From the IMG/VR virus record IMGVR_UViG_3300027708_000023: a stretch of 64,000 nucleotides of DNA. The stretch is one strand, 5' to 3'. This document shows, piece by piece, positions 1 to 64,000 of this stretch. This DNA is from a virus. A model generated the notes under the pieces. The model made no database searches. It saw nothing but the letters and a program-made list of their open reading frames with translations, and was not told the DNA's origin. Every line of letters begins with the position of its first letter. Positions within the stretch are counted from its first letter, which is position 1. The position numbers were made by a program, and so were the translations under genes.

Positions 1-101
1 TTACAATACCGTAAGCTTTCTCTAAGTCTATATGGAATAAGCACTTACATAGAGTTCGGCCCGCCACGCTCGCCCTAAGTCCTTATAGGGCAAGGCTTTG
101 C
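1..101. repeat. Composite palindromic element, copy 1 (TTAC-N6-GTAAG; TAAGT-N15-ACTTA; CGGCCCGC; second, degenerate TAAGT box)
   Basis: TAAGT 23-27/ACTTA 43-47, CGGCCCGC 57-64, TAAGT 76-80. Box and CGGCCCGC spacing match the copy at 943-1054. Confidence 0.7.
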
Positions 102-102
102 G

Positions 103-318
103 TCAAGAGGCGTGAATGAACACTTGTTCACTTCTCAGTCTGCTATTGATAGTTACGATCCAGTTTTTTCCGCTACCATCCTCACGCATGATACCGTTGA
201 TAAGGCCCACATGAGCGTTACCCTTGGGGTCGAGCACGCAGTGATACTTGCCAGCTCGCATAGCAGAGAAAATCTTGTCAAGGTTATTCGTTACCGGCTT
301 ATAGGCTGTTGCAAACAT
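103..318 (-). CDS. Small hypothetical early protein (71 aa)
   Basis: ORF with AAAGGA RBS and its own consensus sigma70 promoter upstream. Confidence 0.75.
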   Translation of the reverse strand: MFATAYKPVTNNLDKIFSAMRAGKYHCVLDPKGNAHVGLINGIMREDGSGKNWIVTINSRLRSEQVFIHAS

Positions 319-345
319 GTTTTTCCTTTTCTTTCTTGTTTTTCT

Positions 346-375
346 ATTATACAGTATAGACTAGGTGGTTGTCAA
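346..375 (-). promoter_or_regulatory. sigma70-type promoter TTGACA-N18-TATAAT
   Basis: Reverse complement of ATTATA 346-351 and TGTCAA 370-375. Confidence 0.75.
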
Positions 376-393
376 TACCTTAGAAAATATTTT

Positions 394-561
394 TTAGTGA
401 GAGGAAGCCGGAAGCCTTTTGATGATTCGGCTACCATAGGCAGTTTCATCGCCCTCCCATTTGCTCCAACCGGCTTCATACGCTTCGTTTTCAGTATTGA
501 ACGGGCCGATGAAGTCGATTTCACAATCCCAAGCGTCGAAAACCTGAATGAAATAAGTCAT
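394..561 (-). CDS. Small acidic hypothetical early protein (55 aa, MTYFIQVFDAWDCEIDFIGPF...), absent from the ORF track
   Basis: Translated by hand: ATG at 561, TAA at 394-396, AAAGGA RBS, promoter upstream. Confidence 0.7.
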   Translation of the reverse strand: MTYFIQVFDAWDCEIDFIGPFNTENEAYEAGWSKWEGDETAYGSRIIKRLPASSH

Positions 562-598
562 TTTCTTTTCCTTTATCCTATCGTTCTCTTGTGTCTCT

Positions 599-628
599 AT
601 TATAGCTTATCGGCTAGACGGCTGTCAA
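599..628 (-). promoter_or_regulatory. sigma70-type promoter TTGACA-N18-TATAAT
   Basis: ATTATA 599-604 and TGTCAA 623-628; flanking GTCAATACCTTAG is shared with the 346-375 promoter. Confidence 0.75.
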
Positions 629-632
629 TACC

Positions 633-875
633 TTAGTAGTAAAGAAAATCGCTAAGAATGTTTCCGTCACGATCAACATTAATTCCCTCGCCCTCATCGC
701 CGCAGGGAAAGAAATCTCCGATGGAAGCGGTCCCGTCGCTCAGTTCGTAGTAGTGGAAAGCCTCGATGAGCAACTCACCGCCAATACGAGCAATTCCAAC
801 CAAGGTTTCGGGGCTGGTCGAATCAGCACCATAGAGGAGGTTGTTCAGTTCGTCGCGATTGTTGATGGTGATCAT
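633..875 (-). CDS. Small acidic hypothetical early protein (80 aa)
   Basis: ORF with GAGGA RBS and promoter upstream. Confidence 0.75.
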   Translation of the reverse strand: MITINNRDELNNLLYGADSTSPETLVGIARIGGELLIEAFHYYELSDGTASIGDFFPCGDEGEGINVDRDGNILSDFLYY

Positions 876-903
876 TTTCTTGTCCTCTTGTTCTTATATC
901 GAC

Positions 904-931
904 ATTATACAGAGTATTCTGTAGTTTGCAA
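904..931 (-). promoter_or_regulatory. sigma70-type promoter TTGCAA-N16-TATAAT
   Basis: ATTATA 904-909 and TTGCAA 926-931. Confidence 0.55.
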
Positions 932-942
932 GTGGAAAGTTT

Positions 943-1054
943 CCTTACATTTCCGTAAGGTTCGCGGTTTTCGTTCTAAACCCTTGGGACCAAAAGACTT
1001 ACATCAAACGCGGCCCGCAAAATGAGACATAAGTCCTTATCTGCCATATACTTG
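943..1054. repeat. Composite palindromic element, copy 2
   Basis: CCTTAC-N6-GTAAGG 943-960; TAAAC 977-981/ACTTA 997-1001; CGGCCCGC 1011-1018; TAAGT 1030-1034/ACTTG 1050-1054. Confidence 0.7.
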
Positions 1055-1168
1055 GGGGGTTTTTCTGTTTTATTAAGGACCCCAGAAAATTGCGAGACAA
1101 TCCGGGGGTGGTACATAAACAATAAGGACCCCCATATAATAATTGGCCGGTTTAATAGCCACTTTATA

Positions 1169-2980
1169 TTATTCTACAGTCACGCTTTTGGCTAAATTCC
1201 GTGGCTTATCAACGTTTTTGCCCCTCAAAACTGCCGAGTAGTAAGAAAATAGCTGCAAAGGAACTATTCCCATCAGTGGACTCAAAGCATCAGTCACCAT
1301 TGGCACCCTTATCTTATAATCCCCCAATCCAGCATTCTCAGAAAATATGCTTATCACCTTACCGTCTCGTGCCATTATCTCACTAACATTATTTACCATC
1401 TTCCCATACTGCCCCACATTATTAGCTAAAACGATCACTGGCATATTTTTATCTATCAAAGCAATAGGTCCATGTTTCATTTCCGCCGCCGGATATCCTT
1501 CAGCATGAACATAACTTATCTCTTTTAACTTAAGAGCCCCCTCAAGAGCTATTGGAAAATTATATCCGCGCCCCAAAAACAAGCAATTAGTCATTCCAAC
1601 CATCGTCTCTGCTAAAAATTCCACATTCTCATAACACTTCAAACATCTTTCAGTCAAATCTGGCAAATCTCTCAAATCATCTATTATTGTTTTTCTATGA
1701 TCCAAACCCATAAGCCCCAAGTTCTGCTCAATCCACAGACTTAACATCAATAAAACAACCACCTGATTAGTAAAAGCTTTAGTACTAGCAACTCCCACTT
1801 CCACACCAGCCCGCAAATAAATTCCACAATCAGTCATTCTTGATATGGTAGAATTAGGAACATTACAAATCCCCACAATAATCGCCCCATATATCTTTGC
1901 TATTTCTAAAGCACTAATAGTATCTGCAGTTTCCCCACTTTGACTAACTCCAACAACAATATCCCCCTGCTCAATACATGGCTTTCGATATCGGAACTCA
2001 CTAGCATATTCCACACTCACCTTAATTTTACAAAATTCCTCAATATAATATTTTGCAATCAAAGACGAATGCCAACTTGACCCACAACTCACTATGGTTA
2101 TATGCTTTACCTTTTTAAATAAATTCTCATATCCAATCAATCCCCCCAATTTAATCCGGTATCCATCAAGTCGCCCCTTCAAGCAATCATCAATCACCCT
2201 TGGTTGCTCAAAAATCTCCTTAAGCATGAAACTATCATAACTTCCCTTTTCCACCCTCAAATTATGATTATATACCTGCTCAATCTCATAATCAATTTCT
2301 ATATCGTTATGAAGATCATATACGGCCAATTTGTCCGTAATTTCCCCCACACTATTATCTTTTAAATAAACCAGCCCCAAACTTACCCTATCACCAAAAG
2401 CCCCACTATCACTCCCCACCATTATCTCATTTACCCCCAATCCTATTACCAAAGGACTTCCTTTTCGAGCCACTATCATTTGACCGTTATCCCCCAACAC
2501 CACCATAGCAAAGGCCCCGACAATTTTCCTAAGAGCGCACTTGACGCTCGTTAAAATATCCTCTCCTTCCTGCACAAATTCATATATTTGATACAAAAGG
2601 ACTTCAGAATCAGTGTCGCTTTTGAACTTATACTTTTTCTCCAGACTATCCTTTAATTCTTGGTAATTCTCAATTATACCATTGTGGATTATGGCCAATT
2701 TATTGTCGCTGGTCAGATGAGGATGAGAATTCCTTTTACAGGGCTTTCCGTGGGTGGCCCATCGGGTGTGGCCAATGCCGCTGTAGGCTTCGATATGGGG
2801 GTTTTTAACAACCTTTTTTAAATCTTCCACGCTACCAGTCTGTTTGACATTTATTAAAGTCTGGTTGACCAAATAGCAGATGCCAGCACTATCATAACCC
2901 CTATATTCCAGAGATTGAAGTCCATCAAGCAAAAAAGACAAGCATTTCTGCTTGCCTTTGTAAGCTACTATACCACACAT
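1169..2980 (-). CDS. glmS: Glutamine--fructose-6-phosphate aminotransferase (isomerizing)
   Basis: N-terminal MCGI, EYRGYDSAG, GHTRWATHG, SQSGETADT, ALKLKEISY, EMKHGP, C-terminal PRNLAKSVTVE. Confidence 0.97.
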   Translation of the reverse strand: MCGIVAYKGKQKCLSFLLDGLQSLEYRGYDSAGICYLVNQTLINVKQTGSVEDLKKVVKNPHIEAYSGIGHTRWATHGKPCKRNSHPHLTSDNKLAIIHNGIIENYQELKDSLEKKYKFKSDTDSEVLLYQIYEFVQEGEDILTSVKCALRKIVGAFAMVVLGDNGQMIVARKGSPLVIGLGVNEIMVGSDSGAFGDRVSLGLVYLKDNSVGEITDKLAVYDLHNDIEIDYEIEQVYNHNLRVEKGSYDSFMLKEIFEQPRVIDDCLKGRLDGYRIKLGGLIGYENLFKKVKHITIVSCGSSWHSSLIAKYYIEEFCKIKVSVEYASEFRYRKPCIEQGDIVVGVSQSGETADTISALEIAKIYGAIIVGICNVPNSTISRMTDCGIYLRAGVEVGVASTKAFTNQVVVLLMLSLWIEQNLGLMGLDHRKTIIDDLRDLPDLTERCLKCYENVEFLAETMVGMTNCLFLGRGYNFPIALEGALKLKEISYVHAEGYPAAEMKHGPIALIDKNMPVIVLANNVGQYGKMVNNVSEIMARDGKVISIFSENAGLGDYKIRVPMVTDALSPLMGIVPLQLFSYYSAVLRGKNVDKPRNLAKSVTVE

Positions 2981-2986
2981 AGTTTT

Positions 2987-3298
2987 TTAGTACCGATAAG
3001 GATACTGTCGATAGTTATAATAAACCGGCCTATTCCAGTAACATGACGGAAAGTAGGTTTGAGCATACGGGGTCACCTCAGATATTGGTCGATATAACGG
3101 AGCTTGATAATACTGAACATTTGGAACATTTACCGGAACCATAGTAGTATAGTAATTAGTTACAGCATAATTGTAAGGAACATATTGGGTTGTATTAACC
3201 ACCATAGGAACCCATGCTTGAGTAACTACCGGATATTGAGCAGAGGCTAAGTTTCCCAGCATAAGCAACAACGTTAAAGAGCATAGTAGAGTTTTCAT
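2987..3298 (-). CDS. Secreted Tyr/Pro/Val-rich small protein (probable start ATG at 3298)
   Basis: GGAG RBS before MKTLLCSLTLLLMLGNLASA signal-peptide-like sequence; low-complexity mature part. Confidence 0.65.
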   Translation of the reverse strand: MKTLLCSLTLLLMLGNLASAQYPVVTQAWVPMVVNTTQYVPYNYAVTNYYTTMVPVNVPNVQYYQAPLYRPISEVTPYAQTYFPSCYWNRPVYYNYRQYPYRY

Positions 3299-3332
3299 AA
3301 TTTTCTCCAGGTTCGGGACATAAGACACTTTT

Positions 3333-3361
3333 ATTCTAACGCGTCAGGCCTCAATAGTCAA
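3333..3361 (-). promoter_or_regulatory. sigma70 promoter TTGACT-N17-TAGAAT driving the secreted protein and glmS
   Basis: ATTCTA 3333-3338 and AGTCAA 3356-3361. Confidence 0.6.
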
Positions 3362-3451
3362 ATCTTCTTTTTAAGAACACATGTTTTTATCTTATGATAT
3401 AGTGTATATTTTATTAGCTATTATTTACCATAAGTAGGAGAAACCATAATT

Positions 3452-4285
3452 ATGAGAGAACCATTACCTCCTGGTGTTATTTTTAGTCCAATGCAATGCA
3501 TAAGCTGTAATGGTATAGTTGGCGGTTGGAATACTGTTAATTGGGTGACTAAACAACAATGTGATAGTACAGGAGGAACCTCATCTGTTGGAGAGGGCGC
3601 TCCAGAATCTACTGTTGGACCTTGTGGACAAGTTTTAAATGCGCCAAACTGTAATTCTTATTTTGCAAATAGGTCATTTGCAGGAATTCCTATAAGAGTT
3701 ATAAAACCCATGATAACTCTAATTGGAGCAGGAGGAGGAACGGTAAGAGTAAATGCTTGTAATATTAGTGACTCTGATCCTCCTGGGGCTATTCCAGTAC
3801 ACTATGACTCTATGAAAGATTTACAAGACTCATGTACAGCTTTTTCTGCTCTTCATCCCGAACTAACTCTTTGTTTAAATAGAGTACATCAATATGCTCC
3901 AATAACCGTAGAAAATACCAATATTAATGAGACCTTTCCCACAACAACAGATACATCGTCTCCGTGGACTTATGGTATTCCATTAACTGTTATTTCAGGA
4001 GGAGTAGCTACGGCAGTATATAGATATTTTACTACTCCTGGAGTTCCTCCCCCAGGACCTCCACCAACATTCAATCCTATTGGACCAGTACCCTCAGCAG
4101 CAATCGGGGCTCTGAAAGCTTTAAAAGCAATATTAGGAGCAGCAACAGGAGTAATATTTGGACCAATTTTAGTAAGACCAGATCCTGTTGGAGGAGGACA
4201 AGTTGCAAGTTATGGAATAATACTATATAACAGCGACGGAACTTCATCAAATACCCTAATTGCTGAAATTCCATTATCGTCTTAA
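3452..4285 (+). CDS. Hypothetical Cys-rich protein with hydrophobic and poly-Pro C-terminal half
   Basis: AGGAG RBS; AGTGTA late motif at 3401. Confidence 0.7.
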   Translation: MREPLPPGVIFSPMQCISCNGIVGGWNTVNWVTKQQCDSTGGTSSVGEGAPESTVGPCGQVLNAPNCNSYFANRSFAGIPIRVIKPMITLIGAGGGTVRVNACNISDSDPPGAIPVHYDSMKDLQDSCTAFSALHPELTLCLNRVHQYAPITVENTNINETFPTTTDTSSPWTYGIPLTVISGGVATAVYRYFTTPGVPPPGPPPTFNPIGPVPSAAIGALKALKAILGAATGVIFGPILVRPDPVGGGQVASYGIILYNSDGTSSNTLIAEIPLSS

Positions 4286-4335
4286 TAGTTTTGGGGTATA
4301 TCTTAATAAGATACAACTTCTCATAAGGAGAGTCT

Positions 4336-5052
4336 ATGATCAATAGTAGTCAACCATTCTTATATACAAACAATAGCGGCCAAAAATGCCTTCTTTATTG
4401 TTATGCTGATTCATTAAGAACACTAGTTTTTGGAAAAGAATATTCTATTCGTCCATGGAAAATCTACCACAAAAATTATGTTACAAATGAAGAAGTTAGT
4501 ATTACTACCCCAACAAACGTTGAGAATTACGGAGAGGTAATTCTAGAATGTAATCCTCATCTATATTCCAATAAACTATATTATACAGCAGGATTTAATA
4601 AGGGGCCAAATACTCCCATAGTTTATTATTTATGTTCTTTGGACATTTCGCCTCTAGATCCTTCTCAAACTTCTAATTTTACAGTTATCCAGCAAACTTT
4701 CACAGGAACAGTCGTTGATGATATTCCAATCTACGCCAATCCTAACAAGAACGGAAAAGTATTAAAAGGAATCACAAATCCCCAGGAGTTTGACTTGGGA
4801 TTAGTTTATATCTACAAATTAAATAAAGTTTTTAATGAAGACAAATTTATAGTAACAGGACAAACAACTGAGAAGTCATACCTTTCCTTATTAGTTGATA
4901 GTTCATTCAATATCATTAAAGAGCTCAAAAACAATAATAATAAATCAATTTATAAATGTTCTTTACTAAATAATGAACTAGTTTATACTCTTAAACTAGA
5001 TCAAGATAGTTATGAATCACGAGAATTGGTAGAGGAGGTTTATAATGGCTGA
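4336..5052 (+). CDS. Hypothetical protein (beta-rich)
   Basis: AAGGAG RBS, 238 aa, operon context. Confidence 0.7.
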   Translation: MINSSQPFLYTNNSGQKCLLYCYADSLRTLVFGKEYSIRPWKIYHKNYVTNEEVSITTPTNVENYGEVILECNPHLYSNKLYYTAGFNKGPNTPIVYYLCSLDISPLDPSQTSNFTVIQQTFTGTVVDDIPIYANPNKNGKVLKGITNPQEFDLGLVYIYKLNKVFNEDKFIVTGQTTEKSYLSLLVDSSFNIIKELKNNNNKSIYKCSLLNNELVYTLKLDQDSYESRELVEEVYNG

Positions 5053-5839
5053 TAGTAGTAATAGATATTCAATAAGTGGTTTAATTCGCAATAGAACCTT
5101 AAGTGGGCTACATGCACATAGGCCAGAGAATACCACAAAATACTTTGAGTATACAAAATTAAATATTCCACCACAGTTTGTATCTATATTGCAAACTAAA
5201 GTTACAAGTAATGGTTATAACTATAGCAAGTCTACAACCATTAGTTTTCCACAACCAGAACATCCAGATGGTATAGTTGCTACCGCCAAACCTTTCTTTT
5301 CTCCAATTAAAACAACTTTTACAATAACAAATCCTGGTACAGCATACAGCATAAACGACGCATTTTCAATTCTTCAGCAAGGAGAAGCTGTTGGTTTTAT
5401 GAGAGTCATAGCAACAGGAAATTTAGGCTCAATTTCTGATTATGAGATTTTTTCCAAACCGCTTGATTTAGGTCCTAGCTCACCATTGCCAAATATTGAT
5501 TTATCAAACAATAATTCCGCAACTATTATAGCAAATGATAAATTTGGCATTTTTGAGATAGACATGACAGGCTTTGGTCTTGGATATCAAACCTTTAATA
5601 GAATAACAGGAAATAGCATCAATCGCACACCTATAATTTCTAATCAAGGAATCTCTAATCCAATTCCTAGTGGTTTACAATTAGCAATATCTATGGATCC
5701 TTTTGTTATAGATAATCAAATTGTTGATCCTAGAAAAAGACCATCAGTACCAAATAAGTTTAATGTCTCTTCTGCAAATAATGAATATAAAACCCACTAT
5801 ATGTTAATTAAAAATTTTTCTCTTGGAGATTTTCAATAA
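5045..5839 (+). CDS. Hypothetical virion-like protein
   Basis: GAGGAGG RBS; ITNPGTAY/VTSNGYNY beta motifs typical of phage structural proteins. Confidence 0.65.
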   Translation: MADSSNRYSISGLIRNRTLSGLHAHRPENTTKYFEYTKLNIPPQFVSILQTKVTSNGYNYSKSTTISFPQPEHPDGIVATAKPFFSPIKTTFTITNPGTAYSINDAFSILQQGEAVGFMRVIATGNLGSISDYEIFSKPLDLGPSSPLPNIDLSNNNSATIIANDKFGIFEIDMTGFGLGYQTFNRITGNSINRTPIISNQGISNPIPSGLQLAISMDPFVIDNQIVDPRKRPSVPNKFNVSSANNEYKTHYMLIKNFSLGDFQ

Positions 5840-5852
5840 TTAGGAGACAATT

Positions 5853-7505
5853 ATGCCAATAATGTTTGATGATCCTCTGGTTCCGTCCCCAAAACCAGGC
5901 GGCGGTAGTGGCTCTTGTAGCAGTAGTGGTGGTGGGGGTTTTACCCCTCCTCAATGCCCAATAGTTACCAATAGAACAGTATGTGAACCCAAAACGGTGC
6001 AAAGCTGTAGTTGTGTTAACGACGGTCCTAAAAATCCAGTAACCCCTTCTTCTTGGAGAGTTACAGAAGTAGGAGATTCCGGATATGGAGGATATGACTA
6101 TATAGGAGGATGGAGGAGTTCCACAACCACATCATATGATCCAACTACCCAGACCGTTACTTTAGATGGCGCTCCCTCTTCTTGGAATCCTCCTTATCCA
6201 TATGGATATACTGGATATATGAGATTGATACTAAATTGTTCCGATGGAAGCTCTCATGTTCTAGATAGTTGGACCACCATTAACGGACATCCAACAAGTA
6301 ATCCAGGAGGTAGTCATCCTATTAGTTCTTCTGTTATGAATCCTTGCGGAACACAAGGACCTATTGAAGACGTTAGTGGCAGAGACGAAAACGATTGCAA
6401 TAATGCTAAAACAGCGTATTCTGACTACAAGATATCTTGGAAATGCGTAGATGTAGTAACAGAAGATTGTACAACTATTACAGACACCAACTATGTAGAT
6501 GCTAGTCCAACACTTAAGGCTGGCGTTTTAGCTGGTCTTTTTGGCGGTCTTTTTGGATCAACACCACCTCCACCTACCCAGATAGACCTCAGAACCCTTT
6601 CTTCAGATGAACTCAAAAAGTTTATTGAAGCTGGTTTGGAAACTCAAAAAAATAATAATCCATTATTAAGAGATATCCAGACTTTCGAGAGAGCTAAAAG
6701 TCTTGTCAAAGAATATAAGATAACAACAGTAAACGGAAAAACAGTGATCGAAGTAATATATAAAGATCCAAAAAAGATAAAAGATACAGCAGAAAGAATA
6801 TTGACTGGAACTATCGAAAAAATATGTAAAGAAACACAGACACTGATAAATAGTGGAAAGACAGTTTCTAGTAACAGCGTTGTTGGACAAAAATTTTTGG
6901 AGCTTTTAAAAGCCGGAGGGAAAATTAGCGCACAAACATTAGCAAGATTAGGGCCATGTTTATCAAGACTTAAACCCTTGATTGCTTTTTTGGGGGTTTT
7001 AGCTGCAAGTGAAGCAGAAGCGGCTATTACAGCTTTAAGCGAGCCTTCTTTTGGCTCTAGCGGATTAGCAGATTCAGATATAATTTGGACTTGTGATCCA
7101 GAAGGAGGAGGTGGTTCTTCTGAAGGAAATTCTGGTAGAGGTCCAAAGAAAGCATCTAATAATGATGGACAATTAAATTATACAGATGGGGTGTTTTTGC
7201 CAGACGGTTCATTTCAGAACCATAATGGTTCTATTAGCTCACCTGTTCCTAAACCAGACTCTAATAATCCATCACGATCCAACTTTTTAAGAGGCAATAC
7301 TACAACTAACGTTAATATGAGAGCCATATCCAATATTAATGCTCCTACTGATCTTAGAAATAATTTAACACTAAATTCAAACTATGGTATGCCGATACAA
7401 AACTTTCCAGTTCTTAAAGTAGCTAAAGAACCACCTACACCAAGAGATATAATCATTATAGACGATGGTAAATTTATTCCAGGTCAAGTAAACTACCCAT
7501 TTTAA
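5853..7505 (+). CDS. Hypothetical protein with Cys-rich N-terminus and central charged helical domain
   Basis: AGGAG RBS, 550 aa. Confidence 0.7.
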   Translation: MPIMFDDPLVPSPKPGGGSGSCSSSGGGGFTPPQCPIVTNRTVCEPKTVQSCSCVNDGPKNPVTPSSWRVTEVGDSGYGGYDYIGGWRSSTTTSYDPTTQTVTLDGAPSSWNPPYPYGYTGYMRLILNCSDGSSHVLDSWTTINGHPTSNPGGSHPISSSVMNPCGTQGPIEDVSGRDENDCNNAKTAYSDYKISWKCVDVVTEDCTTITDTNYVDASPTLKAGVLAGLFGGLFGSTPPPPTQIDLRTLSSDELKKFIEAGLETQKNNNPLLRDIQTFERAKSLVKEYKITTVNGKTVIEVIYKDPKKIKDTAERILTGTIEKICKETQTLINSGKTVSSNSVVGQKFLELLKAGGKISAQTLARLGPCLSRLKPLIAFLGVLAASEAEAAITALSEPSFGSSGLADSDIIWTCDPEGGGGSSEGNSGRGPKKASNNDGQLNYTDGVFLPDGSFQNHNGSISSPVPKPDSNNPSRSNFLRGNTTTNVNMRAISNINAPTDLRNNLTLNSNYGMPIQNFPVLKVAKEPPTPRDIIIIDDGKFIPGQVNYPF

Positions 7506-7522
7506 TTTAAATAGGAATATTT

Positions 7523-7882
7523 ATGAACAACTCAGCTTATTACAACTATGGCCATCGTATTTTTTACCAGTTTAATAATGGACTATATCAAATTCCAGTT
7601 ATTGATTATCTTCACTTAGAGATACAAATATTAGACACAATAACCTATGCTCCTAAACAACATATAGAACATATTGATCCTATATATCCATCTAGAGAAG
7701 ATATTTCTTTAATAGATCTTATTAATAAATCTAGGCCAAATATTCACAATCCAAATAAAATCGCAATAGATATTCCATCAACCAAACACACCAAACAAGA
7801 AAGACTCGGATTCTCTTCTGCGTCTTCTTCTAGTTCTAGTCGTAGATTGGTTTTTACACGAGGTTTAAAGAACGTTGAATAA
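7523..7882 (+). CDS. Hypothetical protein
   Basis: AGGA RBS, 119 aa. Confidence 0.55.
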   Translation: MNNSAYYNYGHRIFYQFNNGLYQIPVIDYLHLEIQILDTITYAPKQHIEHIDPIYPSREDISLIDLINKSRPNIHNPNKIAIDIPSTKHTKQERLGFSSASSSSSSRRLVFTRGLKNVE

Positions 7883-7910
7883 AAAAGGGACAGCCAATTA
7901 CGACTATCCC
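7882..7910 (-). terminator. Rho-independent terminator (minus strand; possibly bidirectional)
   Basis: GGGATAGTC-gtaatt-GGCTGTCCC then T-run on the minus strand, between convergent genes. Confidence 0.65.
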
Positions 7911-7942
7911 CATTTTATTATTTATTTACTATTATTAGTAAG

Positions 7943-8176
7943 TCAAACGCTCTGAGTACTATTTTCCTCAGGACTTTCCACAATCCTAATCTTTGGCCTT
8001 CGACCCTTAGCTTTTTTAATTCCTAGCTTTCTTCGCTGCCTACGAATCATGCTGGTTGTAATGTTTTGTGTGGTCATTTGGCTAAGCTTAGCGGCTAACT
8101 CATCATCACTCAACAACTTCTGATTCTCATTAATAAACTTCAATTCGGCTTCTGTCCACTTCTTGTAATTAGCCAT
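7943..8176 (-). CDS. Small HTH-type DNA-binding protein
   Basis: KKWTEAELKFI...DDELAAKL...MIRRQRRKLGI; basic tail. Confidence 0.65.
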   Translation of the reverse strand: MANYKKWTEAELKFINENQKLLSDDELAAKLSQMTTQNITTSMIRRQRRKLGIKKAKGRRPKIRIVESPEENSTQSV

Positions 8177-8264
8177 AAAAAATGTTCCTTTTGGTGTAAT
8201 ATTGACTACAGACTAGAATACTCTATTATATTATAGATTGACAAGTTTGATGCAAGGAGAAAAG

Positions 8265-8441
8265 ATGAATAATCCCAAAATTAAGATAACAGACTCCGTT
8301 TTGGACGTTAAAGCCGTTGGCAGCATTATGGACGTGTCAGCAGATTTTGATTGTGTACAAACCAAAACTATAGCAGAACTACTAGATGCCGAACAACAAG
8401 AAGAAGAAAATAACACTAAAAAGCAAAAAGAAAAAAATTAA
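8265..8441 (+). CDS. Small hypothetical protein (probable start 8265)
   Basis: AAGGAG RBS before ATG 8265. Confidence 0.5.
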   Translation: MNNPKIKITDSVLDVKAVGSIMDVSADFDCVQTKTIAELLDAEQQEEENNTKKQKEKN

Positions 8442-9087
8442 TAGCGCTAATTTATATGGTGTGTCAGAAGAGGAATTTTTAATAGTTTTAGATAACATAA
8501 GTAGAAGACTAGCTAATAAATTCAAATTTGGATATCATGACTTTGATGATATGAAACAACAAGCGGCTATTTTTGCTCTTGAAGGATTAGAAAAGTACGA
8601 TCACTCACGCCCATTAGAAAATTTCTTATGGACCCATGTTCGTAATCGTCTATTCAATTATAAAAGGAATAATTACCAGAGACCCGACAAGCCATGTTTA
8701 ACTTGTCCTCTTTTTGACAAAGCATATCAATGTTCAACAAATCAATGTTCCAAGTATACCGACAAAACAGAGTGCGAATTATATTCAGCATGGGCAAGTC
8801 GAAATGACTCTAAAAAGAACATTATGCAGCCATCTTATATTAGTGATCATGAAAATTTACATAATACCCTAGCTAAAGATGAGCTTTTCAATAACATACA
8901 AAACAATGAGATTATTAAATTTTTGGATCAACATGTTCAATCAGAATATAGAGAAACTTATTTAAAGCTTAAACATGGACTTAAAATTCCCAGACAGCAA
9001 CTTGATAAACTAAAAAGTCACATTAACGAAATACTCAGGAACAACAAGTGGACACCAGAAAATCTCCAAGAAAACGAGGACAATTAA
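8386..9087 (+). CDS. Phage sigma70-family RNA polymerase sigma factor with a Cys-rich insertion
   Basis: Region-2-like DDMKQQAAIFALEGLEKYD...FLWTHVRNRLFNYKR, followed by CLTC..C..C..C. Confidence 0.7.
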   Translation: MPNNKKKKITLKSKKKKINSANLYGVSEEEFLIVLDNISRRLANKFKFGYHDFDDMKQQAAIFALEGLEKYDHSRPLENFLWTHVRNRLFNYKRNNYQRPDKPCLTCPLFDKAYQCSTNQCSKYTDKTECELYSAWASRNDSKKNIMQPSYISDHENLHNTLAKDELFNNIQNNEIIKFLDQHVQSEYRETYLKLKHGLKIPRQQLDKLKSHINEILRNNKWTPENLQENEDN

Positions 9088-9878
9088 GTCTCGAAGAGGA
9101 AAAGTTCATAACAGACAACTTTGGTTCTTTGTCTTTAGAGGATATAGCCGAAGCTCTGAACAGAAATCTTCCACCCATACAAAGGTATGTGTCAGAGAAT
9201 AAATTAGTCGTTTCGTCAGAAGATAGAAATGAACAAGAAATCCTAAGACAAAAACTGCACGCCAAAACGTTTTGGTCAGAGATACTCAGACAGTTTGACG
9301 AAGATACTGGTGAACTAAAATATTTTGAAGATACATGGATAGGATTAATTAAACAGTTTAGAGAAGATGTTTTAGCAGCAGAAGAACTACAGATTAAACA
9401 ATTTATTACTATTGACATTCTTATTAATCGAAGCATGAAAGAAAGAAAAAGACACATATCAGAAACAGAGAAACTACAAAAACAAGTAGATAAAGAATAT
9501 GAAAAATCCGAGACAGACAGAGACATTCCAAAACTGGCCAACCTAGAAACACAACTGAGCTTTGCTCGCAATAGTATTGCGAATTATACTAATGAATATA
9601 CCAAGCTCTTAAACGAGCAACAAAAGATCAGCAAGGATCTCAAGGCTACCAGAGAACAAAGAATCAAAAGAATAGAAGACGGAAAAAGCTCTTGGGTAGG
9701 TCTTATCCGAATGTTAGAAGACGAAGACGTAAGAGAAAAAGAAGGTCGTGAAATGGAAATTCTTAGTATGGCAACTGAAAAGTACAAGACCATGCTTAGT
9801 CAATATCATGCCTATGAGGATAAAGTTTTGGATAAACCCTTTCTAACAGCAGACACTATAGAGAAAAACGATGAATAA
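9048..9878 (+). CDS. HTH plus coiled-coil protein (possible terminase small subunit)
   Basis: N-terminal HTH-like LSLEDIAEALNR, long coiled coil, upstream of the packaging genes. Confidence 0.45.
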   Translation: MDTRKSPRKRGQLSLEEEKFITDNFGSLSLEDIAEALNRNLPPIQRYVSENKLVVSSEDRNEQEILRQKLHAKTFWSEILRQFDEDTGELKYFEDTWIGLIKQFREDVLAAEELQIKQFITIDILINRSMKERKRHISETEKLQKQVDKEYEKSETDRDIPKLANLETQLSFARNSIANYTNEYTKLLNEQQKISKDLKATREQRIKRIEDGKSSWVGLIRMLEDEDVREKEGREMEILSMATEKYKTMLSQYHAYEDKVLDKPFLTADTIEKNDE

Positions 9879-10941
9879 AACAGCTTTGATCACAGGAATT
9901 ACCGGACAGGACGGAAGCTATTTAGCAGACTATCTTCTAGATAAAGACTATAAAGTAGTTGGACTACATCGCAGAAGTAGCGTAAATAATTTTGAAAGAA
10001 TAAAACACTTGCTTGATAATTCAAATTTTTCTTTGGAAGAGTTTGATATTACAGATCCTAGTGGATGTGTTAGGGTGTGCGAAAAATACCACCCAGAAGA
10101 ATTCTATAACTTAGCTGCTCAGAGTCACGTTGGGACCAGCTTCAAACAACCTTCGACAACCTTAGAGATTAATACTATAGGAGTAGTTAATCTACTAGAA
10201 GCCTTAAGAATAATATCTCCACACTCCAAATTTTATCAGGCTAGTACTAGCGAAATGTTTGGGGCGAATTCAACACAGCAATGGTCGGAGGCATATAACA
10301 GAATGGAGCAGTATCAGAATGAAGAGACTCCTTTTGCTCCTCAAAGTCCTTATGCAGTAGCCAAATTGGCTAGTCACAGGATGGTTCATATTTATAGAGA
10401 ATCCTATGGACTATTTGCTTGTTGTGGCATCTTATTTAATCATGAAAGCCCACGAAGGGGTGAGAATTTTGTCACTCGCAAAATTACCAAATATCTGGGG
10501 GAATTAACTAATGGTTTTTTAAGTGGAGATAAATATGTTTCTTTAAAATTAGGAAATATTAATGCTTATCGAGATTGGGGTCATGCCAAAGATTTTGTAC
10601 GAGCTATGCATCTTATGCTACAACAAGACAAACCACAGGACTATGTTATAGCCACAGGACAAACCAATAGCGTAAAAGACTTTCTATATCATAGCTTTAA
10701 ATTATTCAACTTAAATTATGAAGAACATCTCGAAATAGACCCTTCTTTATACAGACCATCAGAAGTAGAATATCTAAAGGGGGATTCTTCTAAAGCCCAA
10801 AGGTCACTGGACTGGAAGCCAGAAATATCTTTTCAAGAATTAGTGGCCGATATGGTGTATTCAGATTTTGAATTGGCCAATCAAATAGCCAGAAATAATA
10901 ATGCTACTTGTGGTCCACCCCCAGGAATAGTCCATGTTTAG
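9871..10941 (+). CDS. gmd: GDP-mannose 4,6-dehydratase
   Basis: ALITGITGQDGSYLA, NLAAQSHV, QASTSEMFG, SPYAVAK, NHESPRRGENFVTRKIT, RDWGHAKD. Confidence 0.96.
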   Translation: MNKTALITGITGQDGSYLADYLLDKDYKVVGLHRRSSVNNFERIKHLLDNSNFSLEEFDITDPSGCVRVCEKYHPEEFYNLAAQSHVGTSFKQPSTTLEINTIGVVNLLEALRIISPHSKFYQASTSEMFGANSTQQWSEAYNRMEQYQNEETPFAPQSPYAVAKLASHRMVHIYRESYGLFACCGILFNHESPRRGENFVTRKITKYLGELTNGFLSGDKYVSLKLGNINAYRDWGHAKDFVRAMHLMLQQDKPQDYVIATGQTNSVKDFLYHSFKLFNLNYEEHLEIDPSLYRPSEVEYLKGDSSKAQRSLDWKPEISFQELVADMVYSDFELANQIARNNNATCGPPPGIVHV

Positions 10942-11212
10942 AAATTTTGGAGATCCTCAATATAAGAAATGGCGTAAAGCTGTTTATAAAAGGGATAACT
11001 ATAAGTGCCAATGGCCAAATTGTACCATGAAGAAAAGAATAAATGCTCATCATATTAAAACGTGGGCTGGTTTTCCTGGCTTACGATTTGAGGTTAATAA
11101 TGGAATAACATTGTGCAAATATCATCATGACCTTATTAAAGGTATGGAAGAAGATTATAGTCTCAGTTTTTTAAAAATAATTCTAGCTAAAAACCAAAGG
11201 AAAGAACCATGA
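10934..11212 (+). CDS. HNH endonuclease
   Basis: WRKAVYKRDNYKCQ..C...AHHIK...NGITLCKYHH. Confidence 0.85.
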   Translation: MFRNFGDPQYKKWRKAVYKRDNYKCQWPNCTMKKRINAHHIKTWAGFPGLRFEVNNGITLCKYHHDLIKGMEEDYSLSFLKIILAKNQRKEP

Positions 11213-11802
11213 TCAAATTAGAGTCTCAAATAACAATAACCCCTCCTCCTTTCACTAACGAAAATAATCAAGTAGTTAGTCCAGGGTCTATGACTTTTGA
11301 TGTTTTAAATGTTTCTTATGTAGATACTCCATCTAGTAAAAATTTGGTCGCTTACATTAACGGATTACCAGGATCTTTCACATTATTCTCAGGTCAACAG
11401 TATGACATTATTGGAAACTGGACTCAAGAACAAGCAGACCGAGCCCTTAGATCACAGCTTGGAAATACAGCAGAAGAAATAAAAGAAACCTTACAAAGCT
11501 TATTTCCAAAAACATTAGAACAAAATCCTAATGGTCCAGGATCAATTCTAACAGGTATGATTAGCTCACTCGGAATTAAAAGCACATCCAACTGTTCTTG
11601 TCGCCGCCACGCCCTAGAAATGAATGAAAAGGGACCAGACTGGTGCGATCAAAACATGCCCACCATTTTAAGTTGGCTCAAGGAAGAGAGTTCCAAACGC
11701 AATCTTCCGTTTATCGAGATGGTAGCCAAAGCTATGGTACAAAGAGCTATTAATAAGTCTCGACGACTAATGGCCAAAGAGCAAAGTAATGAGCAAGCAT
11801 GA
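11209..11802 (+). CDS. Hypothetical phage protein with a C-terminal CSC motif
   Basis: ATGA overlap; GPGSIL...NCSCRRHALEMN..GPDWC. Confidence 0.7.
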   Translation: MIKLESQITITPPPFTNENNQVVSPGSMTFDVLNVSYVDTPSSKNLVAYINGLPGSFTLFSGQQYDIIGNWTQEQADRALRSQLGNTAEEIKETLQSLFPKTLEQNPNGPGSILTGMISSLGIKSTSNCSCRRHALEMNEKGPDWCDQNMPTILSWLKEESSKRNLPFIEMVAKAMVQRAINKSRRLMAKEQSNEQA

Positions 11803-12271
11803 TGATTTTACTATAATTATAGATACCAGAGAACAGCAACCCTGGGCTTTTGAGCACTATACTACAGCTAGTAGAAAACTAGACACTGGAGATTATAGTA
11901 TTGAAGGACTAGAAGACGTTGTATGTATAGAGCGTAAAAAAAGCGTCAGTGAAGTTGCCAACAATCTCACAGAGTCTAGATTTATTGATGTTGTAGATCG
12001 AATGAGCAAGTTCAAGTACGCTTTCTTGCTTCTTGAGTTCGATCTTGCACAAGTTTTAAGTTATCCAATAGGATCTAATCTTCCTCGTAGACTTTGGGAT
12101 AAAATAAAAATATCTCCAGCATTTATAGTCAAACACATTTTAGAACTACAACTAAATCATAATATTAAAGTATTATTCTGTGGTTCATCGTCTGATGCAG
12201 AACAAATGGCAGAATATATTCTTAAGAAAGTTCACTATATTGAAAAAGTCAAACAGCAAAAAGATATTTGA
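11789..12271 (+). CDS. ERCC4/XPF-family nuclease
   Basis: IIIDTREQ, LDTGDYS, CIERKKS motifs. Confidence 0.85.
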   Translation: MSKHDDFTIIIDTREQQPWAFEHYTTASRKLDTGDYSIEGLEDVVCIERKKSVSEVANNLTESRFIDVVDRMSKFKYAFLLLEFDLAQVLSYPIGSNLPRRLWDKIKISPAFIVKHILELQLNHNIKVLFCGSSSDAEQMAEYILKKVHYIEKVKQQKDI

Positions 12272-14273
12272 AGATGCATGGTTAGGGCTTGGAGATCTTT
12301 CTGAGATTATAGTTCCTTCTAACCCCATGATAAATAGGGTCAAAGAAGATATAGAAAATCCTGATTTGCATCTTATGAGAATATTACGCAATCCTCATTA
12401 TCTAGGATCAACATGCAAATTACTCTTTGATATAGAGTTACATCCTATTCAAGTTGCTATTTTGCAAGAATTTTGGATACGCTCTTTTCCTATGTATATA
12501 GCTAGTCGTGGTTGGGGTAAGTCATTCTTATTGGCTTTATACTGTATTTTACGATGTGCTTTTTTCCCTGGCACCAAGATAGTAGTAGTTGGTGCTGCTT
12601 TTCGACAGAGTAAGATTATTTTCGAATACATGGAAACTATCTGGAGGAATAGCGCAATATTACGCAGTATCTTTACGGGAAATGATGATGGACCAAGAAG
12701 AGACGTTGATCGATGTACTTTAAGATTAGGAGATAGTTGGACAATAGCTATCCCCATGGGTGATGGTAGTAAGATTAGAGGTTTAAGAGCCCACATTATT
12801 ATTGCTGACGAATTTGCTTCTATATCTCCAGATATTTACGAGACGGTGGTTTCAGGCTTCGCAGCAGTTTCAGCTACTCCGATTCAAAACGTTAAAGAAC
12901 AAGCCAAAAGAGCAGCCATGACAGAAGCTGGCCTATGGAATGAAGAATTAGAAACTCTTAATACAAAAATGGGTAATCAAGCAATCGTATCCGGAACAGC
13001 AGATTATGGTTTTAAGCATTTTGCTTCTTACTGGAGACGATATAAGGGAATTATAGAAAGCGGTGGAGATAAACGCAAACTAGAAGAACTATTTAATGGG
13101 GAAATTCCTAGTAATTTTAATTGGAAAGATTACAGTATCATTCGTATTCCTTATGAATTGATTCCCAAAGGATTCATGGATGACAAACAGGTATCACGAG
13201 CCAAAGCAACTATCCATACCGGTATTTACAATATGGAATATGCCGCTTGCTTTGTTAATGATAGTGAAGGTTTCTTTAAAAGAAGCTTAATAGAAGGATG
13301 CGTCACATCTAGCTCCAAACAAATCATAGTAAATAATAAACACATTTTATTTGAAGCAACAATAAAAGGCAATCCTAATTTACGTTATGTATATGGTATC
13401 GACCCAGCTAGTGAACAAGACAATTTTAGTATCATTATACTAGAAATTCATCCAGACCATTCTCGTATTGTATATTGTTGGACAACAAATAGAAGCAACT
13501 TTAAAGATAGACAAAAAACAGGACTAGTAACAGAACATGATTTTTATGGATTTTGTTGCAGAAAGATACGCAATCTTATGAAAATCTTTCCTTGCGAACG
13601 AATAGTTCTTGATGCTCAAGGTGGTGGCGTTTCTATTGAAGAGGCTTTGCATGATCCTTCAAAGCTAGAAGAAGGAGAGCATTTGATTTGGCCAGTTATT
13701 AATCCAGAAAAAAACAAAGACACAGACGATCAAGCCGGTTTACACTTAATAGAATTGATACAGTTTGCCAGAGCAGACTGGACAGCTCAAGCTAATCACG
13801 GATTAAGAAAAGATCTTGAAGATAAAGTATTGTTATTCCCAGCATTTGATAATTTAACATTGGGCTTAGCCCTAGACGCTGAAGGTAAAGATATTATCAA
13901 TACTGAGCTTAACCCAATTTATGATAGTCTTAGCGAATGTATTCTGGAAATAGAAGAATTAAAAAATGAATTAACCACTATAGTTATGAGTCAAACTAGC
14001 AACGGACCTAATGCTAGAGATCGATGGGATACTCCAGAAGTTAAACTTCCTAATGGTAAAAAAGGACGATTACGTAAAGATAGATATAGTTCTTTAGTAA
14101 TGGCAAATATGGCGGCCAGACAACAACAAAGAGCCCTTCCCCCAGTTCAGTATGATATTATTGGTGGTAATTTAAAAGATGTTGCAGAAAATAAGGGTCA
14201 ATTATATAGAGGACCAGAATGGTTTACTTCAGCAGTAAATGAAGATATATATACTGGAATTTATAGACAATAG
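12240..14273 (+). CDS. terL: Terminase large subunit (probable TTG start near 12240)
   Basis: Walker A ASRGWGKS, IRGLRA, Walker B IIIADEF, RNase H-like YGIDPA and RKDRYSS. Confidence 0.9.
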   Translation: MKKSNSKKIFEDAWLGLGDLSEIIVPSNPMINRVKEDIENPDLHLMRILRNPHYLGSTCKLLFDIELHPIQVAILQEFWIRSFPMYIASRGWGKSFLLALYCILRCAFFPGTKIVVVGAAFRQSKIIFEYMETIWRNSAILRSIFTGNDDGPRRDVDRCTLRLGDSWTIAIPMGDGSKIRGLRAHIIIADEFASISPDIYETVVSGFAAVSATPIQNVKEQAKRAAMTEAGLWNEELETLNTKMGNQAIVSGTADYGFKHFASYWRRYKGIIESGGDKRKLEELFNGEIPSNFNWKDYSIIRIPYELIPKGFMDDKQVSRAKATIHTGIYNMEYAACFVNDSEGFFKRSLIEGCVTSSSKQIIVNNKHILFEATIKGNPNLRYVYGIDPASEQDNFSIIILEIHPDHSRIVYCWTTNRSNFKDRQKTGLVTEHDFYGFCCRKIRNLMKIFPCERIVLDAQGGGVSIEEALHDPSKLEEGEHLIWPVINPEKNKDTDDQAGLHLIELIQFARADWTAQANHGLRKDLEDKVLLFPAFDNLTLGLALDAEGKDIINTELNPIYDSLSECILEIEELKNELTTIVMSQTSNGPNARDRWDTPEVKLPNGKKGRLRKDRYSSLVMANMAARQQQRALPPVQYDIIGGNLKDVAENKGQLYRGPEWFTSAVNEDIYTGIYRQ

Positions 14274-14329
14274 TGTATGATCTCTTATAATACTATTGTA
14301 ATCCCATCACAATCATAACGTGGAATATT

Positions 14330-16549
14330 ATGGCCAATAAACAGCCCACAAATCCCATCATTCAAGATGCAGCACCACATATCCCAGATCAAGCCTATAT
14401 TGCTTGGGGAGATGACCTAGCCAGCAAACAGGAAGCTCTAAAAACTTCGTCTGAATCTTTAGACGAATTTACAATGGTACAACGATCCAAGGCTGGTAGA
14501 TTTTACAGGGTAGATTATAGTAATCTTGATGGTAGCACAGGAGGTAGGCCAGGACTAACAAGAAGTGACTATGACTTCTTTAGACCAGACGAAGCAGTAC
14601 CCAAGCGCATCAAAGATATTATGCGCAGATCTGATGAGATTTACCAAAAGGTTGGATTAGTAAAAAATGTTATAGATCTCATGGGAGATTTTGCTGTACA
14701 GGGGATTAATATCTGTCATAAAAATAAAAGGATAGAACGATTTTACAGACAGTGGTTTAAGAAAATAGGAGGAAAGGAACGCAGCGAAAGATTCCTTAAC
14801 AATCTTTATAAAACGGGTAACGTTGTCATAAATAGACAAACGGGCAAACTTAGTCTTAAAGTTACAGATAAGTTATATAGAGCAGTAAGCTCCCCAGATC
14901 TTCAAATAGCTGATATGGATAGTGTGCAAGTAGAAAAAAGAGAAATTCCGTGGAAGTATACTTTTATAGATCCGTCATTTGTAGATGTTGCTGCTGGTCC
15001 ACTTTCTTCTTTTGTTTCTCAAAAAAGATATGAATTAACACTACCTGCTATTTTGAGAAAAATGATCAACTCTCCTCAGTCCGATGCTGAAAAAGAAATC
15101 ATTAATAATCTACCTCCTCAGATAGTTCAAGCAGCAAAAGCAAAAAAACCATATCCTCTAGATCCACAAAAGATTTTAGTATTTCACTACAAAAAAGACG
15201 ATTGGCAAACATGGGCATATCCTATGGTCTATTCTATAATGGATGATATTACAGTTATAGAAAAACTTAAACTAGCAGATATGGCAGCTCTTGACGGGGC
15301 TATCTCTAATATTCGTATTTTTAAATTAGGAAGTCTAGAACACAAGATTGCTCCTACAAAAGCAGCCACAGCAAAGCTAGCTCAGATTTTGGGTAATAAT
15401 GTTGGTGGAGGCACAATGGATTTAGTATGGGGACCAGATATTGAACTCATAGAATCTAAAACAAGTGTTCATCAATTTTTAGGAGAAGGCAAATATGTTC
15501 CCCACATGAATAGCGTATATGCTGGTTTGGGAATTCCTCCTACATTAACAGGAACATTCGGAGCAGCCGGAACAACCAACAATTTTATATCCCTCAAAAC
15601 TCTCACACAAAGACTTCAGTACGGTAGAGATATGCTTATTTCTTTTTGGGAGAAAGAGATCGAGCTAGTACAAAAAGCTATGGGCTTTAAATATGGAGCT
15701 AAAATAGAATTTGATAGAATGGACTTAAGTAATGAAGATGCTGAGAAAGCATTATTAATTCAACTAGCAGATAGGAATGTAATTAGTGATGAGCTATTAC
15801 AAACCAAGTTCGGCATAGATCCAGACATGGAAAAGAGTAGACTCAATAGAGAAACCAGAGAAAGAAACTCAGAAAGAATGGTTCCAAAAGCTGGACCGTG
15901 GAATGATCCTCAAGTTGAAAATGCTCTCAAGAAGATTGCTTTACAAACAGGTACCGTAACTCCTAGCCAAGTTGGTCTAGAACTAGAGAAAAAGAAAAGC
16001 GGAGAAAAAACAGCTTTAGAACAAAAAATCCCTCCTCAGTCTGGTCCTTCAACGAAGTTGGCAAATGATTCGCCAGAATCATTGCCAGGTATCCCCGGAC
16101 AAGGCAGACCTAAATTAAGTAAGGATTCTGCACCCCGAAAAACCAAAAAGTTCTCGCCCCAGACTGGAGCTAGCCTAATGCTATGGGCTAATGAAGCACA
16201 AGATAAAATTAATGATATGCTTAATCCAATCTTATTAGACTTTTATAACAAGAAAAATTTGAGGAGTTTATCTAAAGCAGAGAGTAAGGAAATGGATTCG
16301 GTTAAAACCAAAATCTTATTCAGTCTCACACCAACCTGCACAATTGACCCCGACCTAATGACCAAAGCATTAGCCAACATTCATGCCAAAGAACACGCCA
16401 CGGTTATTGGGGCTTATAATAATTGGCTAAAACCCATTAAAACAGAAATCAATAGAGATCTAACAGTTGACGAGATTAAACAACTTAAGTCTTCTTTTTA
16501 TTCTCTGGTGTATAATTCTTTGATCGAAAAATCTTATACTGAGGCTTAA
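14330..16549 (+). CDS. Portal protein
   Basis: Directly after terL, 739 aa, VYAGLGIPPTL portal-like motif. Confidence 0.8.
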   Translation: MANKQPTNPIIQDAAPHIPDQAYIAWGDDLASKQEALKTSSESLDEFTMVQRSKAGRFYRVDYSNLDGSTGGRPGLTRSDYDFFRPDEAVPKRIKDIMRRSDEIYQKVGLVKNVIDLMGDFAVQGINICHKNKRIERFYRQWFKKIGGKERSERFLNNLYKTGNVVINRQTGKLSLKVTDKLYRAVSSPDLQIADMDSVQVEKREIPWKYTFIDPSFVDVAAGPLSSFVSQKRYELTLPAILRKMINSPQSDAEKEIINNLPPQIVQAAKAKKPYPLDPQKILVFHYKKDDWQTWAYPMVYSIMDDITVIEKLKLADMAALDGAISNIRIFKLGSLEHKIAPTKAATAKLAQILGNNVGGGTMDLVWGPDIELIESKTSVHQFLGEGKYVPHMNSVYAGLGIPPTLTGTFGAAGTTNNFISLKTLTQRLQYGRDMLISFWEKEIELVQKAMGFKYGAKIEFDRMDLSNEDAEKALLIQLADRNVISDELLQTKFGIDPDMEKSRLNRETRERNSERMVPKAGPWNDPQVENALKKIALQTGTVTPSQVGLELEKKKSGEKTALEQKIPPQSGPSTKLANDSPESLPGIPGQGRPKLSKDSAPRKTKKFSPQTGASLMLWANEAQDKINDMLNPILLDFYNKKNLRSLSKAESKEMDSVKTKILFSLTPTCTIDPDLMTKALANIHAKEHATVIGAYNNWLKPIKTEINRDLTVDEIKQLKSSFYSLVYNSLIEKSYTEA

Positions 16550-16550
16550 A

Positions 16551-18161
16551 ATGCATATTTTTGAACAAGAGATTAGCGATGGTCTCGAAGAAAAGCTTAA
16601 ATCACAAGCTTCTATCTCATATGCTTGCGTTGTTGAGCCTTCGAATAAAACCAATCATAGTGTTAAGCACATAAAGAGTTTAGCTTCACTACAAGATAGT
16701 GATCTTTATTATGTCCAGTCTATTTTAGTAACTTCTAGCTGGAATAAAAACGATGATATTTTTGATAAAGATGAAGTTTGGGCAGCTAAACATACCCCAG
16801 AGGATAAACCCACTAATCTTAATCATGACGAAAATGTTATAGTTGGCCATATTACATCAAACTGGCCTATTACTGATGATGGAGTTTTAATTGACGAAAA
16901 TACTCCAGTAGAAAATCTACCAAATAAATTTCATATTTTAACAGGATCAGTTATTTATAAAGGATTTTCTTCTGAAGAATTAATGAGTAGGGCGAATACT
17001 CTAATATCAGAAATAGAGTCCGGAACTAAATATGTTAGTATGGAATGCTTTTTTAAAGGATTTGATTACGGACTATTAAATAAATCAACAGGTGAATTTA
17101 AAGTTTTAAATAGAAATGCAGAAACAGCATTTTTAACTAAACACCTTAGATCATACGGTGGATTAGGAGAACATGATAATTATAAAATTGGTAGAGTATT
17201 GAGAAACATAACCTTTTCAGGCAAGGGTTTTGTTGACAAACCAGCAAATCCCGATAGTATAATTTTTACAAAAGATTCTTTTTTAAATAATTCAACAGAA
17301 ATTTTTGCTAATTTATCAAATCTAGGTGTATTTGATAATCAGTCAACCTTAAATGTGGAGAACACGACTATGAATTCAACTCAGACAGAGACAGTAGCTT
17401 CAACAGAACAGACCATTGTAGCAACACCAGATGTTGGCACACAAACAACAGACGTTGTTACAGAAACAACCACCACAACAGAAACTGTTGCAACAGATAC
17501 GGCTTTTGTAGACAGCCTACAAACAAGAATAGTTGAACTTGAATCTCAAGTCGCTTCCCAATTAGAGATAATTGAAGCTGCTAAGAAAATGAAGGAAGAA
17601 GAAGAAAAGAATGAAGTAGAAGATAAAAAGGAAAGTAAAAAAGAAGAAGATAAAGAAGAAGAAACAGAAGCAGCCAAGAAAACAAAACAAGAAATGGCCA
17701 AAAAAGATGAAGAAATGAAAAAGGTCAAATCTGAACTAGATGCTGCTCTAGAAGCCATTGCTGGATATAAGATGAAAGAAGTAGAAATGGCTAAGAAAGA
17801 AAAGAAGATGAAAAGAAAAGCTTCTCTAATCGACAATGGTGTTGATGCTGAGTCAGCAGAAACCGTTGTAGAAAAATTTGAAACTATGGCTGATGATGCT
17901 TTTGAGGCTATGACCAGCTTGTTTGCTGGTAAGATGCCACCATGGTTGGAAAAGATCAAGAAGGGCGACGATAAAGAAGATGATAAAAAAGCCAAAGACA
18001 AGAAGAAAGCATCAGAAACTTCTGCTGATCCAGAAGTATTAGACACAGTTGAGGTAGTAGAAGAAGTTAATCTTGGCGTTGGAGGAGAAACCGAATCTTC
18101 GGTAGACACCACCAGAGCCGCATTAATCGATTTTGTAAGTAGCAGATTAGGTAAAAAATAA
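16551..18161 (+). CDS. Prohead protease fused to scaffold
   Basis: WNKNDDIF, NLNHD, VSMEC, GFVDKPAN in the N-terminus; Glu/Lys coiled-coil C-terminus. Confidence 0.8.
   Translation: MHIFEQEISDGLEEKLKSQASISYACVVEPSNKTNHSVKHIKSLASLQDSDLYYVQSILVTSSWNKNDDIFDKDEVWAAKHTPEDKPTNLNHDENVIVGHITSNWPITDDGVLIDENTPVENLPNKFHILTGSVIYKGFSSEELMSRANTLISEIESGTKYVSMECFFKGFDYGLLNKSTGEFKVLNRNAETAFLTKHLRSYGGLGEHDNYKIGRVLRNITFSGKGFVDKPANPDSIIFTKDSFLNNSTEIFANLSNLGVFDNQSTLNVENTTMNSTQTETVASTEQTIVATPDVGTQTTDVVTETTTTTETVATDTAFVDSLQTRIVELESQVASQLEIIEAAKKMKEEEEKNEVEDKKESKKEEDKEEETEAAKKTKQEMAKKDEEMKKVKSELDAALEAIAGYKMKEVEMAKKEKKMKRKASLIDNGVDAESAETVVEKFETMADDAFEAMTSLFAGKMPPWLEKIKKGDDKEDDKKAKDKKKASETSADPEVLDTVEVVEEVNLGVGGETESSVDTTRAALIDFVSSRLGKK
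17370..18161 (+). CDS. Nested in-frame scaffold protein (Met274 of the protease ORF)
   Basis: GGTGTA at 17325, GGAG at 17357-17360, in-frame ATG at 17370. Confidence 0.55.
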   Translation: MNSTQTETVASTEQTIVATPDVGTQTTDVVTETTTTTETVATDTAFVDSLQTRIVELESQVASQLEIIEAAKKMKEEEEKNEVEDKKESKKEEDKEEETEAAKKTKQEMAKKDEEMKKVKSELDAALEAIAGYKMKEVEMAKKEKKMKRKASLIDNGVDAESAETVVEKFETMADDAFEAMTSLFAGKMPPWLEKIKKGDDKEDDKKAKDKKKASETSADPEVLDTVEVVEEVNLGVGGETESSVDTTRAALIDFVSSRLGKK

Positions 18162-18183
18162 CTATTAATAGGGAGAAACTGAA

Positions 18184-18639
18184 ATGGCTCTAAAACCAGA
18201 TCGTATCGAAGCTCGCACAGATATTTCTTTTTTCATGAACACAGTTGCAGAAAGAGGCGGCGTAGCTTCTGTTGTAACTGGTGGTGCCGGAGTAGCTATG
18301 GACGACGCTAATGCTGTCGTTGGCTACGCCTCAGCCGTCTCGGGTGCTCTACCCGTTGGCGTTCTTATGAACGACGTTGTAAATATTGATTTAACCAGAC
18401 AGCACATCAACTGGTACAAAGACGAAGTCCAAGTCGGGGGCAAGGTAACTCTTCTCCGTCAGGGACAAGTCACTACTAACATGGTTGTATCTGGAAATAC
18501 TCCAACAGCAGGTGTCGGTGCTTACGTAGGCGCTAACGGCTTACTTAGTACTTCATCCACAAACGCTGTGAAAGTAGGTACATTCCTTGGTAGTAAAGAC
18601 GCTGACGGTTACGTTAAAGTAGACATCAACATTACTTGA
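18184..18639 (+). CDS. Head decoration/cement protein
   Basis: 151 aa, Gly/Val/Ala-rich, between scaffold and capsid genes. Confidence 0.7.
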   Translation: MALKPDRIEARTDISFFMNTVAERGGVASVVTGGAGVAMDDANAVVGYASAVSGALPVGVLMNDVVNIDLTRQHINWYKDEVQVGGKVTLLRQGQVTTNMVVSGNTPTAGVGAYVGANGLLSTSSTNAVKVGTFLGSKDADGYVKVDINIT

Positions 18640-18659
18640 TTTTAGAGGAGAGAAAAAAA

Positions 18660-19670
18660 ATGGCATCTAATACAAATAAGTTCCAACCAACTGCAGAAGT
18701 TACTGAACTACTAGTTCGTTCTGGTTCACCAGACCGAGAAGTAGCTCTAGCAGCTAACAGAGAGTTTGCAAAAGCTCTCGAATTGCCCCTTCGTCAAGGA
18801 CTGTTAAGCGGTAACATCCTCGACAATATTTTTGAACCCATCCAATTGGCTCAGAGTGCAACTCCTGAGTTTCCATTGGACTTCATCGCTCCTGGCACAG
18901 AAAAGGACTTCGTAGCCTACACTGTACCAAATCATGGATATATTCCAGAGCGTCACGTTGAAAGCGATTACGTCATGGTTCCAACCTATGACATCGGCGC
19001 TTCAATTGACTATCTCTTGAAGTATGCTCGTGATGCTCGCTGGGACGTTGTTGGTCGTGCTATGGAAGTCCTAGAGGCTTCATTCGTTAAGAAGATGAAC
19101 GACGATGGCTGGCACACACTAATGGCCGCTGCTGTTGATCGTAACATCGTAGTATACGATAGTGACGCCAATGCTAATCAGTTTACCAAGAGACTAGTCA
19201 GTCTCATGAAGACAGTTATGCGTAGAAACGGTGGTGGTAACTCTGCTAGTACCAACCGTGGTATTCTAACTGATCTTTATGTTTCTCCAGAAGCTATGGA
19301 AGACATCCGTAACTGGGGTATCGATATCGTTGACGAGATTACTCGTCGTGAGATCTATACCGCTGCCGACGGTACTCTTAACAGAATCTTCGGAATCAAC
19401 TTGCACGACAGAGACGAACTAGGTGTTGGACAAGAATATCAACTATTCTATACCAATACTCTCAGCGGCACACTACCAAGTGGTAAGGGTGAAGTTGTAG
19501 TTGGTCTTGATCTACGCAAGAGAGACAGTTTCATCATGCCAGTTCGCCAAGAAGTCCAGATCTTCGAAGACGAGACACTACATCGTCAGAAGAGAGCCGG
19601 TTTCTATGGATGGGCCGAGCAAGGCTTTGCTGTTCTAGATAACCGTAGAGTTCTACTTGGTGCTCTCTAA
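18660..19670 (+). CDS. Major capsid protein (HK97 fold; probable start 18660)
   Basis: GAGGAG RBS, position, strongly biased codon usage, C-terminal GFYGWAEQGFAVLD. Confidence 0.85.
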   Translation: MASNTNKFQPTAEVTELLVRSGSPDREVALAANREFAKALELPLRQGLLSGNILDNIFEPIQLAQSATPEFPLDFIAPGTEKDFVAYTVPNHGYIPERHVESDYVMVPTYDIGASIDYLLKYARDARWDVVGRAMEVLEASFVKKMNDDGWHTLMAAAVDRNIVVYDSDANANQFTKRLVSLMKTVMRRNGGGNSASTNRGILTDLYVSPEAMEDIRNWGIDIVDEITRREIYTAADGTLNRIFGINLHDRDELGVGQEYQLFYTNTLSGTLPSGKGEVVVGLDLRKRDSFIMPVRQEVQIFEDETLHRQKRAGFYGWAEQGFAVLDNRRVLLGAL

Positions 19671-19706
19671 TCAAGTTAGTTAACTTAACCTAATCAGCTA
19701 TAAAAG

Positions 19707-19741
19707 TCAGGGCTGGGCCTAAAAACCCGGCCCTGATTTTT
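19707..19741 (+). terminator. Rho-independent terminator after the capsid gene
   Basis: TCAGGGCTGGG/CCCGGCCCTGA 11-bp stem plus T-run. Confidence 0.85.
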
Positions 19742-19748
19742 GTCTATA

Positions 19749-19754
19749 GGTGTA
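19749..19754 (+). promoter_or_regulatory. Putative phage late promoter motif GGTGTA (representative copy)
   Basis: RGTGTA recurs 38-90 nt upstream of gene starts at 3401, 8193, 14272, 16507, 17325, 19749, 28132, 29136, 33096. Confidence 0.6.
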
Positions 19755-19803
19755 CTATAACTATATCTATCTAATTATCTGTTTTAAATAGGATAACAAC
19801 ACT

Positions 19804-20208
19804 ATGCCTGCAAGTAAATACGATTTTTCTATTGAGCAGGGAACATCCTTTAAACTAGCATTAATCTACAAAGATCCTAATAATATTCCTTTTAATATCA
19901 CTAATTGGTGCGCTAGACTCGTTTGGACAACAGACGATGGAGCTATGCAGATTTTTTCTACAGCAAATACAGACCATAGTATTTATAAGTTTGATATTAT
20001 CGGAGTTGATGGAAAATTATTGCTACAGATTCCGGCTAATACTACAAACGGATTCATTTTTAGCAAAGCAAAATACGATCTTGAATTAGAAAGTCCCCAA
20101 GATATGTATGTTGGAGGAGGAAAAGAGATTATCAGACTAATATTTGGAACAGTTAAAATTACTCATAGATTTAGTGAAAATGAAACTCTTTTGGATTGTC
20201 AAACATGA
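19804..20208 (+). CDS. Virion structural protein (BppU-N-like/adaptor)
   Basis: YDFSIEQGTSF...YDLEL...LIFGTV; paralog of the N-terminus of 29718. Confidence 0.65.
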   Translation: MPASKYDFSIEQGTSFKLALIYKDPNNIPFNITNWCARLVWTTDDGAMQIFSTANTDHSIYKFDIIGVDGKLLLQIPANTTNGFIFSKAKYDLELESPQDMYVGGGKEIIRLIFGTVKITHRFSENETLLDCQT

Positions 20209-20468
20209 ACGACTTTACTGTAATAGTTGAAAATACTCAACCCAATATTATTTCTATAGAAACTAGTTTTTTAGATACTGTTGGAGTAGTGGAAATAGAA
20301 AGATTCTCGTCTGCTGGTGTAAGTATACTAAGTAGATCAGCTATTATTGGAGTTGGTGATTTACCAGATATTCCTTTTAGTAAAATTATTGGAAATTTAG
20401 ACGTATCTAGGATCAGTGGACTAGACCATTATTTAGACCATTACAACTTCGACTGCGGTACCCCATAA
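20205..20468 (+). CDS. Small virion protein ending FDCGTP (probable start 20205)
   Basis: ATGA overlap with the upstream stop. Confidence 0.6.
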   Translation: MNDFTVIVENTQPNIISIETSFLDTVGVVEIERFSSAGVSILSRSAIIGVGDLPDIPFSKIIGNLDVSRISGLDHYLDHYNFDCGTP

Positions 20469-20502
20469 AAAAATTTTTTTAAAAATATCGGAGACTATTA
20501 AA

Positions 20503-23331
20503 ATGCCAGCTTTAACTACTATTCAGCTCAGAAGAGGATCATCAAGCCTATGGGCAGCTTCTAATAGCCCACTAGCTCAAGGAGAGCTTGGCTACGATAC
20601 AACAATTAAAAAATTTAAGATAGGCGATGGCACTAGTCTCTGGGGAAGTTTATCTTGGGCAAATATTACCGGAGCTGATTTTGTAGGAACTAGTGGTATA
20701 AATGTATCTTATGCTTCAACTTCAGGAACAATAACAGTATCAGTTACTGGATTAAGTTCTAGCTATCTTAGCGATTTTAATAGCGCAGTTAGCGGACTAC
20801 TTCCAGTAAAGAGCATTATTGCCGGAAATAATATTACTATAACTCCAACAGGAGATAAAGGTTTTGTTATTAGTTCGCCTGTTAATTCTGATACTGTTAA
20901 AGATCTAATTGGATCTACAATTACTGGAGTAAGTGGAATTAAAGCCAGCTACGACAATACTGGTAAGGTAGAAACAATCTCGGTTACTGGACTAACTAGT
21001 TCTTATATTGGAGATTTTAATACTAGTGTTAGTGGATTGGTAAGCGGAGTATATGCTCCACTAAATAGTCCAGCATTGACTGGAACTCCAACAGCTCCAA
21101 CTGCTGCTGCTGATACGAACACAACACAAATTGCTAGTACAGCATTTGTTATTGGACAAGCTTCTTCAAGCAATCCTTTAATGAACGGAACTGCTGCTGT
21201 CGGAACTTCCAAAAAATATTCGAGAGAAGATCACGTTCATCCAACAGATACAACAAGAGCAGCATTGGCTGGAGCAGCTTTTACAGGATCAGTTAGTATT
21301 CCAAGTGGAACTGGTAATTTTAATACTTTAACTGTTGGTAATACGGCAGTTAGTTTGAATGGACATACTCATACAAGCTCTAATATTACTGATTTTAACA
21401 CAGCAGTAAGTGGACTATTAGGCGTGAAGAGTCTAGTTCAAGGCTCTGGAATTGGTATTGTTAGTGTTTCTGGTAATCATACTGTTAGTGTGACTGGTAT
21501 TCCAACATCTTTAATTACTAACTTTGCTAGTGGCGTTAATGCTCTTATTGATAATGCTGTTAGCGCAAGTATTGTTGGTGGTAGCGGTGTTGATATCGTA
21601 TATAGTAGTGGAACTAATACTCTTACAATTAGTAGCTCTTTAACAGCTGGTAGTGGTATATCTTTAACACATAATAGCGGTAATTATGTTATTAGTTTAA
21701 GTGATCCTACTATTCAACTAGCAGAGATTACAGATCTTTCAGCTAACGCTAGAACCTTTTTACTAACACCAAGTAGTAACAATCTCTCAACTCTTGTTAG
21801 CGATGAAACTGGATCAGGCAATTTAGTATTTTCTAATAGTCCCACGCTTGTTTCTCCAAACATCGGAGTAGCAACAGGTACGTCTTTTAATAGTATCACC
21901 GGTCTAAGTAGCTCAACTCCGTTGATGGACAGTATCGCAGCAGTGGGTACTGCAACAACAGCAGCTCGTGCTGACCACGTTCATCCAACAGACACCAGTC
22001 GCGCTGCTGTAGCAGGAACCTTAGCTCAGTTTGCTTCGACAACATCTTCACAACTAGCTGGAGTTATTAGTGATGAAACAGGAACAGGATCATTAGTATT
22101 TGCAAATAATCCCACACTGAGTGGAGTGACCATTAATGGTAATCTTACTGTTGGTGGTAGTGGTTTAGTTGCTAGTAATATTAATGACTTCAATACTGCT
22201 GTAAGAACCAATCGTTTGGATCAAATGAGTGTTCCTACAAGTGACGTATCCTTCAATAGTGTTAAGATTACTAGTTTAGCAGATCCGGTTAGTGCTCAAG
22301 ATGCTGCCACAAAAGCATACGTAGATGCTGCCCGAATGGGTCTTGATGTTAAAGCAAGTGTTAGAGTTGCTACAACAGCCAATATAACACTATCTGGAAC
22401 CCAAACTGTTGACGGGGTTACCGTTATAGCTGGCGATAGAGTATTAGTAAAGAATCAGAATACTGGTAGTCAAAATGGTATCTATACGGTAGCTGCTGGT
22501 TCTTGGAGTAGAGCATCCGACGCTGATTCTGATGCTGAAGTTACTACTGGACTATTTACTTTCGTGTCTGAAGGTACTGTTAATGCTGATAGTGGGTGGG
22601 TATTGACAACAAACGACACCATCACTCTCGGCACAACCAGCCTAGCATTTGCTCAATTCTCCGGGGCAGGTCAGATAACCGCCGGTGCTGGTTTAACAAA
22701 GAATGGAAATACTATAGATGCTGTTGGTACAGCTGGTCGTATAGTTGTTAATGCTGATAATATTGATCTTGATACTGTAACGCTTGCTCGCGCTGTTAGC
22801 AGTCTCCCAGCCGGAGCGACCTCTGCTCAAGCAGTAGTTTCTAGTGTAACTACAGATTCTTATGGTCGAGTAACAGGAATTATTGACAGCTATATACTTA
22901 ACGCTTCAACACAGGATAAAGGTCTTGCTAGTTTTGATAGTGGAGATTTTAGTGTTTCTTCTGGCGTCGTAAGTATCAAAGCTAGTGGTGTCGATAATTC
23001 TCAATTAGCTAACAGCTCTGTAACTATTGGTTCAACATCAGTTAGTCTTGGAGGAAGCATCACTTCTGTATCAGGACTAAGTAGTGTTAGTAGCACGTCA
23101 TTTGTTGGTGATCTTAGTGGTACAGCTACTAATGCCAATAATATTGAAGTTGATCTTAGTAGTTCTAATACTAATAATTTAGTTTTTGTTAATGGTACAG
23201 ATGGTAATCTTAAACCAAGCGTCAATAATAATCTCCGATTTAATGCATCTGCCAATGAGCTTTTGGGTTCATCAAATACCACACCAGCAACAACATTGAA
23301 ATACTTTATTATAGATGGTGGAACACCATAA
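20503..23331 (+). CDS. Tail/head fibre protein (Mtd-N-like N-terminus)
   Basis: IQLRRG..W..N..LAQGELGYDT..FKIGDG; HTH/DHVH motifs; DAATKAYVD; VRVATTANITLSG...RVLVKNQ. Confidence 0.85.
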   Translation: MPALTTIQLRRGSSSLWAASNSPLAQGELGYDTTIKKFKIGDGTSLWGSLSWANITGADFVGTSGINVSYASTSGTITVSVTGLSSSYLSDFNSAVSGLLPVKSIIAGNNITITPTGDKGFVISSPVNSDTVKDLIGSTITGVSGIKASYDNTGKVETISVTGLTSSYIGDFNTSVSGLVSGVYAPLNSPALTGTPTAPTAAADTNTTQIASTAFVIGQASSSNPLMNGTAAVGTSKKYSREDHVHPTDTTRAALAGAAFTGSVSIPSGTGNFNTLTVGNTAVSLNGHTHTSSNITDFNTAVSGLLGVKSLVQGSGIGIVSVSGNHTVSVTGIPTSLITNFASGVNALIDNAVSASIVGGSGVDIVYSSGTNTLTISSSLTAGSGISLTHNSGNYVISLSDPTIQLAEITDLSANARTFLLTPSSNNLSTLVSDETGSGNLVFSNSPTLVSPNIGVATGTSFNSITGLSSSTPLMDSIAAVGTATTAARADHVHPTDTSRAAVAGTLAQFASTTSSQLAGVISDETGTGSLVFANNPTLSGVTINGNLTVGGSGLVASNINDFNTAVRTNRLDQMSVPTSDVSFNSVKITSLADPVSAQDAATKAYVDAARMGLDVKASVRVATTANITLSGTQTVDGVTVIAGDRVLVKNQNTGSQNGIYTVAAGSWSRASDADSDAEVTTGLFTFVSEGTVNADSGWVLTTNDTITLGTTSLAFAQFSGAGQITAGAGLTKNGNTIDAVGTAGRIVVNADNIDLDTVTLARAVSSLPAGATSAQAVVSSVTTDSYGRVTGIIDSYILNASTQDKGLASFDSGDFSVSSGVVSIKASGVDNSQLANSSVTIGSTSVSLGGSITSVSGLSSVSSTSFVGDLSGTATNANNIEVDLSSSNTNNLVFVNGTDGNLKPSVNNNLRFNASANELLGSSNTTPATTLKYFIIDGGTP

Positions 23332-23404
23332 TTAAGACTGTTTTTAAGTTTTATATTTTTTACACAACTAATAATCTAATCCTTTATGTTGGAATACATA
23401 TAAT

Positions 23405-25666
23405 ATGAAAAATGGTAAAATATTTATAGTTAATGGAAGAGCCAAAGTAAATCCTCCACAACCCCCGTCTCCTCCGCTGTCCTCCTTATCAGCCATGACA
23501 ATAGGAGGTTGGGGTGATCCTCATCTTTACATTACTACTAGTTCTACAGATTCTAAAAATAGAGTCAGCACTAAAACTATAGCTCAGTGGGGAGATAATA
23601 AACCAGGAACTGCAGGAAATAATGAATTGCAGTTATTAGATTTACAAACGTCAACAGATAGTATAAAAATTTATTATACTAATAAGGCTTATGGTAGTGC
23701 TAAAGTTATAAGTAATATTAGAGTGGTATACAACACTGTCTCTACAACGTATAACTCTACCACAAGACTAACTCTTGGTCCAGTAACTCTGAATATTCTA
23801 AAAGTTGGATCAGGAGCCTCTGCTTATTTGACTTTTGAGATGAGTTGGTCTAACATTAATAATATAGTTAAATTGGGTGGCGCTCTAGTTCCTATTCTTA
23901 AAAGAGTAGCTGATAATAATGGAGTTTTATGGAATGGTGGAGACGGAGCAACCTGGGATGGTTTTGGAAAAGCATTAGCTCCTTATGGTCTGAATAGAAG
24001 TAGTTTTGAGACAGGTATTGGGGTTCAAAGCTTATCAGAAGAACTAATATTATCAGAAAAAGAAGCCAACTTCCTATCGGTTGCAACAGAAAACTTTACC
24101 CAAAATGGTAGTATTTTTGATAATTTACAAAATCTTGGAGAAAATGGAGAGGGTAATAATGCTGCTATTGAGGATTGGGATCCTACTCATGCTGAGGTGT
24201 TACCTGTTTTATCTGATAATACTGGGCTAGTGGGCGCTGTTAATATAGAAATTGGTGACCCTACACCTACACCAACAGCCACACCAACAGCCACACCAAC
24301 AGCCACACCAACAGCCACACCAACAGCCACACCAACAGCCACACCAACAGCCACACCAACAGCCACACTAACACAAACCCCCACTACTACTCCAACAACT
24401 ACAATAACCAACACTCCTACTTCTAGCTCCATACCAGCTACTCCTACTCCAACAGTAACGAAAACCCCATCAGCTAGTCCAGTAGCAGCTAGTAGTGGTA
24501 TTATTGTTCAGTCTAGCGTATCTAGTACTCCAAGAGCATTAGTTGGTGGTGGAGTAACTTATAATCCAACATTCATTAATAGTGACTATAGACAATATTA
24601 TGGTCAAATAGTAGATCGTTGGAACTATACAATAAGTAATGGAAGATTACCTTATGATAATATTTGGAATAACTGTTATTTGTTTAATGGTGGTGGAACA
24701 TATTATTTTAATTTTATGATTCCAACAGTACTTACAAAGTATAGATTATGGAATCCATTTAAAGTCAATGTTCCATGTCCTGGAGAAGGAGGTTCTTGGA
24801 GTAGTCAAAATGGATACAATAAATATTTAGATTTTGGCAACCAAACTCCTCAATCATGGAAAATACAAGGAACTAATGATGATGTTAATTGGGTAGACAT
24901 TGATGTTAGAACAAGTCAAGCAAGATTACCATATGCAACTAGTAGCATAACAGCTGACAGTGCATATTCAGAATTTTCTGTAGGTTCACCAACTGCATAT
25001 AAGTCATATAAATTTATTGTTACTGGAACAGGAAGAGATGCGCACTCTTGCAATAAGAGTGGATGTTCTTATGACTGGGTATTAGGAGAGATACAATTAT
25101 GGGGATATGAAAGTCCGTCGTCTACAAGTGCTATTCACGGATACTATTCATGTTTACCGACAATAAAATACTTGAATGCGTCTCAAGGATTTGATACCTC
25201 TTCATTTAAGAAAGTATTTTTCCAATCTGGTGGTCTGGGAGGAGATAATAGAAATAAGTGGTCAGTATATCAACACGGAACGCCGAATAGAACTTGGTAT
25301 GATTATTATTGGGATATCCCATACAAAGCTATCGGAGCAACTGAGACAGGGTATTTTGGTTTTGATTATGGGGTAGTAATAAATTCTTATAGCATAAAAT
25401 CTATAACTAACCAAAACGGAGGTCTATACTCTATCTCTTCTTGGGAATTATATGGATCAAATAATTTTTCTTCTTGGAGCTTGTTGGATAGTAGATCTGG
25501 TGTTGGTTCAAATGACATATCAACAAATTATAGTTTTAATAATTCTACTAGTTACAAATATTACAAATTAATAGCTAAGGACAGTACCAGAAGTTGCAGT
25601 AAAAATGGATGCATTTGGGGAAATGTAAGAATTTCTGATATACAACTCAAAGGCTATATAACATAA
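23405..25666 (+). CDS. Adhesin-like virion protein: GDPH-containing N-domain, Thr/Pro linker, two F5/8-type-C-like domains
   Basis: WGDPH; (TPTA)8; PQSWKIQGTND..W..ID and SWELYGSNN..W..LD...YKYYKL. Confidence 0.75.
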   Translation: MKNGKIFIVNGRAKVNPPQPPSPPLSSLSAMTIGGWGDPHLYITTSSTDSKNRVSTKTIAQWGDNKPGTAGNNELQLLDLQTSTDSIKIYYTNKAYGSAKVISNIRVVYNTVSTTYNSTTRLTLGPVTLNILKVGSGASAYLTFEMSWSNINNIVKLGGALVPILKRVADNNGVLWNGGDGATWDGFGKALAPYGLNRSSFETGIGVQSLSEELILSEKEANFLSVATENFTQNGSIFDNLQNLGENGEGNNAAIEDWDPTHAEVLPVLSDNTGLVGAVNIEIGDPTPTPTATPTATPTATPTATPTATPTATPTATPTATLTQTPTTTPTTTITNTPTSSSIPATPTPTVTKTPSASPVAASSGIIVQSSVSSTPRALVGGGVTYNPTFINSDYRQYYGQIVDRWNYTISNGRLPYDNIWNNCYLFNGGGTYYFNFMIPTVLTKYRLWNPFKVNVPCPGEGGSWSSQNGYNKYLDFGNQTPQSWKIQGTNDDVNWVDIDVRTSQARLPYATSSITADSAYSEFSVGSPTAYKSYKFIVTGTGRDAHSCNKSGCSYDWVLGEIQLWGYESPSSTSAIHGYYSCLPTIKYLNASQGFDTSSFKKVFFQSGGLGGDNRNKWSVYQHGTPNRTWYDYYWDIPYKAIGATETGYFGFDYGVVINSYSIKSITNQNGGLYSISSWELYGSNNFSSWSLLDSRSGVGSNDISTNYSFNNSTSYKYYKLIAKDSTRSCSKNGCIWGNVRISDIQLKGYIT
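24269..24364 (+). repeat. Perfect 12-bp tandem repeat ACACCAACAGCC x8 encoding TPTA
   Basis: Direct reading. Confidence 0.95.
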
Positions 25667-25676
25667 AGGATAAATT

Positions 25677-26996
25677 ATGCCAAGTGAAAGAATATTGATT
25701 GGAGGAGGAACGGGGTATGACAAAACCAACGTTGATGCCAAATATCAACCATACTACAATTTTAGGACCTATGATATTTATGAGATTGTAGGCTATGGTG
25801 GTGGAATAAATGCTGTATCTTCTTCTACCAACGGTCGAGTATATATTAGTAATCAATATACCATAGTAACCAATAGACTTTTTACTGGAGTTCTACCATA
25901 TGCTGATCCATATGATAAAAACTACTATTGTCAAACATTAAGTTTGCCCCCTGTAATACCTGGTTATCTTCCTGGATTATCCAATGCAAATGAAATATTT
26001 TTTACATTTGGACTTCCCATTACTTTGACAAAATACAGAATATGGAACGGTTTTGCAAACGGAACAAGTGGACAAACAAGTAGTAATATGGGACTAGATA
26101 CCCCAAGATCATGGGTATTATACGGAAGCAATGATTACATTAACTGGACGGCGATAGACTCAAGATCCAATCAGTCTCCATTGTCATATGCGACTAGTAA
26201 ACTTTGTAAAAATAGTCCTTATTCAGAATATTCAATAGCGTCTCCATCAGCTTATAAAACATATAAGCTATCAGTTACTACTGGAGCGTCTAATTCTGCT
26301 CTTGCCATAGATTGTAATAAAAGTGGTTGTACTTATTTTTATGGATGGCAAATAGGAGAATTGCAGTTGCTGGGATATGAAAGTCCAACGTCTTCTTGTA
26401 GTTTGCATGGATACGATACTCTACTCCCCGGAACAAACGGATCTATGAGCAAACTATTTGGATTAAAAAATGCCTGTAAAGAAGTTGGTATTAATGAAGG
26501 ATCTGTGTCAGATAGTAGTTATAGATATCTATCTACTCTTTGGGCATATAGGGGAGATTGGACTTATGAAAATATTTATTATTCTATACTTGGTCAAACT
26601 AGAACATTTAGAGCAAATTACTATAGTGGCAATTCAAATGCTGTTATAATTTCAGCATCTATTGATATGGGTCAAGCATTAACCATTACATCTTATAATA
26701 TGCTGGGAGGATATGTTGCGGATGGTTGGAGTGTAAAAACAGATGGTTCTCCTAAAAATTGGACACTCTATGGGTCAAATAATAACTCAACATGGACAAC
26801 TATTGACTCAAGGACAAATGCCAGTTTGACGTATACAGCTTATTCAAATTATAGCATAGGCTCTCCTTCGTCATATAGATATTACAAGCTAGAAGTTAAA
26901 GGAGGAGGAGGTTCACGAACTAGTAATTGTGACAAAGGAGGATGTTGGTATAATATAGCACTAAATGACCTTCAACTTGTAGGAATCATATCATGA
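25677..26996 (+). CDS. Virion protein with two F5/8-type-C (discoidin)-like domains
   Basis: PRSWVLYGSND..WTAID, PKNWTLYGSNN..WTTID..YRYYKL; paralogous to the C-terminus of 23405. Confidence 0.75.
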   Translation: MPSERILIGGGTGYDKTNVDAKYQPYYNFRTYDIYEIVGYGGGINAVSSSTNGRVYISNQYTIVTNRLFTGVLPYADPYDKNYYCQTLSLPPVIPGYLPGLSNANEIFFTFGLPITLTKYRIWNGFANGTSGQTSSNMGLDTPRSWVLYGSNDYINWTAIDSRSNQSPLSYATSKLCKNSPYSEYSIASPSAYKTYKLSVTTGASNSALAIDCNKSGCTYFYGWQIGELQLLGYESPTSSCSLHGYDTLLPGTNGSMSKLFGLKNACKEVGINEGSVSDSSYRYLSTLWAYRGDWTYENIYYSILGQTRTFRANYYSGNSNAVIISASIDMGQALTITSYNMLGGYVADGWSVKTDGSPKNWTLYGSNNNSTWTTIDSRTNASLTYTAYSNYSIGSPSSYRYYKLEVKGGGGSRTSNCDKGGCWYNIALNDLQLVGIIS

Positions 26997-27526
26997 AAGG
27001 TGTCTGTGCTTTATTCAATGGGAAGGCTCTTGCTCTTGTTACAAGAAGCGGAAGTCATGCATTAATGAATTTGATGCTTCCAAAAGATCATATAAAAACT
27101 CAACCAGAACCTTTTAAAAATGAAAAATGGCACCCTATAATGAATCTTACCGGCCATGATCTAAAATTAGGTTTGCCAGAATGCGAAGTTTATTGCATGG
27201 TTCGAGATCCGATTGAAAGATTTAAAAGTGCTTGTGCAAGAAGGAATAAGACGGTGGAAGAAGGATTGTTAGAAGACGAGGTTCACTTTTGGAGCATAGA
27301 AAGTATGGGACTTATAAATGATAGTATTAAATACTTCTTATTTCCAGAACAAATAGATGAATGTGCAGATTGGCTAGGATTACCAACTCCAGTACCAAGA
27401 GTAAACGAAGAAAAAGATGAGAAAAAGCCAGTTTTAACTGAAGAACAGCTTGAATTAGTAACCAAACAGTATTATAATGATAATGAACTATACCAAAGAT
27501 TAAAGGAGAATTACTATGGCAAATAA
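26993..27526 (+). CDS. Sulfotransferase-family-like protein
   Basis: TRSGSHAL (5'-PSB-like) and MVRDPIERFKSA (3'-PB-like). Confidence 0.6.
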   Translation: MKGVCALFNGKALALVTRSGSHALMNLMLPKDHIKTQPEPFKNEKWHPIMNLTGHDLKLGLPECEVYCMVRDPIERFKSACARRNKTVEEGLLEDEVHFWSIESMGLINDSIKYFLFPEQIDECADWLGLPTPVPRVNEEKDEKKPVLTEEQLELVTKQYYNDNELYQRLKENYYGK

Positions 27527-28094
27527 TTTTGATGGTCAGGTGTTGTTAGTTCCTAATTTTATAACAGCAGAAGAAATTCAAGCTCTTAAAGATTGGGCTA
27601 ATCAAGCTGTAATTGATGGACAGTTTGTTGATGGGATTACTGGGGATTGGGATAAAAAAGAATTTAGTACAACAAAACTGAGACTCACAAATCGCATGAG
27701 TCCAAAGATTGATTACCCAGACTTGGTCAAGACTTTGCAAGACCGAATTCGTCAAACAATTCCGCTAACAGCACAAGCTCCGGTTATTGAGAATCATGGT
27801 AAAGACGGAGTTGTTGTGAGTGTAACCTATAACGACGGTGATGTTTACAAGCATAAAGATCCTAGTGTTGGCGAAGGAGTAGTTGGATTAAGATGTAATA
27901 TTCTTGCTAGCAAAGCACAGAGCGGCGGTACTGTTCATGTTGAAGATAAAGCCTATGATTTAAATGAAGGCGATATGATGTGCTATTTAGTAACAGAACT
28001 TTATCATAGTGTTGATGTTTGTCATGGAGATAATCCACGAACACTATTTATGTTTGGATTTGTTGTTGATAAAGACACCTGGGTAAACCAGTAA
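27516..28094 (+). CDS. 2OG-Fe(II) oxygenase (prolyl-hydroxylase-like)
   Basis: Y..GD...HKD...GG...HSV...R motif. Confidence 0.75.
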   Translation: MANNFDGQVLLVPNFITAEEIQALKDWANQAVIDGQFVDGITGDWDKKEFSTTKLRLTNRMSPKIDYPDLVKTLQDRIRQTIPLTAQAPVIENHGKDGVVVSVTYNDGDVYKHKDPSVGEGVVGLRCNILASKAQSGGTVHVEDKAYDLNEGDMMCYLVTELYHSVDVCHGDNPRTLFMFGFVVDKDTWVNQ

Positions 28095-28174
28095 ACTTTA
28101 AAAATTGACAACTTTCTTTAAATAGGTAATAGGTGTATTATAACTAATATACCTGTCTTATAGGACTTTATTAA

Positions 28175-29014
28175 ATGGCCGTAAATGATCTTATACAAAT
28201 ACGCAAAGGAACTTCTGCTGCATGGACTTTGGCCAATCCAGTATTAGCTAGTGGTGAGCCGGGATATGATCTGACCGATAAGATTTTTAAAATTGGTGAT
28301 GGAGTATCAAATTGGGCTAGTTTAGGTAGTATTAATTTAAGCTCATCAAATATTACTGATTTTAATAGTGCTATTAGTGGTGTTTTACCAGTAAAGAGCA
28401 TATCCGCCGGAAATAATATCACTATAAGTTCTGTCAATGGGGCCTATACTATTAATTCAAGCAACGGAGGAGCTTCAGCAAGCTTTGCATGGTCTACTGT
28501 TCCCAGTTCACCAACAGCATCCGGAGTTGCTGGTAACGTTGCTTATGATAGCGATTATTTCTATGTTGCTACAGACAACAATACTTGGAAAAGATCAGCC
28601 CTATCAACTTGGATAGTCTCATCCCCTACTCCAACAGTAACTATAACACCAACAATAACACCAACAATAACAGTTACGCCCACCGTAACCCCAACCCCAA
28701 CACCCACATCGGTATTTGATACGACTCTAACAATAGCTTCCGGAACCAATTCTTCTTCTGGTAATGGAGTCACACTTTCTGGAACTTCTGGATCTAAGAT
28801 AAGATTTAATCAAATCCTTCCTATTAATAATCCATTATCGTTTATAGACATCAGAATATATATAGCAGGAGTTTATAGCTATAGGATCACAACATACTCA
28901 GAAGTAGTAACCGCAAATAAAACATTCACATTAGCAACTAATACTGGAACAACATATGTCTCTTCTTTTGGAGCAGGAACAGACCTTGGCTCTTATAGAA
29001 GAATTAATTTTTAA
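28175..29014 (+). CDS. Short fibre protein with Mtd-N-like N-terminus and Thr/Pro linker
   Basis: IQIRKGT..W..ANPVLASGEPGYD..FKIGDG; shares NSAxSGxLPVKSI with 20503. Confidence 0.75.
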   Translation: MAVNDLIQIRKGTSAAWTLANPVLASGEPGYDLTDKIFKIGDGVSNWASLGSINLSSSNITDFNSAISGVLPVKSISAGNNITISSVNGAYTINSSNGGASASFAWSTVPSSPTASGVAGNVAYDSDYFYVATDNNTWKRSALSTWIVSSPTPTVTITPTITPTITVTPTVTPTPTPTSVFDTTLTIASGTNSSSGNGVTLSGTSGSKIRFNQILPINNPLSFIDIRIYIAGVYSYRITTYSEVVTANKTFTLATNTGTTYVSSFGAGTDLGSYRRINF

Positions 29015-29181
29015 TGAACAATAAACATTTAGCTATTGCACCCAATTCTGAGGAATATATTTTAGATGAGACTATTGGATTATAAGTTATTCCAATTTAG
29101 CCACTTAATTTAAAACATTACACCAATCAACATAAGGTGTATTAAAGACTAGACATTCTATCCTTATAAAAGGGTCAAAAA

Positions 29182-29703
29182 ATGAGCTGGAAAAATGAAA
29201 TACCCATTATTGTTAGAGTTTGGATAAACGATCTATCTGAAACCCCAACATATAGTGATGATAGATTAGAACAACTAATTGCTGTAGCAGCTCAGTATGT
29301 TAAAAGAGAGATTAATTTTTCCAATACCTATACGATAGATACGGTCAAGTTAACCATCACTCCTGACCCAACCCAATTAGAATCCCCAGATCAAGATTTT
29401 ATAGGATTTGTGGCCCTAAAAGCCGCCTGCTTATTAGATCAAAGTACTTTCAGAACCAAAGCTGCTTCAGAGGGCATCAGAGCTGCTCTAGGACCTGCTA
29501 GTTTAAGTGTGGGGGGAAATCTTAAAGGATATCAAACCATATTGGAGATGGGCCCCTGTGCAATGTATCAAGATCTTAGACTACAATATGAGATTGGTAA
29601 TGCTAATGGTATCAAGTCTATTCTTTCTCCATTCGTTGGTAATAAATTTGACCCAAGTGCTATTCGATATAGTTCTGATAGATCACGAGATTTTTACTCT
29701 TAA
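29182..29703 (+). CDS. Head-tail adaptor (neck) protein
   Basis: VRVWIND...YSDDRLEQLI; position. Confidence 0.6.
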   Translation: MSWKNEIPIIVRVWINDLSETPTYSDDRLEQLIAVAAQYVKREINFSNTYTIDTVKLTITPDPTQLESPDQDFIGFVALKAACLLDQSTFRTKAASEGIRAALGPASLSVGGNLKGYQTILEMGPCAMYQDLRLQYEIGNANGIKSILSPFVGNKFDPSAIRYSSDRSRDFYS

Positions 29704-29717
29704 AGGAACCATAGACA

Positions 29718-30734
29718 ATGCCTGCCGCAACACACAATTTTCTCCTAGAGCAAGGTTCTGATTTTCAGATTACATTTAGATATCTGGATGAAAATAACAC
29801 TAGTGTTAATATGACCAACTGGTATGTATTATTTAAATTTGTTAGTAATACTGGTCAAATATATACTTTTGATAATATTACTAAAACATCAGACTATTCT
29901 TTGATCGCTTATAGTAATGGAGATATTGTTTTAAATATCCCAGCTCACATTACAAATAATTACTCTTTTGAGACCGCAGTCTATGATCTTGATTTACAGG
30001 AACCTAATGAACAATATTCTGGTAGTGGACTTAAAAGATATAGACTAGCCCAAGGAACCATTACCATAGTCAAAAGAAATACCACAATACCAGCATTTGA
30101 TATTAGAGAGCCTATAGAAGGTCAAATCCTAGATGCCTGCACAATAAATTGTTCTGCTTTTGATTCGTCAATATATAATGGTCCTAGAATTTATATAGTA
30201 GATAATGCGACCAGCACAAGCTCTATCACTATTATGGATAGTAGACCAATAGAAAATGTAGAAATAGGAATAAATGGATTAAACCATAATTCTCCACAAG
30301 ACCTAACCATGTTTCTAGCTCCTCCTTCTGGAGATAAAATACTACTATTTGCCCACCACAAAATATCTAATTATGTTCCTGGTTTTAGTTTTATGTTGTC
30401 CGATAGGGCTTTACCTCAGACTAATGTATCTAATACAAAAAATGGTGGATTGTGTAAGATTATAGATAAAACAAACAGCACAAGATTTGACAATAGTATT
30501 CCAATGACAATCTGCGATAATTCAGGATGTTCAGAAGCAAGAATCCCAATATCCATATCAAATGGCTCCATAACATTGGGGGCTCTTAATAATGAAAATC
30601 TATTAAGTTCTTTTGGCCACCTCAAAGGTTATGTCCCATCCTCTGGAATATGGTCTTTGCACGTCTGTGACAATGATGCTTCTGTATCAGGTCTGATAGA
30701 TAATTGGAAATTAATTATTACTTATCAAGAGTGA
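29718..30734 (+). CDS. Virion protein: BppU-N-like domain plus proprotein-convertase P-domain-like region
   Basis: FLLEQGSDF N-terminus; HNSPQDLTMFLAPPSG...GIWSLHVCD...GLIDNWKL. Confidence 0.7.
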   Translation: MPAATHNFLLEQGSDFQITFRYLDENNTSVNMTNWYVLFKFVSNTGQIYTFDNITKTSDYSLIAYSNGDIVLNIPAHITNNYSFETAVYDLDLQEPNEQYSGSGLKRYRLAQGTITIVKRNTTIPAFDIREPIEGQILDACTINCSAFDSSIYNGPRIYIVDNATSTSSITIMDSRPIENVEIGINGLNHNSPQDLTMFLAPPSGDKILLFAHHKISNYVPGFSFMLSDRALPQTNVSNTKNGGLCKIIDKTNSTRFDNSIPMTICDNSGCSEARIPISISNGSITLGALNNENLLSSFGHLKGYVPSSGIWSLHVCDNDASVSGLIDNWKLIITYQE

Positions 30735-30741
30735 GCTTTAT

Positions 30742-30963
30742 ATGATTTTTGTTCAAACTAACTACAATATAAAAAGTAATCGAACTCAGGTGGATATTCC
30801 TAATGATTTTCAAAATATATCATCCTCATCTGCTCAAGGCATATCTCTTCTAGAACAATTCGTTACCATACAAAGAATTCCTTTTCAGCAACCTTCAGTA
30901 TTATTTCAAAAAGAAGTAGTATCTTTAAACGCCACGAACCAGACTATATCTATTAAGTACTAA
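30742..30963 (+). CDS. Hypothetical protein
   Basis: 73-aa ORF filling an operon gap. Confidence 0.5.
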   Translation: MIFVQTNYNIKSNRTQVDIPNDFQNISSSSAQGISLLEQFVTIQRIPFQQPSVLFQKEVVSLNATNQTISIKY

Positions 30964-30965
30964 AT

Positions 30966-31487
30966 ATGTTTGATAATCTAATTACCCCACAATTTAAACA
31001 AATATTTGATGATGCTATTAATACTATTTTAGCAGAGGGATCTTTGTCTGTTCCTTGTAGGTTGATTTTTGACAAAATGAATAGTCCTGTTATGTGCAAC
31101 AATTGTCAATTTGATCCTATCTCTCATCTTTCAGCAAACATATACAACGGATCTGGACCACTACCTTTCTCTGATGGCCAAACATGTCCAGTATGTATGG
31201 GCGATGGATATAATAATAGTGGAGATGTTAGTGAAATTTTACATTTGGGAGTTATTTTTGATAGCAAGTACTGGTTAAATATACCTCAAAATGGAATAGA
31301 AATAGCTAATGGATCTATACAAACAATATGTTCAAGCTCCTATCTCAACAAATTAAGAAATGCAAAATATTTAGAGATAGTAGAATCTCACGGAGTAGGA
31401 AGCAAGTCATACGACAGAGCAGGAGACCCCAACCTTTGTGGTTTCGGTAATACAAACTATTGCATAACAATGTGGACCAGCAAATGA
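30966..31487 (+). CDS. Putative head-closure protein with CxxC pairs
   Basis: CNNC and CPVCMGDG; position in the neck module. Confidence 0.55.
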   Translation: MFDNLITPQFKQIFDDAINTILAEGSLSVPCRLIFDKMNSPVMCNNCQFDPISHLSANIYNGSGPLPFSDGQTCPVCMGDGYNNSGDVSEILHLGVIFDSKYWLNIPQNGIEIANGSIQTICSSSYLNKLRNAKYLEIVESHGVGSKSYDRAGDPNLCGFGNTNYCITMWTSK

Positions 31488-32128
31488 ACTTTGATATTAT
31501 CATCATGGAATCTGATAGTGAAATTAGATCGCTCATTTTAGAAGCGATGAGAAGTCATTTAGATATTGCTTTTAATAAGTCTATTTCAGAGATTAGAGAA
31601 GAAATCAAGAAAATATTTATAGAAGGACTTAAAAAAGAACCAGAATATGAGTCCTTAATGTCCGGTTCACTAAAGTTTGAGTTTGGCATCCCAGACTCTA
31701 CTGCTATAGACAGAGTTATCGTTCTTATGGCAGATACACTAGAAATAAATAAAGTTCCAATTACTGCTTCTAATTTTGGTCTTACTGGTGGATATAAAAT
31801 GACCATGATTAAATCAGATGACATTAATGGAATTATTAAGGATGAAGCAGCTACGGTACAGGATGATGCTAGGGGATATGTTTTACCTTGGTTAGATTGG
31901 TTATTGTTTCAATCCAATAAGCCCATAGTTAAAGACTTTGAGGTTAGATTGGGACCTAATAATAATTCGCGTACAGGAATGGCTATTATGGTTGATTCTA
32001 ATAAAAACTGGAGAGTTCCTCCTCAGTTTGCCGGTTCGATAACAAACAACTGGACAACAAGAGCCATAGAGAATATGGAAAAAGATATTTTAAAAATCAT
32101 GCAAACCAGTATTGAAAAGAACATTTAA
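31484..32128 (+). CDS. Putative neck/tail-completion protein (probable start 31484)
   Basis: ATGA overlap; LPWLDWLL..SRTGMAIM..WRVPP..NWTTRAI. Confidence 0.55.
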   Translation: MNFDIIIMESDSEIRSLILEAMRSHLDIAFNKSISEIREEIKKIFIEGLKKEPEYESLMSGSLKFEFGIPDSTAIDRVIVLMADTLEINKVPITASNFGLTGGYKMTMIKSDDINGIIKDEAATVQDDARGYVLPWLDWLLFQSNKPIVKDFEVRLGPNNNSRTGMAIMVDSNKNWRVPPQFAGSITNNWTTRAIENMEKDILKIMQTSIEKNI

Positions 32129-32129
32129 T

Positions 32130-33083
32130 ATGACTGAAGATTATACAAAATTTAATTATATCACTAGTATTCGTAATAAAAATTCTATCTCTCAAGTAGA
32201 AGATAATCTAAAGCATTTTTTAGATTGGTCTTTTTTACAGATAGATGGTTATGTTAATGTTAATCAATCATCAGCTTCACAGTCTGGTTTATATACTCTC
32301 AGACCACAACCCCAAGTAACAGGAACCTCTGTTGGATCTCAGGCAAAAACTTGGGAAGGCCCTGTAAAAGATTGGATTTACGAAGATACATCAATCCTCG
32401 ATCCTGCTAAAAATATTAATCATATTTCTGGAGTATCTTTAAATAATACCTTTTTGCCAGCGCCAACAGGTAGTGGTAATTATGGATATTATATTGATTA
32501 TCCTTTGGGAAGAATAGTTTTTAATAATGCCATTAACTCTAATAGTAATATTAAACTTGATTATGCATATAGATATATCCAAGTATATAAATCTAATGAG
32601 GCAATGTGGTGGAAAGAATTATCTGATATTATTTATACGACTAAAGATAATAATTCGTATAGTACTCTATTATCTGGTCATAAAGTTCAACTTCCATTTT
32701 TAATTATAGAACCTGTCGCTAGAATTAACCAAGAAGCTTATGAGCTTGGGAATGCTAAAAATATGATATCTCAAGATATTTTATTACATGTTTTTACAGA
32801 AAACACCACTCAAAGATCCATCATAACTGACATTTTATTATCACAAAAAGACAAATCTTTAATTTTATATGATGTTAATAAAGTGGTCAAAAATGCAGTT
32901 TATCCCTTAAATTATAGGGGAGAAAAGAATATTAATGGTCTTACTTATTCTCAACTAGTAACAAACCCTGATTATCAGCACCAAACGTCATATATTAAAT
33001 CGGCTGACTTGGCAGAACTCAACAATTTTACGTCATCATTGTACAATGGAATTGTTCGTTGGAACTTAAAAATTTTTCCTTGA
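32130..33083 (+). CDS. Putative tail terminator/completion protein
   Basis: Immediately before the tail tube; VQLPFLIIE, YELGN, QDILLHVF. Confidence 0.55.
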   Translation: MTEDYTKFNYITSIRNKNSISQVEDNLKHFLDWSFLQIDGYVNVNQSSASQSGLYTLRPQPQVTGTSVGSQAKTWEGPVKDWIYEDTSILDPAKNINHISGVSLNNTFLPAPTGSGNYGYYIDYPLGRIVFNNAINSNSNIKLDYAYRYIQVYKSNEAMWWKELSDIIYTTKDNNSYSTLLSGHKVQLPFLIIEPVARINQEAYELGNAKNMISQDILLHVFTENTTQRSIITDILLSQKDKSLILYDVNKVVKNAVYPLNYRGEKNINGLTYSQLVTNPDYQHQTSYIKSADLAELNNFTSSLYNGIVRWNLKIFP

Positions 33084-33185
33084 TTCCTTTTTTTTGGTGT
33101 AAAACAGAATAGTCAATTAGCGTCGTCACCAGACTAAAGAATTAAAAGAGTCCTTTTCAACCAACACGATATCGGAGATTCTAAA

Positions 33186-34208
33186 ATGGCAAATAAAAGA
33201 ATTTATTACGCAACACAATCAGTTCAACTACAGCCGGTTAAGGCTGAAACAGGTGGCACTTTTACTCTAGGTACTTACGTTTCTCCCAAGGGTCTCCAAA
33301 GTGTTGGAATGACCACAAACTTTAATCTAACCCAGCTATTCGAGCTTGGTCAGCAAGACCTTTATGATAACGTTGAGGGCGTTCCTGAAGTAGAAGTTAC
33401 ACTACAAAAAACTCTTGATGGAACTATGCCTCTTTATCTGCTATGCATGGGTGGAACAAACGGTGGTGGCTCTGGCGGAAGTATTGGTTCACTAGCCAAT
33501 AATCGTGTTAACTTTAAATTAGGTATTTTTGACGATACCAAAACTGCCGCCGAAGGTGCCACAAGCACTGCCGTTGAATGCACAGGCATGTATTTGTCCA
33601 GTATTGGCTATACATTCCCATTAGATGGTTTTTCCACAGAAGACGTCACCCTTGTTGGCAACAGCAAGAAATGGACTGCTAGTATGACGGGTGGATTCAA
33701 TGAAAGTACTCCACAAACTGCCAAGACTGCTATTCGCAGATTGAATGTCAATATTGCTGGTTCAACAATTCCAGGAGATATTCCAAATCCAGCCGGTGGT
33801 GGAAGCCCTCACTTTCAGAGTATCAATGTAAAAGCTAATCTTGGAAGAGAAGCCATCAATGAACTTGGCAAGATGGCTCCATACTGCCGTTATGTCAAGT
33901 TTCCACTAGAGATCACATCAGAGTTTGTTATCACAGCAACAGACGGAGATAAAGTAACAGCTGACGACATGATCAGTTACGGTGCTTGTTCAGCTTTCAA
34001 GAATCTAACAGACCGTCAGATTACTATTGCTGTTTGTGGTAGTGGTACTGGAGATACCATGAGCATTAATCTTGGACCCAAGAACAAGCTAACAAGCGTT
34101 AACTATACTGGTGGAGATACTGGTGGCGGAAATGCTCAGGTAACATATAGCTACCAGACATTTAACTCCCTTACTGTTACTGTTGCTGGTAGTTTTGCCT
34201 CTGTCTGA
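33186..34208 (+). CDS. Major tail (tube) protein
   Basis: GLQSVGMTTNFNL..FELGQ..Y; highly expressed-type codon usage; late motif upstream. Confidence 0.75.
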   Translation: MANKRIYYATQSVQLQPVKAETGGTFTLGTYVSPKGLQSVGMTTNFNLTQLFELGQQDLYDNVEGVPEVEVTLQKTLDGTMPLYLLCMGGTNGGGSGGSIGSLANNRVNFKLGIFDDTKTAAEGATSTAVECTGMYLSSIGYTFPLDGFSTEDVTLVGNSKKWTASMTGGFNESTPQTAKTAIRRLNVNIAGSTIPGDIPNPAGGGSPHFQSINVKANLGREAINELGKMAPYCRYVKFPLEITSEFVITATDGDKVTADDMISYGACSAFKNLTDRQITIAVCGSGTGDTMSINLGPKNKLTSVNYTGGDTGGGNAQVTYSYQTFNSLTVTVAGSFASV

Positions 34209-34248
34209 TAGACAATTATAATTATAGGGATATGGTTCGAGGACTAAA

Positions 34249-34401
34249 ATGGATAATAATGACGAACTTTTTAATATGGTAGGACGGCTGTATGTGGATG
34301 TTTATAATTCTCACAAAGTTATAGACATTCTACAACAGCAACTAAAATCCAAGGATCAAGAAATAAGGGAACTCAAACAGCCCAAGGAATCAGATGAATG
34401 A
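34249..34401 (+). CDS. Small coiled-coil protein (50 aa, MDNNDELFNMVGRLYVD...), absent from the ORF track
   Basis: GAGGA RBS, ATG 34249, TGA 34399-34401. Confidence 0.55.
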   Translation: MDNNDELFNMVGRLYVDVYNSHKVIDILQQQLKSKDQEIRELKQPKESDE

Positions 34402-35440
34402 TGCTGACATTGAACTCTATCTTTATAGAATCCTTTGTGGCTATCTTATCTTTTCTTATGATAACGAAAGATACGAACTCAGATATGCTTCTAATGTTCT
34501 AAAATACGAAGCGTCCATATTGTATGATAATATACTGAACGATGAAAAATATAATGAATGGATCAGAGAAGAATATTTAATTAGGATTATGATTAATTTA
34601 GGATTATGGGAAAAAAATACGGAAAAAGTAATCTCTCAACTGGAAAAAACAATAGATAATTTGAAAGTGGATATATTTAAAAACTACATGAATAAAGATA
34701 TGGTTAATAATATAAGACCCAAAATAAGATCTATGGAAGGTCAGCTGGGTAGAGTTTTAAAGACCAAGAATGATTTCCATTCTAATACTTTGGAAGGTTA
34801 CGCATCATCAATCAAAAATGAATTCCTTATCTGTAATACGTTGTACAAAAATAATAAACTTGTTTTTAAAGATACAGCCAATAATAACTCTAAATCTTAT
34901 CAGTATTTTAATAATTTAATTCATGCTATTAATGAACATACCATTAGTATGGCAGATTTTAGAAACATAGCCCGAAGTAATGCTTGGAGATCTTACTGGA
35001 ACGCTAATAAGGATAATGTTTTTAGCTCTCAGGTGGCTGACTGGACTGATGAACAAAAAAGTTTAGTCAATATTAGTAAAATGTATGATAGCGTATATGC
35101 TCACCCAGAATGTCCTGATCAGACCGTGATTAATGATGACGATTTCTTAGATGGTTGGATGATTCATCAAAAGCGAAAAATAGAAAAACAAAAAACCGAA
35201 CAGTCTATTGACATGGCTAATCCAAGATTAAGAAATGCTCAAGAAGTATTTGTACTATCAAATAATGAAGAAGATGCTGAAAATGTGTTTGGCTTGAATA
35301 GTGGAGAAGGTATGCATAGAATGAAAGAAAAATTTGCCATGATTCGAGAAGCTAAGGAAGTAGACGATTTAGATTTGCCAGATGTTAAAAGAGAAGCTGT
35401 AAATCAACTGAATTCTATGCTAAAACAAAGGAAATCATAA
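34394..35440 (+). CDS. Putative tail assembly chaperone
   Basis: Between tube and TMP; MYDSVYAHPECPD..VINDDDFLDGW. Confidence 0.55.
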   Translation: MNDADIELYLYRILCGYLIFSYDNERYELRYASNVLKYEASILYDNILNDEKYNEWIREEYLIRIMINLGLWEKNTEKVISQLEKTIDNLKVDIFKNYMNKDMVNNIRPKIRSMEGQLGRVLKTKNDFHSNTLEGYASSIKNEFLICNTLYKNNKLVFKDTANNNSKSYQYFNNLIHAINEHTISMADFRNIARSNAWRSYWNANKDNVFSSQVADWTDEQKSLVNISKMYDSVYAHPECPDQTVINDDDFLDGWMIHQKRKIEKQKTEQSIDMANPRLRNAQEVFVLSNNEEDAENVFGLNSGEGMHRMKEKFAMIREAKEVDDLDLPDVKREAVNQLNSMLKQRKS

Positions 35441-35441
35441 T

Positions 35442-35756
35442 ATGCACAACGAAGAACAAGAAATCTTTAAGAACATAGAGACCAGACTAAAGACTACTAT
35501 GATAGGATCTTTAGCTAAATTTGAAGAATATTTTGGTCATTTATGGGAAGAAGATAATAAAAATAGATTAGAATATGAGAACTTGTGGGAACAGACTCGT
35601 ACTTCTATATTAAATAATGGCAATAATCAGATTCGACTAGCTCTAGATGAGCTAGAAGATTTTTTGGATAGGAACTCAAAACCAGGACCTAAGACTAGTG
35701 CTTTTAAACAGAAATATCGATATAAGTTTTATTTTAAAAACGGAGAAGATCAATGA
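35442..35756 (+). CDS. Hypothetical protein
   Basis: 104-aa operon ORF. Confidence 0.65.
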   Translation: MHNEEQEIFKNIETRLKTTMIGSLAKFEEYFGHLWEEDNKNRLEYENLWEQTRTSILNNGNNQIRLALDELEDFLDRNSKPGPKTSAFKQKYRYKFYFKNGEDQ

Positions 35757-36628
35757 AGACAAAAACTTTTACTGCGACCGTAGATGGTGTTGAGAAGGAA
35801 TTTTTAGTTCGTAGCCCCTCCCTAACAGACCAGAGAGAAGGACAAAAGGTATATAATCAAGCCTTTACCGATGCTGTAAAGTCGAAGAGTGTGGTTAGGG
35901 CGAAGCTAGACGATCTGCTACAGGACCAAGGACTATGGAATGACGAGAAACAGGCCAAGTTCACGGCACTTCAAAGAGAACTCCTAGACGGAGAAAAGAA
36001 ACTAGCAAAGGGTGGCTTCAGTTTAAATGAGGCTAAAGACCTAGCAGTTAAGATGCGCCGAACACGAGAAGAGATTCGAGATCTTATTAGTGTTAGAACT
36101 TCTCTGGATAATCATAGTGCTGAAGGTCAAGCAGATAATGCTAGGTTTAACTATCTTGTATCAGCATGTTTGGTGTATAATGATACTAAGCAAACATATT
36201 TTTCGAACATGGAAGACTACCTTAATCGTGCAGGAGAATCAATTTCAGTATTAGCTGCTCAAAATTTGGCTAATATGTTATATGGTCTTGATAATGATTA
36301 TGAGTCAACATTGCCAGAAAATAAGTTTTTGAAAAAGTACAGGTTTGTTGACGACAAACTAAGATTGGTGGATAAGAAAGGACGACTAATCGATAGTGAA
36401 GGAAGACTAATCGATGAGACTGGACGATATATTGATGATCAGGGTAGTTTTGTTGACAAGTTTGGCAATAAAGTAGACGCACAAGGAGACTATGTTGTTG
36501 AAGCGAAACCATTCCTGGATGATAGTGGGAACCCCATCGTTCTTGACGAGGATGTTAAGCCTGACACTGTTGTGTCCAGCGATGCTCCACCTACAACAAC
36601 AGATAGTGTCACACCACCCGCAGCGTAA
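35753..36628 (+). CDS. Putative tail assembly chaperone with DxxG beta-hairpin repeats
   Basis: Directly before the TMP; RLVDKKGRLIDSEGRLIDETGRYIDDQG repeats. Confidence 0.55.
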   Translation: MKTKTFTATVDGVEKEFLVRSPSLTDQREGQKVYNQAFTDAVKSKSVVRAKLDDLLQDQGLWNDEKQAKFTALQRELLDGEKKLAKGGFSLNEAKDLAVKMRRTREEIRDLISVRTSLDNHSAEGQADNARFNYLVSACLVYNDTKQTYFSNMEDYLNRAGESISVLAAQNLANMLYGLDNDYESTLPENKFLKKYRFVDDKLRLVDKKGRLIDSEGRLIDETGRYIDDQGSFVDKFGNKVDAQGDYVVEAKPFLDDSGNPIVLDEDVKPDTVVSSDAPPTTTDSVTPPAA

Positions 36629-36659
36629 TAGTTTTTGGTTAATTATCTTCTCTGGCATT

Positions 36660-36690
36660 ATCCCCTCTCAGGCAACTGTTTGGGGATTTT
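36660..36690 (+). terminator. Terminator-like hairpin just upstream of the TMP gene
   Basis: ATCCCC-tct-CAG-GCAA-CTG-ttt-GGGGAT followed by TTT. Confidence 0.5.
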
Positions 36691-36712
36691 GCTTTCTATA
36701 GGGACAAAATAA

Positions 36713-39700
36713 ATGGCAGCATTTAATTTAACAGCACAACTAAATCTCAAGGGACCATCTAATATTGGATCAATAGTATCCAGTATTAAAAATCAACTTG
36801 GGAATATCAATACTACAGTTAAGTTTACTCTTGATCCTAATGCGGCCAAGAATGTATCACAGTTGGATGCCTCTTTAAAATCTCTTAATCAAACATTTAA
36901 AGACACCCAAGTATCAGCAACAGCGGCAGCAACGGCCGTATCCAAATTTACTTCAGCCATGAGCCAGGGTAATTCTGTTAGTCAATATAGTAATCAATTA
37001 AACCAAGCCAACCAAGCTGCTAAAAATCTATCTAGTACTCAAGCAGCGACATCTCAAGCAATACAAGAATCTTCTTCTAGTATGCAAGAGTTCGGCAAGC
37101 AAGCTGGTTTGGCGGTAAGAAGATTTGCTGCATTTAGCAGTGTTACAAGTGTTATTTATGGACTAGTTAGTGCTGTTGGTAAAGGAACATCAGAATTTAT
37201 CTCTTTTGATAAAGAGTTTGTTAAACTACAGCAAGTTACTGGAGAAAGTGCTGAAGGATTAAAATCTTTGGGCAGAGTAATTACTAGTTTATCTGCTGGT
37301 CTTGGAACATCATCAGCAGAGTTGGTGGATATTGCTTCTACATTAGCACAGGCAGGCTTGAGTGCTAGAGATACAGAAAAAGCCCTTAAAGCATTAGCAT
37401 TAAGTTCGCTAGCTCCATCTTTTGATAGCATGAATGAAACGGTCGAAGGATCTATTGCTTTGATGAGACAGTTTGATATTAGTGCTAGCGACCTGGAAAA
37501 AGCACTCGGCGCGGTCAACTCAGTAGCTGCTAAGTTTGCTGTAGAAGCCAGCGACATTATTACTGCCATTCAAAGAACCGGTGGTGTGTTTGCTACAGCA
37601 AGCAAAGGAGTTAGTGAAGGAACAGACGCTCTAAATGAATTTATTGCAGTATTTACTAGCGTACGAGCCACAACTCGTGAAAGCGCAGAAACTATTGCAA
37701 CAGGTTTAAGAACAATATTTACTAGAATTCAAAGAGAAAGTACTATTGATGCTCTTAAGGAATATGGAGTTAATCTACAAAATCTTGACGGTAAATTTGT
37801 TGGAGCTTATAAATCGGTAGAATTACTTTCTCAAGGACTATCAAGATTAGACCCTAGAGATGTTAAATTTTCCAAAATCATTGAAGAACTTGGTGGTTTC
37901 CGACAGATTGGCAAAGTTATCCCTTTGATCCAAGAATTCTCTACTGCACAACAAGCATTGTCGGTTGCTCAACAGGGACAAGGCTCGCTAGCCACAGATG
38001 CTGCCAAAGCACAACTATCATTAGCTAATCAAATTGCCAAAACAAGAGAAGAATTTTTAGCACTATTCAGAGATATAGGATCGTCTAATACTTTTCAAAC
38101 AATGGTTACTGGAGCTTTGCAGCTAACAAGCGCCTTAATCAAGGTTGTCGGGGCTGCTAAAGGCTTGCTACCAATGTTTACTGCCATTGCTGCTGTACAA
38201 GGAGCCAAAGCAATATCCCGATTTGCCGGAGGATTATATGAAGGACTATCTGGTGGAGGTAAAGATTCTTCAAAGAAAGGATTTGCTACCGGAGGTTTGG
38301 TTCCTGGAGTAGGAGATAGTGATAGTGTTCCGGCAATGCTTACTCCCGGAGAGTTTGTTGTTCGTAAAGCAGCCGTAAAAGCTATGGGCGTTAATAAATT
38401 ACATAGCATGAATAAATATGGTAGTGGTGGGAAAATAGAAACCTTTACAGTGGAGCAGTTGGCAAAAGCAGGTGGTCCCGAGACTATTTTTGAATTTGCT
38501 AAAAAGAAAAAAGACATAGAACTAGATGATAAAGTTACTGGTAAAATTAATAAAATAGAACCAAATCTTGGGCCAAAAGATTTTAAAGAAATTATTAGTA
38601 GATCTGAAGCTATTGCTAATGAGTCTGCTGGAGGAAAAAGCTCATATAGAGATTTAGAACTAACCCAAGAAAATAAACAAAATTATCTAGATGTTTATTT
38701 TGGTAAGGGTTCTAATAAAAGAAAATGGAATCCACAAGCAAGCCTATGGAAAAGCGCAGAAAAGAGGTGGGGATCAGCTTTTGAAGACTATATTGTAGCT
38801 CATTCAGACGATCAGTTAGAATCTGTTGCAGGAGGCAATTTCCCTATTGATGTTAGAAGAAAAAGAGGCAAAGCCCCCGCAGAAGTTAAATTTAGATCTG
38901 TTGAAGAAGAACCAGAGACTTTAATTAGTAAATTATTTAGATATAAGATCAAATCATCAGAACAAAAATTACTATCTCAATTTACAGAAGCAAGAAAAGA
39001 TAAAATAGATGATATTCAAGTAGGAAATATTGATTATTATCGTGCAGCAGAATCTAAACATAAATTTTATGAGTATTTATTTGATCATCCTGATGCTTAT
39101 CAGAAATTTGCAGATGGTGGCTGGGTTAAAAGAATGCAGCAGCAACCCATTAATAAACTTAAAGACGAACTAGGATTACTTGATTCTACATTGGAGTTAT
39201 TTGGTTTTCAAAGAAAGGTTCCAATTAGCACATTCAGTAAATCGGCCCCTTTCATGGAAGATGCTGGGAAAAAAGAAGTTAAAGAAAGAATAGACGCGAT
39301 CCAAAAGTTCCTAGCTGCTAAAGAACCACAAAAGGGAAAAGAAGTTGAGAAAGAAATAACTTTACCAAAAGCTCCATCTAACATTTCAGATCATCTTAAA
39401 TCGTTAATTGCAGAAAATAAAACATATGAAATAACAAGAGGAGTTTATGGGGGTGTTGTTAAACAAGCATTAAATGAAGCATATAGGGGAAATTTGGGTC
39501 CTGGTAATAAACAAGAAAATATAGATAAGGTTGGACCAAAAAGTATAGTTAGATACAATCCAGACAGAGAATACGTTGATGTTCCTTTGAGCGTGTTAGA
39601 AAATGATGTCAAATATATTGATAAAGTTAAAAGTTTAGAAGGTAGAGATGTTGAAAATCTAACTGCTAATAAAGGCTATAGCGTTAGTGATATGCTAGAT

Positions 39701-42700
39701 ACTATTAGAGCATATCAGGCAATAGGCTTAGACGGAGCTCTTAATCCCGCTTTGGGTAGAAAAGAAGATTTAAGTCAGTCATTAGCTGATGTAGCAGGTT
39801 TGAATAAGACAAAAAGAAAAAAACTTGGACCAGCAGTAGATCAGCCATTGTCTTATTTTGCTGGATCATTAGATGCTGCTATGCAATTTTCATTACCAGA
39901 AAAATTATATAGTGGTATAGGAGCTAGTAAGCAAAAACTATTTATAGAATCAGCTGGCGTAAAAATTAATAAACTAGAAGATACCAAAAAACTAGTTGGA
40001 AAAACTGTCAGTATACCTTCTTTCTTATCTACTTCAGAAGTGCCAGCCACAGCAGAAAGCTTTGCAAGAACAGGCATGATGACAATAGAAACAAACAAAA
40101 AAAGCAAAGGATTAAGTCCAGAAAGAGCTAAGACAGAAACAATTAACAGAGACAAATCAAAAACAAGAAAAATAGACCAGAGACTTATCTCTGATTCTTA
40201 CGGTAAGGGCAAAGCCGATGAAAATTATGCTGACGATTATGATATTGAATCAGAATATATTCTACCAAGAAATTCTCAATTTAAAGTAAAAAATATAGAG
40301 GCTAACGATAATAGTACAGAAGGTGGAAATCTTCTTGAATCGCTCAATATGGATTGGGCTGTAAAAATGTTAAGCCGTGGAGGGAAAGCACAAAAATTTG
40401 CAGACGGTGGAGTAGCTCAACGAAAAGTTGGATATATTGATTATGACGTTATTGCTAATCCTGATAATGAAGCCGTTGTCAAGAAGGGTATGGAAGCCAC
40501 CGGAATGACCGGTCCTAGACTGTATACTGATCATTTAACACAGCTAGCAATACAAGCAAGAAAAGAAAGTAGTCTAGATAAATTAAGAGCAATATATGGT
40601 GTTGCTGGTAGTGGTAAAACAACACTAGCAAGAGGCCAAGGAACAGATAGTGGAACTTTAAGACAAACTGAAAGATTCCCAATATTATCTCCAGAAGATA
40701 TTCAAAGAGCTACTGAGGTTTTAGTTTTAAGTAGTAGTGTTTCAAAAGATAAATTAGATAACGTTTTTGGAGAGACAGACAGAACATATACTTTAAGCTC
40801 TACTACTAAAGAGGAAAGAGAAGGAGTTAGATCTCGTAGAGTTGGAAGAGACATTAGTGGTATAGGTTTAGAAAATCGTAAACCTGGATCCACAACCAAT
40901 GTTGCAACAGATACCGCTGTCAGTGAAGCTTTATTATCAGACAGACTTGGTAATAGATCTACTGTTTTAGGTCGCTCTGAGAGTGGCAGATTACGCAGAA
41001 AACAGGGAGATGAACTGGTTGATGTGGTTAAAAAGAAAATAGGATTTACATGGGGAGGTTATTCTCCAATGACCGCTGGTCATGAAAGTATTCTGGATGC
41101 GGCAGCCGCAATGGGCATACCCCCAGAAGATTTCATTTATATGGTTGGATCCAACGAAGGAATAGTCCCTGGAAAAGAGCAATCCTATAGAACAGCAATA
41201 TTTGATCAAGATACTAGAGTTTTATTGGCAAAAGCTGGTGCTGGTGCTCGTGGAGCCACTGTGCTTCCAAAACCAAGAGACTTTGAAGTTCCTCAAGCTT
41301 TCGACCTCTCTGAACCAGGAGAACGCCGCAAAGTATTAGTACCAGCTAAAGGTAGCACAACATTTGTGGCTGATAAAGATCCAAAAGAAACAGAAAAATA
41401 TAAAACAGCTGGATATAAAGTTAAGAATATAGAGAGAACTGGTGGTATTAGTGGAACGATGGTTCGTGACCTTATAAAAGAAGGCAATCTTGGAGAATTA
41501 CAAAAGGTATTGAGTCCTGGAGTTTATGATCTAATTTCGAGAAATATAGGGAGAATTCAGAACAGAAGTAAAATACTTCCTTCAATCATAGAAGAAGTCA
41601 AACAAACACAAGGCGTTAAATTAGCTGATATAGAACAACAAATTAAAACTGTAGGTATTTCCAGAATAGATAATAAAAAAGCAGAAACCGATCCAGAATA
41701 TGCTGCAAAAGTTGAGGCCCTCAAGGAGTTAAGAGAAAAAAGAGATAATATCAAATCATCAGCATCATTTGAACCACACAAACTATTAGCCGCACTAGCT
41801 GTCAAACAACCAGAAAAATATGGTTTGGATTTGAGCACAACATTGGATGATGTTTCCGCTCCTATGCGTACGATGTCTTTCGGTGCAGTTCAAAGATTTT
41901 TGGATGGTGGTTGGGTACAACGAATGCAGTCTCAAAAGAAATCCACCCTCAAAGAAGATCTTAAATTTTTACAGTCTGCGATGGTATTTTCTGACGAAAC
42001 AGGCTCGTATGTCCCAACTTATGCTAAAGAAAATGAAAAAGAAGTTGTTGATGCTAAAGAAATGTTGGAACGATATAATGCGATGTCTCAGTTTATCACA
42101 GGCCCCCGTTCGGCTAAATCTGCTCTAAAACCAACAGGAGGATATAATTCTCAAGAATTATTAGATGCTGTTACCTATTATCAGGCTGGTTCTGGACCAC
42201 TCACAAGAGCTATGGTTAATAATGACTTTATTTTCACAGACAGAAATGAAGCTTACGATACTGAAGATTTAGTAGGAAGACTAAGCGCAGCTAGCCAATA
42301 TAAATTGCCCAAAAAACTATATAGTGGTTTGGGAAGAGGTCAATTTAATGAAATACTAAAAGATACAAATATTTCTCCAGACGATTTAATTGGTCAAACC
42401 TCCAAATCTATTGAGAGTATGATTGGCAAAACAGTTGACTTTCCAACTTTCTTATCTGCTTCTGTAAACCCAAACATGGCAGAAGGATTCGTTGGAGATC
42501 CCGGATCATTATTTTCTATAGATTCTAGTAAGTCTAAGTCTTTGGGAATAGATATATTGAAAGCCAAAGGAACATCTCCTACAGATGCATCTCCAACATC
42601 TCGTAGATTACCAGGATTAGATAAAATCAAACAGCATAAAATTGCTGGTTATGACCAAGAAAAAGAATTTGTATTACAACCCAATAGTCAATTTAAAATC

Positions 42701-45700
42701 TTAAAAGCTAGTGGGAATATATCAGAAGATCTTAAAGAAAAATTATCAGGAATTAAAAAGAAGAAAGAGCAAAAGTCCTTCGCTGCTAAATCAGATACCG
42801 GAGAAGAATTTACAGTTTATGAACCAGACTTTGAAGCTGGAATATCTGAAATTTTAAATGAAAAAAGCAGAATAAATATTCAGGCCCAAATGCTCTCATT
42901 AGGAGGTAAAGCTCAAAGATTTTCTGAGGGAGGAAGAACACTGAGTCCATTACTTCAGTCAATATATGATTCTATGAAAGATAAGCCAGAATGGCTAAAA
43001 GAGTTTGGACTCCCAGATAGTGTAACAACCGATGTCCCTGCAAAAACCATAGCCCAATTATATTCTGGAAAAAATTTTCCTACAGATCCATCTTTGGGTA
43101 TGTTTGCTGGCAAACCCATTAGCATAGATAATGTTAATGCCGTATGGAGAAAATCGTTTGCCTCATCAATGACTCCAGAAAAAACAGCAAACTATACCGC
43201 AGCTAAAAATTACTTAGCTCAAGAGCTAAAAGATGATACTACAGAACAAACAAAATTAACAATTAGAGATGTTAATAAGTCTACTAAATTAGGAATAGTA
43301 GGATTACAGCCAACAGATAAAAAAGAAATCCAGGGACCGATGAAACTTGGCGATAAAAATGTTACATTGTTTATTGCTGGATTATCTTCTGAATATGATA
43401 CAGCAGTAAAGAATATGAGACGTGGAGTTGAGGGAGTAGTTAATCAATTTGGTTCTGATATTCAAGACACAAAAATTTTCGGCTCTAGTGAAAAATATGC
43501 TTTTGATTTTGATGAAACTTTAGTTACTGGCGCTGATATTGTAGATGCTAATGGCAATCCAGACATTCCAAAATATAGTGATTTTGAAGCCGTTAGAGAA
43601 TCTATGAAAAATGCAGAACTAACTCAATTAGGCAAAAAACTCAAAAAATTAATAGCTCAAGATCCTTCTTTCCTTAAAAAATCTAGAATTTTAACTGCAA
43701 GACCACAAGAAACAGCTGGAATACTAGCTGAAACTTTACAAAGACTGGAACTACCATTCCAAGTATCTGATATTACTGGAGTATCCAAGCCAATAGGAGA
43801 AAGCAAATTAGATATAGCTGATGAAACAACTAAACGTATTAATAATACTACTATAGCAAAAGCTAAAGCTCAAGACGTTAAACAACTAGAAGCCCTAATT
43901 GACGATAATTTACAAAATGTTACCGAAACCAGAAAAGCTGGGAAAAAAGCATTTCACTATACAGAACTAAAGGATTTGACCCAAGAAGAAAAATCCGCTA
44001 GTGGATTTCCCAATATAGAAGGGGCAATCACACAATCTGTTATGACTGTGATGGGAGCTACTGGAGGATTGATCCAGAATGGAGCAGTAGATTACGAGAA
44101 CGGCCTAGGCCCTGCTGCTCAATATTTTCCTGGAATAGGTTCTGATTGGCCAACAGAAGTTAAGAGAACACTAGACTCTAATGCCATTTCTGATGCTAAA
44201 AAAGAATTTACAAGATACTATAAAGAGAATGGAAATAAAGGTATTCTTGCTCAAGCATTTGCTGATGGTGGACTTGCTGAAACTCCCCAAAAAGAAAAAG
44301 AATACGGTAAAATTAGTATCACTATGGCTACCGGAGGAAAAGTAAACAAGCACCTCGAACAATACAGACAAGTTTTGAGTAGCATACTACCTCCCGAGAT
44401 GCTTACCGAAGATGGTATGTTGAAAATGCCGTCGGGAGAAGGAAAAAGTATCCATATCACACCCCCTGTCCAGAAAACTCTTTTTCAAAAATTGGGTTTG
44501 GCATCTTATGACTCGGGTAAGGCTTATTACTCTGGTGGATTAGACTATAAATCATTAAGACATTTATTAAACAAAAGAAGATCAGAGCTTCCCCCAATAG
44601 AGGCAGAAGGTTTAGATAAATTCATTTCCCAAAATCTTGCATTTATAGGCAATGAAGACGAGATATCTTTAAGAGGAGCCAAGCACAAAGGAGTACTAGC
44701 TCACGAAACATTCCATGATATTCAAGGATTTTTATATGACAATCATCCAAAAATTATGGATAAACTAATATCATCAGTAGGCTCTGAAAAGGATAATATT
44801 GAGAGATGGTATAAAGATCCAACAAATAAAAAATTCACAGAAAAAGGGAATTATCAGTTTAAGCAACTATTTCCAGACTCGTCTAGTAATAGTCCTTATG
44901 GTACGGATCTGGGAGACTCAGCCAGATCAGCTGTAACTAAAGCAAAAAGGTTCAAAGGAGATAAGACGATATCGAGCGATCATCTCCTTTCTTTATTAAT
45001 AGACAATCAAAAACAATTAGGAGCAAATGAAACTGTTCCGGTTTTATTAGGTGCAGCATCAGAAGGAAATAAACAGGCTGCTGAAATTTTATCAAAAGTT
45101 TTTGAAAATGCTGGATTAAAACCAGATTTTATGGATACGCTACCCAAATTTGCTGCTGGAGGAATGGTTCCTGGTGTTGGAAATGGTGATACTGTACCAG
45201 CTATGCTTAATGTTGGAGATTTCGTTATAAGAAAGAGTAGCGTAAACTCTATTGGTCCAGATAAACTAGCATCTATGGCGGGATATGCTGCCGGAGGCTC
45301 GGTATCCGACAAGGTACCAGCCCTCTTGACTCCCGGAGAATTTGTCTTCTCCAAGACTGCTGCTCAAAAAATAGGATATCCTAAATTACACTCAATGAAT
45401 AAGGTAGGTAAATTTGCAAGTGGTGGAGCTGTTGGTTTACGAGTAGGTTATGCTGATGGTGGAGCAATTCAGGATCTTGGTAAGTTTTTATCTGTTGTAT
45501 CTTCGATGCTGAATAGTATTCCAACTAGAGCTATGAGTATCAGACCGAATACTATTGATAGCTCAACTACGAAAATAAACGATAGTAGTACTATAGATGC
45601 TTTAAGCTTATTAGGTAAAGCACTTGAGAATGTGGGAGTAAAAACATCAGAAACTGCGGCCCTAGTTAAGCGTGGTGGAGATATTAGTTACAAAGCAACC

Positions 45701-48700
45701 ATAGATGCTATGGAAGCAGATCTTGAAAGAGCGAAAATTGCGGGATTATCTTCTAAGCAAATCATAGCTCTGGAAGACGTTATCAAATTAACTAGAGAAA
45801 AATCAACTCAGGCTGTTGCAAATAAACAATTTTTAGAAAAATCTTTTAGCAATTCTGATACGGGGAAAAAGCTAGGATCAGGAGCAGCTCAACAGGCCAT
45901 TTTGACCAAGGCATCAGAACTAGAACCAAAAATTAGAGAAAATACAGAGTACTCTAATAGATTAAGTCTTATGGGTTCGGGTTTAAGTTCACAGCAGATA
46001 GCAGCAACAGCCAAGTCTATGACCGATACTCCAGAATCAAGAGAAAAAATTAAATCTAAATCCATAATTGCTGCTACAGAAGAGGTAACAGGAGTTGATC
46101 GTAAAGAATTTACTAAACAACATCTGGAAGCTTCGGACATACAGCAATATATTGCTCAATCAATGCTTGATCGTAAAACTTTGACACAAATGGATCGTCA
46201 AGTACTAGCGGACAAAATGGACGAATTACAAAGAACAAAAGCATTTAAGCAAGCAAGCTTTGAAGAACAAAAGAAAATGCTTGATCAGATCAGAGCACAA
46301 GCAAAACAAGAAACCTCACAAAGAAGAGAGGTCCTTGATCCAATTGCTAAAGAAAAAGGACTGCCAGGACTTAAAGAAGGAAGTATACCTCAATCACTAT
46401 CAGGCATTTTTTCTAGTAAAGCAGGACTTGCAGGATTAGGACTTTTGGCAACAGCGCCTGGGTTAATCGAAGCCTTTGGACCATCAGCAAAAACTTCTAG
46501 TAGTGCTTCTTTTATGGGAGGATTAAGAGGTGCTGGAGAGACAGCCTCTGCAGGACTAACATTAGCTGGACAGTTACCAGGAGCCGCTGGCCCCATCCTC
46601 GCTGCTACAGCTATTGCTACACTTGCTAGTGCTGCCATAAAAGCAAGAAATGCGTTTATCGAATTTGAAAAGAATTTAGCAAATAGACAACTAGAAGTAT
46701 CATTAAGTAATTTACAACAATTATTTGCAGAGCTAGCTAAAGATACGAAAGATATAAGGATTCAAAATCAAATTTCTTCAGAAATACAAAAAGGAGCAGG
46801 TAATGTCAGCAGATTAGAACAGATAGATTCAAGTTTCCCTAAAGCTTTTTTCGCTAATGGCTTGGATGCTCTATTCGCCAGTAGGGACTCAAGAGATAAA
46901 GGTACCGCTAATGGAACTCAGGCCTCTTCGGACAGATCTAAAATCCTAGAGAAATTCGGAACAGCTGCCTATTACCGATCTACCGGTTTTGGTCAGGCAA
47001 ATTTTGGACTTAATGCTATTGGGGCAGATGCTAGAGCGGATAAAAATCGTAAAATGTATTTAGAAATGATGGCTCCAGAAGAAGCCCAAGAAAGAGCAAA
47101 GAGATCTTCAGCACTCTCTGAATCTTCTCAAGCATTCATTCTTAACAAAGCCAAGTCTGGCAAGACTGCTACAGAAATTTCTAAGGAGCCAGATTATGAA
47201 GTATTGGCAAGAAATATTGCTTTAGCTAATAATGCAGTACAAGAACAAATATTGGCAATAGAGAGGTCCAATCTTGTAAATAAAGAAGCCGCTAAAACTT
47301 CCATTATTAGACAATATGCAGAAGAGCAACTTATAAAAATCACCAGACAAGCACAGCAAGAGAGAGCAATGGAACTCTCAGAAAGAGCTGGTAGACAGTT
47401 TTCTATGAGTTTTGATAGAATGTTTGCTAATATGAACCAATCTATCATGTCAACAAATAATTCTTTAGATATTTTTAGTGATAGACTAGACTCTTCTATT
47501 AATGCTTTCGGTGGTCAAGCCTCCATAGGTAAAACCAACCTAGATACTATTAATACCCTAAAAACCCCAAATATCTCATCATCAGCCAGTTTTGCTTCTG
47601 CTGCATCAACTGGTTCTTCTTTATTTGGAACAGAGAATAAGCTGGTTGAATCCATACTGGTTCTTGGTAGAGATTTAGAATCTTCATTAATGAGCACAAT
47701 TAATAAGACAATACAGACTAATCCCAGAGCTTCAGATACCAAAATTTCTTCAGACATAGAAAATAGCATTAATAATTTATTAGGTAAATCTAATCTGCCT
47801 CCTGATTTAACAGCTCAATTATCTAAGAGCATTGGTATCGGGATCACAGAAATAAGACGCAAAGAAGGAGAAGGGACCAAAGATAGGAAAATTGATTTTG
47901 CAGAACTACTTAGAGCTATTCCTGGATTAAAAGACACAGTAGATGCTTTAAAAACAACAAATAATAGTGTTATAGCTTCTCTAGAAAATTATCAGACAGT
48001 ATTAGATAAATTCACCCAAAAATTAGAAATGAGTAGTGAAAAATTAAGAGAAGCTGCTGAGAGAAGATTTAAGGCAGACGATATTGTTATTGATAGCTCT
48101 ATACAATTAGCAAAAACTTTTGGCTCTGATATAAATCCAGCTCTTGGCAATGTTCTAAGAAACCAAAGAACATCTCGCATGACCGGAGGAGTTACGGATC
48201 CTAATGATCTTTTAGTTCAAATTAATCAACTTCAATCTCGTTCTACTAATCAAAGAGATAATCTTAATGAACTTAAAAACAGATCAATCGGGCAGCCAGG
48301 AGCCATTAATGCGATTATAGATAATGAAAAAGCACTATCTAGAACAAACTATCAATTAAATCAAACATATACAGCACTAAAGAACTTGGCAGATAGTGGC
48401 GATGCAGCATCTAATGCTCTTAGCGCTATTCAAGCTGCTCAACAAAAACAGGCAGGCAAAGTTTCATTAATTGAAAAATTAGTTGGTAGTGCTCCTGATG
48501 AATTGGATACTTTTAATAGAGCACTTGTTAGGTTACAAAGAACAGCAGGAGGAGAAAGACTTTATCAAACAGCAGATCAGAGAAAAGAAATATTATCTGT
48601 ATTGAATGATATTACTCCTTTGATGGGAAGTAACCAAGAAGCACATAATTTTAAAGCTAATACCTTAGAGAATTTACTTCAAACTAGTGGAATAGGTTTA

Positions 48701-51700
48701 AATCCACAATTTCAATCTATTATTAACTCTATCAGAAATCCAGAAGCAGATCCAGCGGTTAAGCAAGCCACAGAAGAGTATAAGAATGCTGTACAGGTTC
48801 AATCAGAAGCCAATAGAGCAATAGCAGAACTTAATACAAATATTTCAACTAAATTAGTAGAAGATATGTCCAAGGCTCTCAAAGACTCTATAACAAATAC
48901 TAGAGTTAAGTTTGATGAAGGACAAATTAAAGATATAGTAGCTGGGATCAGAAGTGCAACAACGGTTGTGGCTCCTGGAGCCCCTGTTGCTAGAGCCTCT
49001 GGCGGTATTATATATTCTGCTGCTGGTTCTTATGTGGATTTTCAGCCACAGGGCACTGATACTGTACCAGCGATGCTAACTCCTGGCGAGTTTGTTATGA
49101 GCAAACCTGCTGTGGATAGGATTGGTTCTGGAACTTTAAGCAGAATGAATAAAGGATATAGTAATGGAGGACAAGTATCATACTATGCTGATGGTGGATA
49201 TGTTAGTTCGCTATTACAAAATAAATATGTGGACAGATCAACCGGGGAGCCTCTAATAAGAAAAACAGGAACATTTAGTATTGATAATGGAACTCAAAAT
49301 TATCCCAACTTATCTGAAGAGTTTACAACAGGCAGCTTGAATACCTTTAAAAATTTACAAATATTACCTAGTTTTGGAGCTGGTACAGCTTCAGGACAGA
49401 TAGATAGTTCAGGCAAAAAAAATGAAACCCATACAATTGGTTATTCTGATCAGCCCAACTTAGGATATGGAGTTCCACCTAGTGCTACATATCTAGCATG
49501 GTTTTTTAGCCAGAAAGAAGAGAAGAATAGAGGAGCATATAAATATACAGAACCAGCAGGAGCAGGGACCCCTTCTATTGTTCCTCTTGGTGTATTTTTA
49601 TCGCCAGGAACTACTACTAAAAGCATACTAGATGAAAAACCTTTGATATTTGATGGTCCAGAATTAGAAGCAAAAAAGAAATTTGAACAATATATTGAAA
49701 AATTGACAGAAGTTAATAGATTATTGCCAACAAAGATTGAACAAAAAAATGATGCATATGATATTTCTGTAGGTGCTGCTAATTTTAATATTCCATCTCC
49801 AGATAGTATTAATAATGCAATAAAAGAATTTCCTTCAGTGAGTACAACAGGAAAACCTGGCGAATTTTCAATAAAAGGTATGTCTAAACCAGTCAGCGGA
49901 TATGTTGGACTATATTCAGATCGCTCTTCTGGTCTACCAACCGTAGATGGTCTTTTGGGGAATTTAGGCGCTGGACACAGTGAAGAAAATCTTCCTGATA
50001 TAGTATTGCAAAGACTCGGTAAAGATATTATGGGTATTTCACCACAGACCCGAGGAACTTCAAATACGAATGGATTTACTGGAGCAGGGAAAAAGTCTGA
50101 ATATGATTATTCTGTAACTCCACCCAAAATAGTAGATTATGGACTTTCAAAAAGTTTCATGGATGGATGGATTAGTGGTTTAGGTAAAAAGCCCCAAACC
50201 ATAAAGTTACCAGGATCTGATATGTCTAGCTTAGTATCTCTAAGACAAAAAATTACAGGAGAAAAATACATAAATGATCTTAAAAATAAAAAACTAACAG
50301 CCAAGGAGGCAGAATACGAAGCAGTCATTGCAAAAAAACTCAAGAGAATATCAGATAAGACAGAAAGTTCTGTAGATATAAATAATGATTATTTTGATTT
50401 GAAAAAACTTGGTTCTGATAGTGATAGTGTTAATGTTTTTAGCATATCTACTGGAGAATGGCCTCCATATGTTAAAATGCTACAACAATCAATAAATAAT
50501 TCCAAAAATAAAGAAACTTTAGAAAAACTATCTTATTATGGTAAAGATCCAACTAAACTACCATTCGATGTATGGCCAGAAGGAGATTTTACCAAACTCC
50601 AACAGTTTGGATGGATGGACAGTGGACTGGAATTTGACAAAGCAACCGCTGCCCAAGTAACAAGAAAGGTAGAAGATAGAGCTAAACAAGCTAACCCAGA
50701 TATTATAGAGAATAGTATTACTGGCAAGATAAAACTTAATGATCCCCAATTAGAATTACCTTATAGATTAAATTATTCTCAGAATAATAAACCAACATGG
50801 TGGGATACCAAAACAAATAGCAAATCTGGCAAACCTATTGTAGACGGATTTGATTCCTTATATCTATTGAATGCAGGAGGAGAAACAGCAGGCGCTAAGG
50901 GGTCAACAGATAATATATTACAATTATTAAATACTGGAGACAAAAGACTATTTGCTACATCAAATGGATTAGAAAAATATATCCCAGATCAGCTATCTGA
51001 ACAGATAAATAATGATCCCAAGTTACTAGCATATTTAAAATCTGCTATGGCTAATGGATATGATAGTAAAGAAACACAAACATTAGAGAGATCTAATTTA
51101 GATGGTCTATTCAAACTAAAATTAAATAAAAACCTATTAGGATTATTAACAAAAGCAGATGCCCCAGGAGGATTTGGAGATCAATTTAAAGAAACTGGGG
51201 ATATTTTTAGTGGAGATATTCAATTTTTCTTAAGAGACTATATCGTAGAAACTGCTAAAAAACTTAGTTCTGATAAAAAAGCAACACAATTAACAGATAG
51301 CAAGAAAAAATTTGGTAATAGTAGAGATACTAGTAAATTAGTAGGATTTGATGAAGGCCAAGAGTTCGCTGGTGCTTCACTAGCATTAGTTCTGGGAGCA
51401 GAAGAACTATTCGGTTCAGGTGGTGAGTTTGAGCTTCCAGGAATATTACCACAAAATTGGTTTAAGCCAATGCTACCAACTCAATTTAACAGCATATATG
51501 ATATGCCACAAGGTTTAATTAGAGAGGGTATGGGCAGATTAGGTTCTTGGTTAAGTGATGCTTCTGGTAGAGTAGAAAAATATATAACTCCAGAAATGGC
51601 CCAAAGAGACCCACGACAGTACGATAAGATAATAAGAGCACAAACATACATGAGAGGCGCTCTGTCTGCTTTTTCAAGTTTTGAGAAAGAAGCTACGGGT

Positions 51701-54700
51701 GAGGTCAAAAGATTTTTTGATCCGGACCTATTTAAAGGACCTCCAACACCAAATGGAAATCCGGCAGCTATTAAACAAGCCATAGACATGTTTCAATCAT
51801 TAGAAACTAATAATAAGTCATCATCTTTTAGTATTAATGATAAGAGTGCTGGGAGTAATCCATATTTTGCCGCCATGGATAAAGCAGCTTTAACTCCAGA
51901 TAAAAGAAACAGAGTATCTGAGGACCTAAAAGGATCTAAAATAGATAAGAGTAGCAATAATAAGGACACAATTGATCTACAAGAATTCAATCCTCTCGAT
52001 CTAGATAATGCATCATATAGAAATATATTTACATATGCTTTAAATCCGTATAATCAATATACAAATAGAGATATTCGAGCTAAGTTTTTTGATGAATTTA
52101 TTACCAGGATTCCAACAGCAACAAGAAGTAACGGGGCCCCATTATTTAGTGTAACTGAAGGTGCCAGATATGGTGGTGCTCTTAAATCTCTAAAGTCTTG
52201 GTTCGGAGGTAAGGGTAATGATGATGCTATGATACCAGTAAAAGCCAATAAAGACTGGGAAGGAATAGACTATCTGTATGATCAAACAGCCAACAAAACA
52301 GTTTCTTTTGGCGACAGACTAACAAGTCTCGATAATTCTTTAGCTCCTAATTTTTATGATGCAAACAAGTATGCGTTTGATTTTGTTGGTGGCACAGGCA
52401 TGTTCGGAGAACTACCAGATTTAAGCAACTATGAAAAAAGAAAAGTAGAATATAAAAATCAAGGAGGATTAATATACGCTAGCCAAGGTCAGCTTATTAA
52501 TTTTGAACCAAAGGGCACTGATACGATTCCTGCAATGTTAAGTCCTGGAGAATTTGTTGTTAATAGCGGAGCAACAGCACGAAACCTTCCCCTGCTAAAT
52601 TCTATTAATAAAAACAAGGGAGGAAAAATAGGATACTATAAAGATGGGGGTGTTGTAGATAATGAATCATTGTCACTATTAATGACACAAATGAAAATTA
52701 CTGAAAAACTATCTTCTTCTCAAAAAAGTATTTCTGATAGTAGTTCATCAGACTTAGCATCTCCATTACTCAGAATATCTAATGATAATGAAATTATCTC
52801 TATTGGCATATTACAAAGCATATTAAAAACTCTAGAAGATATTAAAGACTCTACACTAACTTGTTGCACAGGCAAAGATATTGGCAAGCCTCTTGATATA
52901 GCCACAACTTTACCATCACAGGTAAGGCCAGTTGCTCCTTTAGATATAAAACCGCCTGTTACAGCTGAGGAGGGCATTACTGAAGGATTCTCTCCACCAA
53001 TACCTCCTATTCCACTCCCGGATCTTCCAATACCAAATAAGCCAGATTTTGAGCCAATTCCGTTTCCAGAAGTTGAGCCTATTGTGCCAGAAATGCCCAC
53101 AATGCCGGAAATGCCTCTTCCTGATGTTAGAGAACCAATCTCAACTCCGGAAGACATACGACCAAAAACTATGCCACAAATGCCAGTTATGCCTCAGCCA
53201 GAGGTTGTATTACCAAAGAAACCAGCTTACACAGAACCATTTCCTGTTGAGAATTTTTCACCTAGTTTACTTCCAGGTTTTCCCAAAAACCCAACAGCCC
53301 CAACCTATGAGAACGGACCAACAGGAATCGATAGTCCATTTTTTGATCCAAATTCTTTACCCGATAGAAAAAAACCCCTCACTATCAGCAAAGTTGCGAA
53401 AGAAGCAGATATTACTCGCCAAGAAGCGATCACAGGCAGAGAAAAAACAGATCTCGATACTTCAAAATCAGAAGACATTATTAAAGAATCAGAAGCTCGC
53501 AGGGCTTATAATAGAGAAACACAAACAGCTCAATCTGCCCGCGCAGGAAATGTTCTATCTTCTGGTATTAGTCGAGCTAATGGAGCTATTACTGCAATTA
53601 AAGGTGCTCAAGAAATTAAAGAAGCAGGAACTTCCTATGATGCTTTTAGGGGTGGATTAAGTGTAGTCGATGGAATAGGAGACTTAGCAGGCGCTTCTGC
53701 TCCCCCATTAGCTGCTGCTGGTGACGCTGCTGGTTTAACTCGTAATAGTTTAGATTTCTATAATAATCCTGAGACTCGTTTACAAAGCGGTTTAGGTATT
53801 GCTAACGATGCAACTTCATTAACTCTAAGAGCTGCTCAAACAACCTCTCTTATGGCTCCAGCAGGAAGCTTGGCTAGTCAAATAGCAGCCCCTCTAGGAG
53901 CCGTAGGAGGCGTGGCAGAACTTGGCAGAGGCGCTGTTGCTGGTGCTTATGATACTAGTAACGAAGCAAAATTAAGAACAGCAGTAGAAAACATTATTAT
54001 AGGAGCAGCAACAGGAGATGCTACAACAGGAGGTTCTAGTTTAGCTGGTGCTGCTAATGCTTTTGGGGCAAATATTCAGCAGGGAGGTATGGTAGATACT
54101 CAATTAGCGGCAGGAGAATCATCGCTACGCTTAGCGGGTATCGGAGCAACTTTGGGTACTTTTGTTGCGCCGGGTCCCGGAACAGCTATTGGTGGAGCTG
54201 GTGGGGCAGTTGTGGGCGCAGGAGCAGAGCTATACAAATCTGGTTCCGCATACGCCAGAGAATCTGCACAAGCCCAACAGCTACAAGTTAGAACTGACCA
54301 GATGGTTAAGTCCAGCAAAACACAAGAGTATGTGACTGGATCAGACGGTACTGTCACAAAACAATCAAAAAATCCAGACAGCTTTAATTTTGGTTTAGAT
54401 GCTCAAGAATCAAGTCTGGTCAGATCCATAGCCACCCTCACTGCTCAAATTTCTTCTCTTAGACAGCTAGAAGAGAAAGGACAAATGCAGGTTGAAGAAA
54501 AACCAATACGCGATGCTATTGCAGAAAAAGAACAAACACTATATGCTCAAAGATCTGGATTAAAGGAGCTTGCAACACAAAAAACTAATGATGAAAATAC
54601 AACCTTTTTTAGACTTGGACCAGATAGTCCAATTGTCAAAGAGAAATTAGATAAATATCAGTCTTTGGTGGGCAGAGCCATAGAAGAACTAGGATCTAGT

Positions 54701-57700
54701 TTATCTGATAATATTAAACCAGAATCATTACCTCCTCTAGAGGTTGAGCCACAAACGAGTCTTATTGCTGCGAAACACAAAGCTATTGGTGGAGTTGTTT
54801 ATGCTAGTATGGGAGCATTATTTTCTCCCAAGGGTACAGACACTATTCCTGCTATGCTAAGTCCCGGAGAATTTGTAGTAAATAGCCAAGCAACACAAAA
54901 TAATTTACCATTACTACAGGCAATGAATAGTGGGAATAGTACTATTTATAGATCCACAGGATCAAAAAATCCCGAAGGTGGTATAAAATTTGGTCCTAAT
55001 AAGCCAATCCTTCAAGCTATTGATGAATTAGAACAGTCCGGACATTTAGAAGAAGCTACATTGAATAATATTTCAAAGTATTTTGGAGGTGGTGAGGCAC
55101 CCAAATCTAAAATAGTAGACTATAGTGGTGTCCTCAAAAATCGAGAATATAGACGAACACAAAAAGAGGCTAGAGAAGTTGGAAGCACTTCTCTTTTTAA
55201 TCCCCAGGGCTCCAACAGCTTTGTTTTTAGTCTTAGTGAAAGAAAGAAATACCCTAATGCTGGGCAGTATGTTAGAGAGCTTGGATATCCAAGGCACAAA
55301 AAGTGGGAAGATATTTTAAATAATGCACCAGGAACAAATATTACAGAAAAATTATCAACACTTGTTGATTCAGATCTTAATTATGTGGCTAGCTCGTATT
55401 TTAGCAGAGAGAGTGGTACTTATACAGAATTTTTGGATTATGTTATAGCAGCAGCTAAACAATTATCGATGGTTAAACAGAAAAAAGCAGAAAAGAAAAA
55501 ACACGAAGATTATGTTAGGGTTGTAGAAGAAGCCAATACTGGAAAACTAAGAAATTATGAGGCAGGAAATGTTAGGGGGATGGATCTACACTATAACATG
55601 CTTGGAATAGGTTCTAAAAATAGCGAAAAACAGATAGAACATCTAGATACTGAAATAAAAACCTTATTATTATCTGATATTAATCCAATAGACTTTAATA
55701 CTAGGGGTAAAGCTGAAAGAAATGATGCTGAGTCATTCTTTAAATATAGGGCTGATGCTCTCCAATCAACCGCGCCCACATATTCTAATATTTATAAAGA
55801 AGCAGCTTCTACAGAAGCAGATATTGATGATTGGTATACTGCTAGAATTTTACCACAACAGTCAAGAGACTGGACTTACACTGAAGGCAGAAAGTGGGTA
55901 GACTATTTAGGTATTCCAGAGAATAGAGATGAAGCTCTAGTTGGCGCTATTGGATTGATGACTAAAATTTTACCTGGAGTTTTAGGAGTAGCTGGGGCTG
56001 GACTAGGCTTTGTTTTAGGAGGCGGCCCCACCCCTATAGGTTTTGGTACTGCTGCTGTTGGTGGATTGGGTGGAACATTGGCAGGAGAAGGACTTAATTG
56101 GGCCATTGCACAAGGAATATCTGCGATATTGCCCGAAGATATGATGGAGTCTATAAAAGAAAAAATAAAGAAACATCCAGAAAACTATGAAGCTGGAAGA
56201 TGGGTCGGTTTTGGTGGTGAATTGCTTGGTGGAACATTATATGCGGAACCTATAGAAAGATTGGTACATAGAGGTGTTGGTCAATTTATGGCCAAAAGAG
56301 GTATGGCTGGCGCAGAGCATCACTTGACGCATAGTGTAGATATGCACGCTGTACAAGAAAATATGACAAAACAATTAGGGAAAAAAGCCTATGAAGCATC
56401 TACCAAAGAAGGACCTTATGCAGCTGTTGTTCGTTCTGAAAAGATAGCACCACCAACGACAAATGGATCTTTGGCTTTGGAAAGTCCTCTGGTGCCGGGA
56501 GCCAAGGGAACAACAAGATATCGCCCAGTTACTTCGGGGGGAAGCAGCATACCAGAGCAACTTGCCCTTTTTAAAGAGAATCTAAAAACCGCAATTAAAA
56601 AGTATGTTGATAATAGAGGAAAAGTGGAGATATTTGAAAATGGACAGCAAACTTTTCAATCCGTAACAGCTCAAAAAATGTTAGATGATTTTGGTATGGT
56701 CTTTTCTAAGGCTCCTTTATCGGTATTCGACGATAATAGTGCAAAGTTTTTACAAGAAGCATTGACATCCAAGCCCGAGCTTTATGCTAGCTTAAAAGAA
56801 GCAATAAATAATAGCCCAATAAGTGGATTCTCTTCTCAATTAGATAATGCATTATCTAATAAACCTAATACTCAATGGTCAGAAGCTTTGACGAAGATAA
56901 GAGAGGCTCTAGAGGAAAAAATTAAACTAAAAGGAATATTACCGCCGGAAGAAGCGGCCAGATCTGCAGAAACTAGTTTTCAAGAAATACTTACTCAGGC
57001 AGGAATCAGTTCTCCTCGATCTGCTGGCGCTTCTGTTAGTAATTTTGAATTACCCAACTTACCCGGTCAGACTTTAGGATTAGTAAGACAAGAGTATCTG
57101 AAGGATGCTGTAGTTAAAAAAACGTCTGAATTAGGTAGTCTTCGTATGACCCTGGCAAGAGCTATTCACACAATAGGAGAAAAGTGGAAAGAAGAAGGCT
57201 TAATAAGTTTTATGGAAAAACAGATGCACCACTATCTTGTGCCACACAAGCATGACCATGATCATGGTGATGAACATGGTGAGGCACATGGTGCCGAACA
57301 TGGTGGTGGACATGGTGCCGAACATGGTGGTGGACATGGTGCCGAACATGGAGATACTCATGGTGACGAACATAAAGCCGCTGGTCACTATAACGGAGGA
57401 TTAATCTATGCTTCTACTGGAAAGTATATTAATTTCCAACCCAAGGGAACAGATACTGTACCAGCCATGCTTACCCCTGGTGAATTTGTAATTAATGCCA
57501 GATCGACTGCTCAACACCTACCACTATTGAAAGCTATTAATAGTGGAGCTGATGTTTCTTCACCCGATACTATGAATAAAGGAGGTGTGGTATATTTGGT
57601 TGGAGGAGGAAGAGCCCCTTCAGGAGCAACCCCAGCTGGCAAACAAGCAATACCTGTACCATTAACAAGACAACAAAGAGTCAATAGAGTTAACGACATA

Positions 57701-60295
57701 GGAACACCATCTCGTATCAATAGTGCAAATCTTGATCCAGACACTGGAGAGATTAGATGGCCTGTGGTCCTCAGAGATCGTCCTTATACTATCCTTAGAG
57801 ATAGTCTACAAAAATCATTTAAGAGACTAGCAGAGAGTGGAACAACAGACTCTTATGAAGACTATAATAATACCCTAACTGACTTTAAAGAATTACGATA
57901 TCAGTTAAAAGAAAATGTTGATAAATATCGAGGGAAAGATGCAGGGAATTATGGAAAGTCTGTATCTTACTTACAAAGCCTAGAAAGAGAATACAGAATA
58001 GCTGCAGGCGATGGACCAACAGGAGATCAAAGAGACTGGAGAAAAAAGAAAAACCCGATACCAGTCGCTGGTGCTCCGGCCGGTGCTCCAGCTGGCGCTC
58101 CAGCCGGTGCTCCAGCTGGCGCTCCAGCACCACTCTCTCAAGATCCCAGAGAAAAAGCAGCACAAGAACTAGCAGAAAAAAATAATAGAATAGCAGCATC
58201 TGGAATGGCTCCCAGACTAGATGAAAAAGACATTAAACTAGATTGGACAGAAAAGAAGGATGGTTCCAAACAGTTCGAGCGAACAGCTAAAATTAATTGG
58301 CCTGTAGTTCTTAGGGACGGTGTCTTCTCCAGCGATAGAACTGCTATAGAAAAAGCAATGACTCGCCATGTTGGGTATGATGATTCTATTCAAGCCTTTA
58401 ATGAATTTAAGAGCAGATTAAAATCCAGAGTAGGAGAATATGACGCTGGAGATTATGGTAGATCTAGAACGTTCTTAGATAGTTTGCAAAGAGAATATGA
58501 CATGATGATAAAGAGTGGCACTTGGGATCTAGGAGGAAAAAAGAAACCAGATTGGAGAAAACCAAAAGAAAAACCAGCAGATCCCGCACAGGCCGCCCCA
58601 GATCCTGCTCAGGTACCAGATCCTAATGCTCCACTAGCAAATCCTTTTAATCGTAGAGAGCAAGCAAATGCACAGAGAGTAGAAAAAAATAACAGAATGG
58701 CCCAAACGTTTGCTCTTCCAAGAATCACCACAGATACAAATATGCCTGTCTCAATAGATACTGACACAGGAAGTATCAGGTGGCCATTGGAGCTAGGAAG
58801 ACAAAAATATAGTCAGCACACAGGAAATATCCAAGATCTATTTAAGAAAATGGTAAAAATTAGAAAGGATGCAGAAGATACCGGAGATAGACCAGTTGTC
58901 GATCATAGTATTTATCAAACAGGATTATCCGAATTCAAAGATTTAAAAGATTTATTGAAAGAGAATGTTCATGTTGTTGATAGTTCTAATTATGGAGAAT
59001 CTAGATCTTTCTTAGATAGCCTAGAACAAGAATTTATTATAGCAGCTAAGAATGGAGGAAATGTTGGAGGTGATAAAAAACCAGATTGGAGAAGATCAAA
59101 AACAACACCAGATAAACCCCCAGCAGGAGAAACACAAGAACAAAAAGCAAGAAGAGAAAAGAAAGAGAAAAATGATAGAGTCTCAGAGATGGGACAGTCA
59201 CCAAGGACCAACGACACTGTGCTCAACCCAGGGACCGGAGAGATCCAATGGACAATGGCTCTAACAGATTCTGAATATGCTCGAAACAGAAGCGCTATAC
59301 AAAAAGCTTTTGAAGATATGGTAAATAGTGGGGGTGGCGAAGATGTAGATTATGACACCTATCAAAATGTCAGTGGGCAATTTCAAGAATTTAAGAATTC
59401 CTTTAGAGCAAATCAAAGCAAATACTCCTCAAGTGACTATGGCGAATCACGCACATTTTTAGATAGCTTAGAAAGAGAATATGATGTAGCGGCTAATAAT
59501 GGTAGTAATATCGGTGTAGATGGTAGTAGTTGGAGAGAACCAAAAAATCTTGCTACAGGAGGATTAGTTTACAGCAATAATCAGGCTCTGCAAAATAGCA
59601 GTAATCACTATGCTTCTGGAGGTATAGTATATGCTAATAATGGAGCATTAATTGATGCCCAAGCTTCTGGTACTGATACTGTTCCGGCCATGTTAACACC
59701 CGGAGAATTTGTGGTCAATCGCAACTCTGCTCAGAAGTTCATGCCAGTTCTGAATGCTATTAATGGAGGAGCATATTCTGCGGGTGGGATTGTTAATTAC
59801 TTGGCTAATGGTGGCTTTGTGCAGCCTCACTACCTGTCTCGCGGTAATGAGAATCCTATTGGGGCTATGAGCCAGATATCTAACAGTAGCGGTGTATTAA
59901 ATAATAGTGTTGGCCAAAATATGGTTATGGCTAAACCAGCTTGGGTTGATGAGTTTATTGGTCAGGCACAGGAGATTTCAAAAGCCATAGGCAACGCATT
60001 AACGGACGTAACATCAAAGCTAAATAGTGTAGGATCCACCATGACAGAAAGCGCACAAAAACTAGCCAATACTTCTAAGGCAATATCCGAGACCAAGTTC
60101 CCAGACGAGATCGTACTAACACATAGCGGTCATATTATCACAGATATGCTACCAGAACGAGTTAATGATATTGTAAAAAGAAGTATTGATACGTCGGTAG
60201 CTATTAGCAATGATAATATAAACAACTCAATAGCTGGCGTGAACAAAAATTTGATGAAAAGCACTGAAGGAGCAATAGGAAGACAAACCGCTTAA
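36713..60295 (+). CDS. Giant modular tape measure protein (7860 aa) with embedded enzymatic cargo domains
   Basis: N-terminal TP901/PhageMin_Tail-like helical region (aa ~120-500); position after tube and chaperones; eight DTVPAMLTPGEFV-type modules; ART, kinase, NTase, HAD, HExxH and PD-(D/E)xK motifs. Confidence 0.9.
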   Translation: MAAFNLTAQLNLKGPSNIGSIVSSIKNQLGNINTTVKFTLDPNAAKNVSQLDASLKSLNQTFKDTQVSATAAATAVSKFTSAMSQGNSVSQYSNQLNQANQAAKNLSSTQAATSQAIQESSSSMQEFGKQAGLAVRRFAAFSSVTSVIYGLVSAVGKGTSEFISFDKEFVKLQQVTGESAEGLKSLGRVITSLSAGLGTSSAELVDIASTLAQAGLSARDTEKALKALALSSLAPSFDSMNETVEGSIALMRQFDISASDLEKALGAVNSVAAKFAVEASDIITAIQRTGGVFATASKGVSEGTDALNEFIAVFTSVRATTRESAETIATGLRTIFTRIQRESTIDALKEYGVNLQNLDGKFVGAYKSVELLSQGLSRLDPRDVKFSKIIEELGGFRQIGKVIPLIQEFSTAQQALSVAQQGQGSLATDAAKAQLSLANQIAKTREEFLALFRDIGSSNTFQTMVTGALQLTSALIKVVGAAKGLLPMFTAIAAVQGAKAISRFAGGLYEGLSGGGKDSSKKGFATGGLVPGVGDSDSVPAMLTPGEFVVRKAAVKAMGVNKLHSMNKYGSGGKIETFTVEQLAKAGGPETIFEFAKKKKDIELDDKVTGKINKIEPNLGPKDFKEIISRSEAIANESAGGKSSYRDLELTQENKQNYLDVYFGKGSNKRKWNPQASLWKSAEKRWGSAFEDYIVAHSDDQLESVAGGNFPIDVRRKRGKAPAEVKFRSVEEEPETLISKLFRYKIKSSEQKLLSQFTEARKDKIDDIQVGNIDYYRAAESKHKFYEYLFDHPDAYQKFADGGWVKRMQQQPINKLKDELGLLDSTLELFGFQRKVPISTFSKSAPFMEDAGKKEVKERIDAIQKFLAAKEPQKGKEVEKEITLPKAPSNISDHLKSLIAENKTYEITRGVYGGVVKQALNEAYRGNLGPGNKQENIDKVGPKSIVRYNPDREYVDVPLSVLENDVKYIDKVKSLEGRDVENLTANKGYSVSDMLDTIRAYQAIGLDGALNPALGRKEDLSQSLADVAGLNKTKRKKLGPAVDQPLSYFAGSLDAAMQFSLPEKLYSGIGASKQKLFIESAGVKINKLEDTKKLVGKTVSIPSFLSTSEVPATAESFARTGMMTIETNKKSKGLSPERAKTETINRDKSKTRKIDQRLISDSYGKGKADENYADDYDIESEYILPRNSQFKVKNIEANDNSTEGGNLLESLNMDWAVKMLSRGGKAQKFADGGVAQRKVGYIDYDVIANPDNEAVVKKGMEATGMTGPRLYTDHLTQLAIQARKESSLDKLRAIYGVAGSGKTTLARGQGTDSGTLRQTERFPILSPEDIQRATEVLVLSSSVSKDKLDNVFGETDRTYTLSSTTKEEREGVRSRRVGRDISGIGLENRKPGSTTNVATDTAVSEALLSDRLGNRSTVLGRSESGRLRRKQGDELVDVVKKKIGFTWGGYSPMTAGHESILDAAAAMGIPPEDFIYMVGSNEGIVPGKEQSYRTAIFDQDTRVLLAKAGAGARGATVLPKPRDFEVPQAFDLSEPGERRKVLVPAKGSTTFVADKDPKETEKYKTAGYKVKNIERTGGISGTMVRDLIKEGNLGELQKVLSPGVYDLISRNIGRIQNRSKILPSIIEEVKQTQGVKLADIEQQIKTVGISRIDNKKAETDPEYAAKVEALKELREKRDNIKSSASFEPHKLLAALAVKQPEKYGLDLSTTLDDVSAPMRTMSFGAVQRFLDGGWVQRMQSQKKSTLKEDLKFLQSAMVFSDETGSYVPTYAKENEKEVVDAKEMLERYNAMSQFITGPRSAKSALKPTGGYNSQELLDAVTYYQAGSGPLTRAMVNNDFIFTDRNEAYDTEDLVGRLSAASQYKLPKKLYSGLGRGQFNEILKDTNISPDDLIGQTSKSIESMIGKTVDFPTFLSASVNPNMAEGFVGDPGSLFSIDSSKSKSLGIDILKAKGTSPTDASPTSRRLPGLDKIKQHKIAGYDQEKEFVLQPNSQFKILKASGNISEDLKEKLSGIKKKKEQKSFAAKSDTGEEFTVYEPDFEAGISEILNEKSRINIQAQMLSLGGKAQRFSEGGRTLSPLLQSIYDSMKDKPEWLKEFGLPDSVTTDVPAKTIAQLYSGKNFPTDPSLGMFAGKPISIDNVNAVWRKSFASSMTPEKTANYTAAKNYLAQELKDDTTEQTKLTIRDVNKSTKLGIVGLQPTDKKEIQGPMKLGDKNVTLFIAGLSSEYDTAVKNMRRGVEGVVNQFGSDIQDTKIFGSSEKYAFDFDETLVTGADIVDANGNPDIPKYSDFEAVRESMKNAELTQLGKKLKKLIAQDPSFLKKSRILTARPQETAGILAETLQRLELPFQVSDITGVSKPIGESKLDIADETTKRINNTTIAKAKAQDVKQLEALIDDNLQNVTETRKAGKKAFHYTELKDLTQEEKSASGFPNIEGAITQSVMTVMGATGGLIQNGAVDYENGLGPAAQYFPGIGSDWPTEVKRTLDSNAISDAKKEFTRYYKENGNKGILAQAFADGGLAETPQKEKEYGKISITMATGGKVNKHLEQYRQVLSSILPPEMLTEDGMLKMPSGEGKSIHITPPVQKTLFQKLGLASYDSGKAYYSGGLDYKSLRHLLNKRRSELPPIEAEGLDKFISQNLAFIGNEDEISLRGAKHKGVLAHETFHDIQGFLYDNHPKIMDKLISSVGSEKDNIERWYKDPTNKKFTEKGNYQFKQLFPDSSSNSPYGTDLGDSARSAVTKAKRFKGDKTISSDHLLSLLIDNQKQLGANETVPVLLGAASEGNKQAAEILSKVFENAGLKPDFMDTLPKFAAGGMVPGVGNGDTVPAMLNVGDFVIRKSSVNSIGPDKLASMAGYAAGGSVSDKVPALLTPGEFVFSKTAAQKIGYPKLHSMNKVGKFASGGAVGLRVGYADGGAIQDLGKFLSVVSSMLNSIPTRAMSIRPNTIDSSTTKINDSSTIDALSLLGKALENVGVKTSETAALVKRGGDISYKATIDAMEADLERAKIAGLSSKQIIALEDVIKLTREKSTQAVANKQFLEKSFSNSDTGKKLGSGAAQQAILTKASELEPKIRENTEYSNRLSLMGSGLSSQQIAATAKSMTDTPESREKIKSKSIIAATEEVTGVDRKEFTKQHLEASDIQQYIAQSMLDRKTLTQMDRQVLADKMDELQRTKAFKQASFEEQKKMLDQIRAQAKQETSQRREVLDPIAKEKGLPGLKEGSIPQSLSGIFSSKAGLAGLGLLATAPGLIEAFGPSAKTSSSASFMGGLRGAGETASAGLTLAGQLPGAAGPILAATAIATLASAAIKARNAFIEFEKNLANRQLEVSLSNLQQLFAELAKDTKDIRIQNQISSEIQKGAGNVSRLEQIDSSFPKAFFANGLDALFASRDSRDKGTANGTQASSDRSKILEKFGTAAYYRSTGFGQANFGLNAIGADARADKNRKMYLEMMAPEEAQERAKRSSALSESSQAFILNKAKSGKTATEISKEPDYEVLARNIALANNAVQEQILAIERSNLVNKEAAKTSIIRQYAEEQLIKITRQAQQERAMELSERAGRQFSMSFDRMFANMNQSIMSTNNSLDIFSDRLDSSINAFGGQASIGKTNLDTINTLKTPNISSSASFASAASTGSSLFGTENKLVESILVLGRDLESSLMSTINKTIQTNPRASDTKISSDIENSINNLLGKSNLPPDLTAQLSKSIGIGITEIRRKEGEGTKDRKIDFAELLRAIPGLKDTVDALKTTNNSVIASLENYQTVLDKFTQKLEMSSEKLREAAERRFKADDIVIDSSIQLAKTFGSDINPALGNVLRNQRTSRMTGGVTDPNDLLVQINQLQSRSTNQRDNLNELKNRSIGQPGAINAIIDNEKALSRTNYQLNQTYTALKNLADSGDAASNALSAIQAAQQKQAGKVSLIEKLVGSAPDELDTFNRALVRLQRTAGGERLYQTADQRKEILSVLNDITPLMGSNQEAHNFKANTLENLLQTSGIGLNPQFQSIINSIRNPEADPAVKQATEEYKNAVQVQSEANRAIAELNTNISTKLVEDMSKALKDSITNTRVKFDEGQIKDIVAGIRSATTVVAPGAPVARASGGIIYSAAGSYVDFQPQGTDTVPAMLTPGEFVMSKPAVDRIGSGTLSRMNKGYSNGGQVSYYADGGYVSSLLQNKYVDRSTGEPLIRKTGTFSIDNGTQNYPNLSEEFTTGSLNTFKNLQILPSFGAGTASGQIDSSGKKNETHTIGYSDQPNLGYGVPPSATYLAWFFSQKEEKNRGAYKYTEPAGAGTPSIVPLGVFLSPGTTTKSILDEKPLIFDGPELEAKKKFEQYIEKLTEVNRLLPTKIEQKNDAYDISVGAANFNIPSPDSINNAIKEFPSVSTTGKPGEFSIKGMSKPVSGYVGLYSDRSSGLPTVDGLLGNLGAGHSEENLPDIVLQRLGKDIMGISPQTRGTSNTNGFTGAGKKSEYDYSVTPPKIVDYGLSKSFMDGWISGLGKKPQTIKLPGSDMSSLVSLRQKITGEKYINDLKNKKLTAKEAEYEAVIAKKLKRISDKTESSVDINNDYFDLKKLGSDSDSVNVFSISTGEWPPYVKMLQQSINNSKNKETLEKLSYYGKDPTKLPFDVWPEGDFTKLQQFGWMDSGLEFDKATAAQVTRKVEDRAKQANPDIIENSITGKIKLNDPQLELPYRLNYSQNNKPTWWDTKTNSKSGKPIVDGFDSLYLLNAGGETAGAKGSTDNILQLLNTGDKRLFATSNGLEKYIPDQLSEQINNDPKLLAYLKSAMANGYDSKETQTLERSNLDGLFKLKLNKNLLGLLTKADAPGGFGDQFKETGDIFSGDIQFFLRDYIVETAKKLSSDKKATQLTDSKKKFGNSRDTSKLVGFDEGQEFAGASLALVLGAEELFGSGGEFELPGILPQNWFKPMLPTQFNSIYDMPQGLIREGMGRLGSWLSDASGRVEKYITPEMAQRDPRQYDKIIRAQTYMRGALSAFSSFEKEATGEVKRFFDPDLFKGPPTPNGNPAAIKQAIDMFQSLETNNKSSSFSINDKSAGSNPYFAAMDKAALTPDKRNRVSEDLKGSKIDKSSNNKDTIDLQEFNPLDLDNASYRNIFTYALNPYNQYTNRDIRAKFFDEFITRIPTATRSNGAPLFSVTEGARYGGALKSLKSWFGGKGNDDAMIPVKANKDWEGIDYLYDQTANKTVSFGDRLTSLDNSLAPNFYDANKYAFDFVGGTGMFGELPDLSNYEKRKVEYKNQGGLIYASQGQLINFEPKGTDTIPAMLSPGEFVVNSGATARNLPLLNSINKNKGGKIGYYKDGGVVDNESLSLLMTQMKITEKLSSSQKSISDSSSSDLASPLLRISNDNEIISIGILQSILKTLEDIKDSTLTCCTGKDIGKPLDIATTLPSQVRPVAPLDIKPPVTAEEGITEGFSPPIPPIPLPDLPIPNKPDFEPIPFPEVEPIVPEMPTMPEMPLPDVREPISTPEDIRPKTMPQMPVMPQPEVVLPKKPAYTEPFPVENFSPSLLPGFPKNPTAPTYENGPTGIDSPFFDPNSLPDRKKPLTISKVAKEADITRQEAITGREKTDLDTSKSEDIIKESEARRAYNRETQTAQSARAGNVLSSGISRANGAITAIKGAQEIKEAGTSYDAFRGGLSVVDGIGDLAGASAPPLAAAGDAAGLTRNSLDFYNNPETRLQSGLGIANDATSLTLRAAQTTSLMAPAGSLASQIAAPLGAVGGVAELGRGAVAGAYDTSNEAKLRTAVENIIIGAATGDATTGGSSLAGAANAFGANIQQGGMVDTQLAAGESSLRLAGIGATLGTFVAPGPGTAIGGAGGAVVGAGAELYKSGSAYARESAQAQQLQVRTDQMVKSSKTQEYVTGSDGTVTKQSKNPDSFNFGLDAQESSLVRSIATLTAQISSLRQLEEKGQMQVEEKPIRDAIAEKEQTLYAQRSGLKELATQKTNDENTTFFRLGPDSPIVKEKLDKYQSLVGRAIEELGSSLSDNIKPESLPPLEVEPQTSLIAAKHKAIGGVVYASMGALFSPKGTDTIPAMLSPGEFVVNSQATQNNLPLLQAMNSGNSTIYRSTGSKNPEGGIKFGPNKPILQAIDELEQSGHLEEATLNNISKYFGGGEAPKSKIVDYSGVLKNREYRRTQKEAREVGSTSLFNPQGSNSFVFSLSERKKYPNAGQYVRELGYPRHKKWEDILNNAPGTNITEKLSTLVDSDLNYVASSYFSRESGTYTEFLDYVIAAAKQLSMVKQKKAEKKKHEDYVRVVEEANTGKLRNYEAGNVRGMDLHYNMLGIGSKNSEKQIEHLDTEIKTLLLSDINPIDFNTRGKAERNDAESFFKYRADALQSTAPTYSNIYKEAASTEADIDDWYTARILPQQSRDWTYTEGRKWVDYLGIPENRDEALVGAIGLMTKILPGVLGVAGAGLGFVLGGGPTPIGFGTAAVGGLGGTLAGEGLNWAIAQGISAILPEDMMESIKEKIKKHPENYEAGRWVGFGGELLGGTLYAEPIERLVHRGVGQFMAKRGMAGAEHHLTHSVDMHAVQENMTKQLGKKAYEASTKEGPYAAVVRSEKIAPPTTNGSLALESPLVPGAKGTTRYRPVTSGGSSIPEQLALFKENLKTAIKKYVDNRGKVEIFENGQQTFQSVTAQKMLDDFGMVFSKAPLSVFDDNSAKFLQEALTSKPELYASLKEAINNSPISGFSSQLDNALSNKPNTQWSEALTKIREALEEKIKLKGILPPEEAARSAETSFQEILTQAGISSPRSAGASVSNFELPNLPGQTLGLVRQEYLKDAVVKKTSELGSLRMTLARAIHTIGEKWKEEGLISFMEKQMHHYLVPHKHDHDHGDEHGEAHGAEHGGGHGAEHGGGHGAEHGDTHGDEHKAAGHYNGGLIYASTGKYINFQPKGTDTVPAMLTPGEFVINARSTAQHLPLLKAINSGADVSSPDTMNKGGVVYLVGGGRAPSGATPAGKQAIPVPLTRQQRVNRVNDIGTPSRINSANLDPDTGEIRWPVVLRDRPYTILRDSLQKSFKRLAESGTTDSYEDYNNTLTDFKELRYQLKENVDKYRGKDAGNYGKSVSYLQSLEREYRIAAGDGPTGDQRDWRKKKNPIPVAGAPAGAPAGAPAGAPAGAPAPLSQDPREKAAQELAEKNNRIAASGMAPRLDEKDIKLDWTEKKDGSKQFERTAKINWPVVLRDGVFSSDRTAIEKAMTRHVGYDDSIQAFNEFKSRLKSRVGEYDAGDYGRSRTFLDSLQREYDMMIKSGTWDLGGKKKPDWRKPKEKPADPAQAAPDPAQVPDPNAPLANPFNRREQANAQRVEKNNRMAQTFALPRITTDTNMPVSIDTDTGSIRWPLELGRQKYSQHTGNIQDLFKKMVKIRKDAEDTGDRPVVDHSIYQTGLSEFKDLKDLLKENVHVVDSSNYGESRSFLDSLEQEFIIAAKNGGNVGGDKKPDWRRSKTTPDKPPAGETQEQKARREKKEKNDRVSEMGQSPRTNDTVLNPGTGEIQWTMALTDSEYARNRSAIQKAFEDMVNSGGGEDVDYDTYQNVSGQFQEFKNSFRANQSKYSSSDYGESRTFLDSLEREYDVAANNGSNIGVDGSSWREPKNLATGGLVYSNNQALQNSSNHYASGGIVYANNGALIDAQASGTDTVPAMLTPGEFVVNRNSAQKFMPVLNAINGGAYSAGGIVNYLANGGFVQPHYLSRGNENPIGAMSQISNSSGVLNNSVGQNMVMAKPAWVDEFIGQAQEISKAIGNALTDVTSKLNSVGSTMTESAQKLANTSKAISETKFPDEIVLTHSGHIITDMLPERVNDIVKRSIDTSVAISNDNINNSIAGVNKNLMKSTEGAIGRQTA
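57245..57388 (+). repeat. His-rich tract with a 24-bp repeat (HGAEHGGG)
   Basis: HKHDHDHGDEHGEAHGAEHGGGHGAEHGGGHGAEHGDTHGDEH. Confidence 0.9.
57670..59540 (+). repeat. Four tandem copies of a ~120-aa domain inside the TMP
   Basis: Repeated R..R....TG(E/S)I.W..L...YG.S..(F/Y)L.SLE.E...WR, separated by Pro/Ala linkers such as (APAG)n. Confidence 0.85.
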
Positions 60296-60320
60296 TAAAC
60301 CTTAATCATAGAGAATAATT

Positions 60321-61817
60321 ATGTTAAACTATCCAATTAGTATTTTAGACGGAGTATGTTATTCGTTTTCAATTAATAGCGAAAACAAGATGGTTCTATT
60401 GCAGTCTTATGGAGGATTAAAAGAACTAAGCCCTAAAGATAGTAATAAAATTATTCCATACCTAGCAAAAGATACTGAAAAATCAAATGGAGTTTGGGAG
60501 ATAGGGCTTGGTCAATTAGAGTATGTAGATAATGTATTTTCTGTTAGCAGAGTGAAAGTACTATCATCATCTAACAATAATGAATCAGTTTCTTTTGATG
60601 GCGTTGTTAGCTCTAAACTATATGTACTAGCTAATGAATTTAATTTTAATACTGGTTTTCAAAATGTTCTTATTAAGAATGAAAACTTTACAGTAGACAA
60701 TGTTCAATCCATATATCTGTTAAATAACAATAATCAAGATATTACCATAGATCTAATTGATTCTTCAGACAATGTTAATCTTCTTCTAGAATTTAAACTT
60801 TTACACACCAATTCTTCTCACAAGGCTTACATTAAGAAAAATAATAGCATTTGGCTAGAATTAGATTCCAATAAAATCAATTGCAGATTAGTGTCTGGTG
60901 GATTTGATTGGGTAGAATTATCAGAACAAATAGTTAGCGAAGTCCCCACACTTCAACAAGAAGTTAATTTGCCCCAAACATATCTACAGGCTATTGCAGG
61001 CTCAGGATTGCCTGGGGGATCCCCTTATTCTTTACAGTTTAATTCTTCTGGATCTTTTGATGGACTCCCAGTTTATTATGTAGATAATAATCTTCTATAT
61101 GGTGGTAGTGGTATAAATCAAGCTAATACTATAATTCCATTATCAACTAGTGGCAATATAGTATTGAATAACAAAAACTATCAGTCTGATTTTATAGTTA
61201 AGGGTAGTGGTGATAAAAATCTTTATTTTGGTTATGATGGTAAATTGGGTATAAATATGCCTCCCAATGCCAGACCTTTAACAGCTCTACATATTGTTAA
61301 TAATAGTTGCATAGAAGGTATCAGATTAGAGAATAGAAATCAGTGCCACCCAGCAAACCTCACTCTGTACCATAAGCCCAGCACGGTTCCAGCAACAGGA
61401 ACAATAGCAGCTTCTATTAATTTTAGCGGTAAGAATTCTGTATCTCAGCAAGTTAATTATGTTCAATTAAGATCTAAAATTTTGAATCCTATAGCAGGAT
61501 CAACTTCTGGAGAATTTGTTGTCTCTGTTGATAATTCGGGAAGTTTAGTAGATATGCTGAGCATAACAAATAATCGCTTCAGAGTAGCTGTAGGCTCCAA
61601 CACCTTTGATCTCAGTCCGTCTGGTTTAGATATTACAGGTAAGGTTAGTCTTAGGAATTTTGATATTGATGGTGGAGTAATAGTATTTAGGGGCTTATCC
61701 TCCGATAATAGCCCTAGTACAAGTCCAACGCCCACACCAACTATGACAGCTACCCCTGTAACAATGACTCCAACACCTACCACAACTCCAACCCCGACAC
61801 CCACTAGAAGAGTATAA
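60321..61817 (+). CDS. Tail fibre-like protein with C-terminal Thr/Pro tail
   Basis: WEIGLG..SRVKVLSSSN, PGG..SLQFNSSGSF, KLGIN..P..ALHI. Confidence 0.7.
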   Translation: MLNYPISILDGVCYSFSINSENKMVLLQSYGGLKELSPKDSNKIIPYLAKDTEKSNGVWEIGLGQLEYVDNVFSVSRVKVLSSSNNNESVSFDGVVSSKLYVLANEFNFNTGFQNVLIKNENFTVDNVQSIYLLNNNNQDITIDLIDSSDNVNLLLEFKLLHTNSSHKAYIKKNNSIWLELDSNKINCRLVSGGFDWVELSEQIVSEVPTLQQEVNLPQTYLQAIAGSGLPGGSPYSLQFNSSGSFDGLPVYYVDNNLLYGGSGINQANTIIPLSTSGNIVLNNKNYQSDFIVKGSGDKNLYFGYDGKLGINMPPNARPLTALHIVNNSCIEGIRLENRNQCHPANLTLYHKPSTVPATGTIAASINFSGKNSVSQQVNYVQLRSKILNPIAGSTSGEFVVSVDNSGSLVDMLSITNNRFRVAVGSNTFDLSPSGLDITGKVSLRNFDIDGGVIVFRGLSSDNSPSTSPTPTPTMTATPVTMTPTPTTTPTPTPTRRV

Positions 61818-61829
61818 GGACATATTAAA

Positions 61830-62330
61830 ATGAGCTATTTTTTAACAAGAGATATTTCTACCACAAATGCCCCACTTGACACTCAAGTTGGCGTTGGAGA
61901 ATTAGTTATTAATGCTAATACAGGAATCATGTATAGCAAAAGAACAGATGGAAAAATTATTCGTTTTTTATCAATACCTATTGATGATACGTCTCCAGGT
62001 AATGATCTGCTAAAGTTTGTTCCGGTCATAAGATTTTCTGATGTTGCTGGATTCTGTTGTAATGGAGATACTGTTACTGTTACAGTTGATAATCTATTAG
62101 TTGGTAATGCTTATACTTATTATGTAGTTGATGTTGTTGCAAATACCACAACCTATATTAGCAGTACAGCAGGCAATTTATCCCCAACCACTTCTTCTAG
62201 AAGAGAGGTCTCTTTGAATATTGGAGTGACTACCATACAAAATAATGCCCTAATTAAATTTGGTGTTCTTAAAAATGGTGTTATATTAGCAGAAAACATT
62301 GTAGCTATTTGTTGTTCCAATTGCTCATAG
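61830..62330 (+). CDS. Small virion/fibre-associated protein
   Basis: VGELVINANTG fibre N-terminal motif; Cys-rich end. Confidence 0.6.
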   Translation: MSYFLTRDISTTNAPLDTQVGVGELVINANTGIMYSKRTDGKIIRFLSIPIDDTSPGNDLLKFVPVIRFSDVAGFCCNGDTVTVTVDNLLVGNAYTYYVVDVVANTTTYISSTAGNLSPTTSSRREVSLNIGVTTIQNNALIKFGVLKNGVILAENIVAICCSNCS

Positions 62331-62339
62331 GACTAAATT

Positions 62340-63113
62340 ATGACAGCTAACTTTAATTTTTCTTCGGGCGTAGCTTGTCAAAGCGGGGTGATTATATCCT
62401 TTACAGGAATTAAAACCCTTAAACCCAATCAGGACTATCTTGTATATTTTAACCAAATAGATAGTATACCTTCTGGAGTAATATGGTTTTATCCAGATTA
62501 TTATTATATCAAGCCTATGGACGAGTATCAGCATGGAGTTTCTGTCTATACAGTAGCTAAAATTTATAGCAATTTTAATTTAGACAATTCTTCTAGAAGC
62601 ATTATAGAGCTATCTATTTTTGAAGCTAATAGTAGAACTAAATTTACTCTTCCTCCTTCTGCAGTTTATAGGGAAAGAGGACATATTAAGTGTGGTAATT
62701 TATGTGGTACCAGTGGTATTCCTGATTTTAGTACGGTTGCAGCCTATAGGGTTCCTAGTCAAACTCCAACAATGACTCAGACTAGAACTCCAACAAAAAC
62801 AATAACACCAACAATTAGTGTTACACCAACCATTACATCTACATCCACAGCAACCCCTACACCAACACCAACTCTTACAAATACACCCACCCTTACAAGA
62901 ACAACAACTCCAACTATTACGGAAACACCTACTTCTACACCCACGCCAACAACAACCTCTACATTAACTCCTACGCCCACGCTAACACTAACACCAACCC
63001 TATCTGAAACTCCTACGCTAACGCCAACACCAACACTGTCTGAAACGCCCACGTTAACTCCGACTCTAACACCAACACCCACACCATCGGAAACACCACC
63101 AAGTAGCATATAA
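62340..63113 (+). CDS. Virion-associated protein with a long Thr/Pro mucin-like tail
   Basis: About 110-aa (TPT)n C-terminus. Confidence 0.7.
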   Translation: MTANFNFSSGVACQSGVIISFTGIKTLKPNQDYLVYFNQIDSIPSGVIWFYPDYYYIKPMDEYQHGVSVYTVAKIYSNFNLDNSSRSIIELSIFEANSRTKFTLPPSAVYRERGHIKCGNLCGTSGIPDFSTVAAYRVPSQTPTMTQTRTPTKTITPTISVTPTITSTSTATPTPTPTLTNTPTLTRTTTPTITETPTSTPTPTTTSTLTPTPTLTLTPTLSETPTLTPTPTLSETPTLTPTLTPTPTPSETPPSSI

Positions 63114-63154
63114 ATCTAGGCTGGATCTAGAATAATAAGGAAAAAAGAATATAC

Positions 63155-64000
63155 ATGCTAAAGAAAACTATAGATCCAGCTATCGCATATAAAGGATTTA
63201 CTCTCACTTTTCCCAATATTCCAGTGAGCAGAGCCAAATCTTATCAAATAGATATTAATGATATCTCTGTTTTGCCCAAAAGAAGTATCGTTTCTATTAA
63301 TCCAAGACAATTCCAGATTAAGCCACAATCTAATAGTTTAGACATAAATACTTATGTTAGAATCAGAACAGCATACAATATAGATAATTCTTCTGATACA
63401 ATAGTTAAACTTGTACTAACAGATTTAAGCACTAATCAAGAAGTATATGTACAGCATTACCATGTAGTTGCTGGAGATTTGTGTTCGCCAAATGGCTATC
63501 CCAGAACAACGGCTATGCCAACACCTACTCCCACCCCCACTCCCAGCGTTACTCCTCCTACTGTTTATGGAATAACTAAAGAATCTTTTACTCTTACAGA
63601 TGGTGGTAGTGGATATAAGGTTGGAGATACGTTTAATGTTTATGATGATAATGGAGGATTTAATGGTCAGATAAGAGTTACTTCAGTAGACCAAAATGGT
63701 AAAATCACTAATTTTGAGGTTACCAAATCAGGAACTAATTTTACTTCTACTCCTAAAACAACTAATGGAAATATACAGAATCCTAATGCTAGAAATGCAC
63801 AGTTTAATGGTAATACAAATAATTTCAAGTCAGTAGGGGGAAATAGTGGCTCTGGTAGCGGTTCTGGTAGTGGCTCTGGTAGCGGTTCTGGTAGCGGTTC
63901 TGGTAGTGGCTCTGGTAGCGGTTCTGGTAGTGGCTCTGGTAGCGGTTCTGGTAGTGGCTCTGGTAGCGGTTCTGGTGGTGGAGGCAAGGGCGGTGGTCCC
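63155..64000 (+). CDS. Partial ORF (runs off the window): paralog of the 62340 N-domain, Thr/Pro linker, (SG)n tract
   Basis: Hand translation MLKKTIDPAIAYKGF...IDNSSDTIVKL...GDLC..PTPTPTP...GGSGYKVGD...SGSGSG. Confidence 0.7.
   Translation, partial: MLKKTIDPAIAYKGFTLTFPNIPVSRAKSYQIDINDISVLPKRSIVSINPRQFQIKPQSNSLDINTYVRIRTAYNIDNSSDTIVKLVLTDLSTNQEVYVQHYHVVAGDLCSPNGYPRTTAMPTPTPTPTPSVTPPTVYGITKESFTLTDGGSGYKVGDTFNVYDDNGGFNGQIRVTSVDQNGKITNFEVTKSGTNFTSTPKTTNGNIQNPNARNAQFNGNTNNFKSVGGNSGSGSGSGSGSGSGSGSGSGSGSGSGSGSGSGSGSGSGSGSGSGGGGKGGGP
63845..63976 (+). repeat. 12-bp tandem repeat AGYGGYTCTGGT x11 encoding (SG)22
   Basis: Direct reading. Confidence 0.95.

Follow-up and report, generated by a model that had tools for sequence, protein, structure and literature searches.

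A single open reading frame of an uncultured freshwater jumbo phage encodes a tape measure protein of 7,860 residues that holds a row of swappable enzyme-like modules, which suggests that the tail probably carries ready-made enzymes into the host. We estimate the probability of this reading as a whole, a modular tape measure carrying enzymes into the host, at roughly 0.6; that the giant modular tape measure itself is real we regard as highly probable. The protein exceeds by 57% the length of any tape measure studied before (the longest has 5,002 aa), and this size record makes one ask how the length of a tail is determined if the ruler is full of folded domains.

A Giant Protein in One Open Frame

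The ORF (36713-60295, plus strand) runs as a single open frame of 7,860 aa, as the original prediction had it, and is the sole ORF of that size in the window, by which we mean the whole 64-kb stretch of DNA analyzed. The comparison with reads and assemblies spans 36713-56712, the part of the ORF outside it being 56713-60295. In two lake metagenome runs (X1 and X2), these 20 kb lie each within one contig with 0 differences, and in a third lake metagenome run (X3) they are tiled with 0 differences at even depth. The copies of the internal motif repeat share a DNA identity of only 60-79%, and since no repeat is identical over a long enough stretch, the assembler would not have been misled within the ORF. 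An assembly chimera or a run of genes fused by sequencing error, a concern already raised in the original prediction and favored by nothing beyond the extreme length and the internal repeats, is thus refuted for 36713-56712 by three lake assemblies without differences and, with more than 110 independent relatives showing the same layout, deserves virtually no weight for the ORF as a whole.

A Constant Skeleton with Two Variable Zones

The N-terminal part had been predicted to be tape-measure-like, and profile searches bear this out with a TP901-type domain: TIGR01760 (tape_meas_TP901) matches aa 149-484 over model positions 2-332 of 349, with 94.8 bits (cut-off 28.8), and PF10145 matches the N terminus with 78.9 bits (cut-off 33.2). 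This domain (module A, found in 108/112 relatives) and a helix-prone hydrophobic core (module I, found in 86/112) make up a constant skeleton that encloses a first variable zone, made of folded enzyme-like cassettes; a second variable zone, of C-terminal modules, follows the core. Core I is always C-terminal of the enzyme cassettes, in 65/65 cases for cassette D. The second helical stretch and the four cassettes after it, which had been noticed before, are here delimited by copies of a motif of ~60 residues. The features, in order along the protein, are as follows.

36713..38260 (aa 1-516), plus strand: module A, N-terminal tape measure domain of the TP901 type; aa 138-156 and 464-496 are hydrophobic
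38261..38446 (aa 517-578), plus strand: motif copy 1, gpH-type; FATGG start, YGSGG end; HMM 86.6 bits
38447..39106 (aa 579-798), plus strand: cassette B, possible D...ExK pattern; in 21 relatives
39107..40396 (aa 799-1228), plus strand: cassette C, putative ADP-ribosyltransferase-like module; STS and ExE present, Ser in place of the beta-1 Arg
40397..41896 (aa 1229-1728), plus strand: cassette D, predicted P-loop kinase-like domain, HIGH-superfamily nucleotidyltransferase (NMNAT/NaMNAT/PPAT fold) and helical hairpin
41897..42919 (aa 1729-2069), plus strand: cassette E, putative ADP-ribosyltransferase-like paralogue of C; SAS, ExE, Ser for Arg
42920..44257 (aa 2070-2515), plus strand: cassette F, predicted HAD-type phosphatase, then a conserved D...T-E-V-K-R segment
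44258..44323, plus strand: 22-residue stub between two junctions, remnant of a ~183-residue cassette
44324..45148 (aa 2538-2812), plus strand: cassette G, HExxH and a downstream Glu; candidate zincin-like metallopeptidase
45149..45463 (aa 2813-2917), plus strand: motif copies 2 and 3 with two extra xAxGG heads; HMM 77.8 and 71.5 bits
45464..48994 (aa 2918-4094), plus strand: module I, helix-prone conserved core; Gly/Ala-rich hydrophobic segments at aa 3237-3311
48995..49198 (aa 4095-4162), plus strand: motif copy 4; HMM 93.2 bits
49199..52453 (aa 4163-5247), plus strand: cassette K, in 13 relatives; no family or PDB match
52454..52660 (aa 5248-5316), plus strand: motif copy 5; HMM 83.6 bits
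52661..54781 (aa 5317-6023), plus strand: cassette L, Pro-rich and Gly/Ala-rich stretches; in 6 relatives; no family match
54782..54970 (aa 6024-6086), plus strand: motif copy 6; HMM 90.3 bits
54971..57391 (aa 6087-6893), plus strand: cassette M, hydrophobic and glycine-zipper-like at aa 6407-6438, ending in a His-rich repeat; in 4 relatives
57392..57583 (aa 6894-6957), plus strand: motif copy 7; HMM 82.3 bits
57584..59611 (aa 6958-7633), plus strand: cassette N, four diverged repeats of ~150-180 residues with Pro/Ala linkers; in 3 relatives
59612..59803 (aa 7634-7697), plus strand: motif copy 8; HMM 90.2 bits
59804..60295 (aa 7698-7860 and stop codon), plus strand: module O, conserved C-terminal end; in 50 relatives

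The Junction Motif Resembles a Region of Lambda gpH

Eight GG junctions had been proposed from the sequence, and each lies at exactly the nucleotide given (38282, 39107, 40397, 41897, 42920, 44258, 44324 and 45149). The pattern [FYWM]xxGG occurs 25 times in the protein, against 5.05 ± 2.24 times in 500 shuffles (maximum 14). Cassette boundaries take the form (F/Y)AxGG, the head of the ~60-residue motif, of which an HMM finds eight copies (aa 517-578, 2807-2865, 2857-2909, 4095-4159, 5248-5316, 6024-6086, 6894-6957 and 7634-7697). The region of copies 2 and 3 is modeled by AF2, at low confidence, as strand-strand-helix-helix.

The motif extends well beyond this phage. Copy 1 aligns with C-terminal regions of many tape measure PHROGs, and a tblastn search with copy 4 hits one place per record in 280 GenBank phage records, this place being an annotated tape measure gene wherever an annotation is given among the 40 matches listed. 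Aligned to lambda gpH 733-784, the motif scores 24 bits, the best of 1,000 shuffles reaching 9.8. Across the family, the median distance of the last copy from the C terminus is 224 residues, and in lambda gpH the motif is 121 residues from the end of the protein.

Relatives Exchange Cassettes at the Junctions

As judged from sequence alignments, the relatives exchange cassettes at the junction motifs, and the boundaries proposed at the GG junctions hold across the family. We collected 112 relatives of 4,347-7,733 aa, on contigs of up to 248 kb. Homology ends within 10 aa of a junction in 37% of cases versus 3.9% expected, a tenfold enrichment that overstates the number of separate events because homology ends favor domain borders anyway and the relatives are not independent; module ends sit at xAxGG in the relatives too. 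Individual cases of gain, loss and swapping, which the original prediction had led us to look for, are found at the junctions. In the three closest relatives (P0002, P0003 and P0004), module A is 92-97% identical, yet another cassette occupies the place of B and C, and in a lake variant the stretch 38421-39105 (YGSGG to FADGG, the stretch of cassette B) is exchanged for 829 other bases. The order of K and L is inverted in P0004, with the breaks inside motif copies. At the point of the 22-residue stub, the same three relatives have 183 extra residues, and the stub corresponds to the first 17 residues of their cassette. Across the family, 15 different neighbors are seen upstream of cassette D and 10 downstream of it. 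Of 149 cassette families among the relatives, eight match a recognizable Pfam domain family (ADP-ribosyltransferase in five, EF-hand in two and DnaJ in one).

Four to Six Modules Look Enzymatic

By its predicted fold, cassette D is well supported as a kinase plus an NMNAT/PPAT-type nucleotidyltransferase, in agreement with what had been read from the sequence before. Its AF2 model (pLDDT 89.9) retrieves PPAT/NMNAT in Foldseek (E 4e-6, probability 1.0), and the N-terminal P-loop half resembles the zeta toxin 6epg (VIA, Z 8.0). The nucleotidyltransferase domain aligns with the NaMNAT 4rpi at a Z of 13.6 (VIA, rmsd 2.6 Å over 151 residues) and with NadR at a Z of 10.5-11.2, but PPAT and NMNAT structures score alike and do not single out NMN or NaMN as the substrate of D. 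Across 52 sequences, no variation is seen at K74, H229, S352 and R357, conservation is at least 90% at T226, G228 and T354, and the (T/H)xGH and SxTxxR motifs are intact. Cassette D is found in 84/112 relatives and has 106 matches among 1.84 billion representatives, nearly all of them inside giant tape measures; it is not an optional cassette but a lineage-specific core part of these proteins.

Cassettes C and E are well supported as putative ADP-ribosyltransferase-like modules without the usual Arg, so that the two modules of this kind in the original prediction stand as relatives of the fold and depart from its canonical active site. Cassette C passes the Pfam threshold (PF03496, 27.3 bits; cut-off 23.4) and has a profile match to C. 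perfringens BECa and iota Ia (E 0.0036). Cassette E has no Pfam match of its own and counts as PF03496-type only through its clear paralogy to C (BLASTP, E 1e-15). In an alignment of these modules (A2), S308, S310, E381 and E383 are at least 90% conserved, and the Y-R-R column of BECa, which holds the NAD-binding Arg of beta-1, reads Y-S-G in C, E and their relatives.

Cassette F is well supported by its motifs as a predicted HAD phosphatase: D196/D198/T200, T259, K316 and D328/D329 correspond to HAD motifs I-IV and are invariant in 20 sequences, and a weak PDB profile match to the HAD hydrolase 3cnh falls over motif IV (E 0.06). The nuclease-like segment that had been proposed alongside the HAD domain is without a match, and neither family, PDB nor Atlas searches back a PD-(D/E)xK nuclease; the D391...E413-V414-K415 pattern at the end of F is conserved. 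Cassette B had been called nuclease-like as well, a call that finds no backing: there is no match in Pfam, PHROGs, NCBIfam or the PDB, Atlas scores are at most 0.82, the basis is the possible D...ExK pattern, and no relation to the end of F is detectable.

Cassette G may be an HExxH zincin-like module. The predicted catalytic set of the proposed peptidase holds up, with H127, E128, H131 and E236 invariant in 19 sequences, and the fold similarity to zincins is weak: the AF2 model (pLDDT > 85 over the domain) gives Z 5.2-5.6 over 130-152 residues against PPEP-2/3, the anthrax lethal factor N-domain and Certhrax (VIA), and it has no Foldseek match and no Pfam MPTase match. The rows of its alignment that reach the module ends start and end at xAxGG.

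The C-terminal cassettes K, L, M and N carry no enzyme signature in Pfam, PHROGs or NCBIfam; the repeats in N, spaced 504, 537 and 447 nt apart, make up the direct repeat family D6. As four to six modules of the protein look enzymatic, the about ten effectors of the original prediction were too many.

Enzyme Delivery and Its Alternatives

In the proposed mechanism, the protein would form a string of small domains inside the tail tube, an arrangement for which lambda, T5 and P23-45 offer demonstrated or proposed precedents. At infection it would be expelled tip-end first, the C-terminal half with its hydrophobic segments would form a channel, and the soluble enzymes using ATP or NAD would enter next, immediately before the DNA, to act in the host cytoplasm while no phage gene is yet expressed. 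Delivery of the enzymes into the host is the outcome we favor, against which it must be said that a lumen of ~4 nm leaves little room for 3-6 copies of folded 25-55 kDa modules. In a weaker step, the repeated motif may be a cleavage signal that divides the protein into several pieces, given that the corresponding glycine-rich region is where lambda gpH is cut; we hold such cleavage at the junctions to be a tentative proposal. Bolder, and rather unlikely, is the idea that the (F/Y)AxGG/gpH-type element is a general tape measure processing signal, and that a dozen or so pieces, cut apart while the tail assembles, would be stacked in the lumen in gene order and fired one by one, channel formers, soluble enzymes and DNA in turn. 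If this were true, the tail would work as a reloadable magazine for protein delivery, with cartridges that evolve through swaps at the signal, and the lambda gpH cut site, unmapped after fifty years, would be explained.

The enzymes might instead act elsewhere: while virions assemble in the producing cell, where they could modify virion parts, for instance, or during penetration, in the periplasm or at the envelope. Known tape measure enzymes such as the T5 pb2C peptidase and the TM4 motif do target the cell wall, and the HExxH module and the C-terminal cassettes could likewise be envelope-directed. However, kinase, nucleotidyltransferase and ADP-ribosyltransferase folds need ATP or NAD, of which the periplasm should have none on biochemical grounds, and fusion to an ejected protein would be costly if the enzymes worked only before assembly, which makes this alternative improbable.

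It is also conceivable, but still less probable, that the 7,860 residues only set the length of a tail of at least 1 μm, the enzyme-like modules being inactive captured spacers. Tape measure length scales with tail length, with 5,002 aa for 0.8-1 μm in P74-26/P23-45, and more than 90% of the cassette families are without a recognizable function. The Walker A Lys, the HIGH His, SxTxxR, the HAD motifs and HExxH with its Glu are nevertheless invariant down to 26% identity, which disfavors inert spacers, as these would not keep such catalytic residues. Moreover, close relatives differ in length by about 1,450 residues, which for a pure ruler would imply jumps of ~200 nm in tail length between near-identical phages.

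A reading of similarly low probability places the protein outside the tail lumen, as a capsid-internal or otherwise ejected polyvalent protein with a tape-measure-like start (compare N4 vRNAP and the T7 core proteins). Other phages do package polyvalent proteins with ADP-ribosyltransferase and HExxH domains in their heads, and no tail tube, sheath or chaperone gene from which to read the tail type is recognized adjoining the giant ORF. On the other hand, the TIGR01760 match spans nearly the whole model, and the gene lies between terminase, portal and head genes upstream and large fiber-like genes downstream, in an order kept in a relative (L002). The gpH-type motif also occupies the same terminal region as in ordinary tape measures, and no other tape measure candidate is present in the window. 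We infer from these points that the giant protein would occupy the tail lumen.

Phages are known to bring a few ready-made proteins into the cell. If tape-measure-borne enzyme delivery is true, a whole freshwater jumbo lineage would use the inner protein of the tail as an exchangeable multi-enzyme carrier, and the set carried would comprise an NAD/CoA-type nucleotidyltransferase plus kinase, a phosphatase, ADP-ribosyltransferase-like modules and a peptidase. The hundreds of unreadable cassette families would then be a large untapped pool of early-infection effectors. Natural motif-bounded loading of proteins into a tail may also interest those engineering phage- or tailocin-based protein delivery, and the link of the junction motif to the lambda gpH cut region makes tape measure processing, where and how it occurs, experimentally testable.

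Comparison with Known Systems

In the literature, we found no paper on giant cassette-bearing tape measures of this kind. The closest known protein in size is the 5,002-aa tape measure gp96 of the Thermus phage P23-45 (also in P74-26), which is fused to a virion RNA polymerase; this enzyme acts at the very start of infection, and models show the protein filling the tail lumen like a caterpillar, one domain after another (Chaban et al., Nat Commun 2024, PMC10770324). The two giant tape measures have in common that folded enzymes lie toward the N-terminal, DNA-proximal end. However, gp96 has one enzyme, a two-barrel RNA polymerase, at its extreme N terminus, whereas the present protein has a TP901-type N-domain with four to six unrelated enzyme-like modules behind it, which are bounded by motifs and exchanged between relatives, and the two proteins have no detectable sequence relation. 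There is no sign here of a fused RNA polymerase of the P23-45 type: the N terminus is the TP901 domain, and no RNA polymerase family was matched in Pfam, PHROGs and NCBIfam scans of all parts.

Polyvalent proteins, for which entry together with the DNA and separation by the peptidase have been proposed (Iyer et al. 2017, PMC5512222), are likewise giant polypeptides joining unrelated conflict-type domains, of the ADP-ribosyltransferase, HExxH metallopeptidase, kinase, nucleotidyltransferase and nuclease types. The present protein similarly joins several unrelated putative enzymatic domains (two ADP-ribosyltransferase-like, P-loop plus HIGH nucleotidyltransferase, HAD and HExxH). In contrast, the regular motif-bounded cassette grammar is absent from the description of polyvalent proteins, and that paper, in which the word "tape" does not occur, describes no tape measure fusion (PMC5512222). 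Neither this protein nor the 149 cassette representatives match LPD or MPTase-PolyVal Pfam families, and the Atlas score of 0.79 for LPD39 is at noise level.

Processing of tape measures is established for lambda and T5. Lambda gpH loses a piece of ~14 kDa in its Gly-rich C-terminal region, the site and protease being unmapped; a cut at aa 720-733 would give a piece of 13.9-12.7 kDa. Cutting of T5 pb2 frees an enzymatic C-terminal piece, which the tail retains until it is expelled at infection, and if this piece (pb2C) has 92 residues, the cut lies directly before A-E-G-G, a site that resembles the motif only, as the motif HMM gives no score there. Both systems have one site and at most one enzyme, in contrast to the eight full motifs and about 25 heads found here.

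For the individual enzymes, there are two further points of comparison. The NARP3 enzyme Bas30_86 illustrates phage use of a NadR-type enzyme against NAD-depleting defenses (PMC13464706). Like NadR, a bifunctional NMN adenylyltransferase/ribosylnicotinamide kinase, cassette D is predicted to combine a P-loop kinase-like domain with an NMNAT fold, but in reversed domain order and with sequence similarity at the level of motifs only (9x6f, E 0.62). T4 Alt is a virion-packaged ADP-ribosyltransferase that is injected with the DNA. It shares with cassettes C and E an R-S-E-type ADP-ribosyltransferase fold, which in their case too would be carried ready-made in the virion, but Alt is a separate head protein with the full R-S-E triad, whereas the putative modules described here belong to the tape measure, and Ser takes the position of Arg in them.

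A single giant reading frame encodes a tape measure protein

The giant ORF is a single open frame of 7,860 residues, and every other ORF in the window is far shorter. Its N-terminus had been predicted to be that of a tape measure protein, and profile searches agree, with residues 149-484 matching TIGR01760 (tape_meas_TP901) at 94.8 bits (cut-off 28.8) and PF10145 at 78.9 bits. Upstream of the giant gene are the terminase large subunit and portal genes, with fibre-like and discoidin-domain genes in between. The features of this region are as follows.

20503-23331, protein of 942 residues with an Mtd_N domain (major tropism determinant N-terminus); its middle strongly matches phage head-decoration and fibre PHROGs
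23405-25666 and 25677-26996, adjacent genes that both end in a discoidin-like (F5/8 type C) domain; the second shows a faint tail-tube match (Phage_TTP_1, E 0.009)
36713-60295 (+), the giant tape measure gene
53049-53660 (+), ORF of 203 codons in another frame within the giant gene, most likely spurious

We could rule out that the frame is an assembly chimera. The stretch 36713-56712 lies in one contig with 0 differences in each of two freshwater metagenome runs, and a third run tiles it with 0 differences at even depth. These runs (X1-X3) comprise three samples and three separate assemblies, the source sample possibly among them, and the read-level check spans 36713-56712 of the ORF. Since the internal repeats of the ORF are, in addition, only 60-79% identical in DNA and a long exact repeat is absent, the frame is not an assembly artefact.

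The gene order around the giant gene recurs at a relative of 4,419 residues, whose neighbours are not informative on tail type; tube, sheath or chaperone genes were recognised neither around the giant gene in the window nor around this relative. No close relative was found among GenBank phages; the match to SPbeta-like phages is confined to the tape measure domain (22-27% identity). The source is an uncultured freshwater jumbo phage, an assignment based in part on the contigs of relatives, which reach 248 kb.

A family of giant tape measures shares a repeated junction motif

The original prediction placed eight (F/Y/M)xxGG junctions in the protein (at 38282, 39107, 40397, 41897, 42920, 44258, 44324 and 45149), and each falls exactly on such a pentapeptide in the translated ORF. 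The pattern [FYWM]xxGG occurs 25 times in the protein, compared with 5.05 ± 2.24 and a maximum of 14 in 500 shuffles. Such a pentapeptide is also the head of a longer motif of ~60 residues with the core V-P-A-M-L-x-P-G-E-F-V and another xxxGG as its tail. Eight copies of this motif are present, and they delimit the second helical stretch and the four further cassettes that had been proposed. Recent gene conversion or recombination among the motif copies within the gene was considered and is unlikely, since the copies are just 60-79% identical in DNA.

A search confined to proteins of 4,323-13,755 residues returned 112 relatives of 4,347-7,733 residues, nearly all with PF10145, the present protein being the longest of the family. 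Every member contains the 60-residue motif, in 1 to 9 copies (mode 5); the first copy directly follows the N-terminal domain (median residue 535) and the last lies a median of 224 residues before the C-terminus. The modules of the giant protein, lettered from A at the N-terminus to O at the C-terminus, recur among the relatives at very different frequencies.

Modules of the giant protein and the number of relatives that carry them
Constant parts
A, N-domain: 108 of 112
I, core of ~1,170 residues, helix-prone, with Gly/Ala-rich hydrophobic segments: 86
D, kinase/nucleotidyltransferase module: 84
O, C-terminal end: 50
F, cassette: 48
Rare modules
B: 21; E: 20; G: 18; C: 14; K: 13; L: 6; M: 4; N: 3

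The order of the modules is fixed, with enzymes N-terminal and hydrophobic or uncharacterised modules C-terminal: the enzyme-like cassettes all precede core I (D in 65 of 65 cases, F in 39 of 39), and K to N always follow it. Clustering of the segments with strict coverage gave 446 clusters, 303 of them singletons, counts that are inflated; the simple junction pattern over-splits segments (for example within the HIGH motif at aa 1445) and also under-splits them. When the 149 most widespread clusters (up to 650 residues) were compared with Pfam through one representative each, ADP-ribosyltransferases were the commonest recognisable cassette type (5 of the 149 cassette families), followed by EF-hand (2) and DnaJ (1), the remaining matches being the tape measure domain itself and four marginal ones, each single. 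The EF-hand and DnaJ cassettes are found in other family members (P0015, P0039, P0101 and others). Ten further cassette types from relatives had no Pfam match, including one in the three closest relatives (P0002, P0003 and P0004) that resembles staphylococcal nuclease by eye.

Cassettes are exchanged at the motifs

The protein is a real, conserved giant tape measure whose cassettes are bounded by the motif and exchanged at it. Domain boundaries had been expected at the GG junctions, and when every BLAST segment of ≥150 residues linking the giant protein to its relatives is taken, 37% of segment ends fall within 10 residues of a junction pentapeptide (3.9% expected), an enrichment to be read with the caveat that homology ends favour domain borders anyway and that the relatives are non-independent, so that separate events are not counted. 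Rows of the cassette G alignment that extend to the module ends start at xAxGG and stop at K-F-A-x-G-G regardless of the next module. Module D begins exactly at a pentapeptide in 56 of 84 relatives; it is preceded by 15 different neighbours and followed by 10.

The predicted gain, loss and swapping of cassettes at the junctions could be followed in individual relatives. P0002, P0003 and P0004 share 92-97% identity with the giant protein in module A, but carry another cassette of ~250 residues in place of B and C (from motif copy 1 to module D), with the right-hand join at the pentapeptide. In a fourth lake sample (X4), a contig that is ~94% identical and spans 37672-41184 of the window has cassette B (38421-39105) exchanged for 829 unrelated bases; the swap is edged on the left by Y-G-S-G-G (aa 569-573) and on the right by F-A-D-G-G at 39107. 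The order of K and L is reversed in P0004, with the breaks within motif copies. A cassette remnant could also be recognised between two junctions.

44258-44323 (+), stub of 22 residues corresponding to the first 17 residues of a ~183-residue cassette retained in P0002, P0003 and P0004

The retained cassette is acetyltransferase-like by eye only. The lake variant has a second replacement, in which 38056-38290 is exchanged for 268 bases.

Module D has a kinase and nucleotidyltransferase fold

The reading of module D as a kinase joined to a nucleotidyltransferase was confirmed at the level of the fold. The AlphaFold model, made from a 52-sequence alignment, has a pLDDT of 89.9, and its residues 212-395 superpose on NaMN/NMN adenylyltransferases and PPAT (VIA Z 13.6, rmsd 2.6 Å over 151 residues to 4rpi; Foldseek E 4e-6). 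The N-terminal half was aligned by VIA with the P-loop kinase zeta toxin (Z 8.0). The Walker A Lys, the HIGH His and both Ser and Arg of SxTxxR are unchanged in sequences with as little as 26% identity, and a PDB profile search with D gave nothing significant. The nearest functional analogue of D is NadR, including the phage NARP3 enzyme; PPAT fits equally well. The D profile, searched against 1.84 billion representatives, matched only 106 proteins, mostly thousands of residues long and the shortest possibly fragments, which argues that D is a lineage-specific core part and not a loose cassette.

Contents of the other cassettes

Several cassettes have intact catalytic centres. Cassettes C and E had both been predicted to be ADP-ribosyltransferases, and a resemblance to this family is upheld for C by a PF03496 match of 27.3 bits (Pfam cut-off 23.4) and a match of its family profile to clostridial binary-toxin enzymes (E-value 0.0036), and for E by its paralogy to C (BLASTP E-value 1e-15). 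Both conserve S-T-S (S-A-S in cassette E) and E-x-E, but the position of the NAD-binding Arg is Ser throughout, and for this reason their ADP-ribosyltransferase activity is uncertain. In cassette F, proposed to combine a HAD phosphatase with a nuclease-like part, the four HAD motifs show no variation across 20 sequences and a PDB profile match over HAD motif IV is weak (E-value 0.06); the phosphatase reading stands at the level of motifs, but for the nuclease-like end we found no support beyond a conserved D...E-V-K pattern. The nuclease-like reading of cassette B found no support of any kind in Pfam, PHROGs, NCBIfam and Atlas (scores ≤0.82, noise level).

Cassette G had been read as an HExxH peptidase. 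Its model is confident, the H, E and H of the motif and a downstream Glu are invariant, and its longest VIA alignments are with zincins (Pro-Pro endopeptidases, the anthrax lethal factor N-domain and Certhrax), but only at Z 5.2-5.6. Foldseek found no match to the PDB, the PDB profile search was empty, and Atlas feature scores remained at noise level (≤0.90); in the Atlas shape search, the model's matches lay mostly in the motif region and were to fusions of phage tape measure and lysozyme. These observations are only suggestive of a possible zincin.

Searches of Pfam, PHROGs and NCBIfam with B, E, F, K, L, M and N returned nothing beyond the repeated motif; K, L, M and N had no family match there, and a PDB profile search with K was likewise empty. 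Within K to N there are a stretch rich in Pro, a hydrophobic segment resembling a glycine zipper, a His-rich repeat and four internal repeats. Two separate DNA repeats lie in this part of the gene.

57251-57382 and 58067-58128, a 12-nt tandem encoding the His-rich (H-G-x-E)n just before motif copy 7, and (A-G-A-P)5 inside cassette N

The (H-G-x-E)n stretch may bind metal.

The junction motif and tape measure cleavage

In PHROGs, the motif is found near the C-terminal end in many ordinary tape measure families. A profile of the family's motif copies matches lambda gpH 733-784, a stretch running from F-A-T-G-G to Y-A-T-G-G, with 24 bits, the best of 1,000 shuffled gpH sequences reaching 9.8. A tblastn search with one motif copy hit 280 GenBank phage records at one place each, the annotated matches among the 40 listed being tape measure genes, which argues that the motif is a normal single-copy tape measure element that has been multiplied in the giant protein.

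Only two tape measure cleavages have been mapped, wholly or in part, those of lambda gpH and T5 pb2, and the motif coincides with both, in T5 by resemblance only. For lambda gpH the exact site and the protease are not established (PMC12617516); a cut between residues 720 and 733 would release a piece with a computed mass of 13.9-12.7 kDa. In T5, the C-terminal enzymatic piece of pb2 is cut off, yet remains in the tail until it is expelled at infection. This piece, pb2C, is given as 92 residues (PMC12617516), and if these are the last 92, the cut lies directly before A-E-G-G-M-M-Y-P-G...G-E-H-G-T-E-V-V (pb2 residues 1127-1150). The stretch looks like the head of the junction motif by eye only and receives no score from the motif HMM; we therefore dropped it as a homologue and regard it as a resemblance. 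We put the chance that the junctions are cut in the giant protein at about one in three.

Proposed delivery and comparison with known systems

By analogy with lambda, T5 and P23-45, the protein would be housed in the tail tube, C-terminus at the tip, and would leave tip-end first, its hydrophobic parts helping to form a channel. Last to enter, just before the DNA, would be the N-terminal third and with it the enzymes that depend on ATP and NAD, and each of these, in a few copies, would act ahead of all phage gene expression. In the Thermus phage P23-45, a folded enzyme can ride on the tape measure as a chain of small domains, and Gly-Gly junctions spaced 200-500 residues apart would fit such an arrangement. 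The protein is expected to span ~1.2 μm at 0.15 nm per residue, and close relatives vary in length by up to 1,450 residues. Possible roles for the enzymes, such as the restoration of NAD or CoA-type cofactors, end-healing and host protein modification, are only guesses.

A search of open-licence papers found no description of giant enzyme-loaded tape measures. Closest in concept are, first, the virion RNA polymerase of P23-45, which is fused to the tape measure as one enzyme in one phage group, and, second, the polyvalent proteins (Iyer et al. 2017), many-enzyme giants that were proposed to enter with the DNA, none of them described as a tape measure. The giant protein unites the two and goes beyond them in two respects: its junctions follow a regular grammar that derives from the C-terminal element of gpH, and it belongs to a large natural family in which cassettes turn over.

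Follow-up and report, generated by a model that had tools for sequence, protein, structure and literature searches.

The window, a 64,000-nucleotide stretch of viral DNA, encodes a tape measure protein (TMP) of 7,860 aa that carries eight copies of one module of ∼55-75 aa, with the core D(T/S/K)(V/I)PA(M/L)L..G(E/D)FV between glycine-rich xAxGG edges. We consider it about 50% probable that all eight represent a junction (connector) module peculiar to TMPs of the lambda type, which would provide a standard splice point for cargo. In hundreds of related giant TMPs, the modules mark the borders between swappable cargo blocks, and this layout is common to roughly a thousand such proteins.

The whole feature is covered by a single uninterrupted ORF. 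Its product matches PhageMin_Tail at aa 193-394 (6.2e-22), in agreement with matches to TMP PHROGs, and terminase, portal, and tail genes are located upstream, as are ORFs of ∼103 and ∼291 aa taken as the putative chaperone; the module-bearing protein is a true TMP. A search for loci related to the downstream 498-aa protein found none. The strict core pattern occurs eight times, at aa 537, 2826, 2866, 4116, 5270, 6043, 6914, and 7655 (nt 38321, 45188, 45308, 49058, 52520, 54839, 57452, and 59675), and the HMM envelopes of the eight modules score 53-115 bits each. The modules listed in the preliminary description, including the tandem pair, are real, and the envelopes differ by at most ∼50 nt from the boundaries proposed there. 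The annotated features are:

36713-60295, + strand: single TMP polyprotein ORF (PhageMin_Tail match, TMP PHROGs)
36713-38269, + strand: conserved N-terminal TMP domain, backbone cluster 0 (>120 relatives, 55-69% identity)
38270-38473, + strand, aa 520-587: module 1, first-slot subtype, FATGG..DSVPAMLTPGEFV..YGSGG (HMM 69 bits, core pattern)
39107-39121, + strand, aa 799: orphan FADGG linker, sub-cassette boundary (motif, HSP boundaries)
40397-40411, + strand, aa 1229: orphan FADGG linker (motif, HSP ends at 1221-1237)
41897-41911, + strand, aa 1729: orphan FLDGG linker (motif, HSP ends at 1724-1749)
42920-42934, + strand, aa 2070: orphan FSEGG linker (motif, HSP ends at 2046-2074)
44258-44338, + strand: orphan FADGG (aa 2516) and MATGG (aa 2538) with a 22-aa stub between them (motifs, HSP ends at 2523-2538)
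45137-45307, + strand, aa 2809-2865: module 2, first of the tandem pair (HMM 53 bits, core pattern, tandem model)
45302-45469, + strand, aa 2864-2919: module 3, second of the tandem pair (HMM 62 bits, core pattern, tandem model)
45470-48979, + strand: conserved backbone segment of ∼1,170 aa, cluster 1 (common to 103 giants)
48980-49204, + strand, aa 4090-4164: module 4 (HMM 115 bits, core pattern)
52442-52657, + strand, aa 5244-5315: module 5 (HMM 107 bits, core pattern)
54767-54985, + strand, aa 6019-6091: module 6, C-side GG edge weak (HMM 80 bits, core pattern)
57374-57616, + strand, aa 6888-6968: module 7 (HMM 99 bits, core pattern)
59597-59821, + strand, aa 7629-7703: module 8, final copy, 157 aa from the C-terminus (HMM 107 bits, core pattern)
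59822-60292, + strand: C-terminal tail, presumably binding the hub as in lambda, T5, and Douge (distance from the last module to the C-terminus, median 145 aa in giants)

The (F/Y)AxGG brackets that had been ascribed to every module hold in part: the N-side GG is invariant, but the strict form is present at some edges only, and module 6 has no clear GG motif on its C-side. The TMP also has a match to ADPrib_exo_Tox, at the family cut-off, and a cytidylyltransferase-related match; HExxH and HAD motifs are visible in its sequence.

A profile built from the eight copies recovers lambda gpH, which bears out the earlier identification of the module as an amplified gpH-type element, and also Douge gp16. 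The module profile matches 20,146 representative proteins. At E<=1e-30 there are 950 matching proteins; since one copy cannot reach this value, these ∼950 proteins must be multi-copy, and the top 150 matches are giants with 3-10 modules. Among 285 cultured-phage records, every annotated carrier of the module is a TMP. In the giants, the first module begins at median aa 515, the last one finishes a median of 145 aa before the C-terminus, and backbone clusters 0, 1, and 2 alternate with hypervariable slots, singletons accounting for 257 of the 335 segment clusters. The proposal that the modules are cassette boundaries, to be checked by mapping breakpoints among homologous TMP genes, is supported by this mapping: of the true homology breakpoints in 140+ giant TMPs, 51.9% are no farther than 20 aa from a module, compared with 12.7% (maximum 14.3%) in circular-shift controls. 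Similarly, 50.9% of HSP ends are at modules, vs. 12.6% in controls, with peaks at both module edges, and the homology to the closest relative, P0013, stops at aa 5312, in module 5. The modules lie within one ORF in 82 of 82 loci, with no split-gene form of the polyprotein among them. For only 4% of modules is the nearest relative found in the same protein, and hence the copies are not homogenised. Between aa 588 and 2808, the cargo sub-cassettes are divided by bare xAxGG motifs with no core, and such orphan motifs are 3-fold enriched at breakpoints away from modules. The core is therefore dispensable at some boundaries, which counts against a junction module as the general splice point.

In lambda gpH, the element is found once (FATGG...GEFV...YATGG, module residues ∼733-782, profile match at 750-786), in accord with the form FAxGG...GEFV...YAxGG given in the preliminary description, and the C-terminal cleavage of gpH, which removes a ∼14-kDa fragment, is documented (PMC12617516). 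The TMPs of lambda and Drexlerviridae (TIGR01541, tape_meas_lam_C) have the same xAxGG, GEFV hairpin, helix (..IG...L..M.), and YAxGG, and in lambda, ZL19, and ityhuna the module is located 60-70 aa from the TMP C-terminus. Unlike the window TMP with its eight modules, lambda gpH has a single copy, and from copies of the lambda type the DTVPAML half of the core is missing. The window modules reach 14.7 bits with TIGR01541, the cut-off being 104.75, and share only model positions 241-305. Judged by these matches, the window module is the same element as part of TIGR01541, without being an equivalog of lambda's entire C-terminal domain. It has no solved structure and falls in the part of gpH that is blank in every cryo-EM map. 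Moreover, it adjoins the cleavage of gpH, a 40-year-old problem for which a defined module gives something to mutate in a tractable phage.

As a standard splice point, a junction module would let one TMP chain carry foreign domains and load them into the tail. In the window TMP and its roughly one thousand giant relatives, the modules stand at fixed landmarks: one directly follows the N-terminal TMP domain, another comes ∼145 aa ahead of the C-terminal tail, and the rest lie where conserved backbone segments meet hypervariable cassettes with ADP-ribosyltransferase-like, nucleotidyltransferase-like, HExxH, and other cargo. The (aromatic)-A/S-x-G-G hinges would be flexible, exposed junctions where cassettes are gained, lost, and exchanged, and they may also be a site of post-assembly cleavage, as in lambda gpH. 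We infer that the core associates with other copies, whether on a neighbouring chain of the TMP oligomer or within a tandem pair, or, alternatively, that it docks on a conserved assembly partner; any cleavage would be of the same standing.

The predicted fold of a single module was poor (pLDDT 58.9, pTM 0.26). The tandem pair was predicted better (pTM 0.53), with the cores at pLDDT 72-78 and the GG flanks below 50, in one AlphaFold2 model based on a shallow alignment of 32 sequences. In the prediction, the core forms a beta-hairpin (VPAML, turn TPGE, FVV) with two short helices after it, between disordered GG flanks. Foldseek gave no match with the low-confidence monomer model; for the tandem model, of moderate confidence, Foldseek and VIA-align yielded no structural relative (best structural Z 2.8), and Pfam and NCBIfam hold no dedicated model for the module. 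The evidence for self-association is the gain in confidence of this single tandem model, which weighs against the junction module. So does the near-identity of the core across positions and distant phages, as it exceeds the need of a purely homotypic clamp and hints at a conserved external partner or intrinsic chemistry. A further point against is that the module is invisible in the lambda and Douge cryo-EM maps; mature virions therefore do not hold it as a rigid, symmetric node.

That the module persists chiefly as a crossover site in the DNA, at which phages exchange cassettes, is highly improbable. The clustering of breakpoints at modules agrees with such a role. So do the blastn matches to 80 related loci, which in the C-terminal two-thirds of the gene are confined to the modules, and the exact words of up to 18-31 nt shared by non-orthologous modules of different phages. 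The preliminary description also saw conservation of the module DNA, and the 19-mer GATACTGTACCAGCnATGCT indeed recurs at exactly 45188, 49058, and 57452, but there is no conservation beyond that of the peptide and codon bias: synonymous codon sharing among modules is 145, compared with 153.6 expected from the codon usage of the gene. Thus, codon bias and the invariant peptide account for the similar module DNA. Exact words are short (8-15 nt within the gene, median 9-11 nt between phages), the copies lack homogenisation, and a half-module chimera test for crossovers inside modules gave no signal. On the codon sharing and the absence of homogenisation, excess DNA conservation and gene conversion were rejected, and the suggestion that the module DNA is a selected crossover signal is not supported. 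With 90-100% conservation in the core columns of 535 modules and random synonymous sites, purifying selection is shown for the module protein and not for the DNA, in favour of the junction module, and any role in recombination would hence be a by-product.

A tentative possibility is that the module is a processing signal of tail-borne polyprotein delivery, xAxGG being cut by an unrecognised protease or by the module's own assembly-triggered chemistry. If true, a customisable set of enzymes would be released into the host, and the conversion of lambda gpH to gpH* would be explained as well. A more specific version, which we find rather doubtful, is a protease-recognition unit whose core serves as a docking site, with a trans-acting protease of the phage or host cutting the xAxGG hinges after assembly or ejection and freeing the cargo. 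Lambda gpH is cut within a few tens of residues of the module, and bare xAxGG alone delimits sub-cassettes; the GG flanks, if disordered as predicted, would be accessible. The very high core conservation across phages would suit a common conserved partner, and cytoplasm-acting cargo (ADP-ribosyltransferase-like) would plausibly function better once released. However, no peptidase families were found adjoining the TMP, in the window and in one relative, and the window genes neighbouring the TMP have no JAB peptidase match. A JAB/gpK-type GG peptidase was rejected, as Prok-JAB is matched in 0 of 4 complete related genomes (223-244 kb), with controls found in 9 of 14; the HExxH cassette was rejected as a universal processing enzyme, as its region is common to only ∼12 of 140 giants (∼9%). 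Further, the cleavage of T5 pb2 follows R1127 and not a GG site, the residues after GG are strongly conserved hydrophobic ones (V/I 99%, column 11), which is unusual for P1', and cutting at tandem modules would produce pointless ∼55-aa peptides.

That the module is itself an autoprotease, which would cut the AxGG site at its own flank and might do so only after assembly in the tail lumen, is very unlikely. In its favour, lambda gpH is cut deep in the assembled tail, where access of an external protease would be poor, and Asp27, Glu37, and Asn57 are 96-99% conserved among giants. The core also has what we take to be a superficial likeness to the nucleophile hairpin of S24/S26 peptidases (LexA/UmuD/signal peptidase). 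Still, a Ser-Lys peptidase of this kind was rejected, as hhalign against LexA/UmuD/cI/LepB gave a probability of 0.56%, aligned off the catalytic hairpin; the position equivalent in spacing to the S24/S26 nucleophile is Asp, not Ser. The module has no invariant Ser, Cys, His, Thr, or Asn, no match to a peptidase family in Pfam and NCBIfam, and, for the tandem model, no match to a peptidase fold; the autoprotease suggested initially is not upheld. Nor are D and E invariant: Asp27 is absent in the 'VPALVSNGEAYV' subtype and in lambda, and Glu37 is replaced by Ser in the diverged 'LPVGSFIIR' subtype. In lambda, the only phage whose cleavage is proven, Met takes the place of Asn57. The ordered part of the core spans ∼30 residues, a very small size for an enzyme.

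We also consider it unlikely that the module acts after ejection, binding a universal component of the host envelope (peptidoglycan or a membrane factor) and helping to thread the TMP with its cargo. A core conserved in coliphages, actinophages, and uncultured jumbo phages alike would suit a hardly evolving target, and the module, in its small beta-alpha-alpha size class, resembles wall-binding modules. Yet LysM, SH3b, and other wall-binding families in Pfam are not matched even at E<=10, and the tandem model has no fold match, although at its moderate confidence this is not decisive.

A literature search for the motif or for giant cassette TMPs found no description. The multi-copy use of the module appears undescribed in the searched literature, while single-enzyme TMPs are already known; new to this literature is the family of about a thousand giant cassette TMPs, from ∼230-kb uncultured phages. 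The junction module points to a natural grammar by which foreign proteins could be loaded into phage tails, and in annotation it may be used as a marker of cargo cassettes in metagenomic TMPs.

Several known systems share some of these features. Thermus phage P23-45 gp96 is a TMP of 5,002 aa with a fused virion RNA polymerase (PMC10770324). It is a giant TMP, as in the window, and carries a functional enzyme that enters the host with the tail contents, but it has a single N-terminal cargo and no cassette system, and the module was absent in a profile search of gp96 (best domain score negative). TM4 gp17 and T5 pb2 contain wall hydrolase motifs inside the TMP, comparable to the enzymatic motifs here; pb2 is proteolysed after R1127, and processing of gp17 is suspected. 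In both, the cargo is single and small, and no repeated junction module has been described. Polyvalent proteins, encoded by phages and conjugative elements, likewise join numerous effector-type domains into a single polypeptide of great length, and their domain content is mosaic (Iyer et al., 2017, PMC5512222); "tape measure" has no occurrence in that paper. The 7,860-aa TMP has several effector-type domains in one phage polypeptide, as polyvalent proteins do, but here the scaffold is a TMP and the cassettes are delimited by a repeated junction module. Closer in the use of the module are the TMPs of actinophages, Douge gp16, of which only residues 1658-1699 are resolved by cryo-EM (PDB 8zdo), and that of Gordonia phage GMA4. 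In the literature on TMPs of this type we found no description of the modules. Both have two internal copies in ∼1,700 aa, compared with eight in 7,860 aa, and the GMA4 TMP has an embedded SLT enzyme domain at 1598-1679.

The modules of the window's tape measure protein (TMP), repeats of ~55-75 aa with a conserved core between glycine-rich xAxGG edges, are all contained in a single uninterrupted ORF (36713-60295, + strand) encoding 7,860 residues. Its first ~520 residues comprise a genuine tape measure domain (PhageMin_Tail, E = 6.2e-22, and several TMP PHROGs), and genes for the large terminase, the portal and virion proteins lie upstream. We found eight matches to the strict core pattern D(T/S/K)(V/I)PA(M/L)L(T/S/N)(P/V)G(E/D)FV, and a profile built from the module copies yielded eight envelopes of 53-115 bits each. 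These are about 50 nt or less from the eight modules, including a tandem pair, of the preliminary description.

Module cores and orphan motifs in the window's TMP (pattern search)
aa 537, 2826, 2866, 4116, 5270, 6043, 6914, 7655; + strand; strict core matches
aa 799, 1229, 1729, 2070, 2516, 2538; + strand; six orphan motifs of the (aromatic)-A-x-G-G type, without core

The eight-copy profile was run against 1.84 billion representative proteins, with 20,146 matches at E ≤ 1e-3, 5,308 at E ≤ 1e-10 and 950 at E ≤ 1e-30. As the best single copy scores ~115 bits, proteins of the last class probably carry two or more copies. The best 150 matches are proteins of 935-7,872 aa, each with 3-10 copies (hmmsearch). 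Among 285 records of cultured phages, each with one matching place, all annotated carriers are TMPs. There is a single copy, 60-70 aa before the C-terminus, in Drexlerviridae and lambda; two copies, both internal, in the actinophages Douge and GMA4; and none in the giant TMP of P23-45. The lambda gpH element of the preliminary description is indeed present, as FATGG (733-737), GEFV (754-757) and YATGG (778-782). The module is a TMP-specific peptide element under strong selection, inherited from the lambda-type C-terminal region. In the TMP of Gordonia phage GMA4 (L090:2200-7479), the modules occupy aa 965-1028 and 1266-1317, and an SLT transglycosylase domain (aa 1598-1679) is C-terminal to both; this is a minimal cultured example of modules ahead of enzymatic cargo.

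IMG/VR contains more than 120 relatives of the N-terminal domain of the window's TMP, at 55-69% identity. Among their contigs, four represent complete genomes of 223-244 kb with terminal redundancy (G001-G004, the records behind loci L024, L046, L053 and L038), and the relatives therefore form a jumbo-phage clade, unrepresented among the cultured phages of the collection searched.

In the giant TMPs, a large, undescribed class made up of the multi-copy relatives of the window's protein, the module sets the borders of exchangeable cassettes. In these giants, the first module starts at median aa 515, the last ends a median 145 aa short of the C-terminus, and the median gap between modules is 828 aa, tandem gaps being 42 of 635. 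Each giant was cut at its modules and the segments were clustered, which yielded a shared backbone.

Backbone segments of the giants (segment clustering)
N-terminal domain, 125 proteins
~1,130-aa segment, 103 proteins
~134-aa C-terminal tail, 73 proteins

In the slots between backbone segments, 257 of the 335 clusters are singletons. A boundary test independent of module segmentation used the interior ends (n = 32,504) of HSPs ≥200 aa between whole proteins: 50.9% were ≤20 aa from a module, against a mean of 12.6% (maximum 14.5%) in 200 circular-shift controls, and, as these counts are pairs rather than independent events, more weight belongs to the effect size than to any p-value. For ends without collinear continuation, the values were 51.9% and 12.7%; breakpoints among homologous TMPs, whose mapping had been proposed earlier as a check, are thus concentrated at the modules. 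The ends accumulate at both module edges, chiefly at the C-terminal edge, and are scarce in the core; non-module ends are enriched three-fold at orphan xAxGG motifs (16.2% vs 5.4%). In the window's TMP, homology to its closest relative, P0013, is lost at aa 610, 1221 and 5312, and the breaks of other relatives (~1229, ~1729, ~2070, ~2520-2538, ~2813) are on orphan motifs.

Concerted evolution of the copies is absent. The nearest relative belongs to the same protein for only 22 of 535 modules, and copies within one protein are on average as similar (identity 0.552) as random between-protein pairs (0.536). Where linkage could be scored, a module's association with the upstream cassette was twice as frequent as with the downstream one (131 vs 66 times), which fits the C-terminal edge as the dominant junction; a test for chimeric modules, with the N-half tracking upstream and the C-half downstream, showed no signal.

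The module DNA had also been described as conserved, possibly as a crossover signal, and the 19-mer cited for this is located at precisely the three positions given. However, the same codon is used at 145 of 352 pairwise same-amino-acid sites between copies, with 153.6 predicted from the gene's codon usage, and non-overlapping copies in this gene share exact words of no more than 8-15 nt. The copies are thus saturated at synonymous sites and maintained by peptide-level selection. In comparisons with 178 modules of other phages, the longest shared words reach at most 18-31 nt, with medians of 9-11 nt. Over the C-terminal two-thirds of the gene, blastn similarity to 80 related loci is confined to the modules, making them islands of DNA similarity merely as a by-product of peptide conservation. 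It is therefore highly improbable that the conservation is owed to a crossover signal in the DNA.

The prediction for a single module had a poor fold (mean pLDDT 58.9, pTM 0.26). For the window's tandem pair, modeled from 32 aligned tandem pairs, pTM was 0.53, with the cores at pLDDT 72-78 and the GG-rich flanks below 50; both cores are predicted as an identical unit, in which a beta-hairpin precedes two short helices. As the chain has 121 residues, 43 of them disordered, a pTM of this size suggests that the cores are positioned relative to each other. We found no solved structural relatives of the module (best Foldseek E = 0.24, best VIA-align Z = 2.8); experimental maps are resolved only at residues ~818-849 in lambda and 1658-1699 in Douge.

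Residue conservation over 535 modules
GG edges, 96-100%
D27, 99%
P30 and A31, 97%
L33, 99%
G36, 100%
E37, 96%
F38, 97%
V39, 99%
L53, 97%
N57, 96%

Our best mechanistic reading, with a probability of about one half, is that the module is a standard connector: the small core would associate either with further copies or with a conserved partner in assembly, and the glycine hinges would be permissive junctions. The autoprotease of the preliminary description is very unlikely, since the 535 modules have no invariant Ser, Cys, His or Thr residue, none of the Pfam and NCBIfam peptidase models matches, and D27 and N57 are both absent in lambda, the sole phage of this set with proven cleavage. In relatives, Asp is dropped in the diverged tandem subtype ..GGxVPALVSNGEAYV.., and Glu is replaced by Ser in ..LPVGSFIIR... 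The core superficially resembles the nucleophile hairpin of LexA/UmuD/signal peptidase; a hairpin of this S24/S26 type was rejected, as hhalign against LexA, UmuD, cI and LepB gave 0.56% probability, off the hairpin.

The main rival, possible though doubtful, is a trans-acting protease that cleaves at the hinges and docks on the core. The lambda precedent, the orphan motifs and the core's unusual conservation across phages speak for it, but four complete relatives gave no Prok-JAB match in a search with positive controls, no peptidase family occurs among the neighbors in the window or in one syntenic relative, and T5 pb2 is cleaved after R1127, not at GG. An HExxH cassette was rejected as a conserved trans-acting partner, its region being common to only about 12 of 140 giants. 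A hypothetical envelope-binding role after ejection seems unlikely. In all 82 loci the modules lie within one ORF, and the TMP chain is kept covalently intact at synthesis.

TMPs with embedded enzymes (TM4, T5, P23-45) and polyvalent proteins are already known; in the literature searched, we found no account of a repeated junction module, of its link to cassette boundaries or of how large this family is. The module, likened here to a connector, gives the old problem of lambda gpH cleavage a defined, mutable element, and likewise the question of cargo loading into tails.

In many relatives, among them L024, L032, L036, L040 (at 16346-16726), L049 and L053, two diverged subtypes stand in tandem: '..GGxVPALVSNGEAYVPP..AKRIGY..L..MNQAD..' comes first and '..GTSDSIP..LPVGSFIIR.KATKALG..GG' second. 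Their losses are complementary, the first lacking Asp and the second Glu, as if the pair were sub-functionalised.

The ORFs 5' of the TMP gene (window 30966-36628; about 173, 222, 323, 340, 348 and 291 aa) are syntenic with relatives (e.g., L082:4241-9917), have no Pfam or PHROG matches, and presumably include the tail tube protein and chaperone of this clade. Two candidate auxiliary genes of sugar metabolism lie beside the packaging genes, at 1169-2980 (-) and 9871-10941 (+); they encode a GlmS-like glutamine amidotransferase homologue (phrog_13807, E = 2.4e-194) and a nucleotide-sugar epimerase.

Directly before module 7 (window 57200-57380, aa ~6850-6890), the histidine-rich run HDHDHGDEHGEAHGAEHGGGHGAEHGGGHGAEHGDTHGDEH is likely a metal-binding stretch. 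From module 7 to module 8, the slot (window 57620-59540, aa ~6970-7610) is occupied by four diverged repeats of ~150 aa (..WPVVLRD..YG.S..FL.SLEREY..) and their Pro/Ala-rich linkers; P0013 also has these repeats, at only 33-36% identity. Two paralogous ADP-ribosyltransferase-like cassettes (window 39107-40396 and 41897-42919) both have F.DGGWV.RMQ at the start and MLS.GGKAQ.F..GG at the end; the first is absent from P0013, in which homology picks up again at aa 1221.

Follow-up and report, generated by a model that had tools for sequence, protein, structure and literature searches.

ADP-ribosyltransferases (ARTs) of the C3, VIP2, iota Ia, CDTa, and BECa type (PF03496) are secreted toxin subunits of the R-S-E class. 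The beta-1 arginine, one of the three residues that give the class its name, is deemed by reviews to be needed for NAD+ binding, and in canonical enzymes it is important for both NAD binding and catalysis (PMC7827354, PMC8120803; Arg295 of iota toxin, PMC10747272). Phages, too, employ ARTs and virion-borne enzymes—for example, Alt of phage T4, a separate 682-aa particle protein with an R-S-E site, is carried in the virion and modifies host proteins at infection. Likewise, the tape measures of mycobacteriophage TM4 and phage T5 (Pb2) contain embedded enzymatic motifs whose activity is used at entry; to our knowledge, the known tape-measure enzymes are cell-wall hydrolases that act on the envelope, with no cytoplasmic NAD+-dependent modifiers among them. 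In MuF-ART and portal-ART fusions, an ART is joined to the C-terminus of a head-packaged virion structural protein for co-delivery (PMC9503650). Finally, polyvalent proteins are very long single strings of effector domains that presumably enter the cell together with the DNA, and they include a metallopeptidase-like module able to separate the parts; Alt/VIP2-type ARTs were left out of the genuine polyvalent proteins (Iyer et al. 2017, PMC5512222).

We examined a window of 64,000 nucleotides from an uncultured virus (IMG/VR record IMGVR_UViG_3300027708_000023), for which an earlier note had described two ART cassettes. Both are indeed ART-like, but they are modules of a single open reading frame (ORF) with no separate genes, and only the C-terminal ~240–260 aa of each corresponds to an ART domain, the remainder lying outside it. 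The features are as follows.

36713..60295, + strand: tape-measure-like polyprotein ORF of 7,860 aa, holding both cassettes and several other modules (ORF list and translation)
39107..40396, + strand: cassette 1 (aa 799–1228), with FADGGWVKRMQ leader, ~190-aa region, ART domain, and GG linker (repeated leader and linker)
39674..40384, + strand: predicted ART catalytic domain of cassette 1 (aa 988–1224)
39911..39913, + strand: Ser1067 (AGT) in LYSG (motif at aa 1065), at the canonical beta-1 Arg position (profile alignments and model strand)
40028..40036, + strand: S-T-S motif of cassette 1 (aa 1106–1108; FLSTS from aa 1104), aligning to STT/STS of solved ARTs
40232..40255, + strand: ARTT loop D-D-Y-D-I-E-S-E of cassette 1 (aa 1174–1181), with E1179 and E1181 (fit to the loop definition)
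40367..40417, + strand: GG linker MLSRGGKAQKFADGG closing cassette 1 (aa 1219–1235; motif search)
41897..42919, + strand: cassette 2 (aa 1729–2069), with FLDGGWVQRMQ leader, short N-terminal region, ART domain, and GG linker (repeated leader and linker)
42137..42907, + strand: predicted ART domain of cassette 2 (aa 1809–2065), paralog of that in cassette 1 (BLASTP, E 1e-15)
42323..42325, + strand: Ser1871 (AGT) in LYSG (motif at aa 1869), at the canonical beta-1 Arg position (Pfam profile position 78)
42455..42463, + strand: S-A-S variant of STS in cassette 2 (aa 1915–1917; FLSAS at aa 1913; motif)
42644..42667, + strand: ARTT loop A-G-Y-D-Q-E-K-E of cassette 2 (aa 1978–1985), with E1983 and E1985 (motif)
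42890-42940, + strand: GG linker closing cassette 2, of the same type as that of cassette 1 (motif)

The carrier ORF has both a tape-measure domain of the PF10145/TP901 type and a position after head and tail genes. PF10145 (PhageMin_Tail) matches aa 193–394 with an E-value of 9e-22, the ORFs upstream have PHROG matches to portal, head-decoration, and tail-fiber proteins, and homologs of the ORF are proteins of 5,198–7,794 aa with PF10145, one of them named TP901 family phage tail tape measure protein by its source. At 7,860 aa, the ORF is far above the usual length of a tape measure. We consider it probable that the source is an uncultured tailed phage whose one giant tape-measure polyprotein carries both cassettes as paralogous cargo. 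Besides the two ART domains, this polyprotein displays its other modules as short motifs only (P-loop plus HxGH, DxDxT, and HExxH), none with a significant Pfam match. The module between the cassettes had no PDB sequence match and only a sub-threshold Pfam match; similarly, no family could be assigned to aa 799–987 of cassette 1, which lacked Pfam matches and had Atlas matches below threshold only.

The resemblance between the cassettes is far above chance, in agreement with the paralogy that the earlier note had read from their shared leader and closing element. The ART cores share 31% identity over 163 aa (BLASTP, E 1e-15) and the leaders 35% over 71 aa (E 9e-9). In motif searches, the leader F.DGGWV.RMQ occurs exactly twice, at aa 799 and 1729, and the closing element ML S.GGKAQ.F..GG was found at aa 1219 and 2060. 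The LYSG, FLSTS/FLSAS, and ExE motifs (ESEYILPRNSQFKV at aa 1179, EKEFVLQPNSQFKI at aa 1983) lie in frame at the positions first reported, and both serines are encoded by AGT, as claimed.

Each cassette is predicted to end in a mono-ADP-ribosyltransferase domain of the C3/VIP2/Alt type, an assignment that we think probable as part of our overall reading. Cassette 1 scored 27.3–28.4 bits against PF03496, above the gathering threshold of 23.4, while cassette 2 fell below this cut-off (16.6 bits, E 0.005), with a match that begins at LYSG, profile position 76; all 13 of the family members tested matched the same profile (best E 1.5e-8). Single-sequence searches of the PDB with either cassette gave no match, and in a search with a 24-sequence profile the leading matches were all ARTs—Lmo0066 (4e-6), BECa (1.6e-5), C3cer (2.3e-5), and Vis (1.2e-4). 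For structure prediction, AlphaFold was given 24 aligned sequences, after 4 sequences and a shortened domain had yielded an unusable model (pLDDT 39), and it predicted an ART fold for the cassette 1 domain with good confidence; the model has the split beta-sheet and N-terminal helical region of the ART core and matches C3/VIP2/iota-type enzymes. A helix with Tyr/Asn N-terminal to beta-1, the STS motif, which in this class follows a hydrophobic residue on strand beta-2, and a full ARTT loop (aromatic-x-x-E-x-E) are all retained, and both loops, DDYDIESE and AGYDQEKE, conform to the published definition X-X-aromatic-X-X-E/Q-X-E (PMC7827354). Thus, among the features of the C3/VIP2-like R-S-E class, STS and the ARTT glutamates are present and the beta-1 arginine is absent.

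That serine truly takes the place of this arginine, as the earlier note had proposed, is borne out by several alignments. In profile alignments to three solved ARTs, the Ser1067 column coincides with the R of LYRG (Lmo0066), YRRM (BECa), and VYRG (C3cer), and the residue lies within strand 77–82 of the model; Ser1871, in turn, falls on Pfam profile position 78. Alternatively, the alignments might mislead, with the serine not equivalent to the arginine and an Arg or Lys elsewhere in the domain filling the site of a normal R-S-E enzyme; many members do have basic residues 4–6 positions past the serine (e.g., SGIGASK, SGLGRG, and SGIGENR). However, the position of these residues is not conserved, and one member (SAISSVAFD) has none. 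Moreover, three independent profile alignments and the Pfam profile all set serine on arginine within the same hydrophobic-aromatic-R/S-G context, and two family-proximal sequences carry arginine in that very column (KLYRG in the related fragment P0041, at profile position 78, and NLYRG in P0029), making an artefact very improbable.

We next consider the homologs, in which the substitution is clade-wide. The column read S in 51, A in 6, T in 2, and R in 2 of the 64 homologous domains surveyed. Wherever the alignment of a surveyed domain extends to these motifs, it shows STS or a close variant, and ExE is likewise present with the single exception of P0050 (D-x-E); a 13-sequence family alignment has Y14, S119, S121, E192, and E194 invariant (domain numbering); these catalytic elements are kept at 25–35% overall identity. 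Codons at the serine column were AGT (13), AGC (1), TCT (5), and, for threonine, ACT (2), meaning that both serine codon families are in use and that threonine codons (ACT) are intermediate between them. Across five cassette 1 orthologs, dN/dS was 0.10–0.29. In the tree, the two cassettes belong to distinct clades (support 0.91 for that of cassette 1 and 1.0 for that of cassette 2), each with orthologs from other phages, and deeper branches also carry a small residue at the Arg column, mostly Ser. Judging from these comparisons, Y-[S/A/T]-[G/S] is the ancestral, selected state of the whole clade and no lesion. The inference of a variant subfamily over random decay, which the earlier note had staked on a predicted ART fold and on a survey of YSG versus YRG among homologs, therefore holds: the fold was found, and the serine is not sporadic as seen in the 64-domain survey, the codons, dN/dS, and the tree.

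Nearly all members of the family reside within tape-measure-like proteins of 2,000–8,000 aa from metagenomic phages, flanked by conserved GG linkers, and in distant relatives the GG..Q.F..GG element flanks the ART module on both sides. Searches of 50,697 deposited phage genomes with three family members (tblastn) yielded no match, nor did a megablast search with 10 kb of the window, and no relative turned up when a single genome from each prokaryote species was scanned.

Full activity without the beta-1 Arg would be unusual, because this residue is important in canonical enzymes. Sequence comparison identified no conserved basic residue that could substitute for it. C3 and iota toxins have a second phosphate-binding arginine in the loop after STS. 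This loop reads FART in cassette 1, where that arginine is present, and FVGDPG in cassette 2, from which it is missing. The domain might be a pseudoenzyme, in which the ART fold persists without catalysis, either as a binder of, or decoy for, a host target or an ADP-ribose-derived signal, or to serve the tape measure structurally. The clade-wide loss of the NAD-positioning arginine is in line with this, as are the lack of a basic residue in the post-STS loop of cassette 2, its S-A-S in place of S-T-S, and the parallel of vertebrate ART3 and ART4, which are considered inactive and likewise depart from R-S-EXE. On the contrary, a mere binder would need no invariant Glu pair, STS Ser pair, ARTT aromatic, or upstream Tyr, all of which are kept at the low overall identity given above (FLSAS itself keeps the first and third Ser of STS), and the low dN/dS indicates constraint, though it is no proof of catalysis. 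We regard a pseudoenzyme as quite doubtful.

A different possibility is that fold and site are those of an ART but the chemistry is not, the small residue having remodeled the phosphate pocket: the donor could be NADP+, NAD-capped RNA, or another dinucleotide, the main activity could be that of an NAD+ glycohydrolase, or a host factor or neighboring module could contribute a basic residue in trans to form a composite active site. The residue that positions the NAD+ phosphate is the sole canonical element changed, clade-wide, and the presence of Ala in 6 of the 64 domains suggests that small size, and not a hydroxyl, is selected. Precedents exist for a composite ART active site (HPF1-PARP1/2; PMC7827354) and, as cited in PMC9503650, for use of NAD-capped RNA by T4 ModB. 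A candidate partner adjoins cassette 1—a nucleotidyltransferase-like module with a P-loop and HxGH, found directly 3' of the ART in 11 of 47 ART instances. Yet there is no fixed partner module, because this adjacency is missing in the other 36, and the nicotinamide-side residues (STS, ExE, and the aromatic Tyr) are as in ordinary NAD+-using ARTs. Such altered chemistry seems to us rather unlikely, if worth considering. A fixed pairing of ART and P-loop/nucleotidyltransferase, entertained as a candidate, was dropped on the same counts.

As far as sequence and predicted fold can indicate, the cassettes are instead most likely ARTs that enter the host by injection and are active there, their NAD site being altered, and on balance we favor the full account in which they are cargo modules with a small residue at the Arg site, delivered as early effectors. 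At infection, the tape-measure protein would exit the virion via the tail; the modules, bounded by GG linkers and possibly freed by proteolysis, would then fold inside the host and act early by ADP-ribosylating its proteins, with arginine as the probable acceptor. The other residues of the site would hold the NAD+, either on their own or helped by a partner. The expectation of an arginine acceptor, which the earlier note shared, follows the literature rule that ExE marks Arg-specific transfer (PMC3102197). The context is consistent with delivery, given PF10145 at the N-terminus, structural genes upstream, and the GG linkers that frame ART modules in relatives.

Comparison with the described systems places the modules apart from each of them. 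They differ from C3/VIP2/iota-type toxins in the serine and in being internal to a phage polyprotein. They are like T4 Alt in their putative delivery with the virion, though the family profile gave no significant match to Alt (E 0.089, STS region only); models of ModA and ModB were among the structural matches. Several MuF-ART and portal-ART proteins also appeared among the matches in BFVD, likewise joining an ART to a structural protein, but as head-packaged C-terminal fusions unlike tape-measure modules. Polyvalent proteins may share with this ORF the layout of a single effector string with a metallopeptidase-like module, with the difference that here a PF10145 tape measure is the carrier and a VIP2/C3-type ART is carried.

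These findings describe a large clade under purifying selection in which a small residue replaces the arginine and every other catalytic element is kept, making the real contribution of this arginine, and possible replacements for it, testable. The family offers compact (~170 aa) natural ART modules for such study. In the literature searched, we found no report of toxin-type ARTs as linker-bounded cargo in 2,000–8,000-aa tape measures of uncultured phages; if our reading is right, the idea of injected polyvalent effectors would extend from head to tail. A bolder proposal, which we hold to be unlikely, is that the Y-S-G/STS/ExE modules form a new catalytic class of ART: either a host protein or a further module of the tape measure would complete the dinucleotide site in trans, or the donor would be something other than free NAD+. 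Their route of delivery, as cargo of giant tape-measure polyproteins serving as tail-borne counterparts of head-packaged polyvalent effectors, would then be one not recognized before.

Two smaller observations concern the sequence around the motifs. A third LYSG, at aa 2116, was set aside as coincidental, with ART motifs absent around it. In addition, both copies in the window carry an insertion of ~30 aa between STS and the ARTT loop, a further difference from C3/VIP2/iota-type ARTs.

The two cassettes lie entirely (39107-42919) within a single plus-strand ORF of 7,860 codons (36713-60295). Residues 193-394, at the N-terminal end of this ORF, match PF10145, a phage tape-measure family (E 9e-22), and ORFs upstream match portal, head-decoration, and tail-fibre PHROGs; the surrounding region is therefore the structural gene block of a tailed phage, with the giant ORF at the position expected of the tape-measure gene. 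A 942-aa ORF at 20503-23331 has strong PHROG matches (E down to 1e-54) to families of head-decoration, virion-structural, and tail-fibre proteins, which fall together on a single central stretch (aa ~490-830). Each motif that the earlier note had described in the cassettes was found at the residue number given there:

39107-40396, plus strand, cassette 1 (aa 799-1228), with the ADP-ribosyltransferase (ART) domain at 39674-40384 (aa 988-1224)
aa 1065, cassette 1, LYSG, Ser1067 encoded by AGT
aa 1104, cassette 1, FLSTS
aa 1179-1181, cassette 1, E-S-E
41897-42919, plus strand, cassette 2 (aa 1729-2069), with the ART domain at 42137-42907 (aa 1809-2065)
aa 1869, cassette 2, LYSG, Ser1871 encoded by AGT
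aa 1913, cassette 2, FLSAS
aa 1983-1985, cassette 2, E-K-E

The shared leader (F.DGGWV.RMQ) is found at aa 799 and aa 1729 and nowhere else, and the C-terminal ML S.GGKAQ.F..GG ends each cassette. The two are clearly paralogous, as had been proposed: identity is 31% over 163 aa between the ART cores (E 1e-15) and 35% over 71 aa between the leaders (E 9e-9). Another LYSG, at aa 2116, is judged coincidental, there being no ART context around it.

Cassette 1 passes the Pfam threshold for PF03496 (27-28 bits vs 23.4), while cassette 2 reaches only 16.6 bits, under that threshold; all 13 family members scanned match PF03496, and five also match PF01129. An AlphaFold model of the cassette-1 domain, built from an alignment of 24 family members (pLDDT 80.9, pTM 0.78), supports the predicted ART fold: Foldseek places it closest, among PDB structures, to C3-like or binary-toxin ARTs without exception (CDTa, iota Ia, C3, VIP2, and SpvB; from E 5e-9) and, among viral models, to phage ARTs, ModA/ModB, and MuF-ART fusions.

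We compared a 24-sequence profile with solved ARTs (Lmo0066, E 4e-6; BECa, 1.6e-5; C3cer, 2.3e-5; Vis, 1.2e-4), finding that the family's LYsG falls on LYRG, YRRM, and VYRG and its FLStS on STT/STS, with the ARTT Glu pair aligned through separate low-scoring segments of those matches and the Vis alignment. The Pfam match of cassette 2 begins at LYSG, profile position 76, and that of a related fragment (P0041) one residue ahead of its LYRG; therefore, Ser1871 and the Arg of P0041 both fall at profile position 78. In the cassette-1 model, LYSG (residues 78-81) lies within a predicted strand (77-82). Judged from these alignments, Ser occupies the canonical Arg column, and a misplaced Arg position, with the Ser belonging to some other column, seems very improbable. 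The remaining canonical elements are preserved: the helix preceding beta-1 carries an invariant Tyr, followed 8-10 residues later by an Asn, the GK..F.STS strand is intact, and the ARTT loops (DDYDIESE in cassette 1, AGYDQEKE in cassette 2) fit exactly the X-X-aromatic-X-X-E-X-E definition (PMC7827354). According to reviews, R-S-E enzymes use this Arg to position NAD+, and Arg295 of iota toxin is important for transfer (PMC8120803, PMC7827354, PMC10747272).

A profile search across 1.84 billion representative proteins recovered 53, nearly all of 2,000-8,000 aa. Among the 64 domain instances covering the Arg column, 51 have Ser, six Ala, two Thr, two Arg, and one each His, Lys, and Gln, such that Ser is not a sporadic state in the homologue survey that the note had called for. 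Wherever the alignment reaches them, STS or a near variant is retained in every domain and ExE in all except P0050, a homologue with D-x-E. Codons at the Ser column of 21 DNA loci were AGT (13), TCT (5), ACT (Thr; 2), and AGC (1). AGY Ser codons are one step away from AGR Arg codons, and a switch between Ser codon families must pass via another residue, for which Thr (ACT), present at two of the 21 loci, is one possible route. This pattern is consistent with long-standing selection for a small residue; dN/dS among five cassette-1 orthologues was 0.10-0.29. In a FastTree phylogeny of 44 domains, cassette 1 belonged to one clade (support 0.91) and cassette 2 to another (support 1.0), both with orthologues from giant proteins of other phages, and deeper branches likewise had small residues at the Arg column (mostly Ser, some Ala, one His); these states were taken from the 64-domain alignment because a rough regex had supplied some of the tree's tip labels. 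From these separate clades and small deeper residues, the Arg-to-Ser substitution is therefore older than the duplication. The proposal of a variant subfamily rather than random decay thus stands, as neither a missing ART fold nor a sporadic Ser was encountered.

Five metagenomic proteins from the profile search (P0027, P0044, P0051, P0029, and P0054; 570-1,700 aa) carry three to six tandem PF03496 domains (95-211 bits), in some of which the Arg column shows Y-S-G or Y-S-A, and the small-residue variant is therefore not limited to tape-measure carriers. A giant tape-measure-like protein of 7,794 aa (P0009; L016 and L024, on a 161,520-base IMG/VR contig) has two Ser-type ART modules whose tree positions differ from those of the window's pair.

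We think it probable, though by no means assured, that the modules are catalytically competent, have a remodelled phosphate pocket, and act as early effectors that would be delivered into the host by the tape measure and may be processed at linkers; transfer would probably be arginine-directed, because ExE is present (PMC3102197). An altered donor, NADase activity, or a site completed in trans, for which the HPF1-PARP composite site offers a conceptual precedent, is possible but distinctly less likely. A non-catalytic binder is more doubtful still, as the Glu pair, the STS serines, and the ARTT aromatic residue are invariant.

Sharing their fold and Pfam family, the window's domains are predicted to work like C3/VIP2/Alt-type ARTs, but they lack the Arg, which is among the features that define the R-S-E class; that fold and family are already known, and the Arg-less, tape-measure-borne form is the variant. 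The giant carrier resembles polyvalent proteins (Iyer et al. 2017). In titles and abstracts of the literature searched, "tape measure" did not co-occur with ADP-ribosyltransferase or polyvalent proteins, and a jumbo-phage review mentions it once, in another context. Neither 10 kb of window DNA nor three ART modules had a match among 50,697 deposited phage genomes. Because a scan of prokaryotes at one genome per species found no relatives, Arg-less ART modules are so far limited to uncultured phages.

In distant relatives the ART module comprises only ~170 aa, flanked on both sides by the GG..Q.F..GG linker that also closes the window's cassettes, and proteins carry the cassette-1 type only, the cassette-2 type only, or both; the modules are shuffled between proteins. 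Between the window's ARTs, 40415-41896 contains a P-loop (GVAGSGKT) and an HxGH-type nucleotidyltransferase motif (GGYSPMTAGH), with a single, sub-threshold Pfam match (PF16581, 22 bits vs 26.7) and no PDB match by sequence. In 11 of 47 instances across relatives, cassette 1 included, the ART is followed by a module of this kind; the rest lack it, so an obligate partnership was dropped. After cassette 2, two short motifs in 42935-45187, one of the HAD-like DxDxT type (AFDFDETL, ~aa 2262) and one of the HExxH type (LAHETFHD, ~aa 2661), suggest further enzymatic modules; a Pfam scan there gave nothing significant. Further downstream, a His/Gly-rich run (HGAEHGGG repeats) and an (APAG)n linker (~57200-57400, aa ~6860-6900) precede several ~120-aa repeats (57590-59674) with (I)(R/Q)WP..L and DYG.SR(T/S)FLDSL(E/Q)(R/Q)E(Y/F); no family assignment was found for either region. 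Seven ~45-aa elements with D(T/S)(V/I)PAML.PGEFV (aa 537, 2826, 4116, 5270, 6043, 6914, and 7655), an eighth, degenerate copy after that at aa 2826, and GG..(Q)F..GG linkers punctuate the ORF; these look like module boundaries and may be protease sites or tail-tube contacts.
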